Source of the DNA: a virus
Lineage: Duplodnaviria > Caudoviricetes
IMG/VR virus record: IMGVR_UViG_3300027708_000016
Reading direction: 5' to 3' (one strand)
Length of the DNA: 64,000 nt
The translations under genes and the position numbers were made by a program. The notes under the pieces were generated by a model. That model did no database searches. It worked only from the letters and a program-made list of their open reading frames with translations, and was not told the DNA's origin. How positions within the stretch are numbered: position 1 is the stretch's first letter; every line of letters starts with the position of its first letter. Below are positions 1 through 64,000 of the stretch, in pieces.

Positions 1-169
1 AATATGGTACGGTTGCCTGTGTTGTTGCAGTTCCAGTAGGATACCCCAAACTAGGTTCAACAGAGTCTAAACTTATAAAATTATATTGATAAGAGTTTCT
101 CTGTAAATCTGTTGCAGTTAAAGATTTTAACTGAACTAAGTTACCTATTGTTTGATGGTAGGACTGCAT
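1..169 (-). CDS. Hypothetical (probably virion) protein, truncated by the window start
   Basis: Manual translation from ATG at 169 gives MQSYHQTIGNLVQLKSLTATDLQRNSYQY..., open to position 1 and co-oriented with the structural genes upstream. Confidence 0.6.
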   Translation of the reverse strand, partial: MQSYHQTIGNLVQLKSLTATDLQRNSYQYNFISLDSVEPSLGYPTGTATTQATVPY

Positions 170-177
170 TGTTTATA

Positions 178-525
178 TTATTGTATATTAACAGATTCTA
201 ATACTGATAATGTTATGTTGACAGCAGAATTGTTATTTGATGTTATAATAAATGAATCGTTATATCCTAATACTAATTTATTTAAAACAACATTAGTTGT
301 GTCATTAGGTGGTAATTGCAAATTCTTAACAATGTCAAAAAAACTACCCGCAGTTCCAACCGAAGACAATGAAATAGTTACAGTTTGTGCCGAATTTGTT
401 AAATTTGATGCCAAAGCAGTAATAATAATTCCTGCCCTTTGGAAAGGTACTGTGTAAACAGTAGATGGTGTTGTTGTTACTGCTTGAGTTACTCTTCTAA
501 AATAATTTAAGGGTATATTTGCCAT
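178..525 (-). CDS. Small virion/tail-fibre-associated beta-sandwich protein
   Basis: 115 aa, Thr/Asn-rich (TVYTVP...ASNLTNSAQTVTISL...VLNKLVLGYNDSF); resembles small structural proteins of T4-like phages; follows a fibre gene. Confidence 0.5.
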   Translation of the reverse strand: MANIPLNYFRRVTQAVTTTPSTVYTVPFQRAGIIITALASNLTNSAQTVTISLSSVGTAGSFFDIVKNLQLPPNDTTNVVLNKLVLGYNDSFIITSNNNSAVNITLSVLESVNIQ

Positions 526-540
526 ATGTGTTTAATATAT

Positions 541-2280
541 TTACTCCAATGCAATGGTTAATGGGGTGACCAATGTTAAGATTGATTTTTTAAAAGTATC
601 TCCCTCGATAGTTCCAGTACTTTGAACAATTTCAAAGCTGGGTCCTACCTTAAAATTACCCTTTTCGTTTGAACTTGTGTAGTACACAATGCCTGGTGCA
701 TTGGAATCGAATAAGCCGTCAAATACCACCTCATTATCATTGTTAACCTGACCACCAAACGCAGGTAAAGCAGATAGAATAACCGTTCCAGTTCCCATGT
801 ATTCAAATGTATGAGAACCTGTTGCAATAATACTTCTTGCATAAAATAAAACTTGTGAACCATAATAAGCAGAAAGATCATTTGGTAAATTTGCATCTAA
901 TGTTATCTGGTATTGTGAATTACTAATTTTTGTTACTGGTTGATTTACAAAGAAGTTATTTAAATCTGTTGAATTTGTTAATGGATTAACTTGATTTATT
1001 CTTAATCCCGCAATATTAAAACATGTACCCACATAAGGAACAGTACAAATATACTGAACATCATTATTGTTGCCAACATTAACTGGTAGTGCTACTGGAT
1101 TGTTTATTATGAATTTATTATCACCTGGCGTGAATGCTCCAAATGTACCGCTTAAAATTGGAACAGTTGATTTACCTCTAGCAACTAATCCCGAAAGACC
1201 AAACGTGCAGTTTGATGTACTGATGGAGCAAGTGGCTCCATTTTCAACCAAAATTCCTTCGGTTGTGCATACAGTAAACGTACTAACAAACTGTGCATAT
1301 GCATGATTTAAAAGATGTACACCTTTACCTCCTTGGTTAACCTGTGTGAAAGAGTCGATAACCATACTTTTAATTTTCCCATCCACTAAACTACCATCAA
1401 TTCTCATTCCGCACCCTGCATCAAATGCACCATTTTGATTTGGAAAATCTGATGACGTTGCGTAAGACGTACAACCTTGTGTGTATGGACTTACGATAAT
1501 ATTTGGACGAGCAGTTGGTGGGGTGATGGTACAATCTATAAAGTTTGATTGTGCATCAGTATAAGTGTAAGAATAAGCATTATCAAATGAGCCACTAGTT
1601 ATATAACTGACATAGCCATTGTTTTTAGTATTAAGAGGAAATGCAACAGCTGCTGATGGACTTTTATGTCCTCTAAATGTTATACCCCAAATGTAACAAG
1701 CATTATTTACCCAAAATATATCCATTGTGGAATTAGCTGGTCTTATGGATACTCTTCTTAAATTGTCACCGATTACAGATGTATTAGGAGGAAGATATAA
1801 TGGGTTAGCTTCGGTGTAATCTCCTGATTTTACAAAAATTGTATATTGTTTTTTAACTGCATTTGTATCATTTGCTTGCAACTGTGCAATCTTAGCACAA
1901 GCTTTTTTAATTGTTGCATAAGGCAGATCTTCGTTTCTACCTCTGCTTGGAAAGTTTGTAGGATCATCAAAATCAGAAGCATCTGTGTTTTGGGCAACGT
2001 ACAGACAATAATTAATTGTTGTAGGATTTGTCTGTAAATAGTTTAATAAATTTGTAACAGTAATTTTACCCGTTTCTATACTGGGGTTATTTAACGTTAA
2101 AGGTAGGTATTGATTATTTGGATCATCTACCGAAGTAACATTAGGCAACAATGGAATACCCTCACTAATTAATTGTAGCGGAGCTATCTGTCTGGTTATA
2201 TCTTGTTCTATTGGAAGTCGATCAGCATTAGGATCTACTGGTATAGAAAAAGGTAAATTTTTTATTTTGATATATGACAT
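541..2280 (-). CDS. Virion structural/tail-spike protein with pectin-lyase-like beta-helix
   Basis: Motifs LPYATIKKAC, IFVKSGDYTEANPLYLPPNTSVIGDNLRRVSIRP, DSFTQVNQGG and YYTSSNEKGNFKVG are typical of T4-like phage beta-helix structural proteins; TATAAATA lies 6 nt before the ATG. Confidence 0.65.
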   Translation of the reverse strand: MSYIKIKNLPFSIPVDPNADRLPIEQDITRQIAPLQLISEGIPLLPNVTSVDDPNNQYLPLTLNNPSIETGKITVTNLLNYLQTNPTTINYCLYVAQNTDASDFDDPTNFPSRGRNEDLPYATIKKACAKIAQLQANDTNAVKKQYTIFVKSGDYTEANPLYLPPNTSVIGDNLRRVSIRPANSTMDIFWVNNACYIWGITFRGHKSPSAAVAFPLNTKNNGYVSYITSGSFDNAYSYTYTDAQSNFIDCTITPPTARPNIIVSPYTQGCTSYATSSDFPNQNGAFDAGCGMRIDGSLVDGKIKSMVIDSFTQVNQGGKGVHLLNHAYAQFVSTFTVCTTEGILVENGATCSISTSNCTFGLSGLVARGKSTVPILSGTFGAFTPGDNKFIINNPVALPVNVGNNNDVQYICTVPYVGTCFNIAGLRINQVNPLTNSTDLNNFFVNQPVTKISNSQYQITLDANLPNDLSAYYGSQVLFYARSIIATGSHTFEYMGTGTVILSALPAFGGQVNNDNEVVFDGLFDSNAPGIVYYTSSNEKGNFKVGPSFEIVQSTGTIEGDTFKKSILTLVTPLTIALE

Positions 2281-2286
2281 TTAAAA

Positions 2287-2294
2287 TATTTATA
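2287..2294 (-). promoter_or_regulatory. T4-type late promoter TATAAATA
   Basis: Minus strand CCTATAAATATTTTAA-ATG, 6 nt before the start at 2280. Confidence 0.65.
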
Positions 2295-2312
2295 GGCAAA
2301 AGTTGCAATTTT

Positions 2313-2993
2313 CTAAGATATTGTTGATGATAGCGTATTAACTGTTGCAAAAGGAATAAATGTGTTTATCTCATCTATCTCATATTCGTTGAAATTGATG
2401 CTTATCAAACCTAAATTATTGAAATCATTTCTTATTATAAATGACATATTAAATATGTTGGTATCGGAGTTATAAGTTAATTTTGGATCTTCTTTTTTAC
2501 CATTTGTATTACTCCAACCAGATGGTGATATCAAATTAAGTGTTATTGTATTATTTAAATAACTTGTTGTTTGTGAGGTTTTTATATCAAAAGAATTAAA
2601 ATAAAATGAAAATATTATATTTGATGAATTTGTACCAGCAAGTTGATTGAACCCGCAATAATATACAAGTTTTTTACTTTCACTAAACCAATAATCTATG
2701 TTAAGATAAGTGTTTGGTACAAAAGAATTAAATTGAGTAAATGGTTGAATATCAGATCCATTTACCACAATTTTTTCAAATGCATAACCACTACTAGTTT
2801 GGATAAAAAAAGAATCATAAAAGGTATCAAACTTAATTATGTTATTTGAATTTAAATCATAAAAGAATTTTTTATTAGTATTCTTATATTTTATGAATAC
2901 AGAGGATAATGCCAAATTAGCAGGAAGAACGGTGTTGGTTATATTTCTTAACCATAAATTACCTGCTGAATGACTTTGATTATATGTATTCAT
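2313..2993 (-). CDS. Hypothetical protein, probably virion-associated
   Basis: 226 aa ORF within the structural gene run; no recognisable motif. Confidence 0.6.
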   Translation of the reverse strand: MNTYNQSHSAGNLWLRNITNTVLPANLALSSVFIKYKNTNKKFFYDLNSNNIIKFDTFYDSFFIQTSSGYAFEKIVVNGSDIQPFTQFNSFVPNTYLNIDYWFSESKKLVYYCGFNQLAGTNSSNIIFSFYFNSFDIKTSQTTSYLNNTITLNLISPSGWSNTNGKKEDPKLTYNSDTNIFNMSFIIRNDFNNLGLISINFNEYEIDEINTFIPFATVNTLSSTIS

Positions 2994-2994
2994 A

Positions 2995-3630
2995 TTATGG
3001 ATATGTTTGTGTTATATATGTACCAGAATCAGGGTTAACTGGATTTGGTTGAAAATCAATATTTTTGATATCAAGGTTTGTGTTATTGAATTTATTTGCA
3101 AATGGAGAAACAAGATTATAAGGTCTACTTAATTGACTTGCTGTGATTTGTTGTTTTGGTATTGGTTTCCATTTTACCAATGACATTAAAATATTGTTAG
3201 GATTTTGTGTTTCAAACGTATACAAAATTTGATTATCTGCTCCAAACATTCTTGTCTTTATTAGGTGAACTTCATTAAATAATTTATTAATACCTTGATC
3301 TAAAGAAGGGTTTTGTAAATTTAAATTTATAGTAAAACTAGATGGTTTACTTTCTCCAAATAAATATATATTAATTGTTATTATGTAAACTGAAAGCTTT
3401 GAATTTTTTGAAACAAAATTTTTTGTTTTTGGATAATTTTTAGGATCACCATTTATGTTTGGATCTGGTTTAAATGTTTGAGAGTCCATCGAACCATCAC
3501 CCCAAATATAATCAATTTGTCTTATTTTTTTATTTAAAGACAAATTTAAAGGATTAATTGTTAATGTATAAGGAGCAAAAGAATTAATTGTTTGATTTGC
3601 AATCGATACAGATGAACTATAAGGAGACAT
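2995..3630 (-). CDS. Hypothetical protein with PKD-like motif
   Basis: IDYIWGDGS resembles the PKD-domain WDFGDG signature. Confidence 0.5.
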   Translation of the reverse strand: MSPYSSSVSIANQTINSFAPYTLTINPLNLSLNKKIRQIDYIWGDGSMDSQTFKPDPNINGDPKNYPKTKNFVSKNSKLSVYIITINIYLFGESKPSSFTINLNLQNPSLDQGINKLFNEVHLIKTRMFGADNQILYTFETQNPNNILMSLVKWKPIPKQQITASQLSRPYNLVSPFANKFNNTNLDIKNIDFQPNPVNPDSGTYITQTYP

Positions 3631-3651
3631 TATAATATAATTATCCTATTT

Positions 3652-6600
3652 TTAGATGTTATAAATGCGGGTTGGAAGATAATAATAACCATTAGTGTTA
3701 CCAAGACCCAATTCTCCGTTTGCATTAGTTCCACAACCATAAACCTTTCCACTCTGGGTTATAATTACTAATGTATATTGATATTTATAACCTCTGCCAT
3801 TATATGATATCCTTGCGGCTTTTTCATTATAAGGTAATCTAACCTTTGTAAACGATGTAACATTAGCAACCGTACTTGATTGCGCACCTGCGCCTTGGTT
3901 GTCTGTATTATCACCAGCTGTCCAAACCGATCCGTCACTTAATAATAGTGCAGATGAAGAACCACACATAATTATTTCAACAACTGTACAATCGTTTAAT
4001 GGATTACCTGTCGTATAACCTTCCGTAACAGTAAAAATAACCGAAGATGGTGAAAATTGACCAGTTGTAGATGATGTACCATTACTTAGTTGACCTTGAT
4101 CATTATACCCCCAACTATATAATTTATTACCTGAAGTATAGGCTATAGCTGATCCCTTTAATCCCGCTGAATAACTTGCTTGAAATAATGTTACTGGATT
4201 TGTGTCTGGAATTGTTATTTTTGATGCATAATTAAGGCTTTTTACAGTAGTACCCAATCCTAATTCGCCAGATGCTCCGTTTCCACTTGCCCAAAGACTT
4301 CCATCATTCAGTAGGAAGTATGTTGTTGCCAGTGGTGAACCGCCAAGATTTCCGTTATCAGCGACATATATTCTATTTATACCATATAACATTTTGTCAT
4401 ATAATCCTGATAATACTGGAGCAAATGTTGCTTGAGTGGTGCCACCAATTGTAATGCCGTTTGCTAATGCACCATTGCCGTTCCACCCTGCTCCATATGC
4501 TGTACCATCATTTTTTAAAACAAAACTTATAATACTACCTGCATATACATCTTTAAACATTAATGAAGGAGTTGTTACGGTTCCAGAATTTGCTTTATAA
4601 TTGAATGCTGGATATGCTGATATTGCTTTTGTGCTACCTGCACAATATTGTGGAGTATAATTTACAGCGGAAGGTGAATACACCACACTTAAATTATTAA
4701 GTCCACACTGTCCATTTGTATTAAATCCCCATGTGTATATTGTTCCATCAGTTGCTAAAGCAATACAATGAATTTTTTCGGAACTTGCATTTGTAGTTAC
4801 ATCAGTTGGTAATGGAGTAGATGCAAATTTTATAATTTGAGTACTAAGATTAGTTGTAAATGTTATTTTATCAAGTTTACTAGAATAAGTTAAAGAATCA
4901 AAAGCTTTACCCAATCCAAGTTGATTTACTGAATTAGATCCAGCTGCATGTAAATTTCCTAAACTATCTAAAACATATGTGTTGTAGGAACTTCTCCACA
5001 TTTCAACAGGTCTATATGACGGTAATGATAAACTACATGTTGTGGGGGTAAGATAATTAATTGCAGTAGCGATTGAATATCCGTTTGGTACACTTCCTAA
5101 AGTACCATATCCCGACATGTATAAACTTCCATCATCATATAAAATTCCAATATTATTAACGGATTCACGAGCTTTTGCGCTAAATGTTGCTCTGATATCT
5201 GCCATTCCGTAAGCATTATAACCAATATCTAAAACACCATTATTGTACACATAAACTCTTGGATGAGTAGTATAACCAAATCCTGCATCGGTTATTTTAA
5301 TTGATAAAAGGTTACCCGAACCATCTACAACAGGAATTGCAGTTGCCTGACGATTATTAGAACCTAATGGATATGTTGGTGCATCAATTATAACCGTTGG
5401 ATTTATTAATGACACTGCACCTCTAGTACCAACAACAATGTTTCTAACCGAACCACTAATTACTGGTAAAGGTGGTGTAGCAAATGCTGTTACCCTGTTA
5501 ACATAGGTATAAGTTTGATTCCAATTTGAACTCAATGTTAAAACGTTAGAATAAACCGAATTCCAATTTGCACTTAATTTATTAACATTTAAATAAACCG
5601 AACTATTAGCAGGTGTATTGCCACCCCATGTACTAATAATGGTATATCCAGTATAACCTTGTTGCCAACCACTACTTAAATTTGATACTGAAGTGTAAGC
5701 AGCAACACCTTCTAGTGCTGCTTCACCTGGATTCCAGCTTTGATAATTGTCATGGACAAGTTTATTTATGTATAAATTATCGGCAGACTGTTGAGCAAAC
5801 GTTGCATACACATTATTCCAATTTGCACTTAACTTATTAACGTTTGTGTAATTGGAATTCCATGCAATACTATTTCCCCCGTTTACAATAATATTGCCAT
5901 ATGAACTAATGTTTCCATTTATTGTTAGAATATTATTACTGGTTGGTGTTAATCCCCCAATTACAACATTTCCACTGTTATCAATTATAAATGGAGATGA
6001 ATCGTTAGCTTGATCATCGACTCGGAACGAGTCGCCAGTTCCCATTTGAGTTATTCTCAGTGCTTCAAAATTAGTGTTTGCGTAAACTGATGCATTATTA
6101 GCAGATAGAATATTTGTTGAAATACTAACTTGTGAACTTAAATTGTTAACATATGTAAAATTAGCTTTTGAAGCTGTAAGATTAGAACCAAATATAAAAG
6201 TATTAGGCTGTAAATTTGTATTATTGAGAATACCACCCCCAATAAATGAATGATAACCAGATGCAATGTTTTCTCTTCCGTTTACTACAGTGGAATAAGC
6301 AGATAATGCTGAGTTAGCTCGTCCACCCAGTGTACTGGAATAATATCCATTTGCTATATTAGAATTTCCAATTGCTGTTGCATATTGACCACCTGCTAAA
6401 TTATTAGCACCTATGATATTTGAAGTATTAATGCTTGAGTTATTAGGTCCTATGGTAAGATTACCCATTGCACTTATTGAACCAATAACAGTTAAAGCAA
6501 CATTTGGTGTTGCTGTTCCGATACCCACGTTGCCACCTATAAAGGCAGCTGCATATGCACTGGTGGATGGGACAACTGCGCTTAATGCTCCTGTTAAGAC

Positions 6601-6723
6601 GAAATCGCCTCTAAAGGGGTTATCATAACTAGCAATTGGATCGTGACCTGCATCAGGATTTGATGCATTTGGATACGTGTGGTGGTTTGCTCTGTGGAAT
6701 TTTGAATGGAATCTATTTGACAT
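3652..6723 (-). CDS. Tail fibre/adhesin with beta-roll repeats, coiled-coil linker and C-terminal RCC1/BLIP-II-like propeller
   Basis: GNVGIGTATP; NxASGxYSxxxGG repeats; KLSANWNxVY repeats; RCC1-type blades such as IYTWGFNTNGQCG, LWASGNGASGELGLG, LYSWGYNDQGQLSNG and VYGCGTNANGELGLG. Confidence 0.75.
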   Translation of the reverse strand: MSNRFHSKFHRANHHTYPNASNPDAGHDPIASYDNPFRGDFVLTGALSAVVPSTSAYAAAFIGGNVGIGTATPNVALTVIGSISAMGNLTIGPNNSSINTSNIIGANNLAGGQYATAIGNSNIANGYYSSTLGGRANSALSAYSTVVNGRENIASGYHSFIGGGILNNTNLQPNTFIFGSNLTASKANFTYVNNLSSQVSISTNILSANNASVYANTNFEALRITQMGTGDSFRVDDQANDSSPFIIDNSGNVVIGGLTPTSNNILTINGNISSYGNIIVNGGNSIAWNSNYTNVNKLSANWNNVYATFAQQSADNLYINKLVHDNYQSWNPGEAALEGVAAYTSVSNLSSGWQQGYTGYTIISTWGGNTPANSSVYLNVNKLSANWNSVYSNVLTLSSNWNQTYTYVNRVTAFATPPLPVISGSVRNIVVGTRGAVSLINPTVIIDAPTYPLGSNNRQATAIPVVDGSGNLLSIKITDAGFGYTTHPRVYVYNNGVLDIGYNAYGMADIRATFSAKARESVNNIGILYDDGSLYMSGYGTLGSVPNGYSIATAINYLTPTTCSLSLPSYRPVEMWRSSYNTYVLDSLGNLHAAGSNSVNQLGLGKAFDSLTYSSKLDKITFTTNLSTQIIKFASTPLPTDVTTNASSEKIHCIALATDGTIYTWGFNTNGQCGLNNLSVVYSPSAVNYTPQYCAGSTKAISAYPAFNYKANSGTVTTPSLMFKDVYAGSIISFVLKNDGTAYGAGWNGNGALANGITIGGTTQATFAPVLSGLYDKMLYGINRIYVADNGNLGGSPLATTYFLLNDGSLWASGNGASGELGLGTTVKSLNYASKITIPDTNPVTLFQASYSAGLKGSAIAYTSGNKLYSWGYNDQGQLSNGTSSTTGQFSPSSVIFTVTEGYTTGNPLNDCTVVEIIMCGSSSALLLSDGSVWTAGDNTDNQGAGAQSSTVANVTSFTKVRLPYNEKAARISYNGRGYKYQYTLVIITQSGKVYGCGTNANGELGLGNTNGYYYLPTRIYNI

Positions 6724-6812
6724 AATCTTTTCTCAAGCCAATGGTTGTCCATAGAACCATTTCTGGTTACTATTGTTGAATTGATTACTAATATTTATCT
6801 TAAAACATTACA

Positions 6813-8867
6813 TTATGAACAACATTTTGAAATTGCTTTACCCCATGTAATATTTGGTGCATATCCAGCATTTGGAAAGTCACTGGTAAGTTCCAAATAT
6901 GTTATTGGATTAATTCCACAGGTTCTAATTACAGGTAAAGATACATTATATGAAGAAGTTGCCTTCCATGACCAACAGAACTGACCATCACAATCAGAAT
7001 TATTGTTTCGGCTATCAATGTTAACGTTTTGAACTGCTAAAAACTGGTTTAAAACTTCTAAAGAATCATATAGTTTCTTAAGTTCTTTATTAAAAACAGA
7101 TGGAATATGCAATTCATTTACACCAACGCCCAATGTCTCATTTTCGACATCATTATTGAGAACAGGAGCATTAGCAACATCTATTGGTAAAAATGAAAAA
7201 TATTGAATAGTTCCGTTTGTTGTTTGTTCCGTAGCAAGGATAAATTGAGCATTTAATGTATCTCTGAATGTTTTTATGTTTTGAGCTATTCTTATTAATG
7301 ATCGATTATAATTTAAGTCTGATGAAAATTCTTCGCTTGTTACTTTAAGTTGATCACTAGACCAATATTCATATGATAACCCACCACCTATTTTAAATAT
7401 ATCTAAAACATCTTGGAATTTTAACAAACAGGAATTTGAACTTATTAATAGTGATCGACTTACACTACTTCTAATACTATTATATATTGTTGATGATGTT
7501 TTTGGTATTTGAACATTTGTTATAAATGTATTTGAAGAAGAATACTTGTATACGTTTTGACTTGTTAATACATAAAAGAAATCTCCATTTTCATCAAAGG
7601 ATATTTTTATAGGATTAGTAGTAACTATATCCTTTATGGAAAAATTAACAAAAGGATTTGCTGCTCTATTATCATAAACATATATGTTTTTTGAAAGTGT
7701 CAATATATAAACAAGGGATGTTATGGGATGAACAGCAACACTTATTATCTGTTCTCCTTTGTAAGAATCTGAAAAATAAGTATAAATCCAATTTAAATCT
7801 TGGTTGTATTGTTTAACGCAATTGTTATTATAATCAACGACATATACGTTTTCATTTGCATAGTTAACTTCAGTAGGGGAATTAAACTTATCATGATCAT
7901 TAAGTAAACCAAATCCTCCAGTGTAAAGTTGTATGTTTATTGATGGTGAATACAAACTACTTAAATCTATATTAAATTTATAAATTTTATTTGCACCCGT
8001 ATCGGCAATAAATATATATTGACCTGTGCTGTCAATATCAAAAGACTGTGGAGCAATTAAAAGATCTTGTATGTCGTTTGCATTAGTAAAAATTGTTTCT
8101 TGGGGAATTGCAGAAGATGAAAAAGCTCTGAAACGTGTACCATCTAAAACATAAATTCCGTTTGAATTTTCTTTTGCATCCCTGATATCCGAAAAATAAG
8201 ATTTACCATCGGAAACTGCTAATTCTGGGTTGTTTATATATTCAGAATTGTATGTTTGCGTTGACCATGAAATACCAGCAGCTTTTGAATGGGATGGACT
8301 ACCCAACCATCCAAAATATTCACTGGGTGATTCAGTATTCATTGTCTGTGTATTGGATTTAAGATAATCCAAATTATCTTGTAATCTTGTGATTGCAGTA
8401 TTAAAGATATCTTCCACGCCCCATTCGTTTGGTTGAATGTAAATTTGATCCAATGTGTATGGCATCATCAAGTTTATTTCATTTATCAATCTTATATTTT
8501 CTTGATTGTAAACATCCCAACTATTTTTAACTATAAATGGAACAGGGGAAACAAAAGATTGTATTGTATTGTCTGAATATATGGCAGAATAAGATACATG
8601 ATAAGTTCCCTTGGTTTTGTAAGTTTGGTGAATTTTATCCGTTGGATTTGAATAAACCAAATTACTACCGTCTCCAAAATTTGTAACAAATTGTGTTATG
8701 TAATAATTTGATGTATAATAAACAGGTGCTTTATATTCTACATATAAATCTTTACCAGTTAAACAATAAACAGTCGATAGAAACAATTGTGGATTTAACG
8801 AAGTTGTGTAGGCATTTATAGTTGTACCAGTATTATTAATTAAACTCATAGACTTATTTGGTTCCAA
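6813..8867 (-). CDS. Virion protein with PKD-like domain and NHL-type beta-propeller
   Basis: TNFGDGS (PKD-like); APQSFDIDSTGQYIFIADTGANKIYKF and FNSPTEVNYANENVYVVDYNNNCVKQY (NHL repeats). The start may be the ATG at 8849. Confidence 0.65.
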   Translation of the reverse strand: MEPNKSMSLINNTGTTINAYTTSLNPQLFLSTVYCLTGKDLYVEYKAPVYYTSNYYITQFVTNFGDGSNLVYSNPTDKIHQTYKTKGTYHVSYSAIYSDNTIQSFVSPVPFIVKNSWDVYNQENIRLINEINLMMPYTLDQIYIQPNEWGVEDIFNTAITRLQDNLDYLKSNTQTMNTESPSEYFGWLGSPSHSKAAGISWSTQTYNSEYINNPELAVSDGKSYFSDIRDAKENSNGIYVLDGTRFRAFSSSAIPQETIFTNANDIQDLLIAPQSFDIDSTGQYIFIADTGANKIYKFNIDLSSLYSPSINIQLYTGGFGLLNDHDKFNSPTEVNYANENVYVVDYNNNCVKQYNQDLNWIYTYFSDSYKGEQIISVAVHPITSLVYILTLSKNIYVYDNRAANPFVNFSIKDIVTTNPIKISFDENGDFFYVLTSQNVYKYSSSNTFITNVQIPKTSSTIYNSIRSSVSRSLLISSNSCLLKFQDVLDIFKIGGGLSYEYWSSDQLKVTSEEFSSDLNYNRSLIRIAQNIKTFRDTLNAQFILATEQTTNGTIQYFSFLPIDVANAPVLNNDVENETLGVGVNELHIPSVFNKELKKLYDSLEVLNQFLAVQNVNIDSRNNNSDCDGQFCWSWKATSSYNVSLPVIRTCGINPITYLELTSDFPNAGYAPNITWGKAISKCCS

Positions 8868-11800
8868 TTATTTATAACACTTGGTAGTTGTGATGATATT
8901 TTTGCAAAAACTGTAGATGGTATACCCTGAAATACCTTTGGGGTTGCATAAACAAAAAAATCTTGAATTCCTAAACTTCCACTATAAAGAGGAACATAAG
9001 GATCTCCTATTTTTATTTTAAATATGGTAACTGGATTGTTGTTATTATATGCTACCCCCGAACTAAGATCTTGGCAGACTGTCCAATAAACACCTGATAA
9101 ACAATAATACACACTACCAGCCATAATATTAGTTGGTGAAGTTGGGGATGACACATTAAAATTCTGTTGGATTACAACGTTTTTAGTATCATCCAAATTA
9201 ATGGATGTATTTAAAACGCTGAAAGTAAATTCGACATCATCATATGGTAAAATCAAAGGTGAACATTGGAATGGATTTGCACTTACTGAACAAATTGAAT
9301 CATATGTTGTGAATGTATTATTAAATGAACGTTTTACAATACTATTATTTTCACCAATAGCAGATAATGCATAATAACTAGTACCCATTGATTCGGGGAA
9401 TGTTGTATCATTATAAGCAACTAATGATAATTTAAGACCATTATTCATTAATTGTATGTCATTTGGATTATATGGAATATCAGCAACAGCATAACTACTG
9501 TTTATTGTTGTTATTTCATATGTACTAAAATTTTGATATTCATAATAATTAAAATCATTTCGGTTTGAAGATAACCACAATGATATAGTATCATTAGCAG
9601 TATTGTTATAACTTGATGGGTAATTGGTTAATGTATAATTTAAATAAGTTTTGCTGTCGGTAGCATCCACTGATGTTAAAAGATAAGCAAATCCATTATT
9701 GAACCCAACTTGAGGATATGTTAAAAATTCAATGGGATTTTCAAAAATAACAGAACTTAAAAAGTAAACATATGTTGATGCTTTGAAATCATGAGCACTC
9801 GTCCAGCCTGGTGCCACTACTGATGTCAACTGCATTGTAACTAATGCAGATAATAGATTACTATCGTTTGTTGGTAAGGAACTGGTATAAAAATTGAAAT
9901 ATAGATTAGGAGATCCATCTTCAATATTGATATATGGTATTCCTTGAGAACTGTCCTTATTATTAACAAGTTGACCATTAATATACCAATTTATATTAGC
10001 ATAATAATTTTGATTTTTTGTTAAAGGTGTAAACTGAAAAATTGAATAATTAAGTTCTGATCTTGTGATTGTATTTTGACCAATATTAGTATTTGATAAT
10101 ATTTTATTATCTGAATCTATATCATATGTAGATATAAAATCCGCATTTATAATATTAGAATCTGGTAAATCATCTACCGAAAAATTATATGATCCAGATA
10201 AGCATGGATAAATAATATCTGTATAGGCATTCACATAAATTTTATGTAACTCAGGATATGTGTTATTACTGTAAGGTGCTACTAAAATTTTAATTGTGCT
10301 TATTTCTTGAAAGGTTGATTGTGTTCCAAATTTATAACTAGAAATTATATTTCCATTTGAATCGATTTTATATGCACTGATTGGTTGATTTGTTGGATCA
10401 GTTTGTGCATCATAACTCCATGTCCAATACATTGGTACGCTTCCGTAATCTGGTGATAAATTATAAAGTTTACCATTAAAAGGAATATATGTTGATAATT
10501 CTATTTCTCTTGGTGATTGTAAATTATATAAAGGTGAACTAGGTGCTACACCAAGCTGCCCCGTTGAAAAATAATTAAATAAGCTAGGGTCAGTTATAAT
10601 ACTAGATGGTTTGATTTCTAAATTAGCAGAAAGATAGACTGTTATAGTGTCAGGACCAAACCCCGAAACATTTATAAGCCAAGTATTAGCATTAAATGCA
10701 TATTGTGAATTTGGTTCTATTGGTTGTAAAATATTGCCATTTTGATCAACACCATTAAAGTATAAATCGTTTCTAATGTTACCTTGTGAATCTTTCGCAT
10801 ACCATATTATATTTGAATATGTTAAATCAACATAGGGCCACCCATCAAGAGAATTATTTGTACTTGCATCTATTGTTATTGAATTGCTGGTTTCATTAAA
10901 AATATCTAATTCAATACTCCAAGGATTAACTGGCTTCAAATATTTACCAAGTGTTATATTTGTTGCATTGAACGCATCGAGTTGACCTGCTACACTTGAT
11001 GATAGACTTGCACGTATTGTAAAATTAAGCTCACCTAAATCAAGATTAGGATAATTTATCAAAAGATCTTTACCAGAAATTACTGGTATCCAAGGACTTT
11101 TTACTATATCATAAAATTTACCAGTAAGAGATTGCGATAAATTTTCACCATAACTAAAATTAACATAAGGTAGATATTGTGAGGATATATTTGTTTTAAA
11201 TCTTATGTAATCATTTGGACAAGTTGAGTAAAGATCGTAAGATAAACAATTATAATCAGAAGTTATGTAACTTGATAGTTTAACATAATTACTATTTAAT
11301 TGATTTGTTGTTGGATCAACAATTTTAGAATAAAGATAAAAATTTAATGAATTACTATCAACTATAGCAGAATTTGAATCTCTTAATGTTGTTTTATATG
11401 AATAATAATGGGGTGGATATTTTGTTTCATAAATTTTAGGTTGATCTATTATGTCTGTAAGTTTATATGGGACATTTAAATTCCATGTTGTTGTTGGGTT
11501 TACAGTGCCAAAAATTAATTCTTTTGTTTTTCTAATGTAAGGAGAATCTGCAATATAGCTAACACCTATAAATGAACCTACTAATCCTTTTGCATAATAA
11601 GGAGAACCAGTATAATTGTTAAAATATGCAAAATTACAATTATTTGTAGATAATGTTACATACATTACACAATTTTTAGGACTATGTAATGCAGAAGCGG
11701 GATCTATTGTTGTTTGTATTAATTGAAAATTTGGATTGTTAAACTTATTCGTAGTAGCATTTGGATAATATATAATATAACTAGAATTAAACAATGGAAC

Positions 11801-12700
11801 ATTGTTATAATATTTTGTTACATCTGGTAAGGTTTGAACAACTAATGCATTGGATATGTTATAGGTTGGGTTGCTAACACAAGCACTATAAGTTACGAAA
11901 AGAGAATCTACATTTAAAGAATTAGAATAATTTGCTGATAAAGATGGTTCTAAATTTAATGAAATATATGATGGGTTTTTGCTTGTAAAATCAACAACAT
12001 TACGATCAACTCTAGTTGTTGATCCGCTTATGCCATATGTTAAGCTATAGTTAGCATAATTAGTAACTGGAATAAAATCCGAAAGATTAACAGTTGTGGG
12101 TAGTGCAGATAATCGATTATATAAATGATAAACCGTTGCATCATATTCTATTGTTGTTGACGCAAAATATTTAACGGAAGATAACATTACCTTAGTACTG
12201 GTAGTTAATTGCCACCCATATGGAATTTTTACTAAATCAGTTGGAATGGTAATAAGTTTGTTTGGATATAAAACATACCCTATTGATGCATCACTTGTTG
12301 GGTTTGGTGTTATATAAAAAAAGTTAAATTCGGAAGGTATTTGAAATGTTTTTCTTATAGTGCTAGTATTATAAGTAAATCCTATTGGTTTTTGATTACT
12401 TGCATCTGTACTATATATTGCTGGATATGCGCTGGAAAAATTTCCTGCTGGGTCAAGTGGTGATATAACCGAACCAGTTGAAGTATATGAACCCAAAGTA
12501 AAAAACTGATTGTATGTGTTGGTATTTAAATATGCATTAGCTATATCATTTGTTGGTCTTTTTTGATATCTAAGATAATTTCTATAAATGTAAGGACCTA
12601 AATTGGGATCTACAATTTGTGTGTCAGTTTCTGTTACATATGCCTCCGTATCAGGATATTTTCCTGTTGGATTAAAATTAAATGATTGTAAATTGCCCAT
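8846..12700 (-). CDS. Large hypothetical virion structural protein
   Basis: 1284 aa, N/S/T/Y-rich ORF next to baseplate genes; TAAATA upstream. Confidence 0.6.
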   Translation of the reverse strand: MGNLQSFNFNPTGKYPDTEAYVTETDTQIVDPNLGPYIYRNYLRYQKRPTNDIANAYLNTNTYNQFFTLGSYTSTGSVISPLDPAGNFSSAYPAIYSTDASNQKPIGFTYNTSTIRKTFQIPSEFNFFYITPNPTSDASIGYVLYPNKLITIPTDLVKIPYGWQLTTSTKVMLSSVKYFASTTIEYDATVYHLYNRLSALPTTVNLSDFIPVTNYANYSLTYGISGSTTRVDRNVVDFTSKNPSYISLNLEPSLSANYSNSLNVDSLFVTYSACVSNPTYNISNALVVQTLPDVTKYYNNVPLFNSSYIIYYPNATTNKFNNPNFQLIQTTIDPASALHSPKNCVMYVTLSTNNCNFAYFNNYTGSPYYAKGLVGSFIGVSYIADSPYIRKTKELIFGTVNPTTTWNLNVPYKLTDIIDQPKIYETKYPPHYYSYKTTLRDSNSAIVDSNSLNFYLYSKIVDPTTNQLNSNYVKLSSYITSDYNCLSYDLYSTCPNDYIRFKTNISSQYLPYVNFSYGENLSQSLTGKFYDIVKSPWIPVISGKDLLINYPNLDLGELNFTIRASLSSSVAGQLDAFNATNITLGKYLKPVNPWSIELDIFNETSNSITIDASTNNSLDGWPYVDLTYSNIIWYAKDSQGNIRNDLYFNGVDQNGNILQPIEPNSQYAFNANTWLINVSGFGPDTITVYLSANLEIKPSSIITDPSLFNYFSTGQLGVAPSSPLYNLQSPREIELSTYIPFNGKLYNLSPDYGSVPMYWTWSYDAQTDPTNQPISAYKIDSNGNIISSYKFGTQSTFQEISTIKILVAPYSNNTYPELHKIYVNAYTDIIYPCLSGSYNFSVDDLPDSNIINADFISTYDIDSDNKILSNTNIGQNTITRSELNYSIFQFTPLTKNQNYYANINWYINGQLVNNKDSSQGIPYINIEDGSPNLYFNFYTSSLPTNDSNLLSALVTMQLTSVVAPGWTSAHDFKASTYVYFLSSVIFENPIEFLTYPQVGFNNGFAYLLTSVDATDSKTYLNYTLTNYPSSYNNTANDTISLWLSSNRNDFNYYEYQNFSTYEITTINSSYAVADIPYNPNDIQLMNNGLKLSLVAYNDTTFPESMGTSYYALSAIGENNSIVKRSFNNTFTTYDSICSVSANPFQCSPLILPYDDVEFTFSVLNTSINLDDTKNVVIQQNFNVSSPTSPTNIMAGSVYYCLSGVYWTVCQDLSSGVAYNNNNPVTIFKIKIGDPYVPLYSGSLGIQDFFVYATPKVFQGIPSTVFAKISSQLPSVINNWNQISL

Positions 12701-12742
12701 CTTCTATAATATTTAGATTAAACTCTTTGTTTTTATAGTGGT

Positions 12743-15700
12743 TTATGATATTAACCCTAATCCATTATAAAGCTTATATGAAAATAATTGATCAACTATC
12801 TGTTCATCTCCTAACCATTGATAAAATGATGAAAGGTTTTGATTTACTGTTGTTTGTGAATTATTCCAATCTATAACATTATCATAATATGTTGTACTAA
12901 TTGTAGGTATAAAATGATAAAACTCATAATAAAAATTCCAAGTAATAACATCTAATCCTATAAAGTCGATTAATGTGCTTATTGGATATGAACTTAACCC
13001 TTTAATATTTCCAGTTTGTATTAAATTGTACTTATTTAATGATTTTGTTCGTAGAATAATAGGTGTTCCTGCTGAAACTATGTAATTATTTGATAATAGG
13101 GTTCCTCTGTTAAAAATACCGTCTTCAGATGCTTTGCTAAAATTATTTTGGTTTTTAGCAGGTGATCCCCATAATCTTGATTGATTAATGGATATTAAAT
13201 CCATTAATCTTTGTATATCGGGTGGGTAACTTAATTGATAATCATCTGTTAGTTCATTAACCGAAGCAGCTAAACTGTAAAGTTCGTTTATACCACAAAC
13301 ATCAACGTCTGCAATATTTTTGGTAAAATTAGATATTTTTTCATATGACTTAACACCTAAATCATCATGTTTAAATGGATACTCACCATATATGGAAGGT
13401 AAAAATTCATCAAACATGTATGTGCTATCTTGTAATGTTGGCATAAATGCCAATGATTTCATTTGCGCCCCCAGATCTTTATTTTCGTTGACCTTGAATG
13501 CGTCTACGCTATCATTTATATAAAAATTAAGCGGAATGGATTGACCAGATAAAGAAATTTGATGCGGTGCAATGTCTATGTTATGATTATATTTGTTTAT
13601 CCATTTAAATCCTGTCCAATCTCCATAAGCTTGAGCAGACTTTTGATATGGGTTATATTGAATGATTGTACCAGACTGATCAGTTGGTGAAAAAAACGTA
13701 AATCCTTTTGGGTTTACATAAAATTTATTTATGAATTTTTTTGTATTGCTATTAAAAACATAAACTTGATTTTCAACAGAATTTATAACGTATATAAATC
13801 CTCTTGCGTCTGATGCTATACCTTCCAATGCTGTCTCTGATGTATTATCGTCGGGAACAGTTAATCCTTTATCTGGATAGACATTATATTCTGAAACTGC
13901 TGATGAAGTAATGTTGCCATTTGCTACAAGAATATTCTTTATACATTTATTAAGATAATTGAACGTGTCAATTGTTTTGTTTTTGTGATCTGAAACCAAA
14001 CTATCTGGTAATCTTGATGTACTACCATTCCAATAAGCTAATCCATATTCTATTGATCTTGAATTCACACCCGTTAACAAATCGTTATATATTGCATCAA
14101 CTATTAAACCTACATCTCTGTTGCAAATCTGAATTATACTAGAATTTGTGTTTATTAAATATTGTTTTGCTGCAACATAATTAGAAACTTGATTTTGTAA
14201 AAGTGATCGGTTTGCTATTATGATATTGGCAATATTAATATCAGTTGCTGTTGCAGAACCAGCTGGAAAATATGAATTTAATGCACCGCTATTTTGAAGA
14301 GGATATACTATGTTAGCAACTCTTGCTGCTACATTTGCTTGTCTTGCGCTATCGGTAACAATATTATTATTTGTAACATATGTTGCAATCTGTAAAATAG
14401 CATTAATAGTTGGTTGTACTTCTTCTGTCGGTATAACTGGTATATTTATACCATTTCCTGTGGTTAATGTTTTTAATACACCCTTAAAATATAAATTACC
14501 AACTTCAATACAGCGATGATTTGCATTATTTGCAATATCAGATGATAATGCATCTACTATATACCCAGTATCTCTAAAGCATTTTGCTGTTAAAGTTGGG
14601 TTATTAGACATTGCATCTGGATAGTTAGTAATCGAATAATCAACAACTGCTTGTTGTATTTGAGACTTTGCTGTTAAAAGTTGTTGACTTGCTAACTGAT
14701 ATGAAGAGTTGGAAATAGCACCATATGGTTTACTTGCAGGAACATTATCAAGACTTAAAATTATTTTATTAATGTTATTAATACTATTGGTTATCGTATC
14801 AGATTGAGGAGATGGTGTATAAATTAATTCTGTAGGGTTGTCACGAGTTGTTGTTAACGGCGTGTCGTCATAATTAGATATATCAATTGTTGCAACACTT
14901 CCAGAAAGATTATCAATTGTTGCTATTCTAGAATATGAATATGTAAACCATATGTTTTGATTTATGTCAACAGTAAGGTTATTTAAGCCTCTTATATTAC
15001 CAAATGAACTTAAAAGATTTCCATTAGTATCTCTTTTTTCAAGTGATCCAATTGAATTATAAATGTCATTGGAAAGAGCTACCCATACGTTATTATTACA
15101 ATCAACTAAGACATCTTGTGGACAAGTTGATACAGGATAATTTATGGTTTTTAAAACGTTTCCATTTTCATCATATTTTATAAGATAACCGCTTGCATAA
15201 TTTGAGTAAGTTACCCAAACGTTATTGAATGTATCAGTATCTAAATATGTTGGCTCAACAAAATTTTGAGTTTCAATGGCAATATTAATTGGTTCATTTG
15301 CTTTATACCAATCATTATTAATATTTGGTTTTAATGAAACTAATGGATTTACAGCAAATTTAAATTTTCCGTTATTATCAAATTTTAATATTGATGATGT
15401 ATCATATAACGTCATCCAAATATTTTGTTTTCCATCGAGTGAAATTGATGCTGGAGAAACTTGATTTTCTACAAAGAATGTCAGATTATTATCTGTTGCA
15501 ACTTGATTAATATCAATTGCACATAATATTGTGCCACTTGATGAAAATTTATAAAGATAATTTAAGTCACCATCACATGCCCATGCTTGATGTATCGGTG
15601 GTGGTAATACAGCAATACTATTTATATTATGAAATCCTGATGTGGAATAGTTGTCTTTTGTAAAATCGGGTGTTTGTATAATCGGAACATTAAAATTATA

Positions 15701-16741
15701 AAGCTGTATTGTTTGTAAATTTTGATTATTCTCCAATAAAAAATTTTGCGGAGCATGATATTCCACGAGTCCAATCACACCTGCATTTGGATTTGATATC
15801 CAAATTTTGTTTGAATAATCATTTCCTGACAATGTAGGAGACATAAATGTCGAAGAAGCTGTTAAGATGACATTTAAAGTTGTTTGATATGGAACGTTTA
15901 AAAATGTTTTGCAATATCCAGATGCAAGATATCCATTTTGATCTGTTTTTTTGATTTCTAGGGGTGTGGTAAAGTATGAACTTAAATTTACGGTTCCTGC
16001 ATGAATATTAATATTGGATGATGCATTGCATGGAAAGTAATGACAGAAATTTGATTGTTCGTTAATTGGTGTAATTTCATTACCATCATTGAAAGTATCT
16101 TTATACTGTTTCCAATTGATATTAAAAATAACAGGGTGTTGAATTGCTGACCATCTAGGATTTATAAAATCTCTTATTCCATTTTCGGATACTTTAATGT
16201 AATCTGGTTCTCTATAATAAAAAATGTGTGGTTGTAATGCAATTGCCTCACTGTTACTATATCCCAATGTTATGTATTCTCTGTTACCGTCTATTACATT
16301 TAATCCGCTCGTTTGTAATGTTGCTAAAATGGTTGTATAAGGTTGATTTGATATAGCTAAATCAAAGTTATAAAGGTCATCAACAAAGTAAAACTCTGCT
16401 GTTCCACTAACACCAGCAAATGTACCACTAAGTGTATTTAAATTATTATTGCTATCTAAAAATAAAGAGGTATCTTTGGTTTTTATGGAATAAATTTGTT
16501 TGCCGCTTAAATCATAGAATCTACATTCTGGTCTTAAGAATGACCATTTATAGGTGTTAGCTTGTGGTGTGTATGATCTTGAATACTTGCTATCCAATGT
16601 TACAATATGATCACCTTCATAAGAAGACGTTATGTTGATTTTAAATGGAAACCTATTAATGTGACCAGCATAAGTTGGTGGTGGTGTAAAATCAAAATAT
16701 ATTGATTCGTTTAATGGTAATGGAAATTCAACTATATACAT
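12743..16741 (-). CDS. Large virion protein with Vgb/NHL-like beta-propeller and two CxRDxGxIVDA helical repeats
   Basis: Propeller blades (SISLDGKQNIWMTLYD, DVLVDCNNNVWVAL, NLTVDINQNIWFTY); repeats KCFRDTGYIVDAL and ICNRDVGLIVDAI. Confidence 0.6.
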   Translation of the reverse strand: MYIVEFPLPLNESIYFDFTPPPTYAGHINRFPFKINITSSYEGDHIVTLDSKYSRSYTPQANTYKWSFLRPECRFYDLSGKQIYSIKTKDTSLFLDSNNNLNTLSGTFAGVSGTAEFYFVDDLYNFDLAISNQPYTTILATLQTSGLNVIDGNREYITLGYSNSEAIALQPHIFYYREPDYIKVSENGIRDFINPRWSAIQHPVIFNINWKQYKDTFNDGNEITPINEQSNFCHYFPCNASSNINIHAGTVNLSSYFTTPLEIKKTDQNGYLASGYCKTFLNVPYQTTLNVILTASSTFMSPTLSGNDYSNKIWISNPNAGVIGLVEYHAPQNFLLENNQNLQTIQLYNFNVPIIQTPDFTKDNYSTSGFHNINSIAVLPPPIHQAWACDGDLNYLYKFSSSGTILCAIDINQVATDNNLTFFVENQVSPASISLDGKQNIWMTLYDTSSILKFDNNGKFKFAVNPLVSLKPNINNDWYKANEPINIAIETQNFVEPTYLDTDTFNNVWVTYSNYASGYLIKYDENGNVLKTINYPVSTCPQDVLVDCNNNVWVALSNDIYNSIGSLEKRDTNGNLLSSFGNIRGLNNLTVDINQNIWFTYSYSRIATIDNLSGSVATIDISNYDDTPLTTTRDNPTELIYTPSPQSDTITNSINNINKIILSLDNVPASKPYGAISNSSYQLASQQLLTAKSQIQQAVVDYSITNYPDAMSNNPTLTAKCFRDTGYIVDALSSDIANNANHRCIEVGNLYFKGVLKTLTTGNGINIPVIPTEEVQPTINAILQIATYVTNNNIVTDSARQANVAARVANIVYPLQNSGALNSYFPAGSATATDINIANIIIANRSLLQNQVSNYVAAKQYLINTNSSIIQICNRDVGLIVDAIYNDLLTGVNSRSIEYGLAYWNGSTSRLPDSLVSDHKNKTIDTFNYLNKCIKNILVANGNITSSAVSEYNVYPDKGLTVPDDNTSETALEGIASDARGFIYVINSVENQVYVFNSNTKKFINKFYVNPKGFTFFSPTDQSGTIIQYNPYQKSAQAYGDWTGFKWINKYNHNIDIAPHQISLSGQSIPLNFYINDSVDAFKVNENKDLGAQMKSLAFMPTLQDSTYMFDEFLPSIYGEYPFKHDDLGVKSYEKISNFTKNIADVDVCGINELYSLAASVNELTDDYQLSYPPDIQRLMDLISINQSRLWGSPAKNQNNFSKASEDGIFNRGTLLSNNYIVSAGTPIILRTKSLNKYNLIQTGNIKGLSSYPISTLIDFIGLDVITWNFYYEFYHFIPTISTTYYDNVIDWNNSQTTVNQNLSSFYQWLGDEQIVDQLFSYKLYNGLGLIS

Positions 16742-16746
16742 AGTTT

Positions 16747-18540
16747 TTAATAGTCTGTTACTTGTATAACCCCAGAAGGTTCTATTATCTCAATTCTGGA
16801 AATTAAATTTGTAATATTGTTGAATTTTGGATATTGGAAATATTGCAATTGTATATTTTGTGTAGTAACATTTGCGTCTAGGTTAGCATATGTTTCATTC
16901 CATATAATCAATGAAAGACCGTTAACATATGTATTTGTATCGCTTCTATAAGTTTGAAATGATTCAATGCCATCAACATTTGTAATGTCAGTTGATAGTT
17001 GATTAATATCAATCATCTGACCTAAAGTTGAAGTGGTATTATTAAAGTAAGAATTTATAATTTTAATAACATCATTTAATATACCAGAAGATGCTCTTCT
17101 CGTGTTTGAACTTTTACGAATTAAAAGTTTACATTTAGAAATATCATTAATGTTTACTTTAGATAATGGAGATTTTACATAAAAATCTAAATCCATATAA
17201 ACTGGATCAATTGGTACAACCTGTGACGTTAAAACTTTACCAGCCTGTAAATCATTTAAAATGAGTTCTTTTTGTGCAGCATTTACATATTGTTGGGTTC
17301 CATTTAATGGAACAAGATACACATAAATGTTGTTAAAGTTACAACTGTTTGCAAATTGAACTTGGTTATATAATACTCTACCATCAAGTTGAGGGTAATT
17401 TAAACCAATATCATAAAGATACTTTAAATGACCTGTTAAGTAATCATCATTGTTAACTACATGAACATCTGATATGATATTGTTATAATTATTTTTAATA
17501 AAGTTTTTAAAGTCTAACGTTGTGACTAATCTTTGTTGGTAACTGAAATTTTTTGATGCATTGCTTCTAATTTGATCAACGCTTTCTTCTTGTGAATAAG
17601 GATTTGATGGATATTCATTAGATAACGAAATATACTTGATTTGATCACTTGTTAATAAAGATGAAATTTGAGAACTAGTTAAAATATCATTTTGGATTTC
17701 TGAAAAATTAATGCTATTATATGGAATTAAACTACTAGTGTTTATAGTGTTTGCAGCTATAGTTTGTGCATCGGGATCTAAATTTAGATAATAAACAATT
17801 ACATTGTCATTTATATTTAAAGATTTGCCATTAATATTATCACCAAATTTAATTTCATAATTTTGATTTGGGTTATATCTTAATTCATAAACTCTATCAG
17901 TTGATTTATTTAAAAATAAATTTTGAGTCTGTGACCACTGTGACCAAGTACCAGTATTAATATCCTTTACATAAACAAAAATATTAAAATGATCAATATA
18001 AGTTGATGTGCCTAAATTTAAATATAAAACTTCATTGTTATTACCTAATGCATTATAAGTTGGATATTCTTGAAACTGTCCTTGGTATAAGAATAAATCA
18101 GAAATTTGATTCTGTAAATGAATTAACCCGTCAGCAGTATTTGTAAAATATATGTCATTATTAACCGAAAAACTTGTTCCACCAACACTTAAATATGTGT
18201 ATCTAGGTATTATATAATTTCCAGCTGGTAAATTAGTTTTTGAGTTAATATTGTACCCAACAGTTTGTGTAACTTTACCAACAGGATTATAATTTAAAAG
18301 TTTTACAATTCTATTCATGTTTTCATAGATTTGTGCTTCTGAAAACAAACTTTCTGATGATGTTTTATTTAAATAGTATAAAAGTGTACTGAAAGTATAG
18401 CTTATTACGTCTATCAATGCAGATAAATTTGATCCTTGATAATTTTGATCGGTGAATATCTGTCCTTCGTTTAGTCTTTGAACTATTAGATCTCTTATAC
18501 TAGTACCGTCAAAAGAAATGTATGAATTGTTATTAGCCAT
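16747..18540 (-). CDS. gp6: Baseplate wedge subunit (T4 gp6-like)
   Basis: FTDQNYQGSNLSALIDVISY...SESLFSEAQ...IVKLLNYNP; ESVDQIR...QQRLVTTLDF. Confidence 0.9.
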   Translation of the reverse strand: MANNNSYISFDGTSIRDLIVQRLNEGQIFTDQNYQGSNLSALIDVISYTFSTLLYYLNKTSSESLFSEAQIYENMNRIVKLLNYNPVGKVTQTVGYNINSKTNLPAGNYIIPRYTYLSVGGTSFSVNNDIYFTNTADGLIHLQNQISDLFLYQGQFQEYPTYNALGNNNEVLYLNLGTSTYIDHFNIFVYVKDINTGTWSQWSQTQNLFLNKSTDRVYELRYNPNQNYEIKFGDNINGKSLNINDNVIVYYLNLDPDAQTIAANTINTSSLIPYNSINFSEIQNDILTSSQISSLLTSDQIKYISLSNEYPSNPYSQEESVDQIRSNASKNFSYQQRLVTTLDFKNFIKNNYNNIISDVHVVNNDDYLTGHLKYLYDIGLNYPQLDGRVLYNQVQFANSCNFNNIYVYLVPLNGTQQYVNAAQKELILNDLQAGKVLTSQVVPIDPVYMDLDFYVKSPLSKVNINDISKCKLLIRKSSNTRRASSGILNDVIKIINSYFNNTTSTLGQMIDINQLSTDITNVDGIESFQTYRSDTNTYVNGLSLIIWNETYANLDANVTTQNIQLQYFQYPKFNNITNLISRIEIIEPSGVIQVTDY

Positions 18541-18554
18541 TATTAATAATTATC

Positions 18555-19151
18555 TTAAACTATCACTTGTCCTCCCATTTGAGCAAGAATAGTGATAACA
18601 TCCTTGTTTGGTAAATCTTTAAATTGATAAAATACACTTATCGCATAACCTTCGCCATAAGATGCAGTTGGATTTTTTGAAATTGTATTGTTGTTTCTTA
18701 CAAATACTGAAAGTTGACTACCATCTAAATTATATGATGGTGAATTGTTTTGATTTGGTACAACATAAACTTGTAAAACTGTGATTCTTGGTTCATATTG
18801 TGTTATGCCATCATATATTAAGTTTCCTATTGCTTGTGCACCTAATTCACTAACTGGCTCAAATAAAAATGATTCTAAAGAACAACCAAAATTGGGATCT
18901 AAAACTTTTTGACCTTTCATGGTTGTAAAAAGGTTTCTTATTGAGTTTTTAACAGCTTGAATATCAGTATCTACAGATATATCACCACCTTGTGCTGGTT
19001 TATCTCCTAATCCAACATTATTAGAAAAAGAAAGATCCAAGTGCAAATCTTTATAAACTGGACTAGTAATGGTAACTTGATTACTATTTAAAGTATTAGG
19101 TGAATTAACTTTTTTTGGTTGAATTAAATTATTTAGGTCGATTGTTGCCAT
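18555..19151 (-). CDS. gp25: Baseplate wedge subunit/sheath initiator (T4 gp25-like)
   Basis: DIQAVKNSIRNLFTTMKGQKVLDPNFGCSLESFLFEP...ITQYEPRI. Confidence 0.88.
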   Translation of the reverse strand: MATIDLNNLIQPKKVNSPNTLNSNQVTITSPVYKDLHLDLSFSNNVGLGDKPAQGGDISVDTDIQAVKNSIRNLFTTMKGQKVLDPNFGCSLESFLFEPVSELGAQAIGNLIYDGITQYEPRITVLQVYVVPNQNNSPSYNLDGSQLSVFVRNNNTISKNPTASYGEGYAISVFYQFKDLPNKDVITILAQMGGQVIV

Positions 19152-19158
19152 GACAAGT

Positions 19159-19171
19159 GTAAATATACTTA
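19159..19171. promoter_or_regulatory. Bidirectional late-promoter element GTAAATATACTTA
   Basis: TAAATA on + and TAAGTA on - between divergent genes; identical copy at 20892-20904. Confidence 0.6.
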
Positions 19172-19177
19172 TAGCAT

Positions 19178-19762
19178 ATGACCAAGTTTAATAAATTTGA
19201 TACACTTTTAGAAACAGCCTTTTCACATTACTCAAATGGTGGATTCCGTGAGGGTAGTCCAGTAAGACTTAAACCTTCATTTCTAAAAAGCAATTATTTT
19301 ATCAACCATTATAGTGGTGATGAAGTTTTTGTTAATTGGATTACTGATTTAATCGAAAGAAATTATTTCTTCTTTATCAAAAGAGTTGTTGGTCATGGTG
19401 CAATGCAGGATGTAAAGGACGCAAATGATAATGAAGGTGCGGGTATGGCTTACTTAATTTTAAAGCAAGATCCTAGAAGTGTATCAGTTCCTACAGAGTT
19501 AGGAGAATTCACCGTTCCTGCTAGTTTTGAAATACTTGAAGTTTTAAAGTTTGGAAATAATCTTCCTCCAGTTCAAGGAACACCAAATAAGTACGAGCTT
19601 CCTATTGGTGATCAGAAAGCTCAACCAGTTAAAATTGACATTACTATTAATAATCGTCCTTCTGATGATGAGTTACCTTTAACTAATACTGCAATCCCTG
19701 CATCCCCTGCTAGTGGTGCAGTATATGCTAAACCTACAAAGCTTAAAAAATATTCTCGATAG
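19178..19762 (+). CDS. Hypothetical protein, possible internal head protein
   Basis: 194 aa; the N-terminus MTKFNKFDTLLE resembles T4 capsid-targeting leaders. Confidence 0.6.
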   Translation: MTKFNKFDTLLETAFSHYSNGGFREGSPVRLKPSFLKSNYFINHYSGDEVFVNWITDLIERNYFFFIKRVVGHGAMQDVKDANDNEGAGMAYLILKQDPRSVSVPTELGEFTVPASFEILEVLKFGNNLPPVQGTPNKYELPIGDQKAQPVKIDITINNRPSDDELPLTNTAIPASPASGAVYAKPTKLKKYSR

Positions 19763-20672
19763 CCATTAGGCAACAAAAGAAGTTAATTTCGTGATCTACT
19801 ACGAAATTGTCTCTATATAAATGTTCGCCTATATCAAGTAAGATTCTTTTCTTCTTATCGTCCTTTATATTTGCCGAATTATAGAAGAAATCCATAATTT
19901 CTTTCATAAGAGTCTGATAATCTCCAGCAAAACTTCTTTCGTTTTCTATGACGATCTTTCGTATCTCAATAGAATCGATTTTACATGTCAAATTGGTATA
20001 TACTTTCTTTGCCAAATTCTTAATATCATCAGACTCTTTAATTGTCAGTGCACCTGAAGCAGAAAATCTCTGTAAATCATTGATAATCCTCCTTAAATCA
20101 GGATAGTGTTTTTTGATATGTTCTACCAAAGTAATCTTTTGTTGCTCATCTACAGTTATATTCTCAGATTTAAGAATATAACTGCATCTTTTAATACAAT
20201 CAGTTATATCAGGTTGTATCTTAAACCTCAAACACCTAGATTGTATGGGTTCAATGATTCTATTAATATAGTTCGCCGTTAAAATGAATCTAGTGGTATT
20301 AGAATACTCTTCCATTACGCTTCTCAAGATCCTTTGAGCTTCCCCTGACGTACCACAAAATTCATCTAATATGATTACCTTCTTTTTACCATCAAGTGAT
20401 GAGGTTTGCGCAAAAGAAATTACCTTGTTTCTTATTGTGTCTACGCCATTTTCATCTGATGCATTAATGTAAAGATATTGGCATTTCAATACATCATTAA
20501 CTAAGATCTTGGCAAGAGTTGTTTTACCTGTTCCAGCATTACCATGTAGAAGCAAATGTGGAGTATTTTCGTCTATAGTTGAAAAAAACTTTGAATTCTC
20601 TTCAGACAATACCAAATCTTGCAAAATTTTGGGTCTGTATTTTTCGACCCATAATTGATTATACAAACTCAT
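19743..20672 (-). CDS. gp44: Sliding-clamp loader large subunit (RFC-like AAA+)
   Basis: LWVEKYRP; Walker A GNAGTGKTT; INASDENGVDTIR; Walker B IILDE; IIEPIQSRC; PDLRRIINDLQ. Confidence 0.95.
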   Translation of the reverse strand: MSLYNQLWVEKYRPKILQDLVLSEENSKFFSTIDENTPHLLLHGNAGTGKTTLAKILVNDVLKCQYLYINASDENGVDTIRNKVISFAQTSSLDGKKKVIILDEFCGTSGEAQRILRSVMEEYSNTTRFILTANYINRIIEPIQSRCLRFKIQPDITDCIKRCSYILKSENITVDEQQKITLVEHIKKHYPDLRRIINDLQRFSASGALTIKESDDIKNLAKKVYTNLTCKIDSIEIRKIVIENERSFAGDYQTLMKEIMDFFYNSANIKDDKKKRILLDIGEHLYRDNFVVDHEINFFCCLMAIENIF

Positions 20673-20679
20673 ACCCTCA

Positions 20680-20707
20680 ATGATAGAGGATATTTTGAAA
20701 ATGTCAA
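20680..20707 (-). promoter_or_regulatory. Sigma70-like promoter TTGACA-N16-TATCAT (gp44)
   Basis: The -10 box ends 7 nt before the ATG at 20672. Confidence 0.7.
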
Positions 20708-20877
20708 CCGTTTATCAAAGTTCTACCATCACTTTGAGTATGGCTAGAAAGCATTTCCGTTGTTTGTTGTTGGGGCATTATAACCTGTGCAGATTTAATC
20801 CAGTTAATGATTTCGTGTACTCTTGAAGTTGGAATAGTAAAAGTTCCAACGTTTTGTATTGTTATTGTTGTTGTCAT
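20704..20877 (-). CDS. Small hypothetical protein (57 aa), absent from the ORF track
   Basis: Manual translation MTTTITIQNVGTFTIPTSRVHEIINWIKSAQVIMPQQQTTEMLSSHTQSDGRTLING*; it fills the gap between gp44 and the next gene. Confidence 0.6.
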   Translation of the reverse strand: MTTTITIQNVGTFTIPTSRVHEIINWIKSAQVIMPQQQTTEMLSSHTQSDGRTLING

Positions 20878-20891
20878 ATATAAATATATAG

Positions 20892-20904
20892 GTAAATATA
20901 CTTA
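20892..20904. promoter_or_regulatory. Bidirectional late-promoter element GTAAATATACTTA
   Basis: Identical to 19159-19171, also between divergent genes. Confidence 0.6.
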
Positions 20905-20905
20905 C

Positions 20906-21391
20906 ATGTCAAGCGATAACGAAATAGATTCAATTATAGATCAATTAAAGGCAGATGCAGTTCCTGCCAAAACAATTATACCAGAACCAGAACCATTAGA
21001 GGAACTTACTGATGAGAATGTTGGGGATTATGTGTACAAGAAATCAGCATCATTAGTTGAATCAACACTTGGTGCTGTTCAAGCATTAAAGGATAATGTT
21101 TTAACTGGTAGTGACCCAAGAGAAATATCAGCATTGTCACAGCTTATTAATTCAGCAACAAAAGCACTTGATCAACTTAATAAAATTAATATTCAAAACA
21201 AACAAAGTAAAAATAACATTGAAGTTAAGAGAATGGAAATTGCCGCTAATGCAGACAGACCACAATTACCTAACACTACAAACGTATTAATTGCAACGAG
21301 AGATGAAATTATGTCTCAAATTTTTAATCCTAAATCAACAAAAAAACAACCATTAGAGATTGTTGATGCTGAGTTTTCTAAAGAAAATTGA
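20906..21391 (+). CDS. gp16: Probable terminase small subunit (T4 gp16-like)
   Basis: DPREISALSQLINSATKALDQLNKI...TNVLIATRDEIMSQI parallels the gp16 pattern xPRAYEV..QLI..../TNNxxFxGSTxEL. The ATG at 20906 is preferred to the track start at 20807. Confidence 0.55.
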   Translation: MSSDNEIDSIIDQLKADAVPAKTIIPEPEPLEELTDENVGDYVYKKSASLVESTLGAVQALKDNVLTGSDPREISALSQLINSATKALDQLNKINIQNKQSKNNIEVKRMEIAANADRPQLPNTTNVLIATRDEIMSQIFNPKSTKKQPLEIVDAEFSKEN

Positions 21392-21393
21392 TG

Positions 21394-21415
21394 TTCCCGA
21401 AATTGGTTTCGGGAA
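21394..21415. terminator. Stem-loop between convergent genes
   Basis: TTCCCGAAA-TTGG-TTTCGGGAA is a perfect 9-bp stem just after the gp16-like stop. Confidence 0.55.
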
Positions 21416-21522
21416 GATAATATAAATTATTGATTTTAAATAATTTATATAAATAAAAATTACATTTCCTATACATTTATTAACAAATGAAGAGGTTTTG
21501 TAAGGAATTTGGGCAAGAAAAT

Positions 21523-21552
21523 GCCCCAACCCATAGCAATCTGGATTGGGGC
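21523..21552 (-). terminator. Rho-independent terminator downstream of the major capsid gene
   Basis: Minus strand GCCCCAATCC...GGTTGGGGC followed by ATTTTCTT. Confidence 0.65.
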
Positions 21553-21578
21553 GAACTTTTTCTTTAGCTGAACTAAAC

Positions 21579-23069
21579 TTAGAGGTAGTTGGCGACTGCG
21601 CCGTTACCTGCAAAGTTTTGTCCGAGACCCTTAACTATGATCATGTGATAGTATAAAGATGCACCGAAGATATGATCAACTACGCCGTAGCGAGTCATAA
21701 GACCTACACGTGGTGCAAAGTCATTAGGACCAACTGTGCGTTGGATCATAACTGGGATGTATGGGCAATATACAATACCTGTATCATAGTATTCGGTTCC
21801 CTTGTAGCCTAAGAGGGCGTACTCAACCTGATTTGTTCTTGCTCCTGAAAGATACTGCGCATCTGTACGGGTATCACGGTAGACGGTAAAACGTCCTCCG
21901 AGAGTACCAACTTTAGCGATTCCTGTTGGCTGCGTGTTAACGTTGCCGTTAACTGGCATCCACTGGAATTCTGGTAACATTTCTAAAATTGCACACACAC
22001 GAGGTGTAGCAATGATGAAGTTAGCAGAACCTCTACGGTTACGGATTGCGACACGATTAGCCTCGACAATTACCTTACTGTAGAAATCACGATTTCTTTC
22101 GCCCAACCAACGTGCGTCAGCTGAAGCGGCGTACCAATACGAGAATCCGTTACCTGCTGTTGCAGAAATGCCAGAGCCTGTTGGGCCTCCAGCATTGAGA
22201 CATACTTGGATCATACGGATAACCATTTCACGGTCGATTTCTGCCTGAATTTCGTAACTCATTGCGTTAGTTAATTCAGAGTCGATGTCGAGTCCGTTCA
22301 TGTTCTTAAGATCCTGTTCAAGTTCAACTGACCAACGAGCGGCAAGGCGGCGTGTGCCAGCCTCAACTGCTGTCTTGCTGAACTGAACAACAACCTGTGG
22401 GATGTTACCAGTTAATTCATAGTCACTTAAAAGTGCTGCAATACCTTGATCTGCTCCGACCATGTCGAAATCAGATCCGTTGTTTGCTAACCCAGAAAGC
22501 TGGGCTGCACTTGTGCCTGTGAATCTTGTATCTAAGTATTGATAGCCTAGTTCCTGTCCATCGGAAGCTGTACGGGGGTTTCCATTAACGTCACTTGTTG
22601 TGAGTCCTGTACTATACCCGTCGATTCCGTTGACACCTAAACTATCTGCCTCATATTTGTAACGAAGAGCAAATGCAAGTCCGACTGGTCCGCTCATTGG
22701 CTGTACACCAACGATCTCGTTTGTGATAAGCTCTGGGAAAGTACGACGAACCATCGGTATAAGAACCTTTGGTAAGCGACTATCACCAGCAGCATAACGA
22801 TCTCCTGAAAAATTAGAAGATGCAGCACCTGGGTTTCCGAAGACTCCCGAAGCACCACCGTAGATACCACCAGAGACATTTCCTCCTGCCTCTTCGATGC
22901 ACCAACGCTCCTGATTTTCCATGAGAATAGCAGTAGTTAAGCGTGAGTGCTCGTTTTCGATTGCAGCAACCTTATCGGATGTGTAATCAAGAACTGGGGC
23001 CCACTTTTCAACTAACTGCTGTGCACGAGAACGATCAATGTAGCCTGTGGCTGGATTAACGTTTTTCAT
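21579..23069 (-). CDS. gp23: Major capsid protein (T4 gp23-like)
   Basis: LVEKWAPVL; LIPMVRRTFPELITNEIVGVQPMSGPVGLAFALR; RRLAARWSVELEQDLK; EIQAEIDRE; YCPYIP; PRVGLMTRYG. Confidence 0.98.
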   Translation of the reverse strand: MKNVNPATGYIDRSRAQQLVEKWAPVLDYTSDKVAAIENEHSRLTTAILMENQERWCIEEAGGNVSGGIYGGASGVFGNPGAASSNFSGDRYAAGDSRLPKVLIPMVRRTFPELITNEIVGVQPMSGPVGLAFALRYKYEADSLGVNGIDGYSTGLTTSDVNGNPRTASDGQELGYQYLDTRFTGTSAAQLSGLANNGSDFDMVGADQGIAALLSDYELTGNIPQVVVQFSKTAVEAGTRRLAARWSVELEQDLKNMNGLDIDSELTNAMSYEIQAEIDREMVIRMIQVCLNAGGPTGSGISATAGNGFSYWYAASADARWLGERNRDFYSKVIVEANRVAIRNRRGSANFIIATPRVCAILEMLPEFQWMPVNGNVNTQPTGIAKVGTLGGRFTVYRDTRTDAQYLSGARTNQVEYALLGYKGTEYYDTGIVYCPYIPVMIQRTVGPNDFAPRVGLMTRYGVVDHIFGASLYYHMIIVKGLGQNFAGNGAVANYL

Positions 23070-23133
23070 TTGTTTTGTTTACTCCTATGGAATAGAATAC
23101 TGTGATTGTTAAATAATTCAGAATTTATAGAAT

Positions 23134-24045
23134 TTAACTTCTATAAGATTCAGATTTCTTTAACTCACTCAGATATCCGCTAACTTGGGAAAATCCCTCA
23201 TTAGAATTAGCTACCGATTCGGTAACTACTGAACTTACAGGAATCTTAGCGTCTCTGGTTTTAGCAGAAAGCTTTGCTTCCGTAACAAGTTCAGACGTAG
23301 CTTCTTGTTCGCTACGCTCAAACATCTCAACAACATAATTAAAATTCTCTTCAATATAAGAACTGTCTTTGTCGTTTAACAATTTAACAATAAAATCTTT
23401 TTTAGTTGATGGCATACCCTTGGTTTTTTGTTCAAGAATAATAGTAGATTCAACTAATTTAAGCTTTCCTATGAGAGCTTCATTTTCTTTATAAGACTCA
23501 TTGATCTTTTCATTAAGATTATCAATGGTTCTTTTACCTTCAGCAATTGTTGTCTTAATTCCAGAATTAATTGATTCTGGATTAAATCCAACGATCTGAC
23601 GGATTTTTTCAAGCTGTGTACGAGCATATGTGTTCTCTACAGCTTCTTGTAATTGAGTTTTTGGTAAAGCCTTCTCCAATGCTATATCGATGAAGTTACT
23701 AACGTCATCAATCATTTTATTTGAAAAAGCTTCTGCCTTTTCATTTAAAGCCTTGCGGTAAAAATTAACAAGCTTTTCTAATTTGCTTGTGTGATCTTCA
23801 TTAATTGAATTAACAACCATTTGAAGTTTTTCGGTATGATCACTATCAATAGCCTCTAAAAGTTTTTCTAACTTAACTGCATGTTGTTCGTCTTGTTGTG
23901 AAAGAGCATTTTCAACTTGGAGTGCTGATCTTGATTCTACTTTTTCGCTTACAGCAGCTTCAAATGCTTCAGCGATTGCTGTTGCTGTTTCTTCGGAGAT
24001 TACACTCTTGTCTAAGTTTTCTAAGATGGCTTTGAAATTCTTCAT
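23134..24045 (-). CDS. gp22: Prohead core scaffolding protein (T4 gp22-like)
   Basis: Glu-rich coiled coil (AIAEAFEAAVSEKV) located between gp21 and gp23. Confidence 0.8.
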   Translation of the reverse strand: MKNFKAILENLDKSVISEETATAIAEAFEAAVSEKVESRSALQVENALSQQDEQHAVKLEKLLEAIDSDHTEKLQMVVNSINEDHTSKLEKLVNFYRKALNEKAEAFSNKMIDDVSNFIDIALEKALPKTQLQEAVENTYARTQLEKIRQIVGFNPESINSGIKTTIAEGKRTIDNLNEKINESYKENEALIGKLKLVESTIILEQKTKGMPSTKKDFIVKLLNDKDSSYIEENFNYVVEMFERSEQEATSELVTEAKLSAKTRDAKIPVSSVVTESVANSNEGFSQVSGYLSELKKSESYRS

Positions 24046-24067
24046 ATTATGTTATAATAACTTATCC

Positions 24068-24337
24068 TTACTTGTTCCCTTTTTTAGAAACTTTTTTAGT
24101 TACTCCAATTTTCTTTAAGAAAGCCGCTTGTTTAGCGGATACTGGCTTTTTGGGATCTGACTTTTTTGAAGTTGATTTTTTTGAGTCTGACTTTTTAGTA
24201 TCCTTTTTGTCTATGACTTTTTCAATCTGCTTGGTGGCTTTTGCCTCAACAATTTGATTGAGTGATTTATTAGCTTGTGCGTAATCTCTTGCACAAACTT
24301 GTGCTAAAAAGTTTTTTATTGATTTACGAATATCCAT
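24068..24337 (-). CDS. Small basic prohead core protein (gp67/gp68 position)
   Basis: 89 aa with a Lys-rich tail, located between the protease and scaffold genes. Confidence 0.5.
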   Translation of the reverse strand: MDIRKSIKNFLAQVCARDYAQANKSLNQIVEAKATKQIEKVIDKKDTKKSDSKKSTSKKSDPKKPVSAKQAAFLKKIGVTKKVSKKGNK

Positions 24338-24370
24338 ATGTGTATTATTACTTATCCTAAAATGTTACAA

Positions 24371-25039
24371 TTAATAACTTTTTAATGCATTAATGAATGC
24401 AACAAATTGTTCACGAAGATATGCATCTTTGTTTTTTAAAGGAAGATTTGAAATACTTTTTTCAAACTTTTCATAAAATGCTTCGAGTTCACCATTGTCT
24501 TTTAACACCCATTGTTTGGATTCTAATATACCGTTAACAAATGCAGTTGGCACAGAAGGATCAGCAACAACATCAATTGCTACAAGTCTAAAGTCAGAAA
24601 CTTTACCAACTCCATTTTCTTGATCAACTCTTCCAAGTGCTCTTGATGAAACGCCAAGTTTTACTCCATCCATAATTAATGAACGAACAACTTGACCAAC
24701 AGGTGTTGAAAGAATTTTTGATTTACCTTCAAATATATTTCCATCTTGCTTTAATTCTGTAACAATGTGACAGGCTCTTTCTAAATTGATTTCAGGAGAT
24801 GATGGGTGATTGAGTTCGCCTGTTGCACGGTTGCCTTTGATCATTTCTTTATCATAACGAGCAACTTCTCTGACCATCTCTTCCAATGGATATACACGCT
24901 TGTTACGATTTGCTTCATTAGCCATTAGAAACGGTCCTTTAATGTACATGTTTGAAGGTGAATTACGATTTTGTTCTTCAACCAAATACTTTAATTCATA
25001 TGTAGGTTGCTCGACCAAAAGATTATAAACGTTACTCAT
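24371..25039 (-). CDS. gp21: Prohead maturation protease (T4 gp21-like)
   Basis: YIKGPFLMANEANRNKRVYP; GELNHP; LGVSSRALG; DVVADPS. Confidence 0.95.
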   Translation of the reverse strand: MSNVYNLLVEQPTYELKYLVEEQNRNSPSNMYIKGPFLMANEANRNKRVYPLEEMVREVARYDKEMIKGNRATGELNHPSSPEINLERACHIVTELKQDGNIFEGKSKILSTPVGQVVRSLIMDGVKLGVSSRALGRVDQENGVGKVSDFRLVAIDVVADPSVPTAFVNGILESKQWVLKDNGELEAFYEKFEKSISNLPLKNKDAYLREQFVAFINALKSY

Positions 25040-25067
25040 ATATTAATTACTTAGTCTTTTATTTATA

Positions 25068-25514
25068 CTAATTAAGGTGTTTTTCATTAAGAATTAAAAA
25101 AGTATATCCATTTTTTTTACACCATTGCCTAGCAGCGTCCCATTTAGCCTGATTAACTGCCCATGTGACTTTTTCGTAAAGCATGGTGGATTGCTTTTTT
25201 TTGTTAGTTATAGTTGGGGGTCTTGTTTGCTTTTCTGGTTTAACTTCAATTAATAGTTTTTGAATTTTTCCAGTTTTATCTTTTAATGTGGCTACGAGAT
25301 CAACAAAGTATTTGTGTACTTTTCCATCTTTTGGTGATTGGTATGGTATTACAACAGACTCGCTTCCCCATGTTAATATATTATTATTCTTATCCAAATA
25401 TCTCATTGAAATTAATTCAAGTTTTGATCTGTATATTATGGGTATGCTTCCTTTGTATTTTAAGGGGTTTAGTGGTTGATATATGCCCTGTGTGTAGTTT
25501 TGGTTTTTTTTCAT
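25068..25514 (-). CDS. gp4: Head completion nuclease (T4 gp4-like, TnsA fold)
   Basis: YQPLNPLKYKG..IIYRS; WGSESVVIPY; YFVDL; LIEVKP; NQAKWDAA. Confidence 0.92.
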   Translation of the reverse strand: MKKNQNYTQGIYQPLNPLKYKGSIPIIYRSKLELISMRYLDKNNNILTWGSESVVIPYQSPKDGKVHKYFVDLVATLKDKTGKIQKLLIEVKPEKQTRPPTITNKKKQSTMLYEKVTWAVNQAKWDAARQWCKKNGYTFLILNEKHLN

Positions 25515-25580
25515 GGTTGTTCATTTGAGTCTCAAATGAAGTAGTGGTTCATTTTAAAACACTAAGATAATCAATTAAGA

Positions 25581-26510
25581 TTATCCCAAGAAAAAGTGAA
25601 TAGGATCTCTATCGATCATATCCGTTACTATTTCTTTTTCTAAATCATCTTTTTCTTTCTCGCCTTGACGTTGTAAATCTGCATAATTAACGGTTTGATT
25701 TCCAAATAAATTAGTTCCAGCATATTTTCCTCTAACGTGTCCTAGAGTTATTTTACAAAGTGCCAATGTATATCTATAAACCCATAACTGGCTTACGATA
25801 TCTTTAATTGCTTTTTGAACTCTACATCCAATTAACCCGTAATATGGTGATAATAAGAAATTTGGTTCTGGGATGATTTTTAAAATTTGATTATCTGCGT
25901 TAAATCTAAGATATGGTTTTAATGCCAAAAGTTTTTCACGGGTATCGATCCATGTTTTAAGTGCTTGCCAAGTGATAAGATCATAACCAACATTACCTAG
26001 TAAATGCCCAAAGTATGCTTGCTGTGCAATTGTATGTTCAATGGTGAAAAGTGTATTCACGCCAGAATTGTTTCCTTCTTCGTATGAAAAGACATCAATT
26101 ACCTTTCTATATTGATTCATATCATAATCCCACCCTGCGGAATTTTTTAATGCACTAGCTACAGGAGAAAATGTAGAATTGCCAGTTTGCATTGTGCTAA
26201 CCGCTGGGGTTTGCGTTGTAGAATTGTACATATCAGGTGTGATATTAATTAATTTGTCAATTCTCAACCCAACACCAGTTTGGTATAAATCTGATCTGAA
26301 GATTAGATATTCTTCGGTTGTACCTGCAAATTTTGTAAAGAATTCACATGCTAAATCGATGTTTTCATAAATTTGTTCCGCTGATAATTCAACCTGAACC
26401 AACGGCTCACCCATTACTCTTCTTATTCTTTGAGCTAAAAGATCATAAGTGGTAACCTTTGGTGAAAAGGTCATTGAACCGTGAAAACTATTTGGTAGTA
26501 CTGTATCCAT
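25581..26510 (-). CDS. gp13: Neck protein (T4 gp13-like)
   Basis: IRRVMGEPLVQVELSAEQI; C-terminal WVYRYTLALCK...GKYAG. Confidence 0.85.
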   Translation of the reverse strand: MDTVLPNSFHGSMTFSPKVTTYDLLAQRIRRVMGEPLVQVELSAEQIYENIDLACEFFTKFAGTTEEYLIFRSDLYQTGVGLRIDKLINITPDMYNSTTQTPAVSTMQTGNSTFSPVASALKNSAGWDYDMNQYRKVIDVFSYEEGNNSGVNTLFTIEHTIAQQAYFGHLLGNVGYDLITWQALKTWIDTREKLLALKPYLRFNADNQILKIIPEPNFLLSPYYGLIGCRVQKAIKDIVSQLWVYRYTLALCKITLGHVRGKYAGTNLFGNQTVNYADLQRQGEKEKDDLEKEIVTDMIDRDPIHFFLG

Positions 26511-26539
26511 TAACAGTACTTATCTTTTTTTAATCTAGT

Positions 26540-27328
26540 TTAGATTAAAGCATCCCAAAATATTTGACTGTTATACTGTTGATATAAATCTAAACCTATG
26601 TATTCAACACAATTTGTTGTGGTTTTTTCTAATTGTGGTTTAACCTTGTGTAGGTTTGGTAAATCGGTTGCCAAGTCATTATAAACTTCTGTTTGTTGAA
26701 TTTGTTGAAAATTGTGTTCAAACTTTGGAAGTTCAAAAAAGTTATAAATTCTTTTAAGTTGTGATTTTGGATTATTACAAAATAGATTGTAATCCACAAA
26801 AAGTAAACGATCTTCATATCCTGTTATAAGTGCATCTTTTAACATTGCATGACTTAGTCCAAGGATACCATCAGGGGAAGAATAATACATTGCTCTGGCT
26901 GCAACTGTATTTGCACCGTTTAATTCGGGTGCAACTAATTTTGTTGGATTATCTTTCCTTATTCGTTCAAATGATGATAGAATCTCTGCTGGATTTCTAA
27001 CTGGGCATAAGATTTTCACTTTTTGTTGAAGTAAATTTTCCAAAAGTGGGATTTTTGAAATCCACATTCTATCTTTATCAAATATAATATCCTTTGTGGA
27101 TGTTTTGTGATAACTTTCAAGAATGCCCTTTAAAACGTTTAAACGAGCGTATTCATTGGGATATTCTCTATTTGCTTCAATATTATTCCAATTGCTTTGT
27201 ACTGCATTTAAAACTGATGCAAGTGAACTTACTGAAACACCATCAACTTTAGTATTTTGTTTTAAAATGTTTATCATCATTGTTGCACCGCTTCTTGGTA
27301 ATCCAGCAACAAAATGTAAAGTCTTCAT
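26540..27328 (-). CDS. PAPS-dependent sulfotransferase family protein
   Basis: 5'-PSB loop GLPRSGAT; 3'-PB-like VRNPAEILSSF. Confidence 0.8.
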   Translation of the reverse strand: MKTLHFVAGLPRSGATMMINILKQNTKVDGVSVSSLASVLNAVQSNWNNIEANREYPNEYARLNVLKGILESYHKTSTKDIIFDKDRMWISKIPLLENLLQQKVKILCPVRNPAEILSSFERIRKDNPTKLVAPELNGANTVAARAMYYSSPDGILGLSHAMLKDALITGYEDRLLFVDYNLFCNNPKSQLKRIYNFFELPKFEHNFQQIQQTEVYNDLATDLPNLHKVKPQLEKTTTNCVEYIGLDLYQQYNSQIFWDALI

Positions 27329-27332
27329 ATGT

Positions 27333-28379
27333 TTAACTTAATAGATTTTTTGGTTTTTTCAACTTGAATTTTTTTAATAGTGCGCTTTCTATTTTTGTAA
27401 AAGTTTCTTCCCATTTACTAAATGTTTTTTGTCTAAAAATCTTAACATTATCCTCATACCAAGGACTACTATCTTTTCCATATGCCCAAATATGATATGG
27501 TAATATTGGAGTTATTACCCATGTTGGTATGCCCATTGCACCTGCTAAATGAGCAATACTTGTGCAAGAAGTTATTACTAAGTCTAAATTTTTAATAGCT
27601 GCTGCTGTGTCTTCCCATGAAATTAATAGATGTTGCAAGTCAGTAATATCATTTGGTAATTCCATCGTATCTGTATCCCTTTGGAGAGAATAAAATTGTA
27701 TATGTTTATATTTTTTAAGATCAATTAATTTATTAGGTGGAAATATCCTAAATTGTTGATGTTCAAATTTTGTATTTCCACTCCACCTAATACCAACTTT
27801 GTATTTGTTTGAATTTATTAAATTTGCCCACTGAGAAACACTTTGTTTATTTGGTTTTATATAAGGTTTATTTGGTAGGTTTTTAAAATCATAACCAAAC
27901 AACCAACAACAACTAAACGAAGGAATCCAATAGTCGTGTTTTGTAGTTTTAATATCATTATAATTCACATAACCCTTCACACCATCAACTCTCAATAGCA
28001 AACTTTTTAAACTTGGGTCACAACATATCAGGCATTTACCACCTCTGTTTTTAATATCCCGTGCAAACCTTACATGAATAATTTGATCTCCCAATCCACC
28101 TTCAAGATTTAAAATCACCGTTTTGTTTTTTAAATTTTCTTGATCCCAAATAGGTTTGTCAGTTGGTATTTTTCTATTACCATAAACATTTAAAAATCTA
28201 CCTGCTTCTAATGATTGAAACCCTTCCTGTAATTTGCCTTGGTTAATTAAAAACCATCCCCTGTTAAATTTATGTCTCAAATCGTTAGGGTCTTGTTTCT
28301 CTAATTTTTGAGAAATTTTCCATGCTTCACGAAATCTACCTCTTACCATTAAGTTAAGCTGTTGATCTATGAGATGCAT
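27333..28379 (-). CDS. TPR-like plus GT9 (heptosyltransferase-like, GT-B) glycosyltransferase
   Basis: N-terminal TPR-like helices; EGGLGDQIIHVRF; VGIRWSGN; FYSLQ; DTAAAIKNLDLVITSCTSIAHLAGAMG. ATG at 28379. Confidence 0.8.
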   Translation of the reverse strand: MHLIDQQLNLMVRGRFREAWKISQKLEKQDPNDLRHKFNRGWFLINQGKLQEGFQSLEAGRFLNVYGNRKIPTDKPIWDQENLKNKTVILNLEGGLGDQIIHVRFARDIKNRGGKCLICCDPSLKSLLLRVDGVKGYVNYNDIKTTKHDYWIPSFSCCWLFGYDFKNLPNKPYIKPNKQSVSQWANLINSNKYKVGIRWSGNTKFEHQQFRIFPPNKLIDLKKYKHIQFYSLQRDTDTMELPNDITDLQHLLISWEDTAAAIKNLDLVITSCTSIAHLAGAMGIPTWVITPILPYHIWAYGKDSSPWYEDNVKIFRQKTFSKWEETFTKIESALLKKFKLKKPKNLLS

Positions 28380-28385
28380 CAATAT

Positions 28386-28413
28386 AGTATACTACAAAGT
28401 ATCTATTTTGCAA
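28386..28413 (-). promoter_or_regulatory. Sigma70-like promoter TTGCAA-N16-TATACT (TPR-GT9)
   Basis: The -10 box ends 6 nt before the ATG at 28379. Confidence 0.6.
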
Positions 28414-30498
28414 TTAAATTGATAATCCACTAGTATGAGATAATCCAGCATTTACATTAAACCATTTGTTATTACCAACTATTACAGGTGAGGATTTGTT
28501 TGTGGTTGTACCATCACCCAATTGACCAGAATCATTTTTACCCCATGCATATAAAATGTCGCTTGTTATTGCTGCGGAATGTAAATTACCAGCACTTATA
28601 TTTGACCAAGATAAATTACCTATTGCTACTGGACTAGATTTATTTATTGTATTAGAGTTTCCCAACTGACCAAAATTGTTTAATCCCCATGCAAATAGAT
28701 TTCCATTTGTAAGAGTTGCCAATGTATGATTACCACCTAAACTAAGTGCCAACCAAGTATTAGTACCAATTTGAACTGGAGAAGATCTTGTTATACTGTC
28801 ATTTGTTCCCAACTGACCATAGTTGTTTGACCCCCATGTTTTTAAATGGTTATTTGTATCTATTGCTCCCGAATGATACCCACCAGCTTCTGATGTAGTC
28901 CATTTATCCGCACCAATTTGAACGGGGCTACTTACGTTAGATGTTGCACTGTTTCCTAACTGTCCTTGTTGCCCAAGCCCCCAAGCATATAAAAGATTGT
29001 TTGAATCTATTGCTATATTATGAAATTTTCCACTGTGTACTTCAGACCAAACGTTGGAATTAACCTGAATAGGGGATGATGTATTATCTGTTGAAAAATT
29101 TCCAAGTTGACCGTTTGAATTTAATCCCCATGCAAATAAAATACCATTGCTATTAATAGCAACTGTGTGTTTAAATCCTGCACTTGCATTCAACCAGTTT
29201 CCTGTTCCTATTTGAACGGGTGATGATCTATCAGAAATATCATTTGTACCAAGTTGTCCACTTTGATTATATCCCCATGTAAATAATTTATTGTCTGAAC
29301 GAATCGCAACACTATGATACCCTCCAGATTTTATCACTCTCCATGATAATGATCCGAGTTGAACTGGTAATGACTGATTGTAATTTCTACCAAGCTGTCC
29401 AAATTTATTAGATCCCCATGTTTTGAGAGAACCCGTACTGAGTATACCAGCACCATTATAACTACCAGCACCAAGTTTATTCCAATTTGAATATGTTCCA
29501 ATTTGAACTGGAGATGATCTTGTTATGAGAGTTCCGTCACCGATTTGCGCCTTTGAATTAAATCCCCAAGTAAAGAGATATCCATTGTTAATTGCTTCCG
29601 TATGATACTGTCCAGCTTTTGAAAGTGTCCAATTGGTAGATGAACCTATTTGAACAGGTGAAAATCTTGTTGTTGTTGTCTGGTCACCAAGTTGTCCATT
29701 GTTATTAAATCCCCAAGTAAACAAATATCCATCGGAACGAATGGCACTACTATGTGATGCACCAGCACCAACTTTAGACCATTGTAATGAACCAATTTGA
29801 ATTGGAAGAATTTGAAGAGTTCCTGTTCCATCGCCTAATTGTCCAAATTCATTTGAACCCCATGCCCACAAATAATTATTTGTGTCTATTGCAAGACCGT
29901 GTAAATCACCAAAACTTAAAGTTTTCCATGTGTTTGATCCAATTTGAACTGGTGAACTTTGTGAGGCTCCTGTTGGTCCGTCTTGAAATTGTGTGATACC
30001 CCATGTCCACAAAGATCCATCACTTCTTATTGCCCCAGTATGAAATGCACCACAGGTAATATCTCCCCAAGTATTTGCACCAATTTGAACTGGAGAAGAT
30101 TTATCAAGAATTGTATTATCTCCAAGTTTTCCTAAACTGTTAGATCCCCAAGAAAATAATAATCCATCAGATCTTATTGCTAGGGTATTGTCTAAACCAC
30201 ATTTAACACTTGACCATGTTTGAGATCCAATTTTAATTGGAATATTAGAACTTATAGTGGTTGAATTGCCAAGTTGACCAGCATCGTTTGATCCCCATGT
30301 CCACAGGTATCCGCTACTATCGATAGCAGCCATATGAGAACCACCTACGCTTATATCATTCCATTGAGAATTGTTTACGTTTTCTGGAAATGTGGAATCT
30401 AAATTACCCAACTGACCATAAAAATCATTACCCCACAAATACAATAATTTGTTAGAGGTGTTGACATTTGTAGTTATTTTTCTAAAAAGAAAACTCAT
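28414..30498 (-). CDS. RCC1-repeat protein (14 blades, likely two 7-bladed propellers)
   Basis: 14 occurrences of L(F/W/Y/K)xWGxxxxGxxG-type blades with SSPVQIG and xSxGxxH linkers. Confidence 0.88.
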   Translation of the reverse strand: MSFLFRKITTNVNTSNKLLYLWGNDFYGQLGNLDSTFPENVNNSQWNDISVGGSHMAAIDSSGYLWTWGSNDAGQLGNSTTISSNIPIKIGSQTWSSVKCGLDNTLAIRSDGLLFSWGSNSLGKLGDNTILDKSSPVQIGANTWGDITCGAFHTGAIRSDGSLWTWGITQFQDGPTGASQSSPVQIGSNTWKTLSFGDLHGLAIDTNNYLWAWGSNEFGQLGDGTGTLQILPIQIGSLQWSKVGAGASHSSAIRSDGYLFTWGFNNNGQLGDQTTTTRFSPVQIGSSTNWTLSKAGQYHTEAINNGYLFTWGFNSKAQIGDGTLITRSSPVQIGTYSNWNKLGAGSYNGAGILSTGSLKTWGSNKFGQLGRNYNQSLPVQLGSLSWRVIKSGGYHSVAIRSDNKLFTWGYNQSGQLGTNDISDRSSPVQIGTGNWLNASAGFKHTVAINSNGILFAWGLNSNGQLGNFSTDNTSSPIQVNSNVWSEVHSGKFHNIAIDSNNLLYAWGLGQQGQLGNSATSNVSSPVQIGADKWTTSEAGGYHSGAIDTNNHLKTWGSNNYGQLGTNDSITRSSPVQIGTNTWLALSLGGNHTLATLTNGNLFAWGLNNFGQLGNSNTINKSSPVAIGNLSWSNISAGNLHSAAITSDILYAWGKNDSGQLGDGTTTNKSSPVIVGNNKWFNVNAGLSHTSGLSI

Positions 30499-30500
30499 GA

Positions 30501-32903
30501 TTAGGCATTTTGTCCAGCTAAAAATCCAAAATATGAAGTTCCACCATCGGTAGTAAAAAATGATAATGTATCAATTTTTCCATTAGTTGAAGTAATAGTT
30601 GGAACAATACCACCCGACCATTTTACCGAAGCGGGCCATGTTACAATATACTGTGAACCATTGGCAACAAATTGTAAAGTGAATGAAAAAACTTTACCTG
30701 CTGGAGGTGGGTTATTAAAGTTTACTGAAACTGTACTTGTAAGATTTGTTTTGAAAAATGTTCCACTTGCTAAATTTAAATTTAAAATATTTGATGCAAT
30801 AACAGGACTTATTAAAGTTTCTGTTATTGTTGCAAAATCAGATTCGCCAGCAACAGTTAAAGTGTTTGTATTAATTGCAGCAACTGAACTTAAATTGTTT
30901 ACATATGTATAATTTGCAGAAATAGCTATTATATTAGATCCTAAAATAAATGTATTAGAAAGTGACGTAGAATTGTTAACTCCAGCAGCAATAAACGAAT
31001 ATGATCCTGTAGAAGTATTTGAACCATAATGTGGTTGAATTGATGAGTTTGGAAAAACAACAGTATATGGTTGAATACCAGATGTTATGTTTGTATAACT
31101 ATAAACAGAATTCCAATTTGCACTAGTATTATTAACATTACTATAAACGGAAAGGTTATTTGCCGACTGACTCCCAAAAGTTGAATAAACAGAATTCCAA
31201 TTTGAACTTAAACTATTAACCTGACTATAAACAGATTTATCATTTGCACTTAATCCGTTAAGTGTCGTGTAACCAGAAAGATTGTTAGCTGACTGTGTTC
31301 CAAAAGTGCTGTAAACCGAATTCCAGTTTGTGCTTAAATTATTAACGTTGCTGTAAACAGAATTCCAATTTGAACTAACATTATTAACATTGCTGTAAAC
31401 AGAAAGATTATTTGCTGACTGACTACCGAAGGTTGAATAGACAGAATTCCAGTTTGAACTAACATTATTAACATTGCTGTAAACAGAATTCCAGTTTGTG
31501 CTTAAACTATTGACATCACTATAAACGGAAAGATTATTTGCTGATTGTGTTCCAAAAGTGCTGTAAACAGAATTCCAGTTTGTGCTTAAACTATTGACAT
31601 CACTATAAACGGAAAGATTATTTGCTGATTGTGTTCCAAAAGTACTATAAACGGAAAGATTATTTGCTGACTGAGTGCCAAAGGTTGAGTAGACAGAAAG
31701 GTTGTTTGCCGACTGACTACCAAAAGTTGAATAAACCGAATTCCAGTTTGTGCTTAAACTATTAACCTGACTATAGACAGATTTATCATTTGCACTTAAT
31801 CCATTAAGTGTCGTGTAACCAGAAACGTTATTTGCCGATTGATTACCAAAGGTGCTGTAAACGGAATTCCAGTTTGAACTAACATTATTAACATTACTAT
31901 AAACAGAAAGGTTATTTGCTGACTGTGTACCAAAAGTTGAATAGACAGAAAGGTTGTTTGCTGACTGTGTTCCAAAGGTGCTGTAAACATAATTCCAGTT
32001 TGTGCTTAAAGAACCAACGTTACTATAAACAGAAAGGTTGTTTGCTGACTGTGTTCCAAAAGTTGAATAAACCGAATTCCAGTTTGTGCTTAAACTATTA
32101 ACCTGACTATAGACAGATTTATCATTTGCACTCAATCCGTTAATTGTAGTGTAACCAGAAACGTTATTTGCCGATTGATTACCAAAGTTTGAATAAACAG
32201 AATTCCAGTTTGTACTTAAAGAACCAACGTTACTGTAAACAGAAAGGTTATTTGCTGATTGAGTTCCAATTGTAGTGTAACCAGAAAGGTTGTTTGCTGA
32301 TTGAGTTCCAAAAGTGCTGTAAACAGAATTCCAGTTTGTGCTTAAATTATTAACCTGACTATAGACAGAAAGATTATTTGCTGATTGATTATAAAAAGCT
32401 GAACTTAATCCATTAACATTACTATAAACAGAATTCCAATTTGCACTAGTTTTAATTACTAATGTATCAACATTATTGATATTTGATGAATTATTTACAA
32501 CAAATGTTGTAACTTGGTTTTGATAGCCTTGAATGCTACTACTTGAATTTACGAAAGTATAAGCAGCTTGCCATAAAGAACTTAAAAGATTAACATCACT
32601 GTAAACGGAAACGTTATTTGCCGATTGAGAAACAAAAGTAATATAAATAGAAGATTGTGAAAAATATGAACTATAAACACTGTTCCAATTTGGATAATTA
32701 GAAACAACACCAGATATTTGATTAAAAACTGTCTGTGTTGCTAGAGAAACTGGTTTATTTAAGTCGCTAGTATTGTTTACTGCGCTTAATCCCATATCAT
32801 TTTTTGTTAAAATTACGGTTCCAGAATAGCCATTTACCGTATTTACATTATTATCGTAAATTACTATTGTATCGTTGTCTACTGTTACATATGGGTCGCT
32901 CAT
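30501..32903 (-). CDS. Tail-fibre-like protein with a long 14-residue tandem-repeat stalk
   Basis: Fibre motif GLSAVNNTSDLNKPVS; central STFGTQSANNLSVY / SNVNSLSTNWNSVY repeats; C-terminal VTWPASVKWSGG...IDTLSFFTTDGG domain. Confidence 0.75.
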   Translation of the reverse strand: MSDPYVTVDNDTIVIYDNNVNTVNGYSGTVILTKNDMGLSAVNNTSDLNKPVSLATQTVFNQISGVVSNYPNWNSVYSSYFSQSSIYITFVSQSANNVSVYSDVNLLSSLWQAAYTFVNSSSSIQGYQNQVTTFVVNNSSNINNVDTLVIKTSANWNSVYSNVNGLSSAFYNQSANNLSVYSQVNNLSTNWNSVYSTFGTQSANNLSGYTTIGTQSANNLSVYSNVGSLSTNWNSVYSNFGNQSANNVSGYTTINGLSANDKSVYSQVNSLSTNWNSVYSTFGTQSANNLSVYSNVGSLSTNWNYVYSTFGTQSANNLSVYSTFGTQSANNLSVYSNVNNVSSNWNSVYSTFGNQSANNVSGYTTLNGLSANDKSVYSQVNSLSTNWNSVYSTFGSQSANNLSVYSTFGTQSANNLSVYSTFGTQSANNLSVYSDVNSLSTNWNSVYSTFGTQSANNLSVYSDVNSLSTNWNSVYSNVNNVSSNWNSVYSTFGSQSANNLSVYSNVNNVSSNWNSVYSNVNNLSTNWNSVYSTFGTQSANNLSGYTTLNGLSANDKSVYSQVNSLSSNWNSVYSTFGSQSANNLSVYSNVNNTSANWNSVYSYTNITSGIQPYTVVFPNSSIQPHYGSNTSTGSYSFIAAGVNNSTSLSNTFILGSNIIAISANYTYVNNLSSVAAINTNTLTVAGESDFATITETLISPVIASNILNLNLASGTFFKTNLTSTVSVNFNNPPPAGKVFSFTLQFVANGSQYIVTWPASVKWSGGIVPTITSTNGKIDTLSFFTTDGGTSYFGFLAGQNA
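31100..32450 (-). repeat. Intragenic tandem array of 42-bp (14-codon) units
   Basis: Two alternating unit families with mainly synonymous third-position differences; about 30 units; boundaries approximate. Confidence 0.85.
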
Positions 32904-33241
32904 GATTTTGTTATAGTTGGGTTAATTTTCCAAGTTCCTGACCAAAATGTTTTAATTTCACCAGTTTGTAGTGTTACCTTTAAATCCCATACATAATTAC
33001 CTATGGGAGCGTTAATTACCTGCGGTGGAAAATAAAAAAACCCTTGTGTTGGGTTAGATATGATTATACCACCATTAGTAGAAGAGAAAGTTATTACTGC
33101 TGGAGCATCATATTGAGTTCTAACCTGCATTTCAATGTATGCATTAGTTAAGTCTAGTGATGAAGCATTTCTATAGATGGTCAAACTTGGTATTCCTTTC
33201 CAAGTTTCTTTTGTTCTCTGATCGGGTATGGCGTAACTCAT
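32900..33241 (-). CDS. BppU N-terminal-like Ig-fold virion protein
   Basis: LDLTNAYIEMQVR...GNYVWDLKVT...KTFWSGTWKINPTIT. Confidence 0.55.
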   Translation of the reverse strand: MSYAIPDQRTKETWKGIPSLTIYRNASSLDLTNAYIEMQVRTQYDAPAVITFSSTNGGIIISNPTQGFFYFPPQVINAPIGNYVWDLKVTLQTGEIKTFWSGTWKINPTITKS

Positions 33242-33291
33242 TACCCTATATTTATCTTAAAAAAATATCAATTCGGGATTAATATTTATTA

Positions 33292-33837
33292 TCAAGAATA
33301 AGTTTGTTCTTGAAAGATAATATTGTTATTAATTTGGAAATCTTGTAATATTTTTTCTCCTTGTGAAAGATTATCAGGAGAATGTACAAAAATACCTAAA
33401 ATACACTGTTTTTGTATATTAACCGCATCTTTATATGTGCTTAAAAATGGAACATAACTATCTCTTGAAAGAACACCATATCCAGCTTCGTTTTCTACTA
33501 ATACATCAACAAACCCAGATGCATTAAAAATTTCAGGTGCATGAAGTACAATATAATTGTTATTTTCGATAGTGTAATTTGTTACTAATGAGGCATTAAA
33601 ACCTGGATTTAATGCGGATAAATGATTTGCTGAAAACGGATTAAAATAACTAGTAGTATTTGGAAGTATATTTGGGTTTGATCCACTTAAATAAACATTT
33701 CTAACATTAATGAAATTAGCTCCCAGAACATTTATATAAAGATTTGTTTCTGTAGGAGATAATGCAGATTGTAATATAATTGTAGATGGATAGACATCAT
33801 ATAGCCTAGGTCTAGCGTTTATGATAAAATGATCCAT
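33292..33837 (-). CDS. Hypothetical protein, IPT/TIG-like Ig fold
   Basis: ARPRLYDVYP...INVLGANF...GFVDVLVENEAGYG. Confidence 0.45.
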   Translation of the reverse strand: MDHFIINARPRLYDVYPSTIILQSALSPTETNLYINVLGANFINVRNVYLSGSNPNILPNTTSYFNPFSANHLSALNPGFNASLVTNYTIENNNYIVLHAPEIFNASGFVDVLVENEAGYGVLSRDSYVPFLSTYKDAVNIQKQCILGIFVHSPDNLSQGEKILQDFQINNNIIFQEQTYS

Positions 33838-33843
33838 ACACTA

Positions 33844-35706
33844 TTATGTTGCTGGTGTTTCTATTCCTGCTGCTGGTGTTTCTACCCCTGCTGCTGGTGT
33901 TTCTACCCCTGCTGCTGGTGTTTCTGCTCCTGTTGCTGGCGGTGTTCCGAAATCTGGTATTGCTGATGCGCCACCACCACCACCTATTGCTGGTGGTGCT
34001 CCTGCTTCTGCTCCGAGGCTTCCTGATGCCTCTTCTGCTGCTTCTAGGTGCTCTCTCCAGTTAGGACCTGTCTGACTGATTTGTGCAAGCTCCCAAGTAA
34101 GTGCTGCATCTTTTCTGAGCCATTCCATGTTTTCAGATATTTTGGAATCATTGAGACCAAGATAATGTCTTTGACAGAATGTTTTAGACATTGATTCGTT
34201 CTGAGATAGATTATTAAAATTGTTATATTTCAACTCAAACTCTTGATTTTTTCTCATCGCAAAATAATTGGATGGAGGATTGAAGTGGGTATCAAAATAC
34301 GACTCGTGTAATTTATATTCATTCCACCATCCACGAAGTTTAAGGTGAGTTATGAATGAATCTTTAAATGCCTTTGTAAATTGACCTTGGACACGAACAA
34401 TAAATTTTGCAAAACGCAATTCTTCTCTTAAAATTTCTGCGCCATCTTTATATCCTTCGTCGGGATTCATACGAGTTAATGGTACTTTAAGACTCTTATA
34501 AAGTTTGTTTACAAAGTATGTTAAATCTTCTATCTTTCCTAGGTTTGCTCCACCATTTAATAACTCCACATCACTGCCACTTTCTCCTGCTCTTTTGGCA
34601 AACCAGAAAGAATCCAACATGGACTGTGGATCATAAACATTACCTGCGCCCTTGCCACTCTGGGAGTCATAGGTCTTCTTTGACCAATACGATTGCATAA
34701 GTTGTCTAAGATAAGCTTCTGCTTTTGCTGGTGGCATATTACCAACATCAATTTTAAATTTTAAACGTTCTGGTGCACGAACCATACGATAGATAACAAC
34801 TGCATCTTCAAGGAGTGATACCTGTTTATAAGCACGACGAGCATTTTCTATAAAGGGAATCTTTATGGTCATGTCCTCGTTCCACATTCCAGAATTAACA
34901 TAAGTAATTTGGTTTCCTTGGAATGTTACCAATTGCTGCTGCATTGCATTTGCAGGTGAATTATTCATCTGCTGTGGTTGAGTTGGGTTGTTGCTACCAG
35001 CTTGATTTTGCTGTAAATTAATTGGTTTTGAGAAAATGAAATTTTCAATTACATTATTCTGAACGCTATCATAAACTGGATTGATTAGTTCACCAGGTAT
35101 GTTTAACACACCGATAATACCCAAATCTCTTTTCTTTTCATGGACTACGTTTTCAAAGAAAATTTCTCCTTCAACTAATAATTGTCTGCAATACCCCCAA
35201 CCTTTATGCTCAAGATCAAACACCTGAATGAACTTGTAAAACTCTCTTTCAATTTCACTTCTTTGAGAAGAATCCAACTTTCCAAAAGAAGAAAATGAAA
35301 TTCTTATAAATTTATCTTCATCGTCTTTGTTTAAAAAATCATCACAAATTTCATCTAAGCAATCACCGATTTCTGCATACGATGCCATTCTACGGTATTC
35401 TGCAATTCTTCTTATCTTATCGGTATCTACACTGGCATAAATGTATTTGTGGTAAGCGTGATCCGAACCAAATGAGCCTGGTGTATAATTGTCGTTTTGA
35501 CGAAGATGCGGTCCCGTAATAACAGACTGCTGCATGACTTTATATTCATGTCTCTTTGATAATCTATCGAATAATTCATATCTAGGATTGCCTTCGTCTG
35601 CATCTACTGCGTCCTGTATATATGGTAATCTTGATAAGATAGATTGGATAAAGTTTCTCTGTCCATTATCTGGCTGTCTTTGTGCTGTTGGTAAAATATC
35701 AGGCAT
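33844..35706 (-). CDS. gp20: Portal vertex protein (T4 gp20-like)
   Basis: EYRRMASYAEIGDCLDEI; LEDAVVIYRMVRAPERLKFKIDVGNMPPAKAEAYL; YFVNKLYKSLKVP; EILREELRFAKF. Confidence 0.97.
   Translation of the reverse strand: MPDILPTAQRQPDNGQRNFIQSILSRLPYIQDAVDADEGNPRYELFDRLSKRHEYKVMQQSVITGPHLRQNDNYTPGSFGSDHAYHKYIYASVDTDKIRRIAEYRRMASYAEIGDCLDEICDDFLNKDDEDKFIRISFSSFGKLDSSQRSEIEREFYKFIQVFDLEHKGWGYCRQLLVEGEIFFENVVHEKKRDLGIIGVLNIPGELINPVYDSVQNNVIENFIFSKPINLQQNQAGSNNPTQPQQMNNSPANAMQQQLVTFQGNQITYVNSGMWNEDMTIKIPFIENARRAYKQVSLLEDAVVIYRMVRAPERLKFKIDVGNMPPAKAEAYLRQLMQSYWSKKTYDSQSGKGAGNVYDPQSMLDSFWFAKRAGESGSDVELLNGGANLGKIEDLTYFVNKLYKSLKVPLTRMNPDEGYKDGAEILREELRFAKFIVRVQGQFTKAFKDSFITHLKLRGWWNEYKLHESYFDTHFNPPSNYFAMRKNQEFELKYNNFNNLSQNESMSKTFCQRHYLGLNDSKISENMEWLRKDAALTWELAQISQTGPNWREHLEAAEEASGSLGAEAGAPPAIGGGGGASAIPDFGTPPATGAETPAAGVETPAAGVETPAAGIETPAT
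33849..33939 (-). repeat. 21-bp tandem repeat encoding (ETPAAG[V/I]) in the portal C-terminal tail
   Basis: About four copies of GCTGGTGTTTCTACCCCTGCT-like units. Confidence 0.8.
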
Positions 35707-35744
35707 TTTTAATATTTAGTCTTAAAAAGTATTTATCAAGCATA

Positions 35745-35772
35745 TTGACTTAAAAACAACTTATGATAAATT
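35745..35772 (+). promoter_or_regulatory. Sigma70-like promoter TTGACT-N16-TAAATT
   Basis: The -10 box ends 6 nt before the ATG at 35779. Confidence 0.65.
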
Positions 35773-35778
35773 CTATAT

Positions 35779-36714
35779 ATGGACAAATACGTAATTTTTC
35801 ACATTGATGGTGGTTGTGGTAAAAATATTGTTGCTACTGCTGTAGTAAAATCAATTAAAGCTGCTTATCCAGATCATAAACTTATAGTTGTAACAGCATG
35901 GCCCGATGTATTTGCACATAATCCAAATATTCATAGAGTTTATAGGTTTGGAAATATTCCTTATTTTTATGAGGATTATATAGATAATAAAGAGTCTGTT
36001 ATTTTAAGATCAGAACCATATCATTCTGGTGACTTACTATATAAAAGAAAATCATTAACTGAAATTTGGTGTGACGTATTTAATATTCCATGTATTGATA
36101 AAAAACCAGAAATTTTCTTAGCCGAAAGAGAATTATTATTTGCAGAAAATCAATTACAAAAGCAAGGACCTATCTTATTGATACAATCATCTGGTGGTGC
36201 AGAGCAACAAGGTCATCCTTATTCTTGGTCAAGAGATTTACCACCCGTTTTTGCTCAAGAAATAGTTAATTCTGTAAAAGATAAATTTAATAAAATTCTC
36301 CATGTACGAAGAGATAATCAGCCCGAATTACAAAATACAATAAAACTTACTGACGGTTTTAGAAATTTATTTTGCTACATTGCTCATTCTGATAAAATAT
36401 TGGGAATTGATTCTTTTGTTCAACATGCTGCTGCTGCATTTAATAAAAAAGCAACAGTTGGATGGATTTCAAATTCCCCCGTTGTGTTTGGTCATGAAAT
36501 ACACGATAACATCTTAGCATCTGGCGCAAAATCATTTAGACATCGAATAGATTCATACTTAGAAGAAGAAGATTGGACGGGTGGAAAATTTCATGAATGT
36601 CCATATGACAATATCAATAATCTTTTTGATAAGGATCAGTTTATTGAATCTCTTTTGGGATCAAAAAATGATTTAGTTTTTGACTTTGCCGATCAACCAA
36701 AAATTGTATTTTAA
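35779..36714 (+). CDS. GT9-like (GT-B) glycosyltransferase
   Basis: GGCGKNIVATAVVKSIKAAYP; SRDLP; IAHSDKILGIDSFVQHAAAAF. Confidence 0.7.
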   Translation: MDKYVIFHIDGGCGKNIVATAVVKSIKAAYPDHKLIVVTAWPDVFAHNPNIHRVYRFGNIPYFYEDYIDNKESVILRSEPYHSGDLLYKRKSLTEIWCDVFNIPCIDKKPEIFLAERELLFAENQLQKQGPILLIQSSGGAEQQGHPYSWSRDLPPVFAQEIVNSVKDKFNKILHVRRDNQPELQNTIKLTDGFRNLFCYIAHSDKILGIDSFVQHAAAAFNKKATVGWISNSPVVFGHEIHDNILASGAKSFRHRIDSYLEEEDWTGGKFHECPYDNINNLFDKDQFIESLLGSKNDLVFDFADQPKIVF

Positions 36715-37337
36715 TTGATATTTGATTCATATTGTTTATCTTGAATAATAGAATTAAATGGGAATAGTGGCTTTACGATATATCTTCCTTCTAAATTATA
36801 ATTGTAACTCATATGCTGCATGATTTTTGCATAGAAATTATCTATTTCCATTCCTGATGCTTCCGCCATATAAATAATGTCATCAAAAACCTTTTTGGAA
36901 ATTGCATACGAATGTGTTGTTACTATTTGATTTCTGAACATTGATTCGATCAACCCACCAAAATACAAAAAATCCCAATCCTTGTTTAAGGTTTCCTGAT
37001 TATTTAGAAGAACTTCATTAGGATCGTTTAAGAATTTTATATCATCTTCAAATATAAGAATCTTCTTGTATGAATTTGTTTTTGCATCATTTACAATATT
37101 TAAATGAGATGATCTACAACCTAATGCACCAAGAACATACTTTGTGTCTTGCTTGTTAAAATTTCTAAACAAACTAAAACTTGGTGGTAATTGATTATAA
37201 GATGTTGCTGATATCCTTTGAAAATTTTTTATATTAAAGGTTTTAAATTGATTTAAAATATTTTCGTTGCGTTGTTTATCATTATCTAAATTAATGTAAT
37301 AAATTTTATCGAAATATGTATCTATTAAAGATTTCAT
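36711..37337 (-). CDS. Glycosyltransferase family 25-like
   Basis: IYYINLD...R; GALGCRSSHL; ILIFEDD; WDFLYFG; THSYAIS. Confidence 0.85.
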   Translation of the reverse strand: MKSLIDTYFDKIYYINLDNDKQRNENILNQFKTFNIKNFQRISATSYNQLPPSFSLFRNFNKQDTKYVLGALGCRSSHLNIVNDAKTNSYKKILIFEDDIKFLNDPNEVLLNNQETLNKDWDFLYFGGLIESMFRNQIVTTHSYAISKKVFDDIIYMAEASGMEIDNFYAKIMQHMSYNYNLEGRYIVKPLFPFNSIIQDKQYESNIN

Positions 37338-37343
37338 ACTTTT

Positions 37344-37371
37344 ATCATAACGTATTATGGATACATGTCAA
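37344..37371 (-). promoter_or_regulatory. Sigma70-like promoter TTGACA-N16-TATGAT (GT25)
   Basis: The -10 box ends 6 nt before the ATG at 37337. Confidence 0.72.
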
Positions 37372-37378
37372 ATAGAAC

Positions 37379-37406
37379 TTGATTTACTTGGTTTACATGT
37401 TAAATT
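37379..37406 (+). promoter_or_regulatory. Sigma70-like promoter TTGATT-N16-TAAATT (sulfotransferase-radical SAM)
   Basis: The -10 box ends 7 nt before the ATG at 37414. Confidence 0.6.
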
Positions 37407-37413
37407 TATAATA

Positions 37414-38238
37414 ATGAAAAACATATTTTTTAATTCTTCCATGCCTCGTAGCATGAGTACATTGTTTCAATGTATATTGAATCAAAATCCAGAGATAAAT
37501 GCAACCCAAACCGATCCAGTTTTAGAGTATCTATACGGCGCAAGAATGAATTATACTTCAACGCTTGAAGTTAAAGCAATGAATGATGATTTAGCAAAAA
37601 AGACATGGAGAGGTTTTTGTTGGGGTGGATTAGAAGGATATGCTAATTCTTATACAGACAAACCAAATATTTGTATCAAGACTCGTGGAGGAACAATTCA
37701 TTATCGTTGGTTTGAATCCTTTATGCCATACAAACCCAAAATGATTTGTATGGTAAGAAATTTAAAAAGTATTTTTTCTTCTATGGAAAAAATCTACAGA
37801 AATAGTCAAGAATATCATCAGGCTATACAGAATCATTCGGAAATGAAAGGAACTTCTACTGCCAAGAGAATTGATGCTTGGATTGCTTCGCCACCTGTTG
37901 GATTAGCATTGGAGAGACTTCAACAAACTTTCTTAGAGGGAATCAACAAAGAAGTTTTATATATTAGAGCAGAAGACTTAACCAGTTATCCTGATAGAGA
38001 GATGGATAAAGTTTATCAGTATCTTAATTTAGAAACTTTTAAACACGACTTCGATAATGTTGAACAGACTATTAAGGAAGATGATTCAGTTTATGGTTTA
38101 ACTTCTGATCTTCATACTATTAAACGTAAAGTTCAACCTTTATCTGCTGATTATAATAATATTTTAGGAAAGCAAGTTTGTGATTGGATTGATAACAATT
38201 TTGCTTGGTATCAGCAAGGATTTGGCTATACTAAATAA
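37414..38238 (+). CDS. Sulfotransferase family protein
   Basis: SMPRSMSTL; VRNLKSIFSS; IRAEDL. The ATG at 37414 is preferred to the track start at 37357. Confidence 0.75.
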   Translation: MKNIFFNSSMPRSMSTLFQCILNQNPEINATQTDPVLEYLYGARMNYTSTLEVKAMNDDLAKKTWRGFCWGGLEGYANSYTDKPNICIKTRGGTIHYRWFESFMPYKPKMICMVRNLKSIFSSMEKIYRNSQEYHQAIQNHSEMKGTSTAKRIDAWIASPPVGLALERLQQTFLEGINKEVLYIRAEDLTSYPDREMDKVYQYLNLETFKHDFDNVEQTIKEDDSVYGLTSDLHTIKRKVQPLSADYNNILGKQVCDWIDNNFAWYQQGFGYTK

Positions 38239-38242
38239 TTAT

Positions 38243-39238
38243 ATGTACAATGTAACAGACATAAGGGACATACACATTGAATTAACTAGTAAATGTAATG
38301 CTAGATGTCCAATGTGTTCTCGCACACGTTTAATTCAGTCTGGTAAAGAAGATTTATTACGAGATGAAATAACATTAGAATTATTTAAAAAATGGTTTTC
38401 TGTGGATTTTGTTAAGCAATTAACAGGATTAAGAATGTGTGGTAATTTAGGAGATGCTGTTATGGCAAAGGATACAGTTGAAGTTTTTCAATATTTGAGA
38501 GAAAACAATTCGAATATGAATCTTAAATTGTTTACAAACGGAGGAGCAAGAGATGATAATTGGTGGAAAAAACTTGCAGAAACTAACGTCGAAGTTATTT
38601 TTGCTATTGATGGTTTAGAAGATACAAACAAACTTTATAGAGTTAATACTGTTTGGGAAAAAATTATGCACAATGCAAAAGTTTTTATTGATGCTGGTGG
38701 AACTGCTTCTTGGTATATGCTTGTTTTTAAACACAACGAACATCAAGTAGATGAATGTAGAGCATTAGCTTATAGTATGGGTTTTAAAAAATTTGATCCA
38801 AAACATTCCAATCGTTTTGGATCTGGATCTGGTTTAGCTGTATATGATAGTGATGGTGTTTATACGCATACAATAGAGCCTACAACATATAGTTTAAATA
38901 TAAAGGATAAAGAAAAAAAGATTAATACTGGCAACAATATTGATTGTAAATCTTTAAGGAAAAAAAGTATATATGTAGCAGCAAGTGGAATTATAACTCC
39001 ATGTTGTTGGACTGAATTATCTAAAAAAGCAATGCATGATAAACGTAAAGAATATGAAAACAAAATTGGTTCTTATTACAGTTTACATGATTACACTTTA
39101 GAAGAAATTCTCAACAAAGATTCATTCAATAATATTGCAAAATTATGGACAAACGAACCTTTATCTATTTGCAGTAGTCAGTGTGGTAATTTTAAAAAAT
39201 GTGAATCACAATTTATTGAAAGAGTCTCAAACTCTTAA
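38243..39238 (+). CDS. Radical SAM protein with C-terminal Cys-rich (SPASM/twitch-like) domain
   Basis: CNARCPMC (CxxxCxxC); GNLGDA; FTNGG; C-terminal CKS...ITPCCW...CSSQC. Confidence 0.88.
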   Translation: MYNVTDIRDIHIELTSKCNARCPMCSRTRLIQSGKEDLLRDEITLELFKKWFSVDFVKQLTGLRMCGNLGDAVMAKDTVEVFQYLRENNSNMNLKLFTNGGARDDNWWKKLAETNVEVIFAIDGLEDTNKLYRVNTVWEKIMHNAKVFIDAGGTASWYMLVFKHNEHQVDECRALAYSMGFKKFDPKHSNRFGSGSGLAVYDSDGVYTHTIEPTTYSLNIKDKEKKINTGNNIDCKSLRKKSIYVAASGIITPCCWTELSKKAMHDKRKEYENKIGSYYSLHDYTLEEILNKDSFNNIAKLWTNEPLSICSSQCGNFKKCESQFIERVSNS

Positions 39239-39486
39239 TATATCCACTGAATACTATCTGCACTAAGAGTAAGCAATTCAGTAGCACGAGCAAGTATACT
39301 TTCATTTGTCCAAGCACTTGCTGCTGCATATTCTGTGGAACCATCCCAAACAACAAAAGAAAGAGGTACTTTTTTAATATGTGCAATAATTCTTTGCTTA
39401 GATGGTAAATCTCTTATTGATGTTAAAGCTAATTCGGATTCTTCTATAGTAATAGTATTACTGGGTAAATTGATTGTTAAACTCAT
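39235..39486 (-). CDS. Hypothetical protein
   Basis: 83 aa; TATAAATA 6 nt before the ATG. Confidence 0.6.
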   Translation of the reverse strand: MSLTINLPSNTITIEESELALTSIRDLPSKQRIIAHIKKVPLSFVVWDGSTEYAAASAWTNESILARATELLTLSADSIQWIY

Positions 39487-39492
39487 ATATAC

Positions 39493-39500
39493 TATTTATA
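39493..39500 (-). promoter_or_regulatory. T4-type late promoter TATAAATA
   Basis: 6 nt before the ATG at 39486. Confidence 0.65.
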
Positions 39501-39517
39501 CAATTTTTGTTTAATTG

Positions 39518-40237
39518 TTAAATATTTTTTTCTTTAATTGTTGTTTGAAACCAAAAATCATCTTTCAAGGCAAGTTTTACTTCATTATAATTTAAAAGTT
39601 GTTCTTCTAAAGTATATATATTTTGTTTTAATATGGTGGGAGTTACGTTTTTATACCTTTCTTTAAATTCTGTTATAAATTCATATTCTTTTTGAATATT
39701 AAATTTATTTTCAATTAAATCTTCGTAGTATACTTGTAAAAAACTAATATTATTTTGTTCAAAATATGTACTATATTTTTTGTGTATTGCTTCCCGTTTA
39801 TCCGTTTCGTAATAATATTTTTCAACATCAAAATTAAATTTAATATTGGTACTATTCAGTAATTGTTTGTTTGTTTCTGTAATACAAAAATGCTTTGTTA
39901 TACGTGCTTTTTGTAGAGAGAGATTTTTTAAAAATTTATTTTTTCTTTCCAGAAAAATAACTTTTAGGTTTTTATCTTTTATATACTCCTCTATACTAAA
40001 ATTATATTTCTTTTCGAGAGCTAACGCTTGGGAAAAAGTTAGTTTGAATCCTGTAAATAACTTTTTAGTATGTAAGTTACTAATTATTTTTTGAGGAGTA
40101 TTATCTACTGTAATAATATCATTTAAATTTCTAATTAAAAAAATTTCAGGATGACACCAAACATTGTTTTGTTGGTTTAATAAATTTTTAATTAAATTAC
40201 TTCCACACCTTGTATCACTAAATATTATAAATTTCAT
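39518..40237 (-). CDS. Stf0-like sulfotransferase
   Basis: SDTRCGSNL; CHPEIF; FLERKNKFLKNLS; VYYEDL. Confidence 0.75.
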   Translation of the reverse strand: MKFIIFSDTRCGSNLIKNLLNQQNNVWCHPEIFLIRNLNDIITVDNTPQKIISNLHTKKLFTGFKLTFSQALALEKKYNFSIEEYIKDKNLKVIFLERKNKFLKNLSLQKARITKHFCITETNKQLLNSTNIKFNFDVEKYYYETDKREAIHKKYSTYFEQNNISFLQVYYEDLIENKFNIQKEYEFITEFKERYKNVTPTILKQNIYTLEEQLLNYNEVKLALKDDFWFQTTIKEKNI

Positions 40238-40240
40238 TTA

Positions 40241-41083
40241 TTATATATTTATTGCTTTTAAAAAAAATATATCTTCTTTTAATAAAGAATAGATTTCATC
40301 AAAATTTTCTATTTGTTCCTGTAAAGAAAAAATATTTATTTTTTTAAACAAAAGCCTATTATCAGGAATTTCTATAAAACTCAATTGTTTGTTGATAAAC
40401 GTAACTATATCTTTAATTTTTTTTGATTTCTGTTTATTAGAAAATTCTTCATATGAAACATTTAATACATTTATATTATTTTCTTTAAAAAGTTGATCAT
40501 ATTTTTTATATAAAAAATCATATAATTTTGATCTTTCTAAATATAGATTAACATCAAATATAATTTTTTGTTTGATTTGTTGTTCGTTTTGTCCTAATGT
40601 AACAATATTTGTTTGTTTTCTTCTTTGATATGAAAACTCTTGCAAAAATTTATTTTGTCTATTTAAATGAATTATTTTTATATTGTTTTCTTTAATGTAC
40701 TCAATTACATTAAAATTCTGCAAACTTTCAATTTGATTGTAAAAAATTTTACATCCTAAATATTTTTTTGTATTATATTTTTTAAGAATATCAATCAAAT
40801 GAATAGGATTTGTTAATCTATTTAAGTTTAATTTATTTTGTACTATTTCAGATGCAATTTTAAAATCCTCAATAGTAATTTTTTTTTGTTTGTACTGTTT
40901 ATTAAAAAAATTAATTTTACTAATATGAGGATTAACAGAAAACTTTTTACTATCTTCACTAGATAATTTTATACCTGTATCTAAAAATATCTCATAGTGA
41001 CATTTAATATCTGTTTGTTTATTCAGATAATCGCAAAGCATTGTTGAACCTGTTCTAGGTGTACCAATAATAATAAAATTCAT
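40241..41083 (-). CDS. Stf0-like sulfotransferase
   Basis: GTPRTGSTML; CHYEIF; HLNRQNKFLQEFS; VSYEE. The ATG at 41083 overlaps the upstream TGA. Confidence 0.8.
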   Translation of the reverse strand: MNFIIIGTPRTGSTMLCDYLNKQTDIKCHYEIFLDTGIKLSSEDSKKFSVNPHISKINFFNKQYKQKKITIEDFKIASEIVQNKLNLNRLTNPIHLIDILKKYNTKKYLGCKIFYNQIESLQNFNVIEYIKENNIKIIHLNRQNKFLQEFSYQRRKQTNIVTLGQNEQQIKQKIIFDVNLYLERSKLYDFLYKKYDQLFKENNINVLNVSYEEFSNKQKSKKIKDIVTFINKQLSFIEIPDNRLLFKKINIFSLQEQIENFDEIYSLLKEDIFFLKAINI

Positions 41084-42030
41084 CAATATAAACAAGGTGG
41101 TAAAGGTAAATTCTCTTTCCTTTTTATAAAATATTCCATTATATCATTTTTAAGATCTAATGAAACATGATTAGCAAATTTAAAAGGTTTATTTGGTATA
41201 TCAATTAAATCTTTGTTTGAATCAAACATATGTGATGTGAGAATGTTGTGTCTGTTTACATAATCTCTATTATATAATTCTCCATGATACATTGAATAAA
41301 CAGTAACATCTTCTAAAAAAGATATATCAGATGGTTTTATTTCATTTAATACATTATTACAATATTCTAAATAAGATGTTATGTTAACACCTGCTATTTC
41401 CTGTCTAAATTTTAAGTCAAAAAGAGAACCAAATAAAAGTTTATCCCCACTACCAATAATGTTATAATCATATAATTTTATTTTCTTTAATACATCATAT
41501 CTGAATGCCCAAGCAAGACCATATGCTGAACTTTTATTATTAAATGATTTATATATAAGATGATTTCTAACAACCGATATACCAGAATTACAAAAGTTAT
41601 ATGTTAAATCATGATTTAATTTAAAAAAATTTATATTTTCTAATTCTAATAATGGATTAAAAACTAAAGTATCAGAAAAGCACTGAACAACTTTATATTG
41701 TTCTAAGTTCTTACATAAAACATCTACAAAATCTTCTTTACCAAAAATAATATCTGTATCTGCAATTATTACTATGTCAGTATTTTGAGGCAATAAATCA
41801 ATTCCTATATTGAGTAATCTTTCCTTCTGCCACATTATATCTCCATCAGATATTTGAATTAAAGAATCAGCATCCCTATTATTAAGTTCAAAATTTCCAT
41901 TAGGACTAAATTCAACAGTTAATAACTTAACATTATGTTTGCGAATGTTTTTTTGAAAAATATTATAATTTTTATATCTGAAAGCACTACCTGTATAGTT
42001 AAAATAACAACAAACTACAGCTACATTCAT
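41083..42030 (-). CDS. GT-A fold (GT2-like) glycosyltransferase
   Basis: WQKERLLNIG; IIADTDIIF (DxD); GLAWAFR; GSGD; YHG. Confidence 0.7.
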   Translation of the reverse strand: MNVAVVCCYFNYTGSAFRYKNYNIFQKNIRKHNVKLLTVEFSPNGNFELNNRDADSLIQISDGDIMWQKERLLNIGIDLLPQNTDIVIIADTDIIFGKEDFVDVLCKNLEQYKVVQCFSDTLVFNPLLELENINFFKLNHDLTYNFCNSGISVVRNHLIYKSFNNKSSAYGLAWAFRYDVLKKIKLYDYNIIGSGDKLLFGSLFDLKFRQEIAGVNITSYLEYCNNVLNEIKPSDISFLEDVTVYSMYHGELYNRDYVNRHNILTSHMFDSNKDLIDIPNKPFKFANHVSLDLKNDIMEYFIKRKENLPLPPCLY

Positions 42031-42036
42031 TATTAT

Positions 42037-42064
42037 ATTTTATAGAAGAATTTTAAAAAATCAA
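42037..42064 (-). promoter_or_regulatory. Sigma70-like promoter TTGATT-N16-TAAAAT (GT2-Stf0-Stf0 operon)
   Basis: The -10 box ends 6 nt before the ATG at 42030. Confidence 0.62.
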
Positions 42065-42070
42065 GATTTA

Positions 42071-43753
42071 TTAAGCGGCTCCCAAACCTACTGGATTACC
42101 ACTTGTATCAACTCCTACTTTCCATCTTTTACCTGTGGAGTCTTTTAATACTATTATAGATGGTGTATTTGTTACTTCAAGACTATTAATATATGTATAG
42201 TTAGCTGATAATGCTGTTATATTAGATCCTAAAACAAATGAATTATCCAAACCTAAATTAATACAATTGTTTGAACCCGCTGCAATAAATGAGCAGTTTG
42301 ATCCTATATAGTTGCCTTGACCACCAGCTATAACAGAACTACGAGTAGTTAAACCATAATCATTACCATAAGGATAAGTGACACCATTACCTTTATTATA
42401 CAAAAATGTAATTTCTGCTTCGGATAATGGTCTGTACCATATTCCAAGTTCATCCATTTTAACACCATTTGCAGACGATGCATATGAACCATCTGGCTGC
42501 GCAAGTACACCATATATATTTGTATAATTTGTATTATCTATTTTATGTCCAATATAAACTCCATTTCGATACATACGTACTCTACCATTAACATCTCTAG
42601 TAAGAGTAGCCATAGTCCAAGCGTTTGTTGGGCTGCCTATAATAACATTTAAACGATAATATGCATTTGGAACACCATAATACATACAATTATAATTTAC
42701 ATTAAAGTTTAATGATCCGTAGCCTTGTCCAGAAAATTGTTGAATATTTGAATTGTAAGTAGGAATTGTCCAATAATTAATTGTAAATTCTCCAGAAAGA
42801 TTAACAGTACTGGTTGTAGATAACCATCCAGTAGTGTTACCTATAATACCATTTCCAATACGACCTGTTGTAGATGAAATTGTATTATGTTGTATTAAAT
42901 GATTAGATCCAATTGAATTATTTCTTGTTCCAGTTCCTGATTCATCAAGTTTCCAATAAGAAGTAAGATTCTGGTTTGGTATAGCTACAGTATTAGAAAC
43001 ACCACCCCCAATAAATGAAGAATATCCTGAATTTGTGTTACGTATACCTGAAGCAATATATGATTCAGCTTCGTATATAACATTACCACAACCACTACCA
43101 ATACCAGACCACCAACCAGCATTTAAAATACGATTTCTATCTCCACCCCCAATACTTGCACAATTTTGTGATAATGTATTATTTTCTCCACCATTTATTG
43201 TTGAACTCCTACTATTAATACAAATTTTATTACCATAACCACCAGCTACATTAGAGTATAAACCACCAATATCAATATTATTATTATTACCACCACCTAC
43301 ATTAGAGTATAAACCAGAAACTGTATTACCATAACCACCTGCAATAACAGATCTATTAGCAAATACTTTATTATAGGCACCTCCCCCTATAGCGGCACTA
43401 TCTCCAGTAACACAATTACCAAGACCACCTGCAATACTAGTAAAATTATAATTAGCACAATTACTACAACCACCTACAACATTAGATGCTACTCCTGTAG
43501 CTTGATTGTTACTACCACCACCGACAAATGAATAAACAGCAGAAGCTGTATTATTACCTCTTTTGGGTCGTATAGAGCTTGTAGAATCAATTAATGTATA
43601 AGGCTGAGACGATACAGATTGATAAGCTGTATCCCATTGATTACTATTACCACCAGTTATAGAAGTAGCAGAAACAGAATTAAATACAGCACTGCTTAAA
43701 CCAGTAACAGTATTATTAAATTGAAATGGTTGTGTTTCTATCTGTAAAGACAT
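42071..43753 (-). CDS. Tail fibre/adhesin with beta-roll repeats and LamG/ConA-like domain
   Basis: NxAxGxxSxxxGG repeats; SYWKLDE...GEFTINYW...WTMATLTRD...MDELGIWYRPLSEAEITFLYN. Confidence 0.8.
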   Translation of the reverse strand: MSLQIETQPFQFNNTVTGLSSAVFNSVSATSITGGNSNQWDTAYQSVSSQPYTLIDSTSSIRPKRGNNTASAVYSFVGGGSNNQATGVASNVVGGCSNCANYNFTSIAGGLGNCVTGDSAAIGGGAYNKVFANRSVIAGGYGNTVSGLYSNVGGGNNNNIDIGGLYSNVAGGYGNKICINSRSSTINGGENNTLSQNCASIGGGDRNRILNAGWWSGIGSGCGNVIYEAESYIASGIRNTNSGYSSFIGGGVSNTVAIPNQNLTSYWKLDESGTGTRNNSIGSNHLIQHNTISSTTGRIGNGIIGNTTGWLSTTSTVNLSGEFTINYWTIPTYNSNIQQFSGQGYGSLNFNVNYNCMYYGVPNAYYRLNVIIGSPTNAWTMATLTRDVNGRVRMYRNGVYIGHKIDNTNYTNIYGVLAQPDGSYASSANGVKMDELGIWYRPLSEAEITFLYNKGNGVTYPYGNDYGLTTRSSVIAGGQGNYIGSNCSFIAAGSNNCINLGLDNSFVLGSNITALSANYTYINSLEVTNTPSIIVLKDSTGKRWKVGVDTSGNPVGLGAA

Positions 43754-43755
43754 GA

Positions 43756-44478
43756 TTATGTATTAGAAATTTTTTGATATAATGCAACATCATCTGCATA
43801 ATAATCTTTAAGAATATTTATCTGATCTTGTGTTAATGTTGGTTTATTTGTTATATCAGTTTCATTTATAGTTGGAAGAGGAACTGGTAATCCGATTGTA
43901 GCACCCAAAGTATCCAATCCTTTATTAAAATCATAATAATTTATATTTTCAAAATTACCTATGATTATTGTTTGTGGTCTAAAGTGCCAATTTAAAGTTC
44001 CTTTATCTTGTTTAATTAACCAAGAAATAAAATCTTCAATATTAAGATTACTTGGAACCCCCATGAGTTTTTTTGCATATGCACTAATAAAACGATCAAT
44101 AGGATCTCTTACAATTGCATGTGGTGTTCCTGTTGGAACACTTGATAATGGAATCACGGTATTAATATGTAAACCATCTTGTGCTGACAAATCAGGAAAA
44201 AATGTATTTGCTATTATTGTTGTTAGTGTTGAACTACCTACTCTTCTAATATTAGCAATTGAATGTCCATTAGGTAGATTAAAATATATACTTTGATGAG
44301 AATCTAAATTAGTTAAACCTAAATCGTTTGCTTTATTTATAACTTCAATTTCCGTTTGTGCCAAAAAGAATTGAGGTGAGATTTGATTAAATTCGCCAGA
44401 AAGACTGACTATTAATGGATTTGAATTTTTAGCTCCGTAAAAAATTCCGTAGTATGGATTTGTATATTGTGTTGTCAT
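43756..44478 (-). CDS. Sulfotransferase (Sulfotransfer_2-like) with an extra N-terminal domain
   Basis: RRVGSSTL; VRDPIDRFISAY; WHFRPQ; YYADDVALY. Confidence 0.75.
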   Translation of the reverse strand: MTTQYTNPYYGIFYGAKNSNPLIVSLSGEFNQISPQFFLAQTEIEVINKANDLGLTNLDSHQSIYFNLPNGHSIANIRRVGSSTLTTIIANTFFPDLSAQDGLHINTVIPLSSVPTGTPHAIVRDPIDRFISAYAKKLMGVPSNLNIEDFISWLIKQDKGTLNWHFRPQTIIIGNFENINYYDFNKGLDTLGATIGLPVPLPTINETDITNKPTLTQDQINILKDYYADDVALYQKISNT

Positions 44479-44481
44479 AAA

Positions 44482-47112
44482 TTATAATGTATAGTCCCAA
44501 AGTTGAATTGCTTTATTAGTTCCATTTACATTTATTATTAAAAATGTACCAGATGCAGTTACTGGATTAGTAAATGTAGTAGGTGCAGATGTTATATTTA
44601 ATGCACTAGCATAGATTGTGTTTGTAGCACTAATATTACCAGAAACTGTTAATTTTGCATTTGGTGTTGTTGTTCCAATACCTACATTTCCATTAGCTGA
44701 TATAAATACCGTAGATGTATTACCTATACCTTTGTTATAAAAAGATAAAGATTCATTGCCAACACTTATACGCCCTAATCCACTTGTGTAATCTACAATT
44801 AAACCTGTTGTAAATAAATTTGTATAACCACCATTTGTAAAAAAACCTTTAAAGGCAGTAATAGAACCTCCTGCTCCTATACTATTATTATCGACAAGTC
44901 CTGCACCTAAATTTATATTATTAGCGAATAAAGTATTTGTAGCACTAATATTACCAGAAACTGTTAATTTTGTATTTGGTGTTGTTGTTCCAATACCTAA
45001 ATTACCAGATGAGTTAATTCTCATTCTTTCATTGGTGTTTAACGTACCACCAGTAAAAAATGTTAAATTGCTTGTACTTGCTGCTGCTCCTAATACAAGA
45101 TTGGCACTTGTTGAATAAACATATGAATCTCCTGCATTAACTACATTAAATGTAGGACTATATAAATTACCATTATATTTTGTACTTGCTATACCTAAAT
45201 CCAAATAGTTAATATTATCGTCATTATAGAGAGAAATATCGGTACTTGAACTAACACTTGGTGTTATATTTTGAATCTGATTAAATACTGATCCACTAGC
45301 CGAAGAAATAATAGTAAGAGGTGCAGAGTTTAATGTTGCAATACTAGCAGTTGATCCAAATTGAGCAACGGGAGAAGCCACTATACCTTGAGAAGAAATA
45401 TTATTAACAAATGTATAATTATTTGCACTTACTGAAATATTAGAACCTAAAATAAAATTGTTTGTTCCGCTTAAAGCATTATTTTTTCCATTTAATATAG
45501 TATTATAGTTTCCGCAAATTTTATTATTACATCCATTTATAATTGAACTAAAATTACTACACGTTGAAGAATTACCGTAACAAGATTGAATACAGTTACG
45601 AGATCCATTTAAAATTGTATTGTAACTTGAATATGTATCGGTATTGTATGTATATGAAAGATTTTTATTTGTAATACAATTAGCAGATCCATTTATAATG
45701 GAATTATTTATAAATGCTCCACCAGCTTGATAATAACAAGAATTATTATTATAATAACCAGAACCAGTACCAAGTATACTATTACCATATCCGCTTATAT
45801 TACTATAAGTAATACTACTTGTTGAATATGGTGTTGCAGCACCGCCACTTCCTACAGATGATATAATTGATGTTGCAAGAATTGTATTAAGAGTTCCATT
45901 TATTACTGTATTATAATTTGTGCATCCTAGTGTGCCATTACCTGTATAATTTCTATTACCATTTAAAATAGAATTATAACCTGCACTTATAGTACTATTA
46001 TCACTAAGTGAATTAAGATATGGTAAAATAGATGGTTGACTAATATATCCACCAATAGAACCACAATGTTTATAAAATTGTGTAATATTTGATATGTTAC
46101 TACCTCTACAAGTAAAATTATCTGTAGTTAAATTTTTTGCACATACACTAGCACCCGAAATATTTCCCATACCTACACCACCAGCAGACAAATTGTTTAC
46201 ATATGTAGTACAATCACAAGAGGCTTTAATGCTATTACCCAATATAAAAACATTAGTTTTATTATTTGTATTATTACTATAACCACCTAATACTACCGAA
46301 TAACCTCCAGAAGCTGTATTGTCTTTTCCAGTACCAATAAAATTATAATTATTTGTAACACAATTATTACATCCGCTACCAATAAAAGAATAATCACTTA
46401 CTATACATCCAGAAAAACCACCAACAATTGATGAATAATTTCCTGCAATATTATTACGACAACCAGTTCCTATAAAATTATTTGCTATTTTTATATAACC
46501 ACTATTAGATGCATTTGGAGCACCACTATAATTTGGTGTAAGAATTTGTGGTTGTTGAGAAATACAATTTTTATAACCATTTAAAATTGTGTTTGAACAA
46601 ACTACCGAACAACCAATAATTGGGTTGGTCGTGCAATTACCGTTATCATAATAATCAGATGCAGCAGCACATGCTTTAATAAAATTACAACAACCACCAG
46701 CAATAATATTATTATTTAAAATATTTGGGGGTGTACCATAACTTATTAATGAATAACTTCCGCTATATGTGCAAGTTGCAGATATAGAACTATTGTATGA
46801 ATTTAAAATAGTATTGCAACTATCATTAATAGTATTATTTATACCATTACCTATAAAATTATAAGAACTTAGTGCTCTATTATTAGATCCGCCTAGAACA
46901 GTAGACCAATTTCCAGATGCTATGTTATTACCTATTTTTAATACTATAGATGATGTAGAGGAAATTAAAGTATAAGGCTGAGTAGATAGAGACCTATATG
47001 CAGTATTCCATTGACTACTATTACCACTTATATCATAAAACAAATTACTGGTTGAAACATTACCAGTAACTGTTAGGTCATTTTTAGTCTTAAATGATAC
47101 GTTGATAGCCAT
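44482..47112 (-). CDS. Tail fibre/adhesin with beta-roll repeats
   Basis: Many NxILNGxxN / FIGxGxxN repeats; NERMRINSSGNLGIGTTTP. Confidence 0.75.
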   Translation of the reverse strand: MAINVSFKTKNDLTVTGNVSTSNLFYDISGNSSQWNTAYRSLSTQPYTLISSTSSIVLKIGNNIASGNWSTVLGGSNNRALSSYNFIGNGINNTINDSCNTILNSYNSSISATCTYSGSYSLISYGTPPNILNNNIIAGGCCNFIKACAAASDYYDNGNCTTNPIIGCSVVCSNTILNGYKNCISQQPQILTPNYSGAPNASNSGYIKIANNFIGTGCRNNIAGNYSSIVGGFSGCIVSDYSFIGSGCNNCVTNNYNFIGTGKDNTASGGYSVVLGGYSNNTNNKTNVFILGNSIKASCDCTTYVNNLSAGGVGMGNISGASVCAKNLTTDNFTCRGSNISNITQFYKHCGSIGGYISQPSILPYLNSLSDNSTISAGYNSILNGNRNYTGNGTLGCTNYNTVINGTLNTILATSIISSVGSGGAATPYSTSSITYSNISGYGNSILGTGSGYYNNNSCYYQAGGAFINNSIINGSANCITNKNLSYTYNTDTYSSYNTILNGSRNCIQSCYGNSSTCSNFSSIINGCNNKICGNYNTILNGKNNALSGTNNFILGSNISVSANNYTFVNNISSQGIVASPVAQFGSTASIATLNSAPLTIISSASGSVFNQIQNITPSVSSSTDISLYNDDNINYLDLGIASTKYNGNLYSPTFNVVNAGDSYVYSTSANLVLGAAASTSNLTFFTGGTLNTNERMRINSSGNLGIGTTTPNTKLTVSGNISATNTLFANNINLGAGLVDNNSIGAGGSITAFKGFFTNGGYTNLFTTGLIVDYTSGLGRISVGNESLSFYNKGIGNTSTVFISANGNVGIGTTTPNAKLTVSGNISATNTIYASALNITSAPTTFTNPVTASGTFLIINVNGTNKAIQLWDYTL
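44621..44999 (-). repeat. 64-bp near-identical direct repeat pair (44621-44684 and 44936-44999)
   Basis: Both copies encode GIGTTTPN(A/T)KLTVSGNISATN and differ by one mismatch. Confidence 0.85.
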
Positions 47113-47163
47113 TTAATATATACTTAATCAAATTGTTAAATATTTCCATTCAGAAATAATAAT

Positions 47164-49155
47164 TTATATTAAAGCTAAACAATGTACACTTATTAAGTAA
47201 GAATATGATGCTACGAATATAAAGTTAATATCTAAAGTGGTAGATACAGCACTAATTGTTATTCCTGATGGGGTATTTTGAATAATACCATATGGATCAA
47301 TAAAGCCATATATTGTATAATTCCAATTTGCTCCATCATAGTGTGCTAATATTTCAGCAATACCTGATTGATTAGTTGGAGAAGCTGAACCAGTATTAAC
47401 AAATTTTACCAAAAACTTTGCTGTGGTGTAACTTGCAACGGGTACGGTTGTTATTGTTGGTGCTGAAGATGTTCCAGTTGCATAATAATTTTTAGCAAGT
47501 GTTTTTGAGCTACCAGATGATCCAGTTGTTATTACACCTTGGAAAGTTGGTGAGTCTCCAGTACCTAGACCTAATGCGGTTGCACCATTTGCTACGCTTG
47601 TTGCAGTTAATACTGCAAATCCTGTTGTTGATACACCGATTGCGCTTACGTTTGCAGTAGAACCTGTGGGATTACCAAGAACACTATTAGCTGCAACTTG
47701 TTGAATCTGGTTATATTGAACTTTATTTGTACCAATTGCAGTTGGAATTGTTATATCCGCACTACCATCAAATGATGTTGATGTAAATGTTATATCACCA
47801 CTAGATGTGATATTTCTTGCTGTTTTAAGTTTTGTTGCTGTATCAGCATTACCTGTAACTGAACCAGAGAGATTTGCAACAAGTGTATCAATTGTTTTTG
47901 TATTTGTTGATACTGAATTTGCACTTGGTTCAGTAACCATGCTACTGAATAAATACCAAGGTTTTATACCATTTACTAAATCTTTACTTCTTAATAAACC
48001 AGCGTGTGCATATGTACCTGAAGTATAATGACCTACAAGACCAATATCTAATGAATCTGTAGGATTATCTTCCCCAAGATAAATTATTGGTGCGTTAACT
48101 ACCAATTCACCTTGAACTATTTGTATTGCAGAACCACCAAAATATAAACTTCCTCCAACACTAAGATTAGATCCAACACTAAGATTAGATCCAATACTAA
48201 CACTATTTGTAAAATTACCAGAAGCTGCTTGGAATGATGCAGCGGTTGAAACAATACCTGTTCCATTTGGACTTAATGTAATATTACCGTTTGATGCTGT
48301 TGAAATTGTTATACCAGCACTACCTGTAATATTACCAACACTTGAAAGATTACCTGTAACATCTTGAGTACCATTAAAATTTTGACCCCATAATGTATGA
48401 GTAGTTGTAAGGGATGCAGCACTACCTGTTGTATTTTGGTTAAGTGTTGGAATATCTGCTGCCACTATTGCACGGAATGATGGTGCTGCGGGTATACCAT
48501 TTGGTGCTGCTAAAAAGTAATTTGCAGTTTTACTACCATAAGGATTTAATGTATCACCATAAGCTGCATTAAGAGAAATTGTTGGTGTTGTACCTCCAGA
48601 TGAAGCAACTGGAGATGTTGCACCAACACTAGTTAATCTATTATTTATTTGCGTTTGAATTGCACTTGTAACACCACTAACATAACCAAGTTCTGTTGAT
48701 GTTGTTGCTGATGCTACTGGAATACCGTTTGTATCTGATACCAGTGCTCTGCTTGCGGTAATGGCAGCAGCTTCAATTATAGCTCCTCCACTTGATTGCA
48801 TTACCCTATTGTTATTCAGGGCGGTTGTACTGTTAGTGCCACCATGACTAATATCAATTGCAGTACCATTCCATGTTCCCGAAGTAATCGTACCAACTGT
48901 TACAATACTTGAACTACCAGCAAGAGGAGAAGCACCAATTGTATTATATGATACCGTTTTTGTTGAAGATCCATCAAAAGTTAAAGGTGAAGATCCACCA
49001 GATCCACCAGAATTAAACGTAATAGCATTGGCAACACTTGCAGCAGCATTACCAGAAAGTAAAAATATATTTGTAAGATTAGTTCCACTAGATAAAATTT
49101 TACCAAATGTGTTTTGGTCATTTCTAATTGTAAAAGCTGAATTTATATTTGACAT
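47164..49155 (-). CDS. Tail-fibre-like protein
   Basis: G/S/T-rich; VGTITSGTWNGTAIDISHGGT; APSFRAIVAADIP; NADTATKLKTARNI; C-terminal TAKFLV...EILAHYDG domain. Confidence 0.75.
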   Translation of the reverse strand: MSNINSAFTIRNDQNTFGKILSSGTNLTNIFLLSGNAAASVANAITFNSGGSGGSSPLTFDGSSTKTVSYNTIGASPLAGSSSIVTVGTITSGTWNGTAIDISHGGTNSTTALNNNRVMQSSGGAIIEAAAITASRALVSDTNGIPVASATTSTELGYVSGVTSAIQTQINNRLTSVGATSPVASSGGTTPTISLNAAYGDTLNPYGSKTANYFLAAPNGIPAAPSFRAIVAADIPTLNQNTTGSAASLTTTHTLWGQNFNGTQDVTGNLSSVGNITGSAGITISTASNGNITLSPNGTGIVSTAASFQAASGNFTNSVSIGSNLSVGSNLSVGGSLYFGGSAIQIVQGELVVNAPIIYLGEDNPTDSLDIGLVGHYTSGTYAHAGLLRSKDLVNGIKPWYLFSSMVTEPSANSVSTNTKTIDTLVANLSGSVTGNADTATKLKTARNITSSGDITFTSTSFDGSADITIPTAIGTNKVQYNQIQQVAANSVLGNPTGSTANVSAIGVSTTGFAVLTATSVANGATALGLGTGDSPTFQGVITTGSSGSSKTLAKNYYATGTSSAPTITTVPVASYTTAKFLVKFVNTGSASPTNQSGIAEILAHYDGANWNYTIYGFIDPYGIIQNTPSGITISAVSTTLDINFIFVASYSYLISVHCLALI

Positions 49156-49192
49156 AATATTTTATATACTTACAATTTATATAATTATTAAA

Positions 49193-50881
49193 TTAAAAAT
49201 GGTTTGTTCTTAGACCTTTTATAAAAAAAGAATCTGTATTATTAATACTATTGGGATAATTTATCCAGAAATAAACATAATTTGAATCTATTGTTGCGTT
49301 ATAATTTACTAAAATATTACCTGTTGTAATTTGACCATATTCTGAAACCACTGCTATATTGTCAATTAACGAAGCAACTAAATTTATTTCTGAATAATAA
49401 ATATCGTTACTATAATTTGCCTCTACTTGAAGCGTATACTTTGCTGTTTTAAAATCAGATAAATGAAATCTATCAACCAATGATTGCGTGTTAGTTCCCG
49501 ATAATGGAATTTGAACGAATATTGGTGTATGGGGATTTAAATTTATTGGTAAAAAATGATTTGGATTTGTTTGATCATTTCCTGCAAATTTATAAACTCT
49601 TCCATTTGTTAAGACTACATCATAACCTTTTTGTAATTGTTGAGTATTATATTGCGTAAATTGTTGTATGGTTTTATATGATGATGGTGCAACTACATCA
49701 GAATATATTAATGGAGCAAGAGATGTCGTATTACTTTCACCTAAAGAAAGTTGACCCGAAGCTGCATCGTATATTAAATTTCCACCACCTGTTTTAATAT
49801 TTGTTAAATGGCTACCGTCTCCATAAAGATAATTTGCTGTAATATTATCAGCATTTAAATTATTAACATATGTTGTGTTATCCTGTGAAGTAACAATATT
49901 TGAACCTATGACGAATGAATTGTTGTTGGTTGCTGTATTATTTTCACCTCCCAATATACCAGCATAGTTACCAGATGCAGTATTGTTTTTACCGCCTAGA
50001 ACATTAGAATATGTACCAGATGCAGTATTATTACCGTTTGTTGGCACTATTGAAAAATCACCAGTACCTGACATGTAAATCTGTTCACTTATGACAGGTA
50101 TTGACGGACTAACTTGACCTACCGTTAACCCTATTCCTTGTGAAAAATCAGAAAAGCTTCTTAATAATGGGGGAGCAGAAGATTGAGTAGAATCTTCTAA
50201 GGTTTTACCATCGGTTGTTAAAAATTTAGAATCAATGGTATAGATTTTTTTGTAAACCTCATCCATGCTTTTAAACATCCAACCTTTAATGGTAAATTGT
50301 GTCGTTGCGGTTATTCTATATGGTTGAGTGGGTCCCAAATTGTCTGGGTACTGCATGTTTATATTACCACTCCAAAGAACTTCACTTCTTATTTCATAAG
50401 GTGTGCTTGATTTGTGATTGCTTGGTAATTTCCAAGATATAATAATATATGGATCGGTATAGGGAACAAAATTCGTAAGAATTTGATCCATGTCAGCTTG
50501 ATACCTTGTTATAATTGTCATGTCAATTGTTATATTGACGGGAACAGGTTGAGGTATATGTTTTAAGAAGTTTCCACTTCCATCTTTAGGATCATAATCA
50601 ATGGTAAACCCATCAATTTTATTAAAAACTCTTGCTTGGTCTCTTGAAATACTTCCAATATTAACGGCAATAACAGGAACGGTTAATCCACCCGCCGCAG
50701 GACTATTTAAATTACTAAAAACCCTTTGTTTTGGTGAATATACGAATAAAACCTTATCACCAGTAACAGGCTCGACTAAAGTTTCATTTTGATCATACCT
50801 TTTGATGATAACATCATTAAAAGCACCGATAAATTGCTCAACAAGCGTCTGGACTTCCCAATTAAAAGTATAATTCTTCAC
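49193..50881 (-). CDS. gp15: Tail sheath stabiliser/terminator (T4 gp15-like) fused to fibre-type C-terminal domains
   Basis: N-terminal ~220 aa: FIGAFNDVIIKR, YSPKQR, PVPVNITIDMTI, DMDQILTNFVPY. C-terminal part: NNTASGTYSNVLGG repeats and an FKTAKYTLQVE domain. GTG start. Confidence 0.8.
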   Translation of the reverse strand: MKNYTFNWEVQTLVEQFIGAFNDVIIKRYDQNETLVEPVTGDKVLFVYSPKQRVFSNLNSPAAGGLTVPVIAVNIGSISRDQARVFNKIDGFTIDYDPKDGSGNFLKHIPQPVPVNITIDMTIITRYQADMDQILTNFVPYTDPYIIISWKLPSNHKSSTPYEIRSEVLWSGNINMQYPDNLGPTQPYRITATTQFTIKGWMFKSMDEVYKKIYTIDSKFLTTDGKTLEDSTQSSAPPLLRSFSDFSQGIGLTVGQVSPSIPVISEQIYMSGTGDFSIVPTNGNNTASGTYSNVLGGKNNTASGNYAGILGGENNTATNNNSFVIGSNIVTSQDNTTYVNNLNADNITANYLYGDGSHLTNIKTGGGNLIYDAASGQLSLGESNTTSLAPLIYSDVVAPSSYKTIQQFTQYNTQQLQKGYDVVLTNGRVYKFAGNDQTNPNHFLPINLNPHTPIFVQIPLSGTNTQSLVDRFHLSDFKTAKYTLQVEANYSNDIYYSEINLVASLIDNIAVVSEYGQITTGNILVNYNATIDSNYVYFWINYPNSINNTDSFFIKGLRTNHF

Positions 50882-50904
50882 TTACACTACTTAGTGAAAA
50901 AGAT

Positions 50905-51177
50905 TTACTTTATAAGATTGCTTAACTCTAAATTATTAGTAATACTGCTTTTAATTGCTTCAAGATCAAGAGCTTTTTTAACACAGTTACAAAGATAGTA
51001 ATGAAAATTTTGATTATCTCTTCCAATGTGACCTCTACCAAAGCATTTTTTACAAGATGATGATGGTTTTTTCAATAATGGAAGCTGCCCCATGTCTAAT
51101 AATGAGAAATCGGACTCTGGAATGGTGTAAAATGTTCCAGAAAATGCGCTATATATGATTTTAGTTGATTCTTGCAT
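50905..51177 (-). CDS. Small Cys-rich (zinc-finger-like) protein
   Basis: CKKCFGRG...CNC. Confidence 0.55.
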   Translation of the reverse strand: MQESTKIIYSAFSGTFYTIPESDFSLLDMGQLPLLKKPSSSCKKCFGRGHIGRDNQNFHYYLCNCVKKALDLEAIKSSITNNLELSNLIK

Positions 51178-51520
51178 CGATTGTTAAAATTTTATCCCAA
51201 AATTTGTTACCAGAAACTTTTGCAGGATAAACCATAAGATTATTTTCAATTTCTGGTGCATGTTTTGCTAATGTTTTAATTCGGTAATCAAAATATATTA
51301 AATTATCTTCTTCGTGTATTTCGGTTTCAAATGGGATGGGTATTTCTATCTTTTCTTTTAATTTCTTTGTAGTATCCATTATAAAAGTAAGATAAAAATT
51401 CTTTTGATAAAAAATAACTAATTTTCCTTGTTTGTGAATTTTTTTATCAATTTCTATTGAAATTTGTTTTTGTAATAAAAATTTACAGGCTTTTTCTAAA
51501 ATTGTTCCAGATATAGTCAT
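51161..51520 (-). CDS. Hypothetical protein
   Basis: 119 aa ORF translationally coupled to its neighbours. Confidence 0.6.
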   Translation of the reverse strand: MTISGTILEKACKFLLQKQISIEIDKKIHKQGKLVIFYQKNFYLTFIMDTTKKLKEKIEIPIPFETEIHEEDNLIYFDYRIKTLAKHAPEIENNLMVYPAKVSGNKFWDKILTIDARIN

Positions 51521-51903
51521 TATTTGTCCATGAATCCTTTTTTCTGTGCAGGTGACATTTTTAATATTACATCCACAAAGTATTTTAAAAATTTTGCCAT
51601 TGGTGTTGTTGGTATAATGGATACAATTTCACACCCTTCGCATGAAACGTTTCTCCAATCCTGCATCATGATATCCCAAACTGTTGCCAAGTTCTTTTTT
51701 ATAGCATTATATGGTGGTGGATTTTTTGGTTTTTTAAAATTTAATGTTTCTTTACCAAAAACCGAATTTAAAAGTTTTCTATCCAACGTACAAAGCATTC
51801 TTCTTGATGTTGGTTTTCTGGTTTTGTCTCTTCTAGTAAATTTTAATTCCACCAAATTAGTTTGGCAAATTTTCATTACTGTTAATGGAGATAAACCTGC
51901 CAT
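51520..51903 (-). CDS. Sm-like/WYL_2-type SH3 beta-barrel protein
   Basis: VELKFTRRD...RRMLCTL...VWDIMMQDWRNV is the pattern of a small protein conserved in T4-like phages. Confidence 0.6.
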   Translation of the reverse strand: MAGLSPLTVMKICQTNLVELKFTRRDKTRKPTSRRMLCTLDRKLLNSVFGKETLNFKKPKNPPPYNAIKKNLATVWDIMMQDWRNVSCEGCEIVSIIPTTPMAKFLKYFVDVILKMSPAQKKGFMDK

Positions 51904-51909
51904 AATTTA

Positions 51910-52326
51910 TTACTTAATCTTTTTGTTAATTTTTTTTAATTGAGGTTGTGGTTTTGCTTCACATACACCAAATATTCTACTTTCGTTTAAAAATACAATG
52001 TGTTTTAAATCATTAAGGTTTGATACTTTGATACCTTTGTCATTTGGGAACACAATAATATCATTAGCCTTAACAGTCTTGCAATCAGGTCCTGCAAGGA
52101 TTACTCTTGCAAGTCTCCATGCAAAATTTACGGTGTTAATTGGAACCCATATACTACCTCTTAAAATTTCCGTACCATCATCGTTAACGTCAATATACTG
52201 ACACATCAATATATCATCTAAAACTTTTGTTAATGTCCAACTATCTAATTCAAAAGCATGACCTAGATAGTTATCTAGCTGTACTTTACCACCGATATTG
52301 TCATTTTGTTCTGGTCTTTCAATCAT
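51910..52326 (-). CDS. Co-chaperonin GroES-like (T4 gp31 analogue)
   Basis: KVLDDILM...GSIWVP...ARVILAGPDCKTVKANDIIVFP...FLNESRIFGV. Confidence 0.75.
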   Translation of the reverse strand: MIERPEQNDNIGGKVQLDNYLGHAFELDSWTLTKVLDDILMCQYIDVNDDGTEILRGSIWVPINTVNFAWRLARVILAGPDCKTVKANDIIVFPNDKGIKVSNLNDLKHIVFLNESRIFGVCEAKPQPQLKKINKKIK

Positions 52327-52331
52327 ATATT

Positions 52332-52697
52332 TTATTTAGGCAATAAATTTAATTCTTCAAGTGTGTTATTATACATTTCTAATTCTTTTCTTGAAATTTC
52401 CATAACCGAACACAAATTATCAAGGTTTGGATCGCTTTCTTCTACCCCTTTATTGCTTTTTTTAATGTATTGTATTTTTTTAGTATGCTTTGGGATTACT
52501 TTATAATAAAACTTCGCTAAAAATTCTTCATCTGATATATTCCACTTGTTCGTAGTCATATTGACAATCTGTGCAATTGGTTTACTCGTCATTGACAGCC
52601 ATCTATTTGTCATATAACTTATATTTTTAGGTATCTCTGGCTTTTTGGAATCAATTTTAAGAATCCAATTTAAAAATGGAAAGAATATGTTTTTCAC
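52332..52697 (-). CDS. Possible clamp-loader small subunit (T4 gp62-like)
   Basis: SYMTNRWLSM...FYYKVIPK...YIKK resembles the gp62 pattern FMxNRxLS...IxK; weak match. Confidence 0.45.
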   Translation of the reverse strand: MKNIFFPFLNWILKIDSKKPEIPKNISYMTNRWLSMTSKPIAQIVNMTTNKWNISDEEFLAKFYYKVIPKHTKKIQYIKKSNKGVEESDPNLDNLCSVMEISRKELEMYNNTLEELNLLPK

Positions 52698-53365
52698 TTA
52701 TAGAATCTATCAAATTTAAGTGCACTAACTTGCCATTCATTACTATTCATCGAATCGCCTAGTCCAAAATGCACAACTCTAATAGGAGTAACACCCATCT
52801 TAAGCTTTTTCTGGTTAGCATTCAAGCATAATGTCATGTCGTAATGATGAAAGTCAAAATTTTCATCAAATTTTAATTGTTTTTCTAAAAATTTATCTAT
52901 GTTTACGGCAAGAAATAGTCCATCAAGTATTAATGCACGAGAATCTGACTTTCCAAAAACACTTGTCCAAACAATACCTTGGTGTGAATGACCAACTTCA
53001 CCCACATGATCCTGTTTCTCGCTCATTAAATGCCATGCAGGTGGTTTTGATAGGTCGCATTTCTTTGATCCAGCTAACCCAACAATATCATATTTTTCAA
53101 ATGCTATGTTTAGTTTCTCTTCCCAAAACAAATCTTCAATTAAAACATCGTCATGAACAAAAATTACTCTTTTTCCCTTGTAAGATTCATTTATAAATTT
53201 GTTGTAGATTTTAGATAATCCTTCTTTGTTTTCAAATAATATTGAACATTGATTGGTTAATCCTGCCTTTTCTAAAAAAATTGCAATTTGAGATTTTTCC
53301 CAAAAATCGTTGTGATTATATTGAGTTGCAATTACAAAATGGTAAATACTTGATAGATTTGTCAT
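52694..53365 (-). CDS. Glycosyltransferase-like (GT-A) protein
   Basis: IYNKFI; IFVHDDV; IVGLAG; LDGLFLAV; FDENFDFHHYDMTLCL. Confidence 0.75.
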   Translation of the reverse strand: MTNLSSIYHFVIATQYNHNDFWEKSQIAIFLEKAGLTNQCSILFENKEGLSKIYNKFINESYKGKRVIFVHDDVLIEDLFWEEKLNIAFEKYDIVGLAGSKKCDLSKPPAWHLMSEKQDHVGEVGHSHQGIVWTSVFGKSDSRALILDGLFLAVNIDKFLEKQLKFDENFDFHHYDMTLCLNANQKKLKMGVTPIRVVHFGLGDSMNSNEWQVSALKFDRFYK

Positions 53366-53392
53366 ATTAAAGGATAAATAGTTGTAAATATA

Positions 53393-54034
53393 ATGATGAA
53401 GAACACTAAAAAAGTCAAGAGTAAATTAAAGCCTCGTATGAAGCTTAAGAAAACTAATTTAAAATCAACTGTTCCTGATCAGTGTAGTTGTGAGCAAAAA
53501 GAAGCAAGAAATATTCTTAAAAAGAATATGGCAGGTGATCCAAAATTAAATGAATCATCAAATCTTTTGTTCGCAGAACAATTTTTAATTTCATTATTAA
53601 CAGAAGAAGAGGAACTTCAAGGTGAGTTGCCAGCAGGACCGCCAGCCGAAACTGCACCTGAAGATTTTACACCAGAAAAAAACCAAAAGGATTTTACAGA
53701 TTCATTAGAGCAGGGAACAGATGCCAACGAGTTTGATGTTGAAGGTGTTTCTTCGGATATCACACTTGAAACAATTAAAAAGGTTAAAGATTGGGCTATC
53801 AAATTAAATGATTTTGAAAAGTTTTTAAATAACCCATCACAAGATTCACTTCACCGTATTTTAGCTGATAATGATCGTGCTGGTAGCTTACTTCGTGGTA
53901 TTACCCGTAAGGCTTCTGATTCAATCACTCGTATTGCTGGCGAAATTGCAAAGCTTAAAGAAGTTCTCAATACATTCGTCAACACCGCACCAAAGAAGAT
54001 GCGTGATACTGAGCAGTTAAAGTTAGGTAGTTAA
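53393..54034 (+). CDS. Hypothetical protein, possible virion/internal protein
   Basis: 213 aa with a basic N-terminus, acidic middle and helical C-terminus; TAAATA just upstream. Confidence 0.55.
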   Translation: MMKNTKKVKSKLKPRMKLKKTNLKSTVPDQCSCEQKEARNILKKNMAGDPKLNESSNLLFAEQFLISLLTEEEELQGELPAGPPAETAPEDFTPEKNQKDFTDSLEQGTDANEFDVEGVSSDITLETIKKVKDWAIKLNDFEKFLNNPSQDSLHRILADNDRAGSLLRGITRKASDSITRIAGEIAKLKEVLNTFVNTAPKKMRDTEQLKLGS

Positions 54035-55000
54035 TTGTAAACAATTATCAAGGATTACTTGGTAATCAATTTCATTTAAATCTTCAAAGATACACCATTC
54101 GTTAAAATCTTTGTAACCTGTTCCTTTCTTCCAAGAAAAGATTGATTCGTTATTCATAAGAATTTCTTTCATCTTTTCCTTTGCTGTATCATCATGATTA
54201 GGATTATCCAATACCCATATTCTTTTGTGAAATGGAAACTCTGCTAATTGATCAGACTGGGTTTTTGTTAAACTAATACCAGCAACACCCACTGCGTTTT
54301 TAACGCACATTGAATCAATAGGTCCTTCAAACAAAAAGATGTAAGGAATGTCTACGTTCACCCTTTCAATTCCAAAAACTGTTTTCTCATATCCAGACTT
54401 GCCTAAATACCTTGGTTCACTTCTATCAAGTGCTCTGGTTTGGTAAAACGTTACCTTTCTGTTTCTATCATAGAAAGGTATACAAAGTCTGTTAGCATGA
54501 GTGCTGTCAGTAAGACTTATAAAAAGATTTGGAGATTTATTTACAAGAGTATCGAGTTTTCTATTTTTAACATATGTTAATGCTTCACTAAAATACTTGT
54601 TGTTTTTATAATACTGTTGCTGAACTTGATCAAATATATTAATTGAATCATAAGGTAGGTCAGGAATTGTTTTTCTTTTATATGTTGTTGTAATATTTTC
54701 CTTTTTAAATACATCCACTGATATATCATCGGAATTAATCTCCAGTTGAATATCTTCATATGACATACCTGTAGTTTTCTTAATCCAATTCAAAGCTGAC
54801 CAAGTTTCATTACAGTTAAAACAATGAAAAGTATTGGTATTAGGATAATACCAGAGTCTTTTTTTTCTACCCAAACTTTTTCCTTCTTTACAGATAGGAC
54901 ATGATGCATTATACTGACCGTTATGCTTTTTAAATTCTGGTTCTATGGAATAACTCATGAATTTATTCATGACATAGGTAGACGGAAGCCTGTGTTTCAT
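54023..55000 (-). CDS. gp61: DNA primase (T4 gp61-like)
   Basis: Zn finger CPIC...FHCFNC; RLCIPFYD; TOPRIM FEGPIDSM; WVLDN; KDFNE. Confidence 0.93.
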   Translation of the reverse strand: MKHRLPSTYVMNKFMSYSIEPEFKKHNGQYNASCPICKEGKSLGRKKRLWYYPNTNTFHCFNCNETWSALNWIKKTTGMSYEDIQLEINSDDISVDVFKKENITTTYKRKTIPDLPYDSINIFDQVQQQYYKNNKYFSEALTYVKNRKLDTLVNKSPNLFISLTDSTHANRLCIPFYDRNRKVTFYQTRALDRSEPRYLGKSGYEKTVFGIERVNVDIPYIFLFEGPIDSMCVKNAVGVAGISLTKTQSDQLAEFPFHKRIWVLDNPNHDDTAKEKMKEILMNNESIFSWKKGTGYKDFNEWCIFEDLNEIDYQVILDNCLQLTT

Positions 55001-55006
55001 ATTCTC

Positions 55007-55034
55007 AATATAACAGAGAATATCTTGAAGTCAA
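55007..55034 (-). promoter_or_regulatory. Sigma70-like promoter TTGACT-N16-TATATT (primase)
   Basis: The -10 box ends 6 nt before the ATG at 55000. Confidence 0.7.
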
Positions 55035-55487
55035 TTAAATTTCAGTATGCTGAACTTTAGGTGGTGATTCGGCATTGAACCATTCTGCGGTTTCTTTAGA
55101 AGTTGGTTCTTTTGGATTTGTTACCATATCCTCTAAGTTTTGCTCTTCTGGTTGGGATTCTTCTTCTTTGTAAGGTTCAAACGGACACTCATCATGGTTT
55201 TTTAACCAATCATAAAATATAACAGCATATCCATCTGCAATTTCACTTTTTTTAAGTTGTTTAAAGATTAAAGAAATTGCATTTTTAAGAGTTTTAGGTG
55301 TATAAAAATCTTTATCTTTTAATTTTAAAGCAATTGATTTAAAATGCCCCTTGTGTTCATCTTCTGGGTCAAGTTCATTAATTAATTTTTTAACCGAATC
55401 AAGATTAAACTTAAACTTTTTTGTTTCATCTTTTTTTCTTCCTTCCTCTAAAAGATTTTCAACTAAAATATCATAATTCTTTAACAT
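55035..55487 (-). CDS. Hypothetical protein, possible internal head protein
   Basis: MLKNYDILVENLLEE leader; TAAGTA 5 nt before the ATG. Confidence 0.55.
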   Translation of the reverse strand: MLKNYDILVENLLEEGRKKDETKKFKFNLDSVKKLINELDPEDEHKGHFKSIALKLKDKDFYTPKTLKNAISLIFKQLKKSEIADGYAVIFYDWLKNHDECPFEPYKEEESQPEEQNLEDMVTNPKEPTSKETAEWFNAESPPKVQHTEI

Positions 55488-55509
55488 ATTACTACTTATA
55501 TGTTATATA

Positions 55510-55845
55510 TTACCTTTTCTTACTTTCAATAATTTTTAAAATTTCAATAACCGCATATCTTCCTATATGTGAATCAGTGCAACCATTAGCTCTTGAGCAG
55601 TCTTTCCATCTTTTTATTAAATCTTCACTACATCTAAAATTTGCTACTGCTGTCTGTTCGCCTTTTCTTTTATTTTCTTGTGGTGGAAGTTGGAAATTTT
55701 TTTCTTCAATTAATTTTAAAATATTTTCTAATCCACGCACTAAAATATCAGATGCAGTTAAATTTTCTAGTGTAGTTGCTGTTTGTTTGAATTTAATTAA
55801 TAAGTCAAGTGGTATTCTAAAAGATGAATTTTTTTTAATAGACAT
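55510..55845 (-). CDS. Tandem ribbon-helix-helix DNA-binding protein
   Basis: SSFRIPLDLLIKFKQTA...SDILVRGL and ANFRCSEDLIKRWKDCS...SHIGRYAV. Confidence 0.6.
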   Translation of the reverse strand: MSIKKNSSFRIPLDLLIKFKQTATTLENLTASDILVRGLENILKLIEEKNFQLPPQENKRKGEQTAVANFRCSEDLIKRWKDCSRANGCTDSHIGRYAVIEILKIIESKKR

Positions 55846-55853
55846 ATATATAA

Positions 55854-56537
55854 TTACCTAATACCCATGTCTTTTTCGATTCTTTTTAAATCTGCTTCGC
55901 TTGCACCTATAACAGTACTAAGCAAACTGGTCTCCTCACCAAAAAATTTACCATTTGGTTGGATGTAAAGTTCGGTCATTTTAATTCTTTCTTCTCTATT
56001 ACCAAAAATTTCAATTAATGCTGGTGAATCTTCTTTTGGAAAGACTCTGCCATCTGCTCTATTGTATGATTCACTAAATACTTTAAAAATATTGTCAATT
56101 TCTTCTCTAAAGGTTTCATCAATCTCTCTAAATCCATCATTTTCAATTGGTACGGAGGCTACTTTTGTTAGTGGTACAAAGAAAATAATATCAAACATCT
56201 TCAATGTTTCTCTTATCATGACTCTTTGTTCGTCAAGAAGTTTGTCACTAAGCTTTCCATTCAAGTTCAACCATGAAGAATATGCCAAAACATCAAGAAC
56301 GCACCTGTCAGTAATAAAAAAATCATTACCTGCTGAGTTAATAATCTGATCGGTTAAGAAATTTAGAATTTCCTTCTGTGTTTCTTCGGTTGATTCTTTG
56401 CTATGGGGAAGATTTTTTTCCTGTAACATCTCCCTGTAAGATTTATTCGTTGTCGTGTACATTGACCAATTCGTAATGAAATCCTTTACGAATGTGGACT
56501 TACCCATGTTTTGTGAACCTACTACCGCTATTTTCAT
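55854..56537 (-). CDS. P-loop NTPase/kinase (AAA_28, NadR/Ttd14-like)
   Basis: Walker A GSQNMGKST; TDRCVLDVLAYS; DIIFFVP. Confidence 0.8.
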   Translation of the reverse strand: MKIAVVGSQNMGKSTFVKDFITNWSMYTTTNKSYREMLQEKNLPHSKESTEETQKEILNFLTDQIINSAGNDFFITDRCVLDVLAYSSWLNLNGKLSDKLLDEQRVMIRETLKMFDIIFFVPLTKVASVPIENDGFREIDETFREEIDNIFKVFSESYNRADGRVFPKEDSPALIEIFGNREERIKMTELYIQPNGKFFGEETSLLSTVIGASEADLKRIEKDMGIR

Positions 56538-56833
56538 TCTTTTATATCCTTTACAATTTCAGGAAAAAACTTAACAATTTCTTGTGTGTGTTCGTCATGA
56601 AAAACATCTTCATCTTTATTATTTTTAAAAGCAACAATATTTATGTCATCTAAAACAATTTCTGGAAACATTATTCTAATTTTTTTTGCAAGTTCAAACA
56701 TATTTAATGTTTCTTGTTTATAAAAAGAAGCACATACATCAACACTTGATGAAAATAAAAGACTTTCTAAAAGAGTTTTTACTTCATCTTTTGTTAAAGA
56801 TGAAATACTATAAGATTCATTAATATTATTCAT
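56534..56833 (-). CDS. Hypothetical protein
   Basis: 99 aa ORF with a sigma70-like promoter directly upstream. Confidence 0.6.
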   Translation of the reverse strand: MNNINESYSISSLTKDEVKTLLESLLFSSSVDVCASFYKQETLNMFELAKKIRIMFPEIVLDDINIVAFKNNKDEDVFHDEHTQEIVKFFPEIVKDIKE

Positions 56834-56841
56834 TACCTACT

Positions 56842-56869
56842 ATTTTAATAGTAATAATGAAAAAGTCAA
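56842..56869 (-). promoter_or_regulatory. Sigma70-like promoter TTGACT-N16-TAAAAT
   Basis: The -10 box ends 8 nt before the ATG at 56833. Confidence 0.65.
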
Positions 56870-56876
56870 ACTAATA

Positions 56877-57353
56877 TTATTCATCCCCAGCCATTGGGAC
56901 GCTGTCTAGTGTTTGTTTAATGTTTTTAATTTCTTGTTTCGTGTCTGTTGATTTTTTAGGATCTAATTTAGTGGAAAGTGCTGTTAATATACTATCCAAT
57001 TTAGTCATTTGACCTCTGCCTTCCATTGCTTTTAAAATTTCATTTTTATCCTCACCTTTATAATTTTTTAAAATAAAATCATATAATGAATTTAAAAAAT
57101 TCTGAATTACATTTGGTTCATCATTTATCATCTGATTGTCATTTGGTGTGGGTAATGCAGAATCTTCGGTTGAAGATACTTGTTGGGGTGTATTCATATC
57201 TGCGCCAGCTTCATCTTCCACTTCGGGTGCTACTTCGGGTGCAGGGGCATTAGTTGGATCAAGTTCTTCTGAACCTGCGGGTTCTTCGGTTGGCATTCCT
57301 TGAGCCTCAAGAATGTGATTATATTTCCCAATCAGATTTAAAAATTTACTCAT
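56877..57353 (-). CDS. Acidic hypothetical protein, possible internal head protein
   Basis: MSKFLNLIGKYNHILE leader followed by a P/E/A-rich region. Confidence 0.55.
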   Translation of the reverse strand: MSKFLNLIGKYNHILEAQGMPTEEPAGSEELDPTNAPAPEVAPEVEDEAGADMNTPQQVSSTEDSALPTPNDNQMINDEPNVIQNFLNSLYDFILKNYKGEDKNEILKAMEGRGQMTKLDSILTALSTKLDPKKSTDTKQEIKNIKQTLDSVPMAGDE

Positions 57354-57371
57354 ATTAATCTATTTATCTAT

Positions 57372-57983
57372 TTATGCACAACTTTCCACAAGTTTAGCTT
57401 CTGCTTCTCGTCTTTCTAGTAATCCATCCAACCCTTTGCCTTCCCATATACGTTTCATTTTGCGAAGTTCTTTGGCTATACCTTTATAATCTTTCTTGGG
57501 AACTAAAACTCTTATGTTTCTCATTTCTAAACGACTATCTCCTGTTAATGAAGATCCTCTGTTAAAAACTAGAGAGACAATTGCACCATAGGCATCATCA
57601 CAAAGCTCTGAGAGGCTTGGGAAAGCTTTTTCTGCAAGTCTAGAAAACTTTGCCCATGTAATCTTATCAAATATATCTATGGCTTTATCCCAAGGGATTT
57701 CTATACCACTATTTTTATGTTGTTGAGTATATTCTTTACCAGCTTGTCCTGTTTTACCAGAAGCACCTTTTATTATTTCTAATTGATCTTTAGGGAGAAA
57801 AGAAAACATTGTTTCTAATTCGTTTGGGGTATAATAACCACAATCAATTCCAATACCAAGAGTCATTCCACTAGCACCACTGGGCCATTCTGGTTTAGTC
57901 AAATACTTTTCATAGTAGGATTTTCCACCACCTACTTCATATTCTAAAATTAATGCTAGTGCTTTCGATGATGGGTTTTTCAT
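57372..57983 (-). CDS. Endolysin, pesticin/T4-lysozyme-like muramidase
   Basis: LILEYEVGGG...PEWPSGASGMTLGIGIDCG; AIVSLVFNRG; GLLERREAEAKL. Confidence 0.8.
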   Translation of the reverse strand: MKNPSSKALALILEYEVGGGKSYYEKYLTKPEWPSGASGMTLGIGIDCGYYTPNELETMFSFLPKDQLEIIKGASGKTGQAGKEYTQQHKNSGIEIPWDKAIDIFDKITWAKFSRLAEKAFPSLSELCDDAYGAIVSLVFNRGSSLTGDSRLEMRNIRVLVPKKDYKGIAKELRKMKRIWEGKGLDGLLERREAEAKLVESCA

Positions 57984-57984
57984 A

Positions 57985-58104
57985 TTATTTCTTTTTTTTC
58001 TTTCCTTTATTCTTTGGCTTCTTATGATTTTTCTTCATATTAATTGCAATAGCTGCTTGCTGTGCCATATTTGCTGCTTCTAAAAAATATTGTTTAAAGT
58101 TCAT
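57985..58104 (-). CDS. Small basic protein (39 aa), absent from the ORF track
   Basis: Manual translation MNFKQYFLEAANMAQQAAIAINMKKNHKKPKNKGKKKKK*; abuts both neighbours. Confidence 0.65.
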   Translation of the reverse strand: MNFKQYFLEAANMAQQAAIAINMKKNHKKPKNKGKKKKK

Positions 58105-58553
58105 AATTCGGTTATGTTATAATCTTCTTCCTTTGCGTTATTGGAAAGGATTTCCTCTTTTACATCTTCATGTTTGGTTTCTTTTACTGACTGAGCTTCT
58201 CCAGAGACACTTGCACTAGAAGAACTATTATATCTAAGGTCAACAAGTCCTTGAGCACCAAGATACACAGATATAACAAGCGCAATCTGCTCCATAATCT
58301 TTGTAAAAATTGTTGCATATGTTGTAATAACAATGTCATGATCTTTTGGGATAAAAAATAATATACCAACTGCTATAAAGAACATCGAAACTATAACAAG
58401 CAACGATGTCATGATTATAAAAAACTTTTTGGAAGCCAAATGATTGGTATCTTCCATTTGTTTTTCTAAATAAGCAGGTGTATTGGGTGGTGCTTTTCCG
58501 TTTGTAAGAAAAGCACTAACAGTTTGACCTATATTGACAAGATTTTGCCACAT
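58101..58553 (-). CDS. Holin-like membrane protein (two hydrophobic segments)
   Basis: SKKFFIIMTSLLVIVSMFFIAVGILFF and IALVISVYLGAQG; adjacent to the endolysin. ATG at 58553 with TAAGTA 5 nt upstream. Confidence 0.55.
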   Translation of the reverse strand: MWQNLVNIGQTVSAFLTNGKAPPNTPAYLEKQMEDTNHLASKKFFIIMTSLLVIVSMFFIAVGILFFIPKDHDIVITTYATIFTKIMEQIALVISVYLGAQGLVDLRYNSSSSASVSGEAQSVKETKHEDVKEEILSNNAKEEDYNITEL

Positions 58554-58573
58554 ATAGGTACTTATGCTTAAAA

Positions 58574-58741
58574 CTAAAATATAGTACCAAGAATAAAACC
58601 AACCACAAAGCCAACAAGGAAAATTGCCTTTAGGGGATTTGTTTTTGCCCAAAGATATAAATCACCAATAATAAAAATTGTTTTTTGTTTTACTATAACT
58701 GCGTCTTGTTTTATTGTTTCTTCTATTTTTTGCGTGTCCAT
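58574..58741 (-). CDS. Small C-tail-anchored membrane protein
   Basis: MDTQKIEETIK...NPLKAIFLVGFVVGFILGTIF, similar to an ElaB/DUF883-type C-terminus. Confidence 0.55.
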   Translation of the reverse strand: MDTQKIEETIKQDAVIVKQKTIFIIGDLYLWAKTNPLKAIFLVGFVVGFILGTIF

Positions 58742-58742
58742 A

Positions 58743-59324
58743 TTATAAAAAGAATAATCCGTTGGATTTAGCATAGAAATATACACCGATTAATACCAAT
58801 AATCCAATTATGATAATGTTTCTCCATAAAAGCTGAAGATCCTTCTTGATAAGAAGCTTTTCGTCAGCGTTTAACTTATCAAGTATTTTACTTTGATTTG
58901 TTTTTTGTAATGCAAGTTCTTCATCAACAATTTTTTTATCTTTTATAAGATTTGCATTATCTTTTGTAAGTTGATTTTTGGTATCTCTATCTTTTAAAAG
59001 AGTTGAGTAATCTTCAGACCCCACCACTATTACCTTAGAATTTTTAAATTGATCTGGTACTAAAACAACTTGTGTTTTTTCTGCGTTTTTTGAATTTTTA
59101 ACAACTTCACCTGCTTGATAAACAGATTGCACTTGTATCCTATGCTTTGGGATTTTTACCAATCTTGTTGTTTGGTCTGAGTAATAGTAAGCAAGATCAA
59201 TTCTACCCTTGTTTACTGAATCATTGGTAGCATAAACATTACGACTTAATGCTTCTGATTGTTTTTCTGTATAAACGGTGCAAGATACAAGAAATATTGT
59301 CAAAAAAGTTAAAATTTTCTTCAT
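58743..59324 (-). CDS. Lipoprotein with C-terminal TM helix, unimolecular spanin candidate
   Basis: MKKILTFLTIFLVS-C15 lipobox; coiled coil; C-terminal LLWRNIIIIGLLVLIGVYFYA. Confidence 0.65.
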   Translation of the reverse strand: MKKILTFLTIFLVSCTVYTEKQSEALSRNVYATNDSVNKGRIDLAYYYSDQTTRLVKIPKHRIQVQSVYQAGEVVKNSKNAEKTQVVLVPDQFKNSKVIVVGSEDYSTLLKDRDTKNQLTKDNANLIKDKKIVDEELALQKTNQSKILDKLNADEKLLIKKDLQLLWRNIIIIGLLVLIGVYFYAKSNGLFFL

Positions 59325-59332
59325 ACGGATAT

Positions 59333-59587
59333 TTAATGAACAAGTTTAGTTGTCAAGTCTGAACTACTAGAAGTAGAAAGAGAATCAGAATTACACATGG
59401 GTTTATAACCACCGTTCCAAGGACTAGGAAAGGGTATTTCATGTTTAGAAACACAATCATCAATCCCGTGACCCCAATTGTTATAATGACCTAATCCCTT
59501 GAGTTTATTTTGTTCTTCTAATGCATTTGCTATTCTATTAAGAGCAAATACTATATCTTTTAAAGATCCGTCTATATTTGTAATCAT
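59333..59587 (-). CDS. Hypothetical protein
   Basis: 84 aa ORF co-oriented with its neighbours. Confidence 0.55.
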   Translation of the reverse strand: MITNIDGSLKDIVFALNRIANALEEQNKLKGLGHYNNWGHGIDDCVSKHEIPFPSPWNGGYKPMCNSDSLSTSSSSDLTTKLVH

Positions 59588-59618
59588 ATTTTTATATTAA
59601 ACAATTAACATAAAAAAA

Positions 59619-60389
59619 TTAATTGTCAAACCATTTTTTAATGTTTTTACCTATACATGTTGGTATTTTAAAAAATAAACTTTCTTCGTTAAGTGCATGA
59701 GCTTCTTTTGCGTTGGCAATTGTGATGAAATCAGATAACAGCTTAATATTTCTTTCAAATCCTGCACCCTTTGATTTGTGATAAGCACTTTTACTAAAAT
59801 GTCCATCATTTAAAACAATGGAATCTGGACTTTCTTCCATCCACATCTCAGTTAACATTTTATCATCTGATAAAATATAGGCAGTTTTTACTTTTTTTCT
59901 AAGATTTTTCCAATTTAAAGCATCAAAACCTCTATCTGTTCCTCTTAGATGAACCAAAGGCATTTTTGTTAAAGTTTTTGTTTTATTTTTAATTAATTGT
60001 TTAACTTCATCGGTTAATCTTAATTTATCTGAAATTAAATCGTAATCATATCTCCTATAACCTATACCAGAATAAACAACACATTCTTCATCTCTGTTTT
60101 CTATATTTTCCCATTCTTTTATATTATAAAGCCATTCACCACCCTTTGGATAATTTATTTCAGACCAAATAATAGGATGAACATTTTTCTTTTTTGGTTC
60201 TTTTTCAATTGTTTGGATATTTTTAATTTTAAAATATCTAAAAAAAGAATCATTCCAAATAGAATCTTTCCAATCCACATGCAAAATTCTTTTTTCATTT
60301 TCCGCTAACCACATACAATAAGTTAATCCCTGAAGCCTGTCACCAAATCCTTCCCAACCTTTCATAATAATGTATTTTGCTTTTGGCAT
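59619..60389 (-). CDS. NodZ/fucosyltransferase-like (GT-B) glycosyltransferase
   Basis: GWEGFGDRL; VHLRGTDR; YILSDD; LLSDFITIANA. These resemble the HxRxxD, xxSDD and D-F/L motifs of the GT11/23 families. Confidence 0.65.
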   Translation of the reverse strand: MPKAKYIIMKGWEGFGDRLQGLTYCMWLAENEKRILHVDWKDSIWNDSFFRYFKIKNIQTIEKEPKKKNVHPIIWSEINYPKGGEWLYNIKEWENIENRDEECVVYSGIGYRRYDYDLISDKLRLTDEVKQLIKNKTKTLTKMPLVHLRGTDRGFDALNWKNLRKKVKTAYILSDDKMLTEMWMEESPDSIVLNDGHFSKSAYHKSKGAGFERNIKLLSDFITIANAKEAHALNEESLFFKIPTCIGKNIKKWFDN

Positions 60390-60402
60390 AAAAATTTCCA
60401 AG

Positions 60403-60448
60403 AAGTATTATAAGATATTTAAGTATTATAAGATATTTAAGTATTATA
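60403..60448. repeat. 18-bp tandem repeat AAGTATTATAAGATATTT, about 2.5 copies, intergenic
   Basis: Copies at 60403-60420 and 60421-60438, with a partial copy at 60439-60448. Confidence 0.85.
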
Positions 60449-60494
60449 TTTAAGTTAAAAGCACTATAAGGGTTAAAAAGGATGACATCCTATT

Positions 60495-61004
60495 TTACTC
60501 CTGTGAGATATATTTGTCAATAGGTAGTTTTAACTTTTTTTTATGTTTGGTTAAAAATTCTTCATCTTCACCAGATGGAATAATACAAGGATAACCATCA
60601 AAAATACCTTTAATACACTGAAATAAAGGCTTTTCACTCTGTATTTCAACAAAATTTGGTAATTTTGACTTTAAAACTTTTTTTGCAACCTTAATAAACC
60701 TATTTGGGTCATCAAAATACTCATTCCACACGTTTAAATTGATTTTTTCTCTATAAAAGCATAAAATTTTGCAATTTGACTTGTTCAATTTATCATTAAT
60801 GATAATTAACGCATCTGTAATCCACAATTGTATATATTCCTTTATCCTTATATTCTTTTCAGATATTTTACCATTCTTTAATAATTGCCACTCGTAGCAA
60901 TAATCAACATAATCTGCTGCAAGTTCTTCGATGTAATCAAATACGTCAAATATAAGGATATTATCCTTTAAATGGTAAAAAAAATAATCTTTAGAGTACC
61001 TCAT
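60495..61004 (-). CDS. Hypothetical protein
   Basis: 169 aa ORF overlapping the upstream gene. Confidence 0.6.
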   Translation of the reverse strand: MRYSKDYFFYHLKDNILIFDVFDYIEELAADYVDYCYEWQLLKNGKISEKNIRIKEYIQLWITDALIIINDKLNKSNCKILCFYREKINLNVWNEYFDDPNRFIKVAKKVLKSKLPNFVEIQSEKPLFQCIKGIFDGYPCIIPSGEDEEFLTKHKKKLKLPIDKYISQE

Positions 61005-61536
61005 CCTTATTAGATATTATAACATCTAATAGGATTTGTTCAACTATTTCTTGTGGTAAACCAGTGTTTGCATGTTTAACACTTTCGTTAATTTGTGAGA
61101 ACTGGTGTTTTAATCTATCTTTCAACTCAAATGCAAAAATGGTTTGCTCCTTGGTAAGCTTTTCGTAGGTTGGTGTTTGCTGAAGCCTAAGTGCCTCTAG
61201 TAATGGTTCACCAGCATTTGCAACAATACCAGCAAGTCTTTTGTAAAAACGATTAAGAGGAGAGTTTGCAGCGAAATTAGCTACCTTTGAGATATTTTCA
61301 TACAAATAACTTAAAACTAAAGATTTCTCCACTTGTTCTTTAACCGATGCAAGAAATTCAGGACCTCTCACATGAACTTTACCATAAGGATTGAATGGAC
61401 ATCCTGTACCAACTACCTTTGAACCACAAAAAATACATTTATTTGGTGCACCAAAATGAACATGTGTCTTTGTTGGACTGTAAAGACAAGGTCTTCCGTA
61501 ATATTTTGAGTTACAATATATGCAATGAGAGTCCAT
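60991..61536 (-). CDS. Protein with two N-terminal C3H zinc-finger-like repeats
   Basis: CIYCNSKYYGRPCLYSPTKTHVH and CIFCGSKVVGTGCPFNPYGKVHV. Confidence 0.6.
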   Translation of the reverse strand: MDSHCIYCNSKYYGRPCLYSPTKTHVHFGAPNKCIFCGSKVVGTGCPFNPYGKVHVRGPEFLASVKEQVEKSLVLSYLYENISKVANFAANSPLNRFYKRLAGIVANAGEPLLEALRLQQTPTYEKLTKEQTIFAFELKDRLKHQFSQINESVKHANTGLPQEIVEQILLDVIISNKDEVL

Positions 61537-61546
61537 GTTCTATTAT

Positions 61547-61978
61547 TTAGTCTAAAATACCAAATTTTTCTAGTTCTTGTTTGGGTGCTTTACCTATTCT
61601 TAGGTTTAAAATGCCATTATAATAGTCTTTTCTGAATAAAACATCTTTTTCCATTTGTTCTTTTGCTTCAAAATAAGCCAAAGCCCATTTGGAATCGCAA
61701 GTTTTTAATATTTTAAATATAAATTTATCCTTACCATGAATTTTAATATCTTGCATTAAATCATTTGAAGAACTTGTATATGTTTTCCAATCGGATTCTT
61801 TCGAGTCAATCCTGTTTCTGGTTTTTCCTTTTAGAGGTTTTCTTTTAACCCTAGATTTACATTGTTTTTTACCAATATACTTCTTATTACTAACAGTATT
61901 TGTAATTTCATATATAAACCCAAAAGTATCTTCTGTTATTTCAACAGATTCATTTAAAATCCAGTGACCAGTATCCAT
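61547..61978 (-). CDS. Stand-alone GIY-YIG endonuclease
   Basis: FGFIYEITN...KKYIGKKQ; DWKTYTSS; catalytic-type E in YFEAKEQ; YYNG. Confidence 0.85.
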   Translation of the reverse strand: MDTGHWILNESVEITEDTFGFIYEITNTVSNKKYIGKKQCKSRVKRKPLKGKTRNRIDSKESDWKTYTSSSNDLMQDIKIHGKDKFIFKILKTCDSKWALAYFEAKEQMEKDVLFRKDYYNGILNLRIGKAPKQELEKFGILD

Positions 61979-62220
61979 TATTTCTTTTTACGTTTAACAC
62001 GCTTGCGTGTTTTTTTACTCTTGGAATTCATCAACGGGGGGAAATTTCTTCTAATAACTCCACCAACAGGTGCTGGTAAACGCACATCATTACCAGCATT
62101 CCAAACATTAACTCCACTAAATTGACTTGAAGTGCCAGAAGAAGCTCCTAATGTTCCACCTGCCGTACTGTTAGAATTTTCTGATATTAATTTATTAAAT
62201 AATTGTTGAAAACGTTTCAT
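61978..62220 (-). CDS. Small hypothetical protein, possible internal head protein
   Basis: MKRFQQLFNKLISE leader, Gly/Ser linker and basic tail. Confidence 0.55.
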   Translation of the reverse strand: MKRFQQLFNKLISENSNSTAGGTLGASSGTSSQFSGVNVWNAGNDVRLPAPVGGVIRRNFPPLMNSKSKKTRKRVKRKKK

Positions 62221-62233
62221 AATGTGTTATAGT
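62206..62233 (+). promoter_or_regulatory. Sigma70-like promoter TTGAAA-N16-TATAGT (uvsY-uvsW)
   Basis: The -10 box ends 12 nt before the ATG at 62246. Confidence 0.55.
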
Positions 62234-62245
62234 GTTAATATACTT

Positions 62246-62644
62246 ATGGAGATATTTGATAAATTTCAGGAAGAAATTAAAGAAGATGTTAAAATCGATC
62301 AATTAAATTTGTTAGATAAGCAAATGATGCTTCCTGCAATTAAACATAAATGGGTTGCAAGACTCATGATGCAAAAAAAAACAAAAAATTCTTTAGATAA
62401 AAAGAAAAAAGAATTAAAAGAAGAAGTACTTAAAACATTAACCGAAAAAGGCATCCCAACAGGTATACCTAAAGTAGCACTCGATGCAAAAGTAGAATCT
62501 TCTGATGTTATTCAAAAAATAAATCAAGAAATTCAAGACGCACAAATTTTAATAGAATATTTAGAAAAAGTTGAAGGTGTATTTCGTAGCATGACTTTTG
62601 ATATTAAAAATATCACAGAAATTACCAAGTTAGAAACCACATGA
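62246..62644 (+). CDS. uvsY: Recombination mediator UvsY-like
   Basis: Helical protein (IKHKW...IEYLEKVEGVFRSMTFDIKN) directly upstream of uvsW. The ATG at 62246 is preferred. Confidence 0.8.
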   Translation: MEIFDKFQEEIKEDVKIDQLNLLDKQMMLPAIKHKWVARLMMQKKTKNSLDKKKKELKEEVLKTLTEKGIPTGIPKVALDAKVESSDVIQKINQEIQDAQILIEYLEKVEGVFRSMTFDIKNITEITKLETT

Positions 62645-64000
62645 TTGAATTAACCTTAACCCCTAGCGGTAAACAAGCTCAGATTAACACTGATGCGTCT
62701 ACGCTTGCGCTGATAAGGGATAAGTTTTCTATTGCAAATCCCGCACACCGAAGGAACGCACGGTTTGTACCAGCAAGACTATACTGTATTACCCCATCTG
62801 GTAAATTCGAAATAGGAATGTTAAAAGACATATGTTCTTATTTGGAAAGTTGCCAAAAATCCTTTAATATAACTGATATTCTTAAAAAGAAATTTTCTGT
62901 TGGGTTTCAAAATCCAATTATTAAAAAATATTGCATGGTTTACAGGGATCACCAAGATAAATCAATCAACATGGCAATTAAAAAAGGAAGAGGTATCATT
63001 TGTATTCCTACTGCTGGTGGAAAAACTCTTATTATGGCTGGTATAATAGAAAGCATGAGACTTTCTATGTATAAGCCAAATGCAAAAGCTCTTGTTTTGG
63101 TTCCAAATATTCAACTAGTTGAGCAGACTGCAAAGGATTTTGAAGAATATGGCATGGAAAAAGTTACCAAATGGTCAGGTGATAACATCCCAGATCAAAA
63201 TGCAACAACTATTGTTACTGGTACTCAAATACTTTTAAGTAACAAAAGTGATTTATCACTTTTAAATGATATTGATTTACTTTTAGTTGATGAAACTCAT
63301 GGGTTAAGAAAGGGAAACGAGATTAATAAGGTTCTGCAACTTATAAACACTGATTATAAATTTGGGTTTACTGGAACAATGCCCACATCACTTATCGATC
63401 AATGGAATATTATTGGAAAGATAGGACCCATCATCTACGAGGAAAAAACTCAAGACTTACAAGACAAAAATTATGTTTCAGATTTTAAGATATTTATATT
63501 AAATATCATTCATAAAAATATTCCAAGATTTAATCATAATCCAGCTAGACCAAGTGAAGCTTTTGAAAAAGAACTTGAATTTTTGACAAATAACTCAAGA
63601 AGAAACGAAATTATCACAAATCTTGCGTTAAAAGTCAAAAATAATACAATTATAATGGCTGACAGGATTCAACATGGAGAAACTCTTGAGCAATTATTAA
63701 AAAACAAAAGTGAAGAATTTAACAAGATTGTTTATTTCATAAGGGGATCAACCGAAATGGAAGACAGGGAAGCAATAAGAAAACTTATGGACGGTAGAGA
63801 TGACGTAGTTGTTGTTGCAATATCGAAAATCTTCAGTACAGGTATAAATATACCCAATCTTCATAATATTATTTTTGCATCTGCTGGTAAGGCAAAAATA
63901 AAGATCATGCAATCCATTGGTCGTGCGTTAAGATTACATCCAACAAAATCAATGGCTAATATTTTTGATATTTCTGATAATACAAAGTATGGCAAAAGAC
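62641..64000 (+). CDS. uvsW: UvsW-like SF2 helicase, truncated by the window end and absent from the ORF track
   Basis: ATGA overlap with the uvsY stop; manual translation gives PTAGGKTL (motif I), VDETHG (DExH), FGFTGT, FSTGINIPNLHNIIFA and QSIGRALR. Confidence 0.93.
   Translation, partial: MIELTLTPSGKQAQINTDASTLALIRDKFSIANPAHRRNARFVPARLYCITPSGKFEIGMLKDICSYLESCQKSFNITDILKKKFSVGFQNPIIKKYCMVYRDHQDKSINMAIKKGRGIICIPTAGGKTLIMAGIIESMRLSMYKPNAKALVLVPNIQLVEQTAKDFEEYGMEKVTKWSGDNIPDQNATTIVTGTQILLSNKSDLSLLNDIDLLLVDETHGLRKGNEINKVLQLINTDYKFGFTGTMPTSLIDQWNIIGKIGPIIYEEKTQDLQDKNYVSDFKIFILNIIHKNIPRFNHNPARPSEAFEKELEFLTNNSRRNEIITNLALKVKNNTIIMADRIQHGETLEQLLKNKSEEFNKIVYFIRGSTEMEDREAIRKLMDGRDDVVVVAISKIFSTGINIPNLHNIIFASAGKAKIKIMQSIGRALRLHPTKSMANIFDISDNTKYGKR

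Follow-up and report, generated by a model that had tools for sequence, protein, structure and literature searches.

Glycosyltransferase and sulfotransferase cassettes among fibre genes in two islands flanking the portal gene of an uncultured freshwater T4-like phage

Gene content of the two islands

The window, that is, the whole stretch of 64,000 nucleotides analysed here, comes from an uncultured freshwater T4-like phage and carries two hypervariable islands (positions 26511-33291 and 35707-49192) with the portal gene between them (Table 1). The former (island B) is bounded by a gp13-like core gene, found in 38 of the 79 related portal loci that made up our comparison set, and the latter (island A) by gp15. 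Alongside an RCC1 propeller gene and five mosaic fibre genes, they carry genes for five sulfotransferases, four glycosyltransferases and one radical SAM/SPASM enzyme. Gene order is identical in independent assemblies from at least nine samples, and 89-100% of sampled words were present in six freshwater runs.

Much of this inventory had been proposed in a preliminary description of the same DNA, and it stands: all five sulfotransferases were located, with their families matched by Pfam, for ST3 below the cut-off, and their PAPS motifs intact, the radical SAM enzyme matches both Radical_SAM and SPASM, Pfam finds 12 repeats in the RCC1 propeller, five S/T/N/G-rich mosaic fibre ORFs are present, the gene order bears out the interleaving of enzyme with fibre genes, and the neck gene at one boundary matches PHROG 211 (1.6e-19). 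The gp15 boundary was recognized by its N-terminal domain, to which a long extension is added. As for the four glycosyltransferases, profile searches and structure prediction make GT25 (Pfam) and o311 (AF2 model and Foldseek) firm, while o349 and o315 are leads from features and motifs only. The description had, however, treated the region as one system spanning gp13 to gp15, omitting gp20 in mid-stretch, whereas we see two islands, one on each side of the portal gene, that vary separately. It had also named two further glycosyltransferase-like genes; the one at 52694 is indeed GT2_5 by Pfam but is a clade core gene (31 loci) outside the islands, and the one at 59619 is fucosyltransferase-like by language-model features only. 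Another glycosyltransferase island lies in the same genome away from fibre genes.

Table 1. Genes of the two islands and their neighbours, with the evidence for each assignment
Feature	Position	Strand	Evidence
gp13-like head-tail adaptor, core gene	25581..26510	-	PHROG 211 'head-tail adaptor Ad2' 1.6e-19
ST1 sulfotransferase, second gene of o349-ST1 cassette	26540..27328	-	Sulfotransfer_1 4.6e-12, Sulfotransfer_3 2.2e-11
o349, probable TPR + GT9-like glycosyltransferase	27333..28382	-	Atlas features, GGLGD motif
RCC1-repeat double propeller, probably fibre-associated adhesin	28414..30498	-	WD40_RLD 5.9e-206, 12 RCC1 repeats
fib800, S/N-rich repeat fibre	30501..32903	-	C-terminus to PHROG 9017 tail fiber, 7.2e-13
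o113, small protein heading o113-fib800-RCC1 operon	32900..33241	-	PHROG 1084
Portal protein gp20, core gene parting the islands	33844..35706	-	Portal_T4 (Pfam) 1.6e-97
o311, GT9-fold glycosyltransferase, first gene of o311-ST2 cassette	35779..36714	+	AF2 model and Foldseek
GT25-family glycosyltransferase, antisense insert between o311 and ST2	36711..37337	-	Glyco_transf_25 2.5e-14
ST2 sulfotransferase, o311 partner	37414..38238	+	Sulfotransfer_3 1.4e-7
Radical SAM/SPASM (twitch-type) enzyme coupled to ST2	38243..39238	+	Radical_SAM 5.6e-9, SPASM 2.8e-4
o83, small conserved protein	39235..39486	-	Homologues directly before gp15 in L001-L003
ST3 Stf0-like sulfotransferase, tandem paralogue of ST4	39518..40237	-	Stf0 4.3e-4, below Pfam cut-off
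ST4 Stf0-like sulfotransferase	40241..41095	-	Sulphotransf (Stf0) 8.3e-9, Sulfotransfer_3 8.4e-7
o315, probable GT-A (GT2/GT7C-like) glycosyltransferase	41083..42030	-	Atlas features
o560 fibre, G/N/S-rich beta-roll-type repeat with central globular insert	42071..43753	-	Composition
ST5 sulfotransferase between two fibre genes	43756..44478	-	Sulfotransfer_2 3.3e-7
fib876 fibre protein	44482..47112	-	N/S/G/T-rich
fib663 fibre protein	47164..49155	-	PHROG 7389 tail fiber 3.1e-5; T/S/G/A-rich
gp15 tail-sheath stabiliser with ~330-aa fibre-type extension	49193..50881	-	T4-gp15_tss 1.7e-17, residues 9-230
GT2_5 glycosyltransferase	from 52694		Pfam 4e-11

The fibre genes are built from common parts. 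Modules of fib800 (S 20%, N 17%) recur in gp15x, o560, fib876 and a 1023-aa protein (3652-6723) that also has an RCC1-like part inside it; a module of o560 (G 14%, N 13%, S 12%) is common to fib800 and gp15x, fib876 has repeats in common with gp15x, and the gp15 extension has modules in common with fib876, fib800 and o560. The gp15 proteins of relatives, by comparison, are mostly ~230-260 aa; that of this phage also matches PHROG 227. The fibre genes lie among the neck genes gp13, gp15 and gp20, the place of the whisker gene wac in T4. Only 2 nt separate the end of fib800 from the start of RCC1, and o113, the head of their operon, adjoins portal or fibres in 18 loci and has a late-type TAAATA motif 5' of its start. 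The small protein o83 has no Cys residues and TATAAATA immediately upstream.

Enzymes and their cassettes

All five sulfotransferases retain the 5'-PSB and 3'-PB PAPS-binding motifs, namely PRSGAT and RNPAEILSS in ST1, PRSMST and RNLKSIFSS in ST2, TRCGSN and RKNKFLKNLS in ST3, PRTGST and RQNKFLQEFS in ST4, and RRVGSST and RDPIDRFISAY in ST5, where they follow an N-terminal extension of ~75 aa. ST3 and ST4 share 28% identity (E 5e-20), and the ST2 start at 37414 agrees better than the longer ORF with homologues of 272-274 aa. The AF2 model of ST2 (pLDDT 87.7) has TPST1/2 as its nearest folds (about 1e-8), with NoeE at 3.9e-8 and NodH at 6e-6; against PDB, its 13 best matches are all TPST1/2 chains (7.7e-9 to 1e-7; next family 7.5e-6), and TPSTs also head the list in the Swiss-Prot AFDB.

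These matches, the Sulfotransfer_3 hits of both ST1 and ST2, and the Tyr residues at fixed registers of the fibre repeats (6% Tyr) would suit a reading in which ST1 and ST2 are protein tyrosine sulfotransferases of the TPST or RaxST kind and modify those Tyr residues with no part played by the glycosyltransferases. We consider this highly improbable. The sugar sulfotransferase NoeE scores equally, so the TPST match may merely mirror which family members have solved structures; known TPST sites have acidic residues around the Tyr, which are almost absent near the Tyr residues of the fibre repeats; the sulfotransferases are strictly coupled to glycosyltransferases; and elsewhere among phages the partner is FkbM, GT25 or carbamoyltransferase, which points to sugar tailoring. 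We infer that the sulfate acceptor is a sugar and not tyrosine.

Among the glycosyltransferases, the o311 model (pLDDT 87.2) matches 3tov GT9, WaaF and WaaC in Foldseek (E 1e-11 to 1e-8) and TibC (5e-8), and LPS heptosyltransferases rank first in the Swiss-Prot AFDB; WaaF, WaaC and WaaQ are its best structural matches. The family is large, with 387 close metagenomic homologues and 1612 clusters at 50% identity, and elsewhere its members occur as fusions with a GT25, an FkbM methyltransferase or a sulfotransferase domain, the last with both PAPS motifs, which points to sugar tailoring in a shared glycan pathway. GT25 itself is 34-42% identical to the GT25 parts of the GT9-GT25 fusions P0124, P0129 and P0133. 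The other two assignments come from language-model feature matches (0.96-0.99) and motifs only: o349, which has no Pfam match, resembles clusters with Glyco_transf_9 and TPR families (0.97-0.99), carries GGLGD, aligns weakly to the o311 family in hhalign and weakly matches designed TPR proteins over residues 10-58, whereas o315, with no sequence match in Pfam, PHROG, NCBIfam or PDB, resembles a cluster labelled 'putative Glycosyl transferase family 2' (0.99) and clusters with PF00535, PF02709 or PF10111 (0.96). The gene o260 is NodZ/FUT8-like by features. The radical SAM enzyme has the CX3CX2C motif and matches twitch rSAM in NCBIfam (7e-15), every match there being below cut-offs. TM segments are absent from all the enzymes, and genes for a flippase, polymerase, ABC transporter or initiating phosphoglycosyl transferase are lacking in both islands; o349 (+19), ST4 (+13) and ST3 (+8) are strongly basic.

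The enzymes are organised as cassettes of a glycosyltransferase with a sulfotransferase. In 20 of 27 related loci, o311 then ST2 form a two-gene cassette at varied genome positions, with the ST2 relatives (79-88% identical) directly 3' of o311 and, in L089, a radical SAM homologue (71% identical) 3' of the pair. The order RCC1, o349, ST1, with 4 nt between the last two here, is found again 3' of a run of fibre-like ORFs in a second phage, L116 (50, 65 and 59% identity for RCC1, o349 and ST1, the last in the same position). The o315 gene overlaps the start of ST4. ST5 sits 3 nt from the end of fib876 and 2 nt from o560, an order kept in L001 and L003 and in at least nine samples.

Such recurrence bears on a third reading, in which the enzymes would have no common function but would be cargo of a hyperplastic region with unrelated targets (small molecules, sulfolipids or glycan-hypermodified DNA), and would lie beside fibres only because insertions are tolerated there. 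Consistent with it, the islands are entirely missing from relatives L004, L022 and L062; GT25, the radical SAM gene, ST3, ST4, o315, o349 and RCC1 have no homologue among the 79 portal loci; ST3 and ST4 are similar to the free-trehalose sulfotransferase Stf0; and DNA hypermodification by viral glycosyltransferases is known (Pyle et al. 2024, as cited in PMC12619734). Nonetheless, cassettes recur as units between lineages and are enriched by fibres, domain fusions join GT9, GT25, methyltransferase and sulfotransferase, operon coupling is tight (2-4 nt gaps or overlaps) and the o311 family is strongly conserved, and we regard this reading as improbable.

Fibres or host glycans as acceptors

The best explanation, in our view, takes the islands as exchangeable modules of accessory fibres, a predicted cytoplasmic tailoring kit accompanying each, and has the enzymes decorate the phage's own neck or tail fibres with short sulfated glycans in the cytoplasm; it is a tentative proposal to which we give somewhat less than even credence. 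A soluble glycosyltransferase (o311, o349, o315 or GT25) would put one or a few sugars on Ser/Thr-rich, repeat-built fibres or adhesins as they fold inside the infected cell, a partner sulfotransferase (ST2, ST1, ST4/ST3 or ST5) would cap the sugar with PAPS-derived sulfate, and a change to the sugar itself may come from the radical SAM enzyme, which is coupled to ST2. PAPS would come from host APS and, in lineage members encoding one, a phage APS kinase. The product would be a negatively charged glycan decoration of neck and tail fibres, which might tune adsorption or protect the fibre.

We infer that the fibre is the glycan acceptor. The adjacency of enzyme and fibre genes seen in this phage recurs, and is enriched, in its relatives: among 16 informative distinct loci, the o311-ST2 cassette lies directly beside a fibre-like ORF in 6 (baseline 5%) and within two genes of one in 9 (baseline 13%), the baseline being other genes in portal neighbourhoods, and in several relatives the abutting ORFs are o560-like. 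In the cultured Pelagibacter phage HTVC112P (32 kb), an o311-family gene is annotated from the last base of the tail-fibre gene, shortly before lysis genes, and a marine cyanomyovirus has the order fibre-like ORF, 2OG oxygenase, sulfotransferase, GT9-like gene, carbamoyltransferase. The recurrence of RCC1-o349-ST1, the o311-family fusions, the missing export parts and a precedent in mycobacteriophages (below) argue in the same direction, as does ST5, which lies inside a late fibre operon.

The alternative raised in the preliminary description, modification of host LPS or capsule, stands as a serious rival, possible though on the doubtful side. An envelope glycan (LPS core, capsule or EPS) would be remodelled at the cytoplasmic face during infection, and sulfated sugars would mask or alter the receptor of the neighbouring fibres, excluding superinfecting phages or keeping progeny off debris. 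Fibre adjacency is equally predicted here, because receptor-binding and receptor-modifying functions would be exchanged together; moreover, fibre genes and sugar enzymes both gather in hyperplastic regions anyway. LPS heptosyltransferases are nearer to the o311 fold than the adhesin-modifying TibC and Aah, ST2 is as near to the Nod-factor fucose sulfotransferase NoeE as to TPST, and the strongly basic o349, ST4 and ST3 suit anionic lipid or glycan substrates. The o311-ST2 cassette is also far more conserved in relatives (79-88% identity) than the adjacent fibres (26-50%), which suits a conserved host acceptor; any fibre acceptor must therefore be a conserved module. Furthermore, T4-like cyanophages are known to hold 'LPS' gene clusters (PMC3037559), sulfotransferases of cultured cyanophages are distant from fibres, and this genome's other glycosyltransferase island is likewise not fibre-linked. 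Against the host as target, the islands are without a membrane or export component, change during lytic infection would be limited to newly exported LPS, and the HTVC112P gene, if expressed late as its position suggests, would act too late for exclusion.

Expression signals point both ways. By eye, o311, GT25, ST2, o349 and o315 are preceded by TTGAC(A/T)-N16/17-TAnnAT, a pattern that also precedes the early genes gp44 and primase, with the region's best sigma70-like match (11/12) at GT25; such early-type signals fit action on the host no less than action on the fibre. The earlier statement that most enzyme genes follow sigma70-like promoters thus holds by eye, but such matches are no commoner than in shuffled sequence (125 vs 119.8), and TATAAATA is not enriched either. 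ST5, by contrast, has no promoter of its own and lies behind the late-type TAAGTA motif 5' of fib876, a motif common to gp21, gp22, gp13-like, gp25 and gp15 and also present upstream of fib663.

Donor supply is similarly mixed. The two closest long ST2-bearing relatives encode an APS kinase (1.5e-54 and 1.7e-46), as fibre sulfation would predict, and an o311 homologue and an APS kinase appear to share one 203-kb contig, since both protein clusters give the same longest-contig size. None was found in this phage's 82-kb fragment, in one ST-bearing relative that is 92% complete (a point against own-fibre sulfation) or in two near-complete relatives, themselves without sulfotransferase matches to the two Pfam families that were searched. 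Five related records yielded no ADP-heptose pathway, which speaks against remodelling of a host glycan.

Comparison with known systems

BAHT enzymes (TibC with TibA, Aah with AIDA-I) are cytoplasmic GT9-fold enzymes that modify Ser/Thr of a repeat-built, beta-structured adhesin encoded by a neighbouring gene. o311 shares their fold, with TibC among its matches; however, it aligns to BAHTs solely past their first 90-130 residues, has no conserved set of four Cys and is nearer to LPS heptosyltransferases, and the heptose pathway was not found in the related records. We reject membership of o311 in the Aah/TibC family, the precedent named earlier, whose defining features are absent. The companion analogy to HMW1C-type N-glycosyltransferases is likewise unsupported, because N-x-S/T sequons show no excess over the composition-based expectation.

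Nod-factor enzymes comprise the sulfotransferases NodH and NoeE, the fucosyltransferase NodZ, the carbamoyltransferase NodU/NolO and the methyltransferase NoeI. These are soluble cytoplasmic enzymes that finish an oligosaccharide with groups such as sulfate, fucose, carbamoyl or methyl. The phage set would be of the same kind, with ST2 (similar to NoeE/NodH) and the NodZ/FUT8-like o260, and with carbamoyltransferase or FkbM partners in other phages; chitin-oligomer synthase and acyl-transfer genes are missing here, and the relation is a resemblance of toolkits rather than membership. As regards TPR-glycosyltransferases (FlmG, OGT-type), FlmG of Caulobacter binds flagellin via its TPR domain (PMC7591256), and o349 appears to combine a short TPR region with a GT-B domain, although its TPR part is only ~70 residues and its catalytic part looks GT9-like.

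Aquatic T4-like phages also carry glycan-building genes in variable regions: in P-SSM2, S-SSM7 and S-SM2 these are 'LPS'/cell-wall gene clusters within hyperplastic regions (Sullivan et al. 2010, PMC3037559), and cyanophages S-SKS1, S-SRM01 and S-SCSM1 have annotated sulfotransferases with 23-29% identity to ST2. The gene clusters are large and are found by hli, phoH or tRNA genes, or else between gp47 and gp46, outside fibre operons, whereas here two- to three-gene cassettes lie among fibres at the neck-gene block.

The closest functional precedent is phage-encoded virion glycosylation in mycobacteriophages (Freeman et al. 2023, Cell Host Microbe, as described in PMC12619734). As described there, the enzymes are glycosyltransferases whose genes adjoin structural genes, and they modify virion proteins inside the cytoplasm, with no export machinery involved. 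The glycans are carried by the C-termini of the capsid and tail-tube subunits in actinobacteriophage siphoviruses, with no sulfation reported in that account. In the present phage the putative targets are accessory fibres of a T4-like myovirus, and each glycosyltransferase is paired with a sulfotransferase. We found no report of phage virion sulfation in the literature; if the model proposed here is true, sulfated virion glycans would be new for phages.

Two variable islands on either side of the portal gene

The stretch belongs to a viral record of 82,451 bases, with a CheckV completeness of 38%, and the window has a GC content of ~31%. Its portal and major capsid proteins share only 30-35% identity with those of cyanomyoviruses, and the sequencing runs containing it are freshwater or lake metagenomes, with no RNA dataset among the runs listed; therefore, we assign it to an uncultured freshwater T4-like myovirus. 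The whole stretch had no megablast match among cultured phages, and IMG/VR provided 79 loci whose portals share 46-81% identity with this one; relatives rated complete or near-complete (92-100%) measure 195-227 kb. Independent assemblies made from nine or more samples reproduced the exact gene order, which excludes an assembly artefact.

The gene content given in the preliminary description was borne out by profile, motif, structure and feature evidence, whereas its interpretation was supported only in part. Specifically, it had placed a single glycosylation/sulfation system between gp13 and gp15 and did not mention the portal gene (gp20), which lies in the middle of the stretch. The core order in relatives is primase, o213, GT2_5, five small genes, gp15, o181, gp20, gp13-like, TnsA-like, gp21, gp22 and gp23, with gp15, o181, gp20 and the gp13-like gene contiguous in three loci (L004, L022 and L062); hence, the stretch represents two islands flanking the portal (Table). 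The glycosyltransferase (GT) gene GT2_5, previously mentioned alongside the system, is a core gene found in 31 loci and lies outside the islands. No homologues of GT25, rSAM, ST3, ST4, o315, o349 or RCC1 were found in the 79 portal neighbourhoods, and in the maps drawn for the window and for related loci, GT genes lie inside or beside the structural gene block. The TnsA-like gene (Pfam, 4.1e-21) is kept at the same site in 35 related loci, with identity up to 93%, which would suit a fixed gene better than a mobile homing element.

Table. Features of the stretch (ST, sulfotransferase; GT, glycosyltransferase)
Feature	Coordinates	Strand	Description
1023-aa protein	3652-6723	-	Baseplate/fibre-block protein
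TnsA-like	25068-25514	-	Endonuclease; between gp13-like gene and gp21
Island B	26511-33291		Between gp13-like gene and o181; hypervariable
Island A	35707-49192		Between portal and gp15; hypervariable
Late-type motif, examples	26515-26525, 47121-47126, 49160-49170		
ST1	26540-27328	-	Sulfotransferase
o349	27333-28382	-	GT candidate
RCC1	28414-30498	-	Propeller
o311	35779-36714	+	GT9-like
GT25	36711-37337	-	GT
ST2	37414-38238	+	Sulfotransferase
rSAM	38243-39238	+	Radical SAM/SPASM
o83	39235-39486	-	
ST3	39518-40237	-	Sulfotransferase
ST4	40241-41095	-	Sulfotransferase
o315	41083-42030	-	GT candidate
ST5	43756-44478	-	Sulfotransferase
fib663	47164-49155	-	Fibre-type
gp15	49193-50881	-	Tail-sheath stabiliser/terminator
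GT2_5	52694		Core gene
o260	59619-60401	-	GT candidate
Direct repeat	60402-60470		Region upstream of o260 that holds the repeat

The five fibre ORFs, with fib800, fib876, fib663 and o560 among them, are S/T/N/G-rich and have modules in common with one another and with the 1023-aa protein. In the latter, 14-residue repeats of the fib800 type are joined to a propeller part resembling RCC1, so that the modules making up the mosaic island fibres are also in use in the core fibre set. The RCC1 propeller, the radical SAM/SPASM enzyme, the gp13-like adaptor and gp15 with its extension were all confirmed as well. The gp15 domain covers residues 9-230 of a single ORF with a ~330-aa fibre-type extension, the beta-roll modules of which are common to fib876, fib800 and o560; gp15 is mostly ~230-260 aa in relatives, with long forms also in L093 and L108. 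T4 keeps wac among its neck genes and, given the fibre genes among the neck genes here and the gp15-fibre fusion, the island candidates may be collar or whisker-type fibres. The last ~20 residues of fib663 are strongly hydrophobic (mean hydropathy of 1.94 over 19 residues), an unusual C-terminus for a fibre.

Enzymes of the islands

The family tested was that of the PAPS-dependent sulfotransferases, that is, the Pfam clan of Sulfotransfer_1/2/3 and Stf0. All five sulfotransferases reported earlier were recovered: ST1, ST2, ST4 and ST5 scored above the Pfam curated cut-offs, and ST3, with a Stf0 score (20.3 bits) below the cut-off of 22 bits, is a tandem paralogue of ST4 (E 5e-20). Both PAPS-binding motifs, i.e., the 5'-phosphosulfate-binding loop (P/T-R/K-x-G-S/T-T type) and the 3'-phosphate-binding R-x7-S, are readable in all five, with P11, R12, S13, T16, R115 and S123 invariant in the ST2/ST1 alignment. 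The structure model of ST2, the one member of the five that was folded, shows a sulfotransferase fold (pLDDT 87.7) and has 69 PDB matches at E <= 1e-3, the 50 listed all being sulfotransferases. Its best matches among solved structures were tyrosylprotein sulfotransferases, and the sugar sulfotransferase NoeE had an equal score among predicted structures. A single-protein scan of viral contigs with ST5 returned zero loci and a two-sequence profile recovered L001 and L003 only; the ST5 N-terminal extension has no paralogue within the contig.

Two of the four island GTs proposed previously are firm (GT25 and o311) and two stand as leads (o349 and o315). GT25 has a clear Pfam match. The confident AF2 model of o311 (pLDDT 87) shows a GT-B fold nearest to GT9 enzymes, with 3tov (GT9), WaaF and WaaC as top PDB structure matches (E 1.6e-11 to 5e-8) and LPS/LOS heptosyltransferases or a putative GT as the top 16 Swiss-Prot AFDB matches. 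Its sequence matched no family profile, including PF01075 of Pfam, and scored 24.5 bits for TIGR02201 vs. a cut-off of 170; hence, we call it GT9-fold or GT9-like rather than a curated GT9 member. Some distant members of its family (P0212, P0270) do match PF01075. Protein-language-model feature matches and motifs provide leads to a TPR plus GT9-like protein for o349 and to a GT-A-like one for o315. PDB sequence searches with o349, o311 and o315 gave nothing useful, a single-protein scan of viral contigs with o349 found one locus, and a complex prediction for RCC1 (30-694) and o349 (1-335) scored 0.00, without a call either way. The GT-like o260, also part of the preliminary description, is by features a lead to a fucosyltransferase-like (NodZ/FUT8/O-FucT) enzyme. 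The direct repeat preceding it (~17 bases, read by eye) contains ACTTAAATATCTTATAAT twice, preceded by a shorter related copy.

The BAHT enzymes TibC and Aah are established examples of adhesin heptosylation by a GT9 fold; the iron-binding cluster of this family consists of four Cys, and an analogy with these enzymes had been drawn. Residues 2-297 of o311 align to Aah 91-350, TibC 99-356, BAHTCr 98-382 and BimC 128-423, and o311 begins directly with the first Rossmann strand. It is not a member of BAHT, whose enzymes are titled 'iron-containing' in PDB entries, as two defining features are missing: the N-terminal extension of ~90-130 residues and the conserved Cys cluster (only C98 reaches at least 90% conservation in a 21-sequence alignment of the o311 family, with no invariant Cys). 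The other suggested analogy, HMW1C-type N-glycosylation, is unsupported, since N-x-S/T sequons do not exceed composition expectation in any fibre except, weakly, fib876 (z 2.3).

The rSAM protein scored 36.8 bits for Radical_SAM (cut-off 29.5) and 21.6 bits for SPASM (cut-off 21.5), and carries a CX3CX2C-type CNARCPMC motif and six C-terminal Cys. An anaerobic sulfatase-maturating enzyme, considered in view of the sulfur theme, was rejected (NF010321, 16.4 bits vs. a cut-off of 441), and the 82-kb fragment contains neither a sulfatase gene nor DUF1501. Its neighbour o83 was rejected as a RiPP precursor, as it lacks Cys and adjoins gp15 in relatives without an rSAM gene. Membrane segments (19-residue window, mean hydropathy > 1.6) were absent from the island proteins; only the N-terminal part of the rSAM ORF, which is mis-started, and the fib663 C-terminus exceeded this value. 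The integral-membrane transferase or flippase components that mark a GtrABC/Oac-type seroconversion system are missing from the islands.

Cassettes in relatives and distant phages, and their donor supply

The island enzymes are arranged as GT plus sulfotransferase units. In 20 of the 27 loci found with o311, it is followed by ST2 as a two-gene cassette, the proteins of which are 71-88% identical in closer relatives and more conserved than the portal. Here, GT25 is antisense between the two genes and rSAM begins 4 nt past ST2; the order o311, ST2, rSAM, o83 recurs in L089. The o349-ST1 pair follows the o113, fib800, RCC1 operon, and L116 has RCC1, o349 and ST1 in the same order behind a run of fibre-like ORFs. 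The third unit (o315, ST4 and ST3) continues the fib876, ST5, o560 transcription unit, with overlaps or 3-nt gaps.

The o311 family comprises 1612 clusters at 50% identity and includes fusions to a GT25 domain (P0124, P0129, P0133), to an FkbM methyltransferase (P0125, P0212, P0246) and to a C-terminal domain carrying both PAPS motifs (P0203). Judging from sequence, the cassette family consists of one core GT with interchangeable capping enzymes (for sulfate, methyl, carbamoyl or a second sugar), and such an oligosaccharide-tailoring logic speaks for a sugar as the acceptor of the sulfate.

Several gene neighbourhoods are also worth describing. Marine virus AG-345-L05 (MH319754.1; Kyanoviridae, single-cell amplification) encodes on one strand (4226-11573) a 916-aa fibre-like ORF, a 2OG-Fe(II) oxygenase, a sulfotransferase, a 111-aa ORF, an o311-like GT9-fold protein and a NodU-type carbamoyltransferase. 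The cultured Pelagibacter phage HTVC112P (MN698246.1, 32 kb) has at 4728-7879 an o311-family 'putative glycosyl transferase' whose annotated start coincides with the final base of the 'putative tail fiber' gene, with lysis genes directly after. Beyond the window end (L121, G000:C1:71000-82451), a UvsW-like helicase and a gp47-like phosphoesterase precede a further glycan-gene run (a second GT25, a Nucleotid_trans gene and an Exostosin GT47 gene) that is not fibre-adjacent. In other relatives, a DUF1501 pair (E ~1e-111 to 1e-135) follows o311 or o311-ST2 (L104/L105, 8896-14133; L107, 9174-11800; records G023 and G004), and the cassettes trailed by this pair are those not adjoining fibres. If, as presumed, DUF1501 falls within the alkaline-phosphatase/sulfatase-like clan, these relatives would have sulfate-adding and, possibly, sulfate-removing enzymes next to each other.

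With respect to donors, no APS kinase was found in the 82-kb fragment (38% complete), and both closest long ST2-bearing relatives (163 and 177 kb) encode one (180.9 and 154.9 bits) together with an NDP-sugar dehydratase-family gene. APS kinase was absent from eighteen other relatives, including two near-complete genomes without matches to the two sulfotransferase Pfam families covered and one 92% complete genome that carries a sulfotransferase. The phage-type APS kinase family occurs on many 200-226 kb contigs, and one of its clusters and one o311 homologue list the identical 202,984-base longest contig. The heptose supply gene gmhA (GmhA-type SIS_2) was absent from five records (the 82-kb fragment and four relatives); with no heptose pathway gene found, the GT9 fold need not mean that ADP-heptose is the donor.

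Phage fibres or host envelope as the acceptor

We tentatively favor the phage's own fibres as the acceptor, a reading to which we would give slightly less than an even chance. ST5 has a fibre gene on either side, at distances of 3 nt and 2 nt, inside a fibre operon with a late-type motif upstream. Of 16 informative loci, the o311-ST2 cassette adjoins a fibre-like ORF in 6 and lies no more than two genes away from one in 9, compared with 5% and 13%, respectively, for other genes of the portal neighbourhoods, and this association persists despite the differing genome positions of the cassette. The HTVC112P arrangement, the fibre genes among neck genes and the gp15 fusion count in the same direction, as do enzymes without a membrane segment and islands without export, flippase, polymerase or priming-enzyme genes.

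Alternatively, the enzymes might act on the host envelope, a serious rival that we consider somewhat less likely. The fold of o311 is nearest to LPS core heptosyltransferases, several enzymes are strongly basic, and the o311-ST2 cassette is conserved far above the neighbouring fibres. Further, the cultured cyanophage sulfotransferases and the further GT island of this genome have no fibre linkage, and receptor-modifying genes would be expected to travel with receptor-binding genes as well. Most enzyme genes are also preceded by the pattern seen at the early genes gp44 and primase; that they follow sigma70-like promoters, as described previously, holds to this extent, with promoter classes resting only on position and similarity to established early and late genes, and with sigma70-like matches numbering 125 vs. 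119.8 in shuffled sequence.

Late genes and their neighbours (gp21, gp22, gp13-like, gp25, gp20, gp15, fib876, fib663 and o127) have the motif (A/T)TAAGTA or TAAATA at 7-15 nt upstream of the start codon, and this may be the late-promoter core of the clade, with very short leaders; canonical TATAAATA was not enriched (18 observed vs. 18 expected).

If fibres are the target, phage particles would carry sulfated glycans, affecting adsorption, host range and particle stability, as well as virion protein modelling and engineering; if the host surface is, this would be a new kind of receptor masking in lytic phages. Either target is testable in cultured carriers of related genes, i.e., Pelagibacter phages HTVC111P and HTVC112P, in which an o311-family GT follows the tail-fibre gene directly (the latter phage being a tractable system for fibre glycosylation), and cyanophages S-SKS1, S-SRM01 and S-SCSM1, which carry sulfotransferases. 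Extending the fibre reading, it is conceivable, and in our view somewhat improbable, that several aquatic lineages (the freshwater T4-like clade, marine cyanomyoviruses and small pelagiphages) put sulfated or otherwise capped short glycans on their fibres, using portable GT plus capping-enzyme cassettes exchanged with fibre modules and PAPS from a phage APS kinase. If so, phages of any kind would gain their first sulfated virion glycoprotein, host range and adsorption would be under a new layer of control, and some of the unexplained glycan genes carried by T4-like phages of aquatic habitats would have a function.

The first cyanophage genomes already raised the question of what the many glycan-building genes of such phages are for. 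Clusters of such genes have long been known in T4-like cyanophages without an assigned role, where it was asked whether such genes are functional or 'stuffer DNA' (PMC3037559), and sulfotransferases are annotated in a few cultured cyanophages. Here, the glycan genes are small, conserved and mobile GT plus sulfotransferase units tied to fibres, with a phage-encoded sulfate-donor supply in some relatives. In the literature searched, neither a sulfated phage virion nor GT plus sulfotransferase cassettes linked to fibres were described; we read the present genes as phage-encoded glycan tailoring in the form of portable cassettes of this kind within accessory-fibre islands. Virion glycosylation, defined by glycans detected on virion proteins, is established in mycobacteriophages (PMC12619734), and the GT genes of that system lie in or beside the structural block, as do those of the putative system here. 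The core GT with its capping enzymes follows the same oligosaccharide-tailoring logic as Nod-factor decoration.
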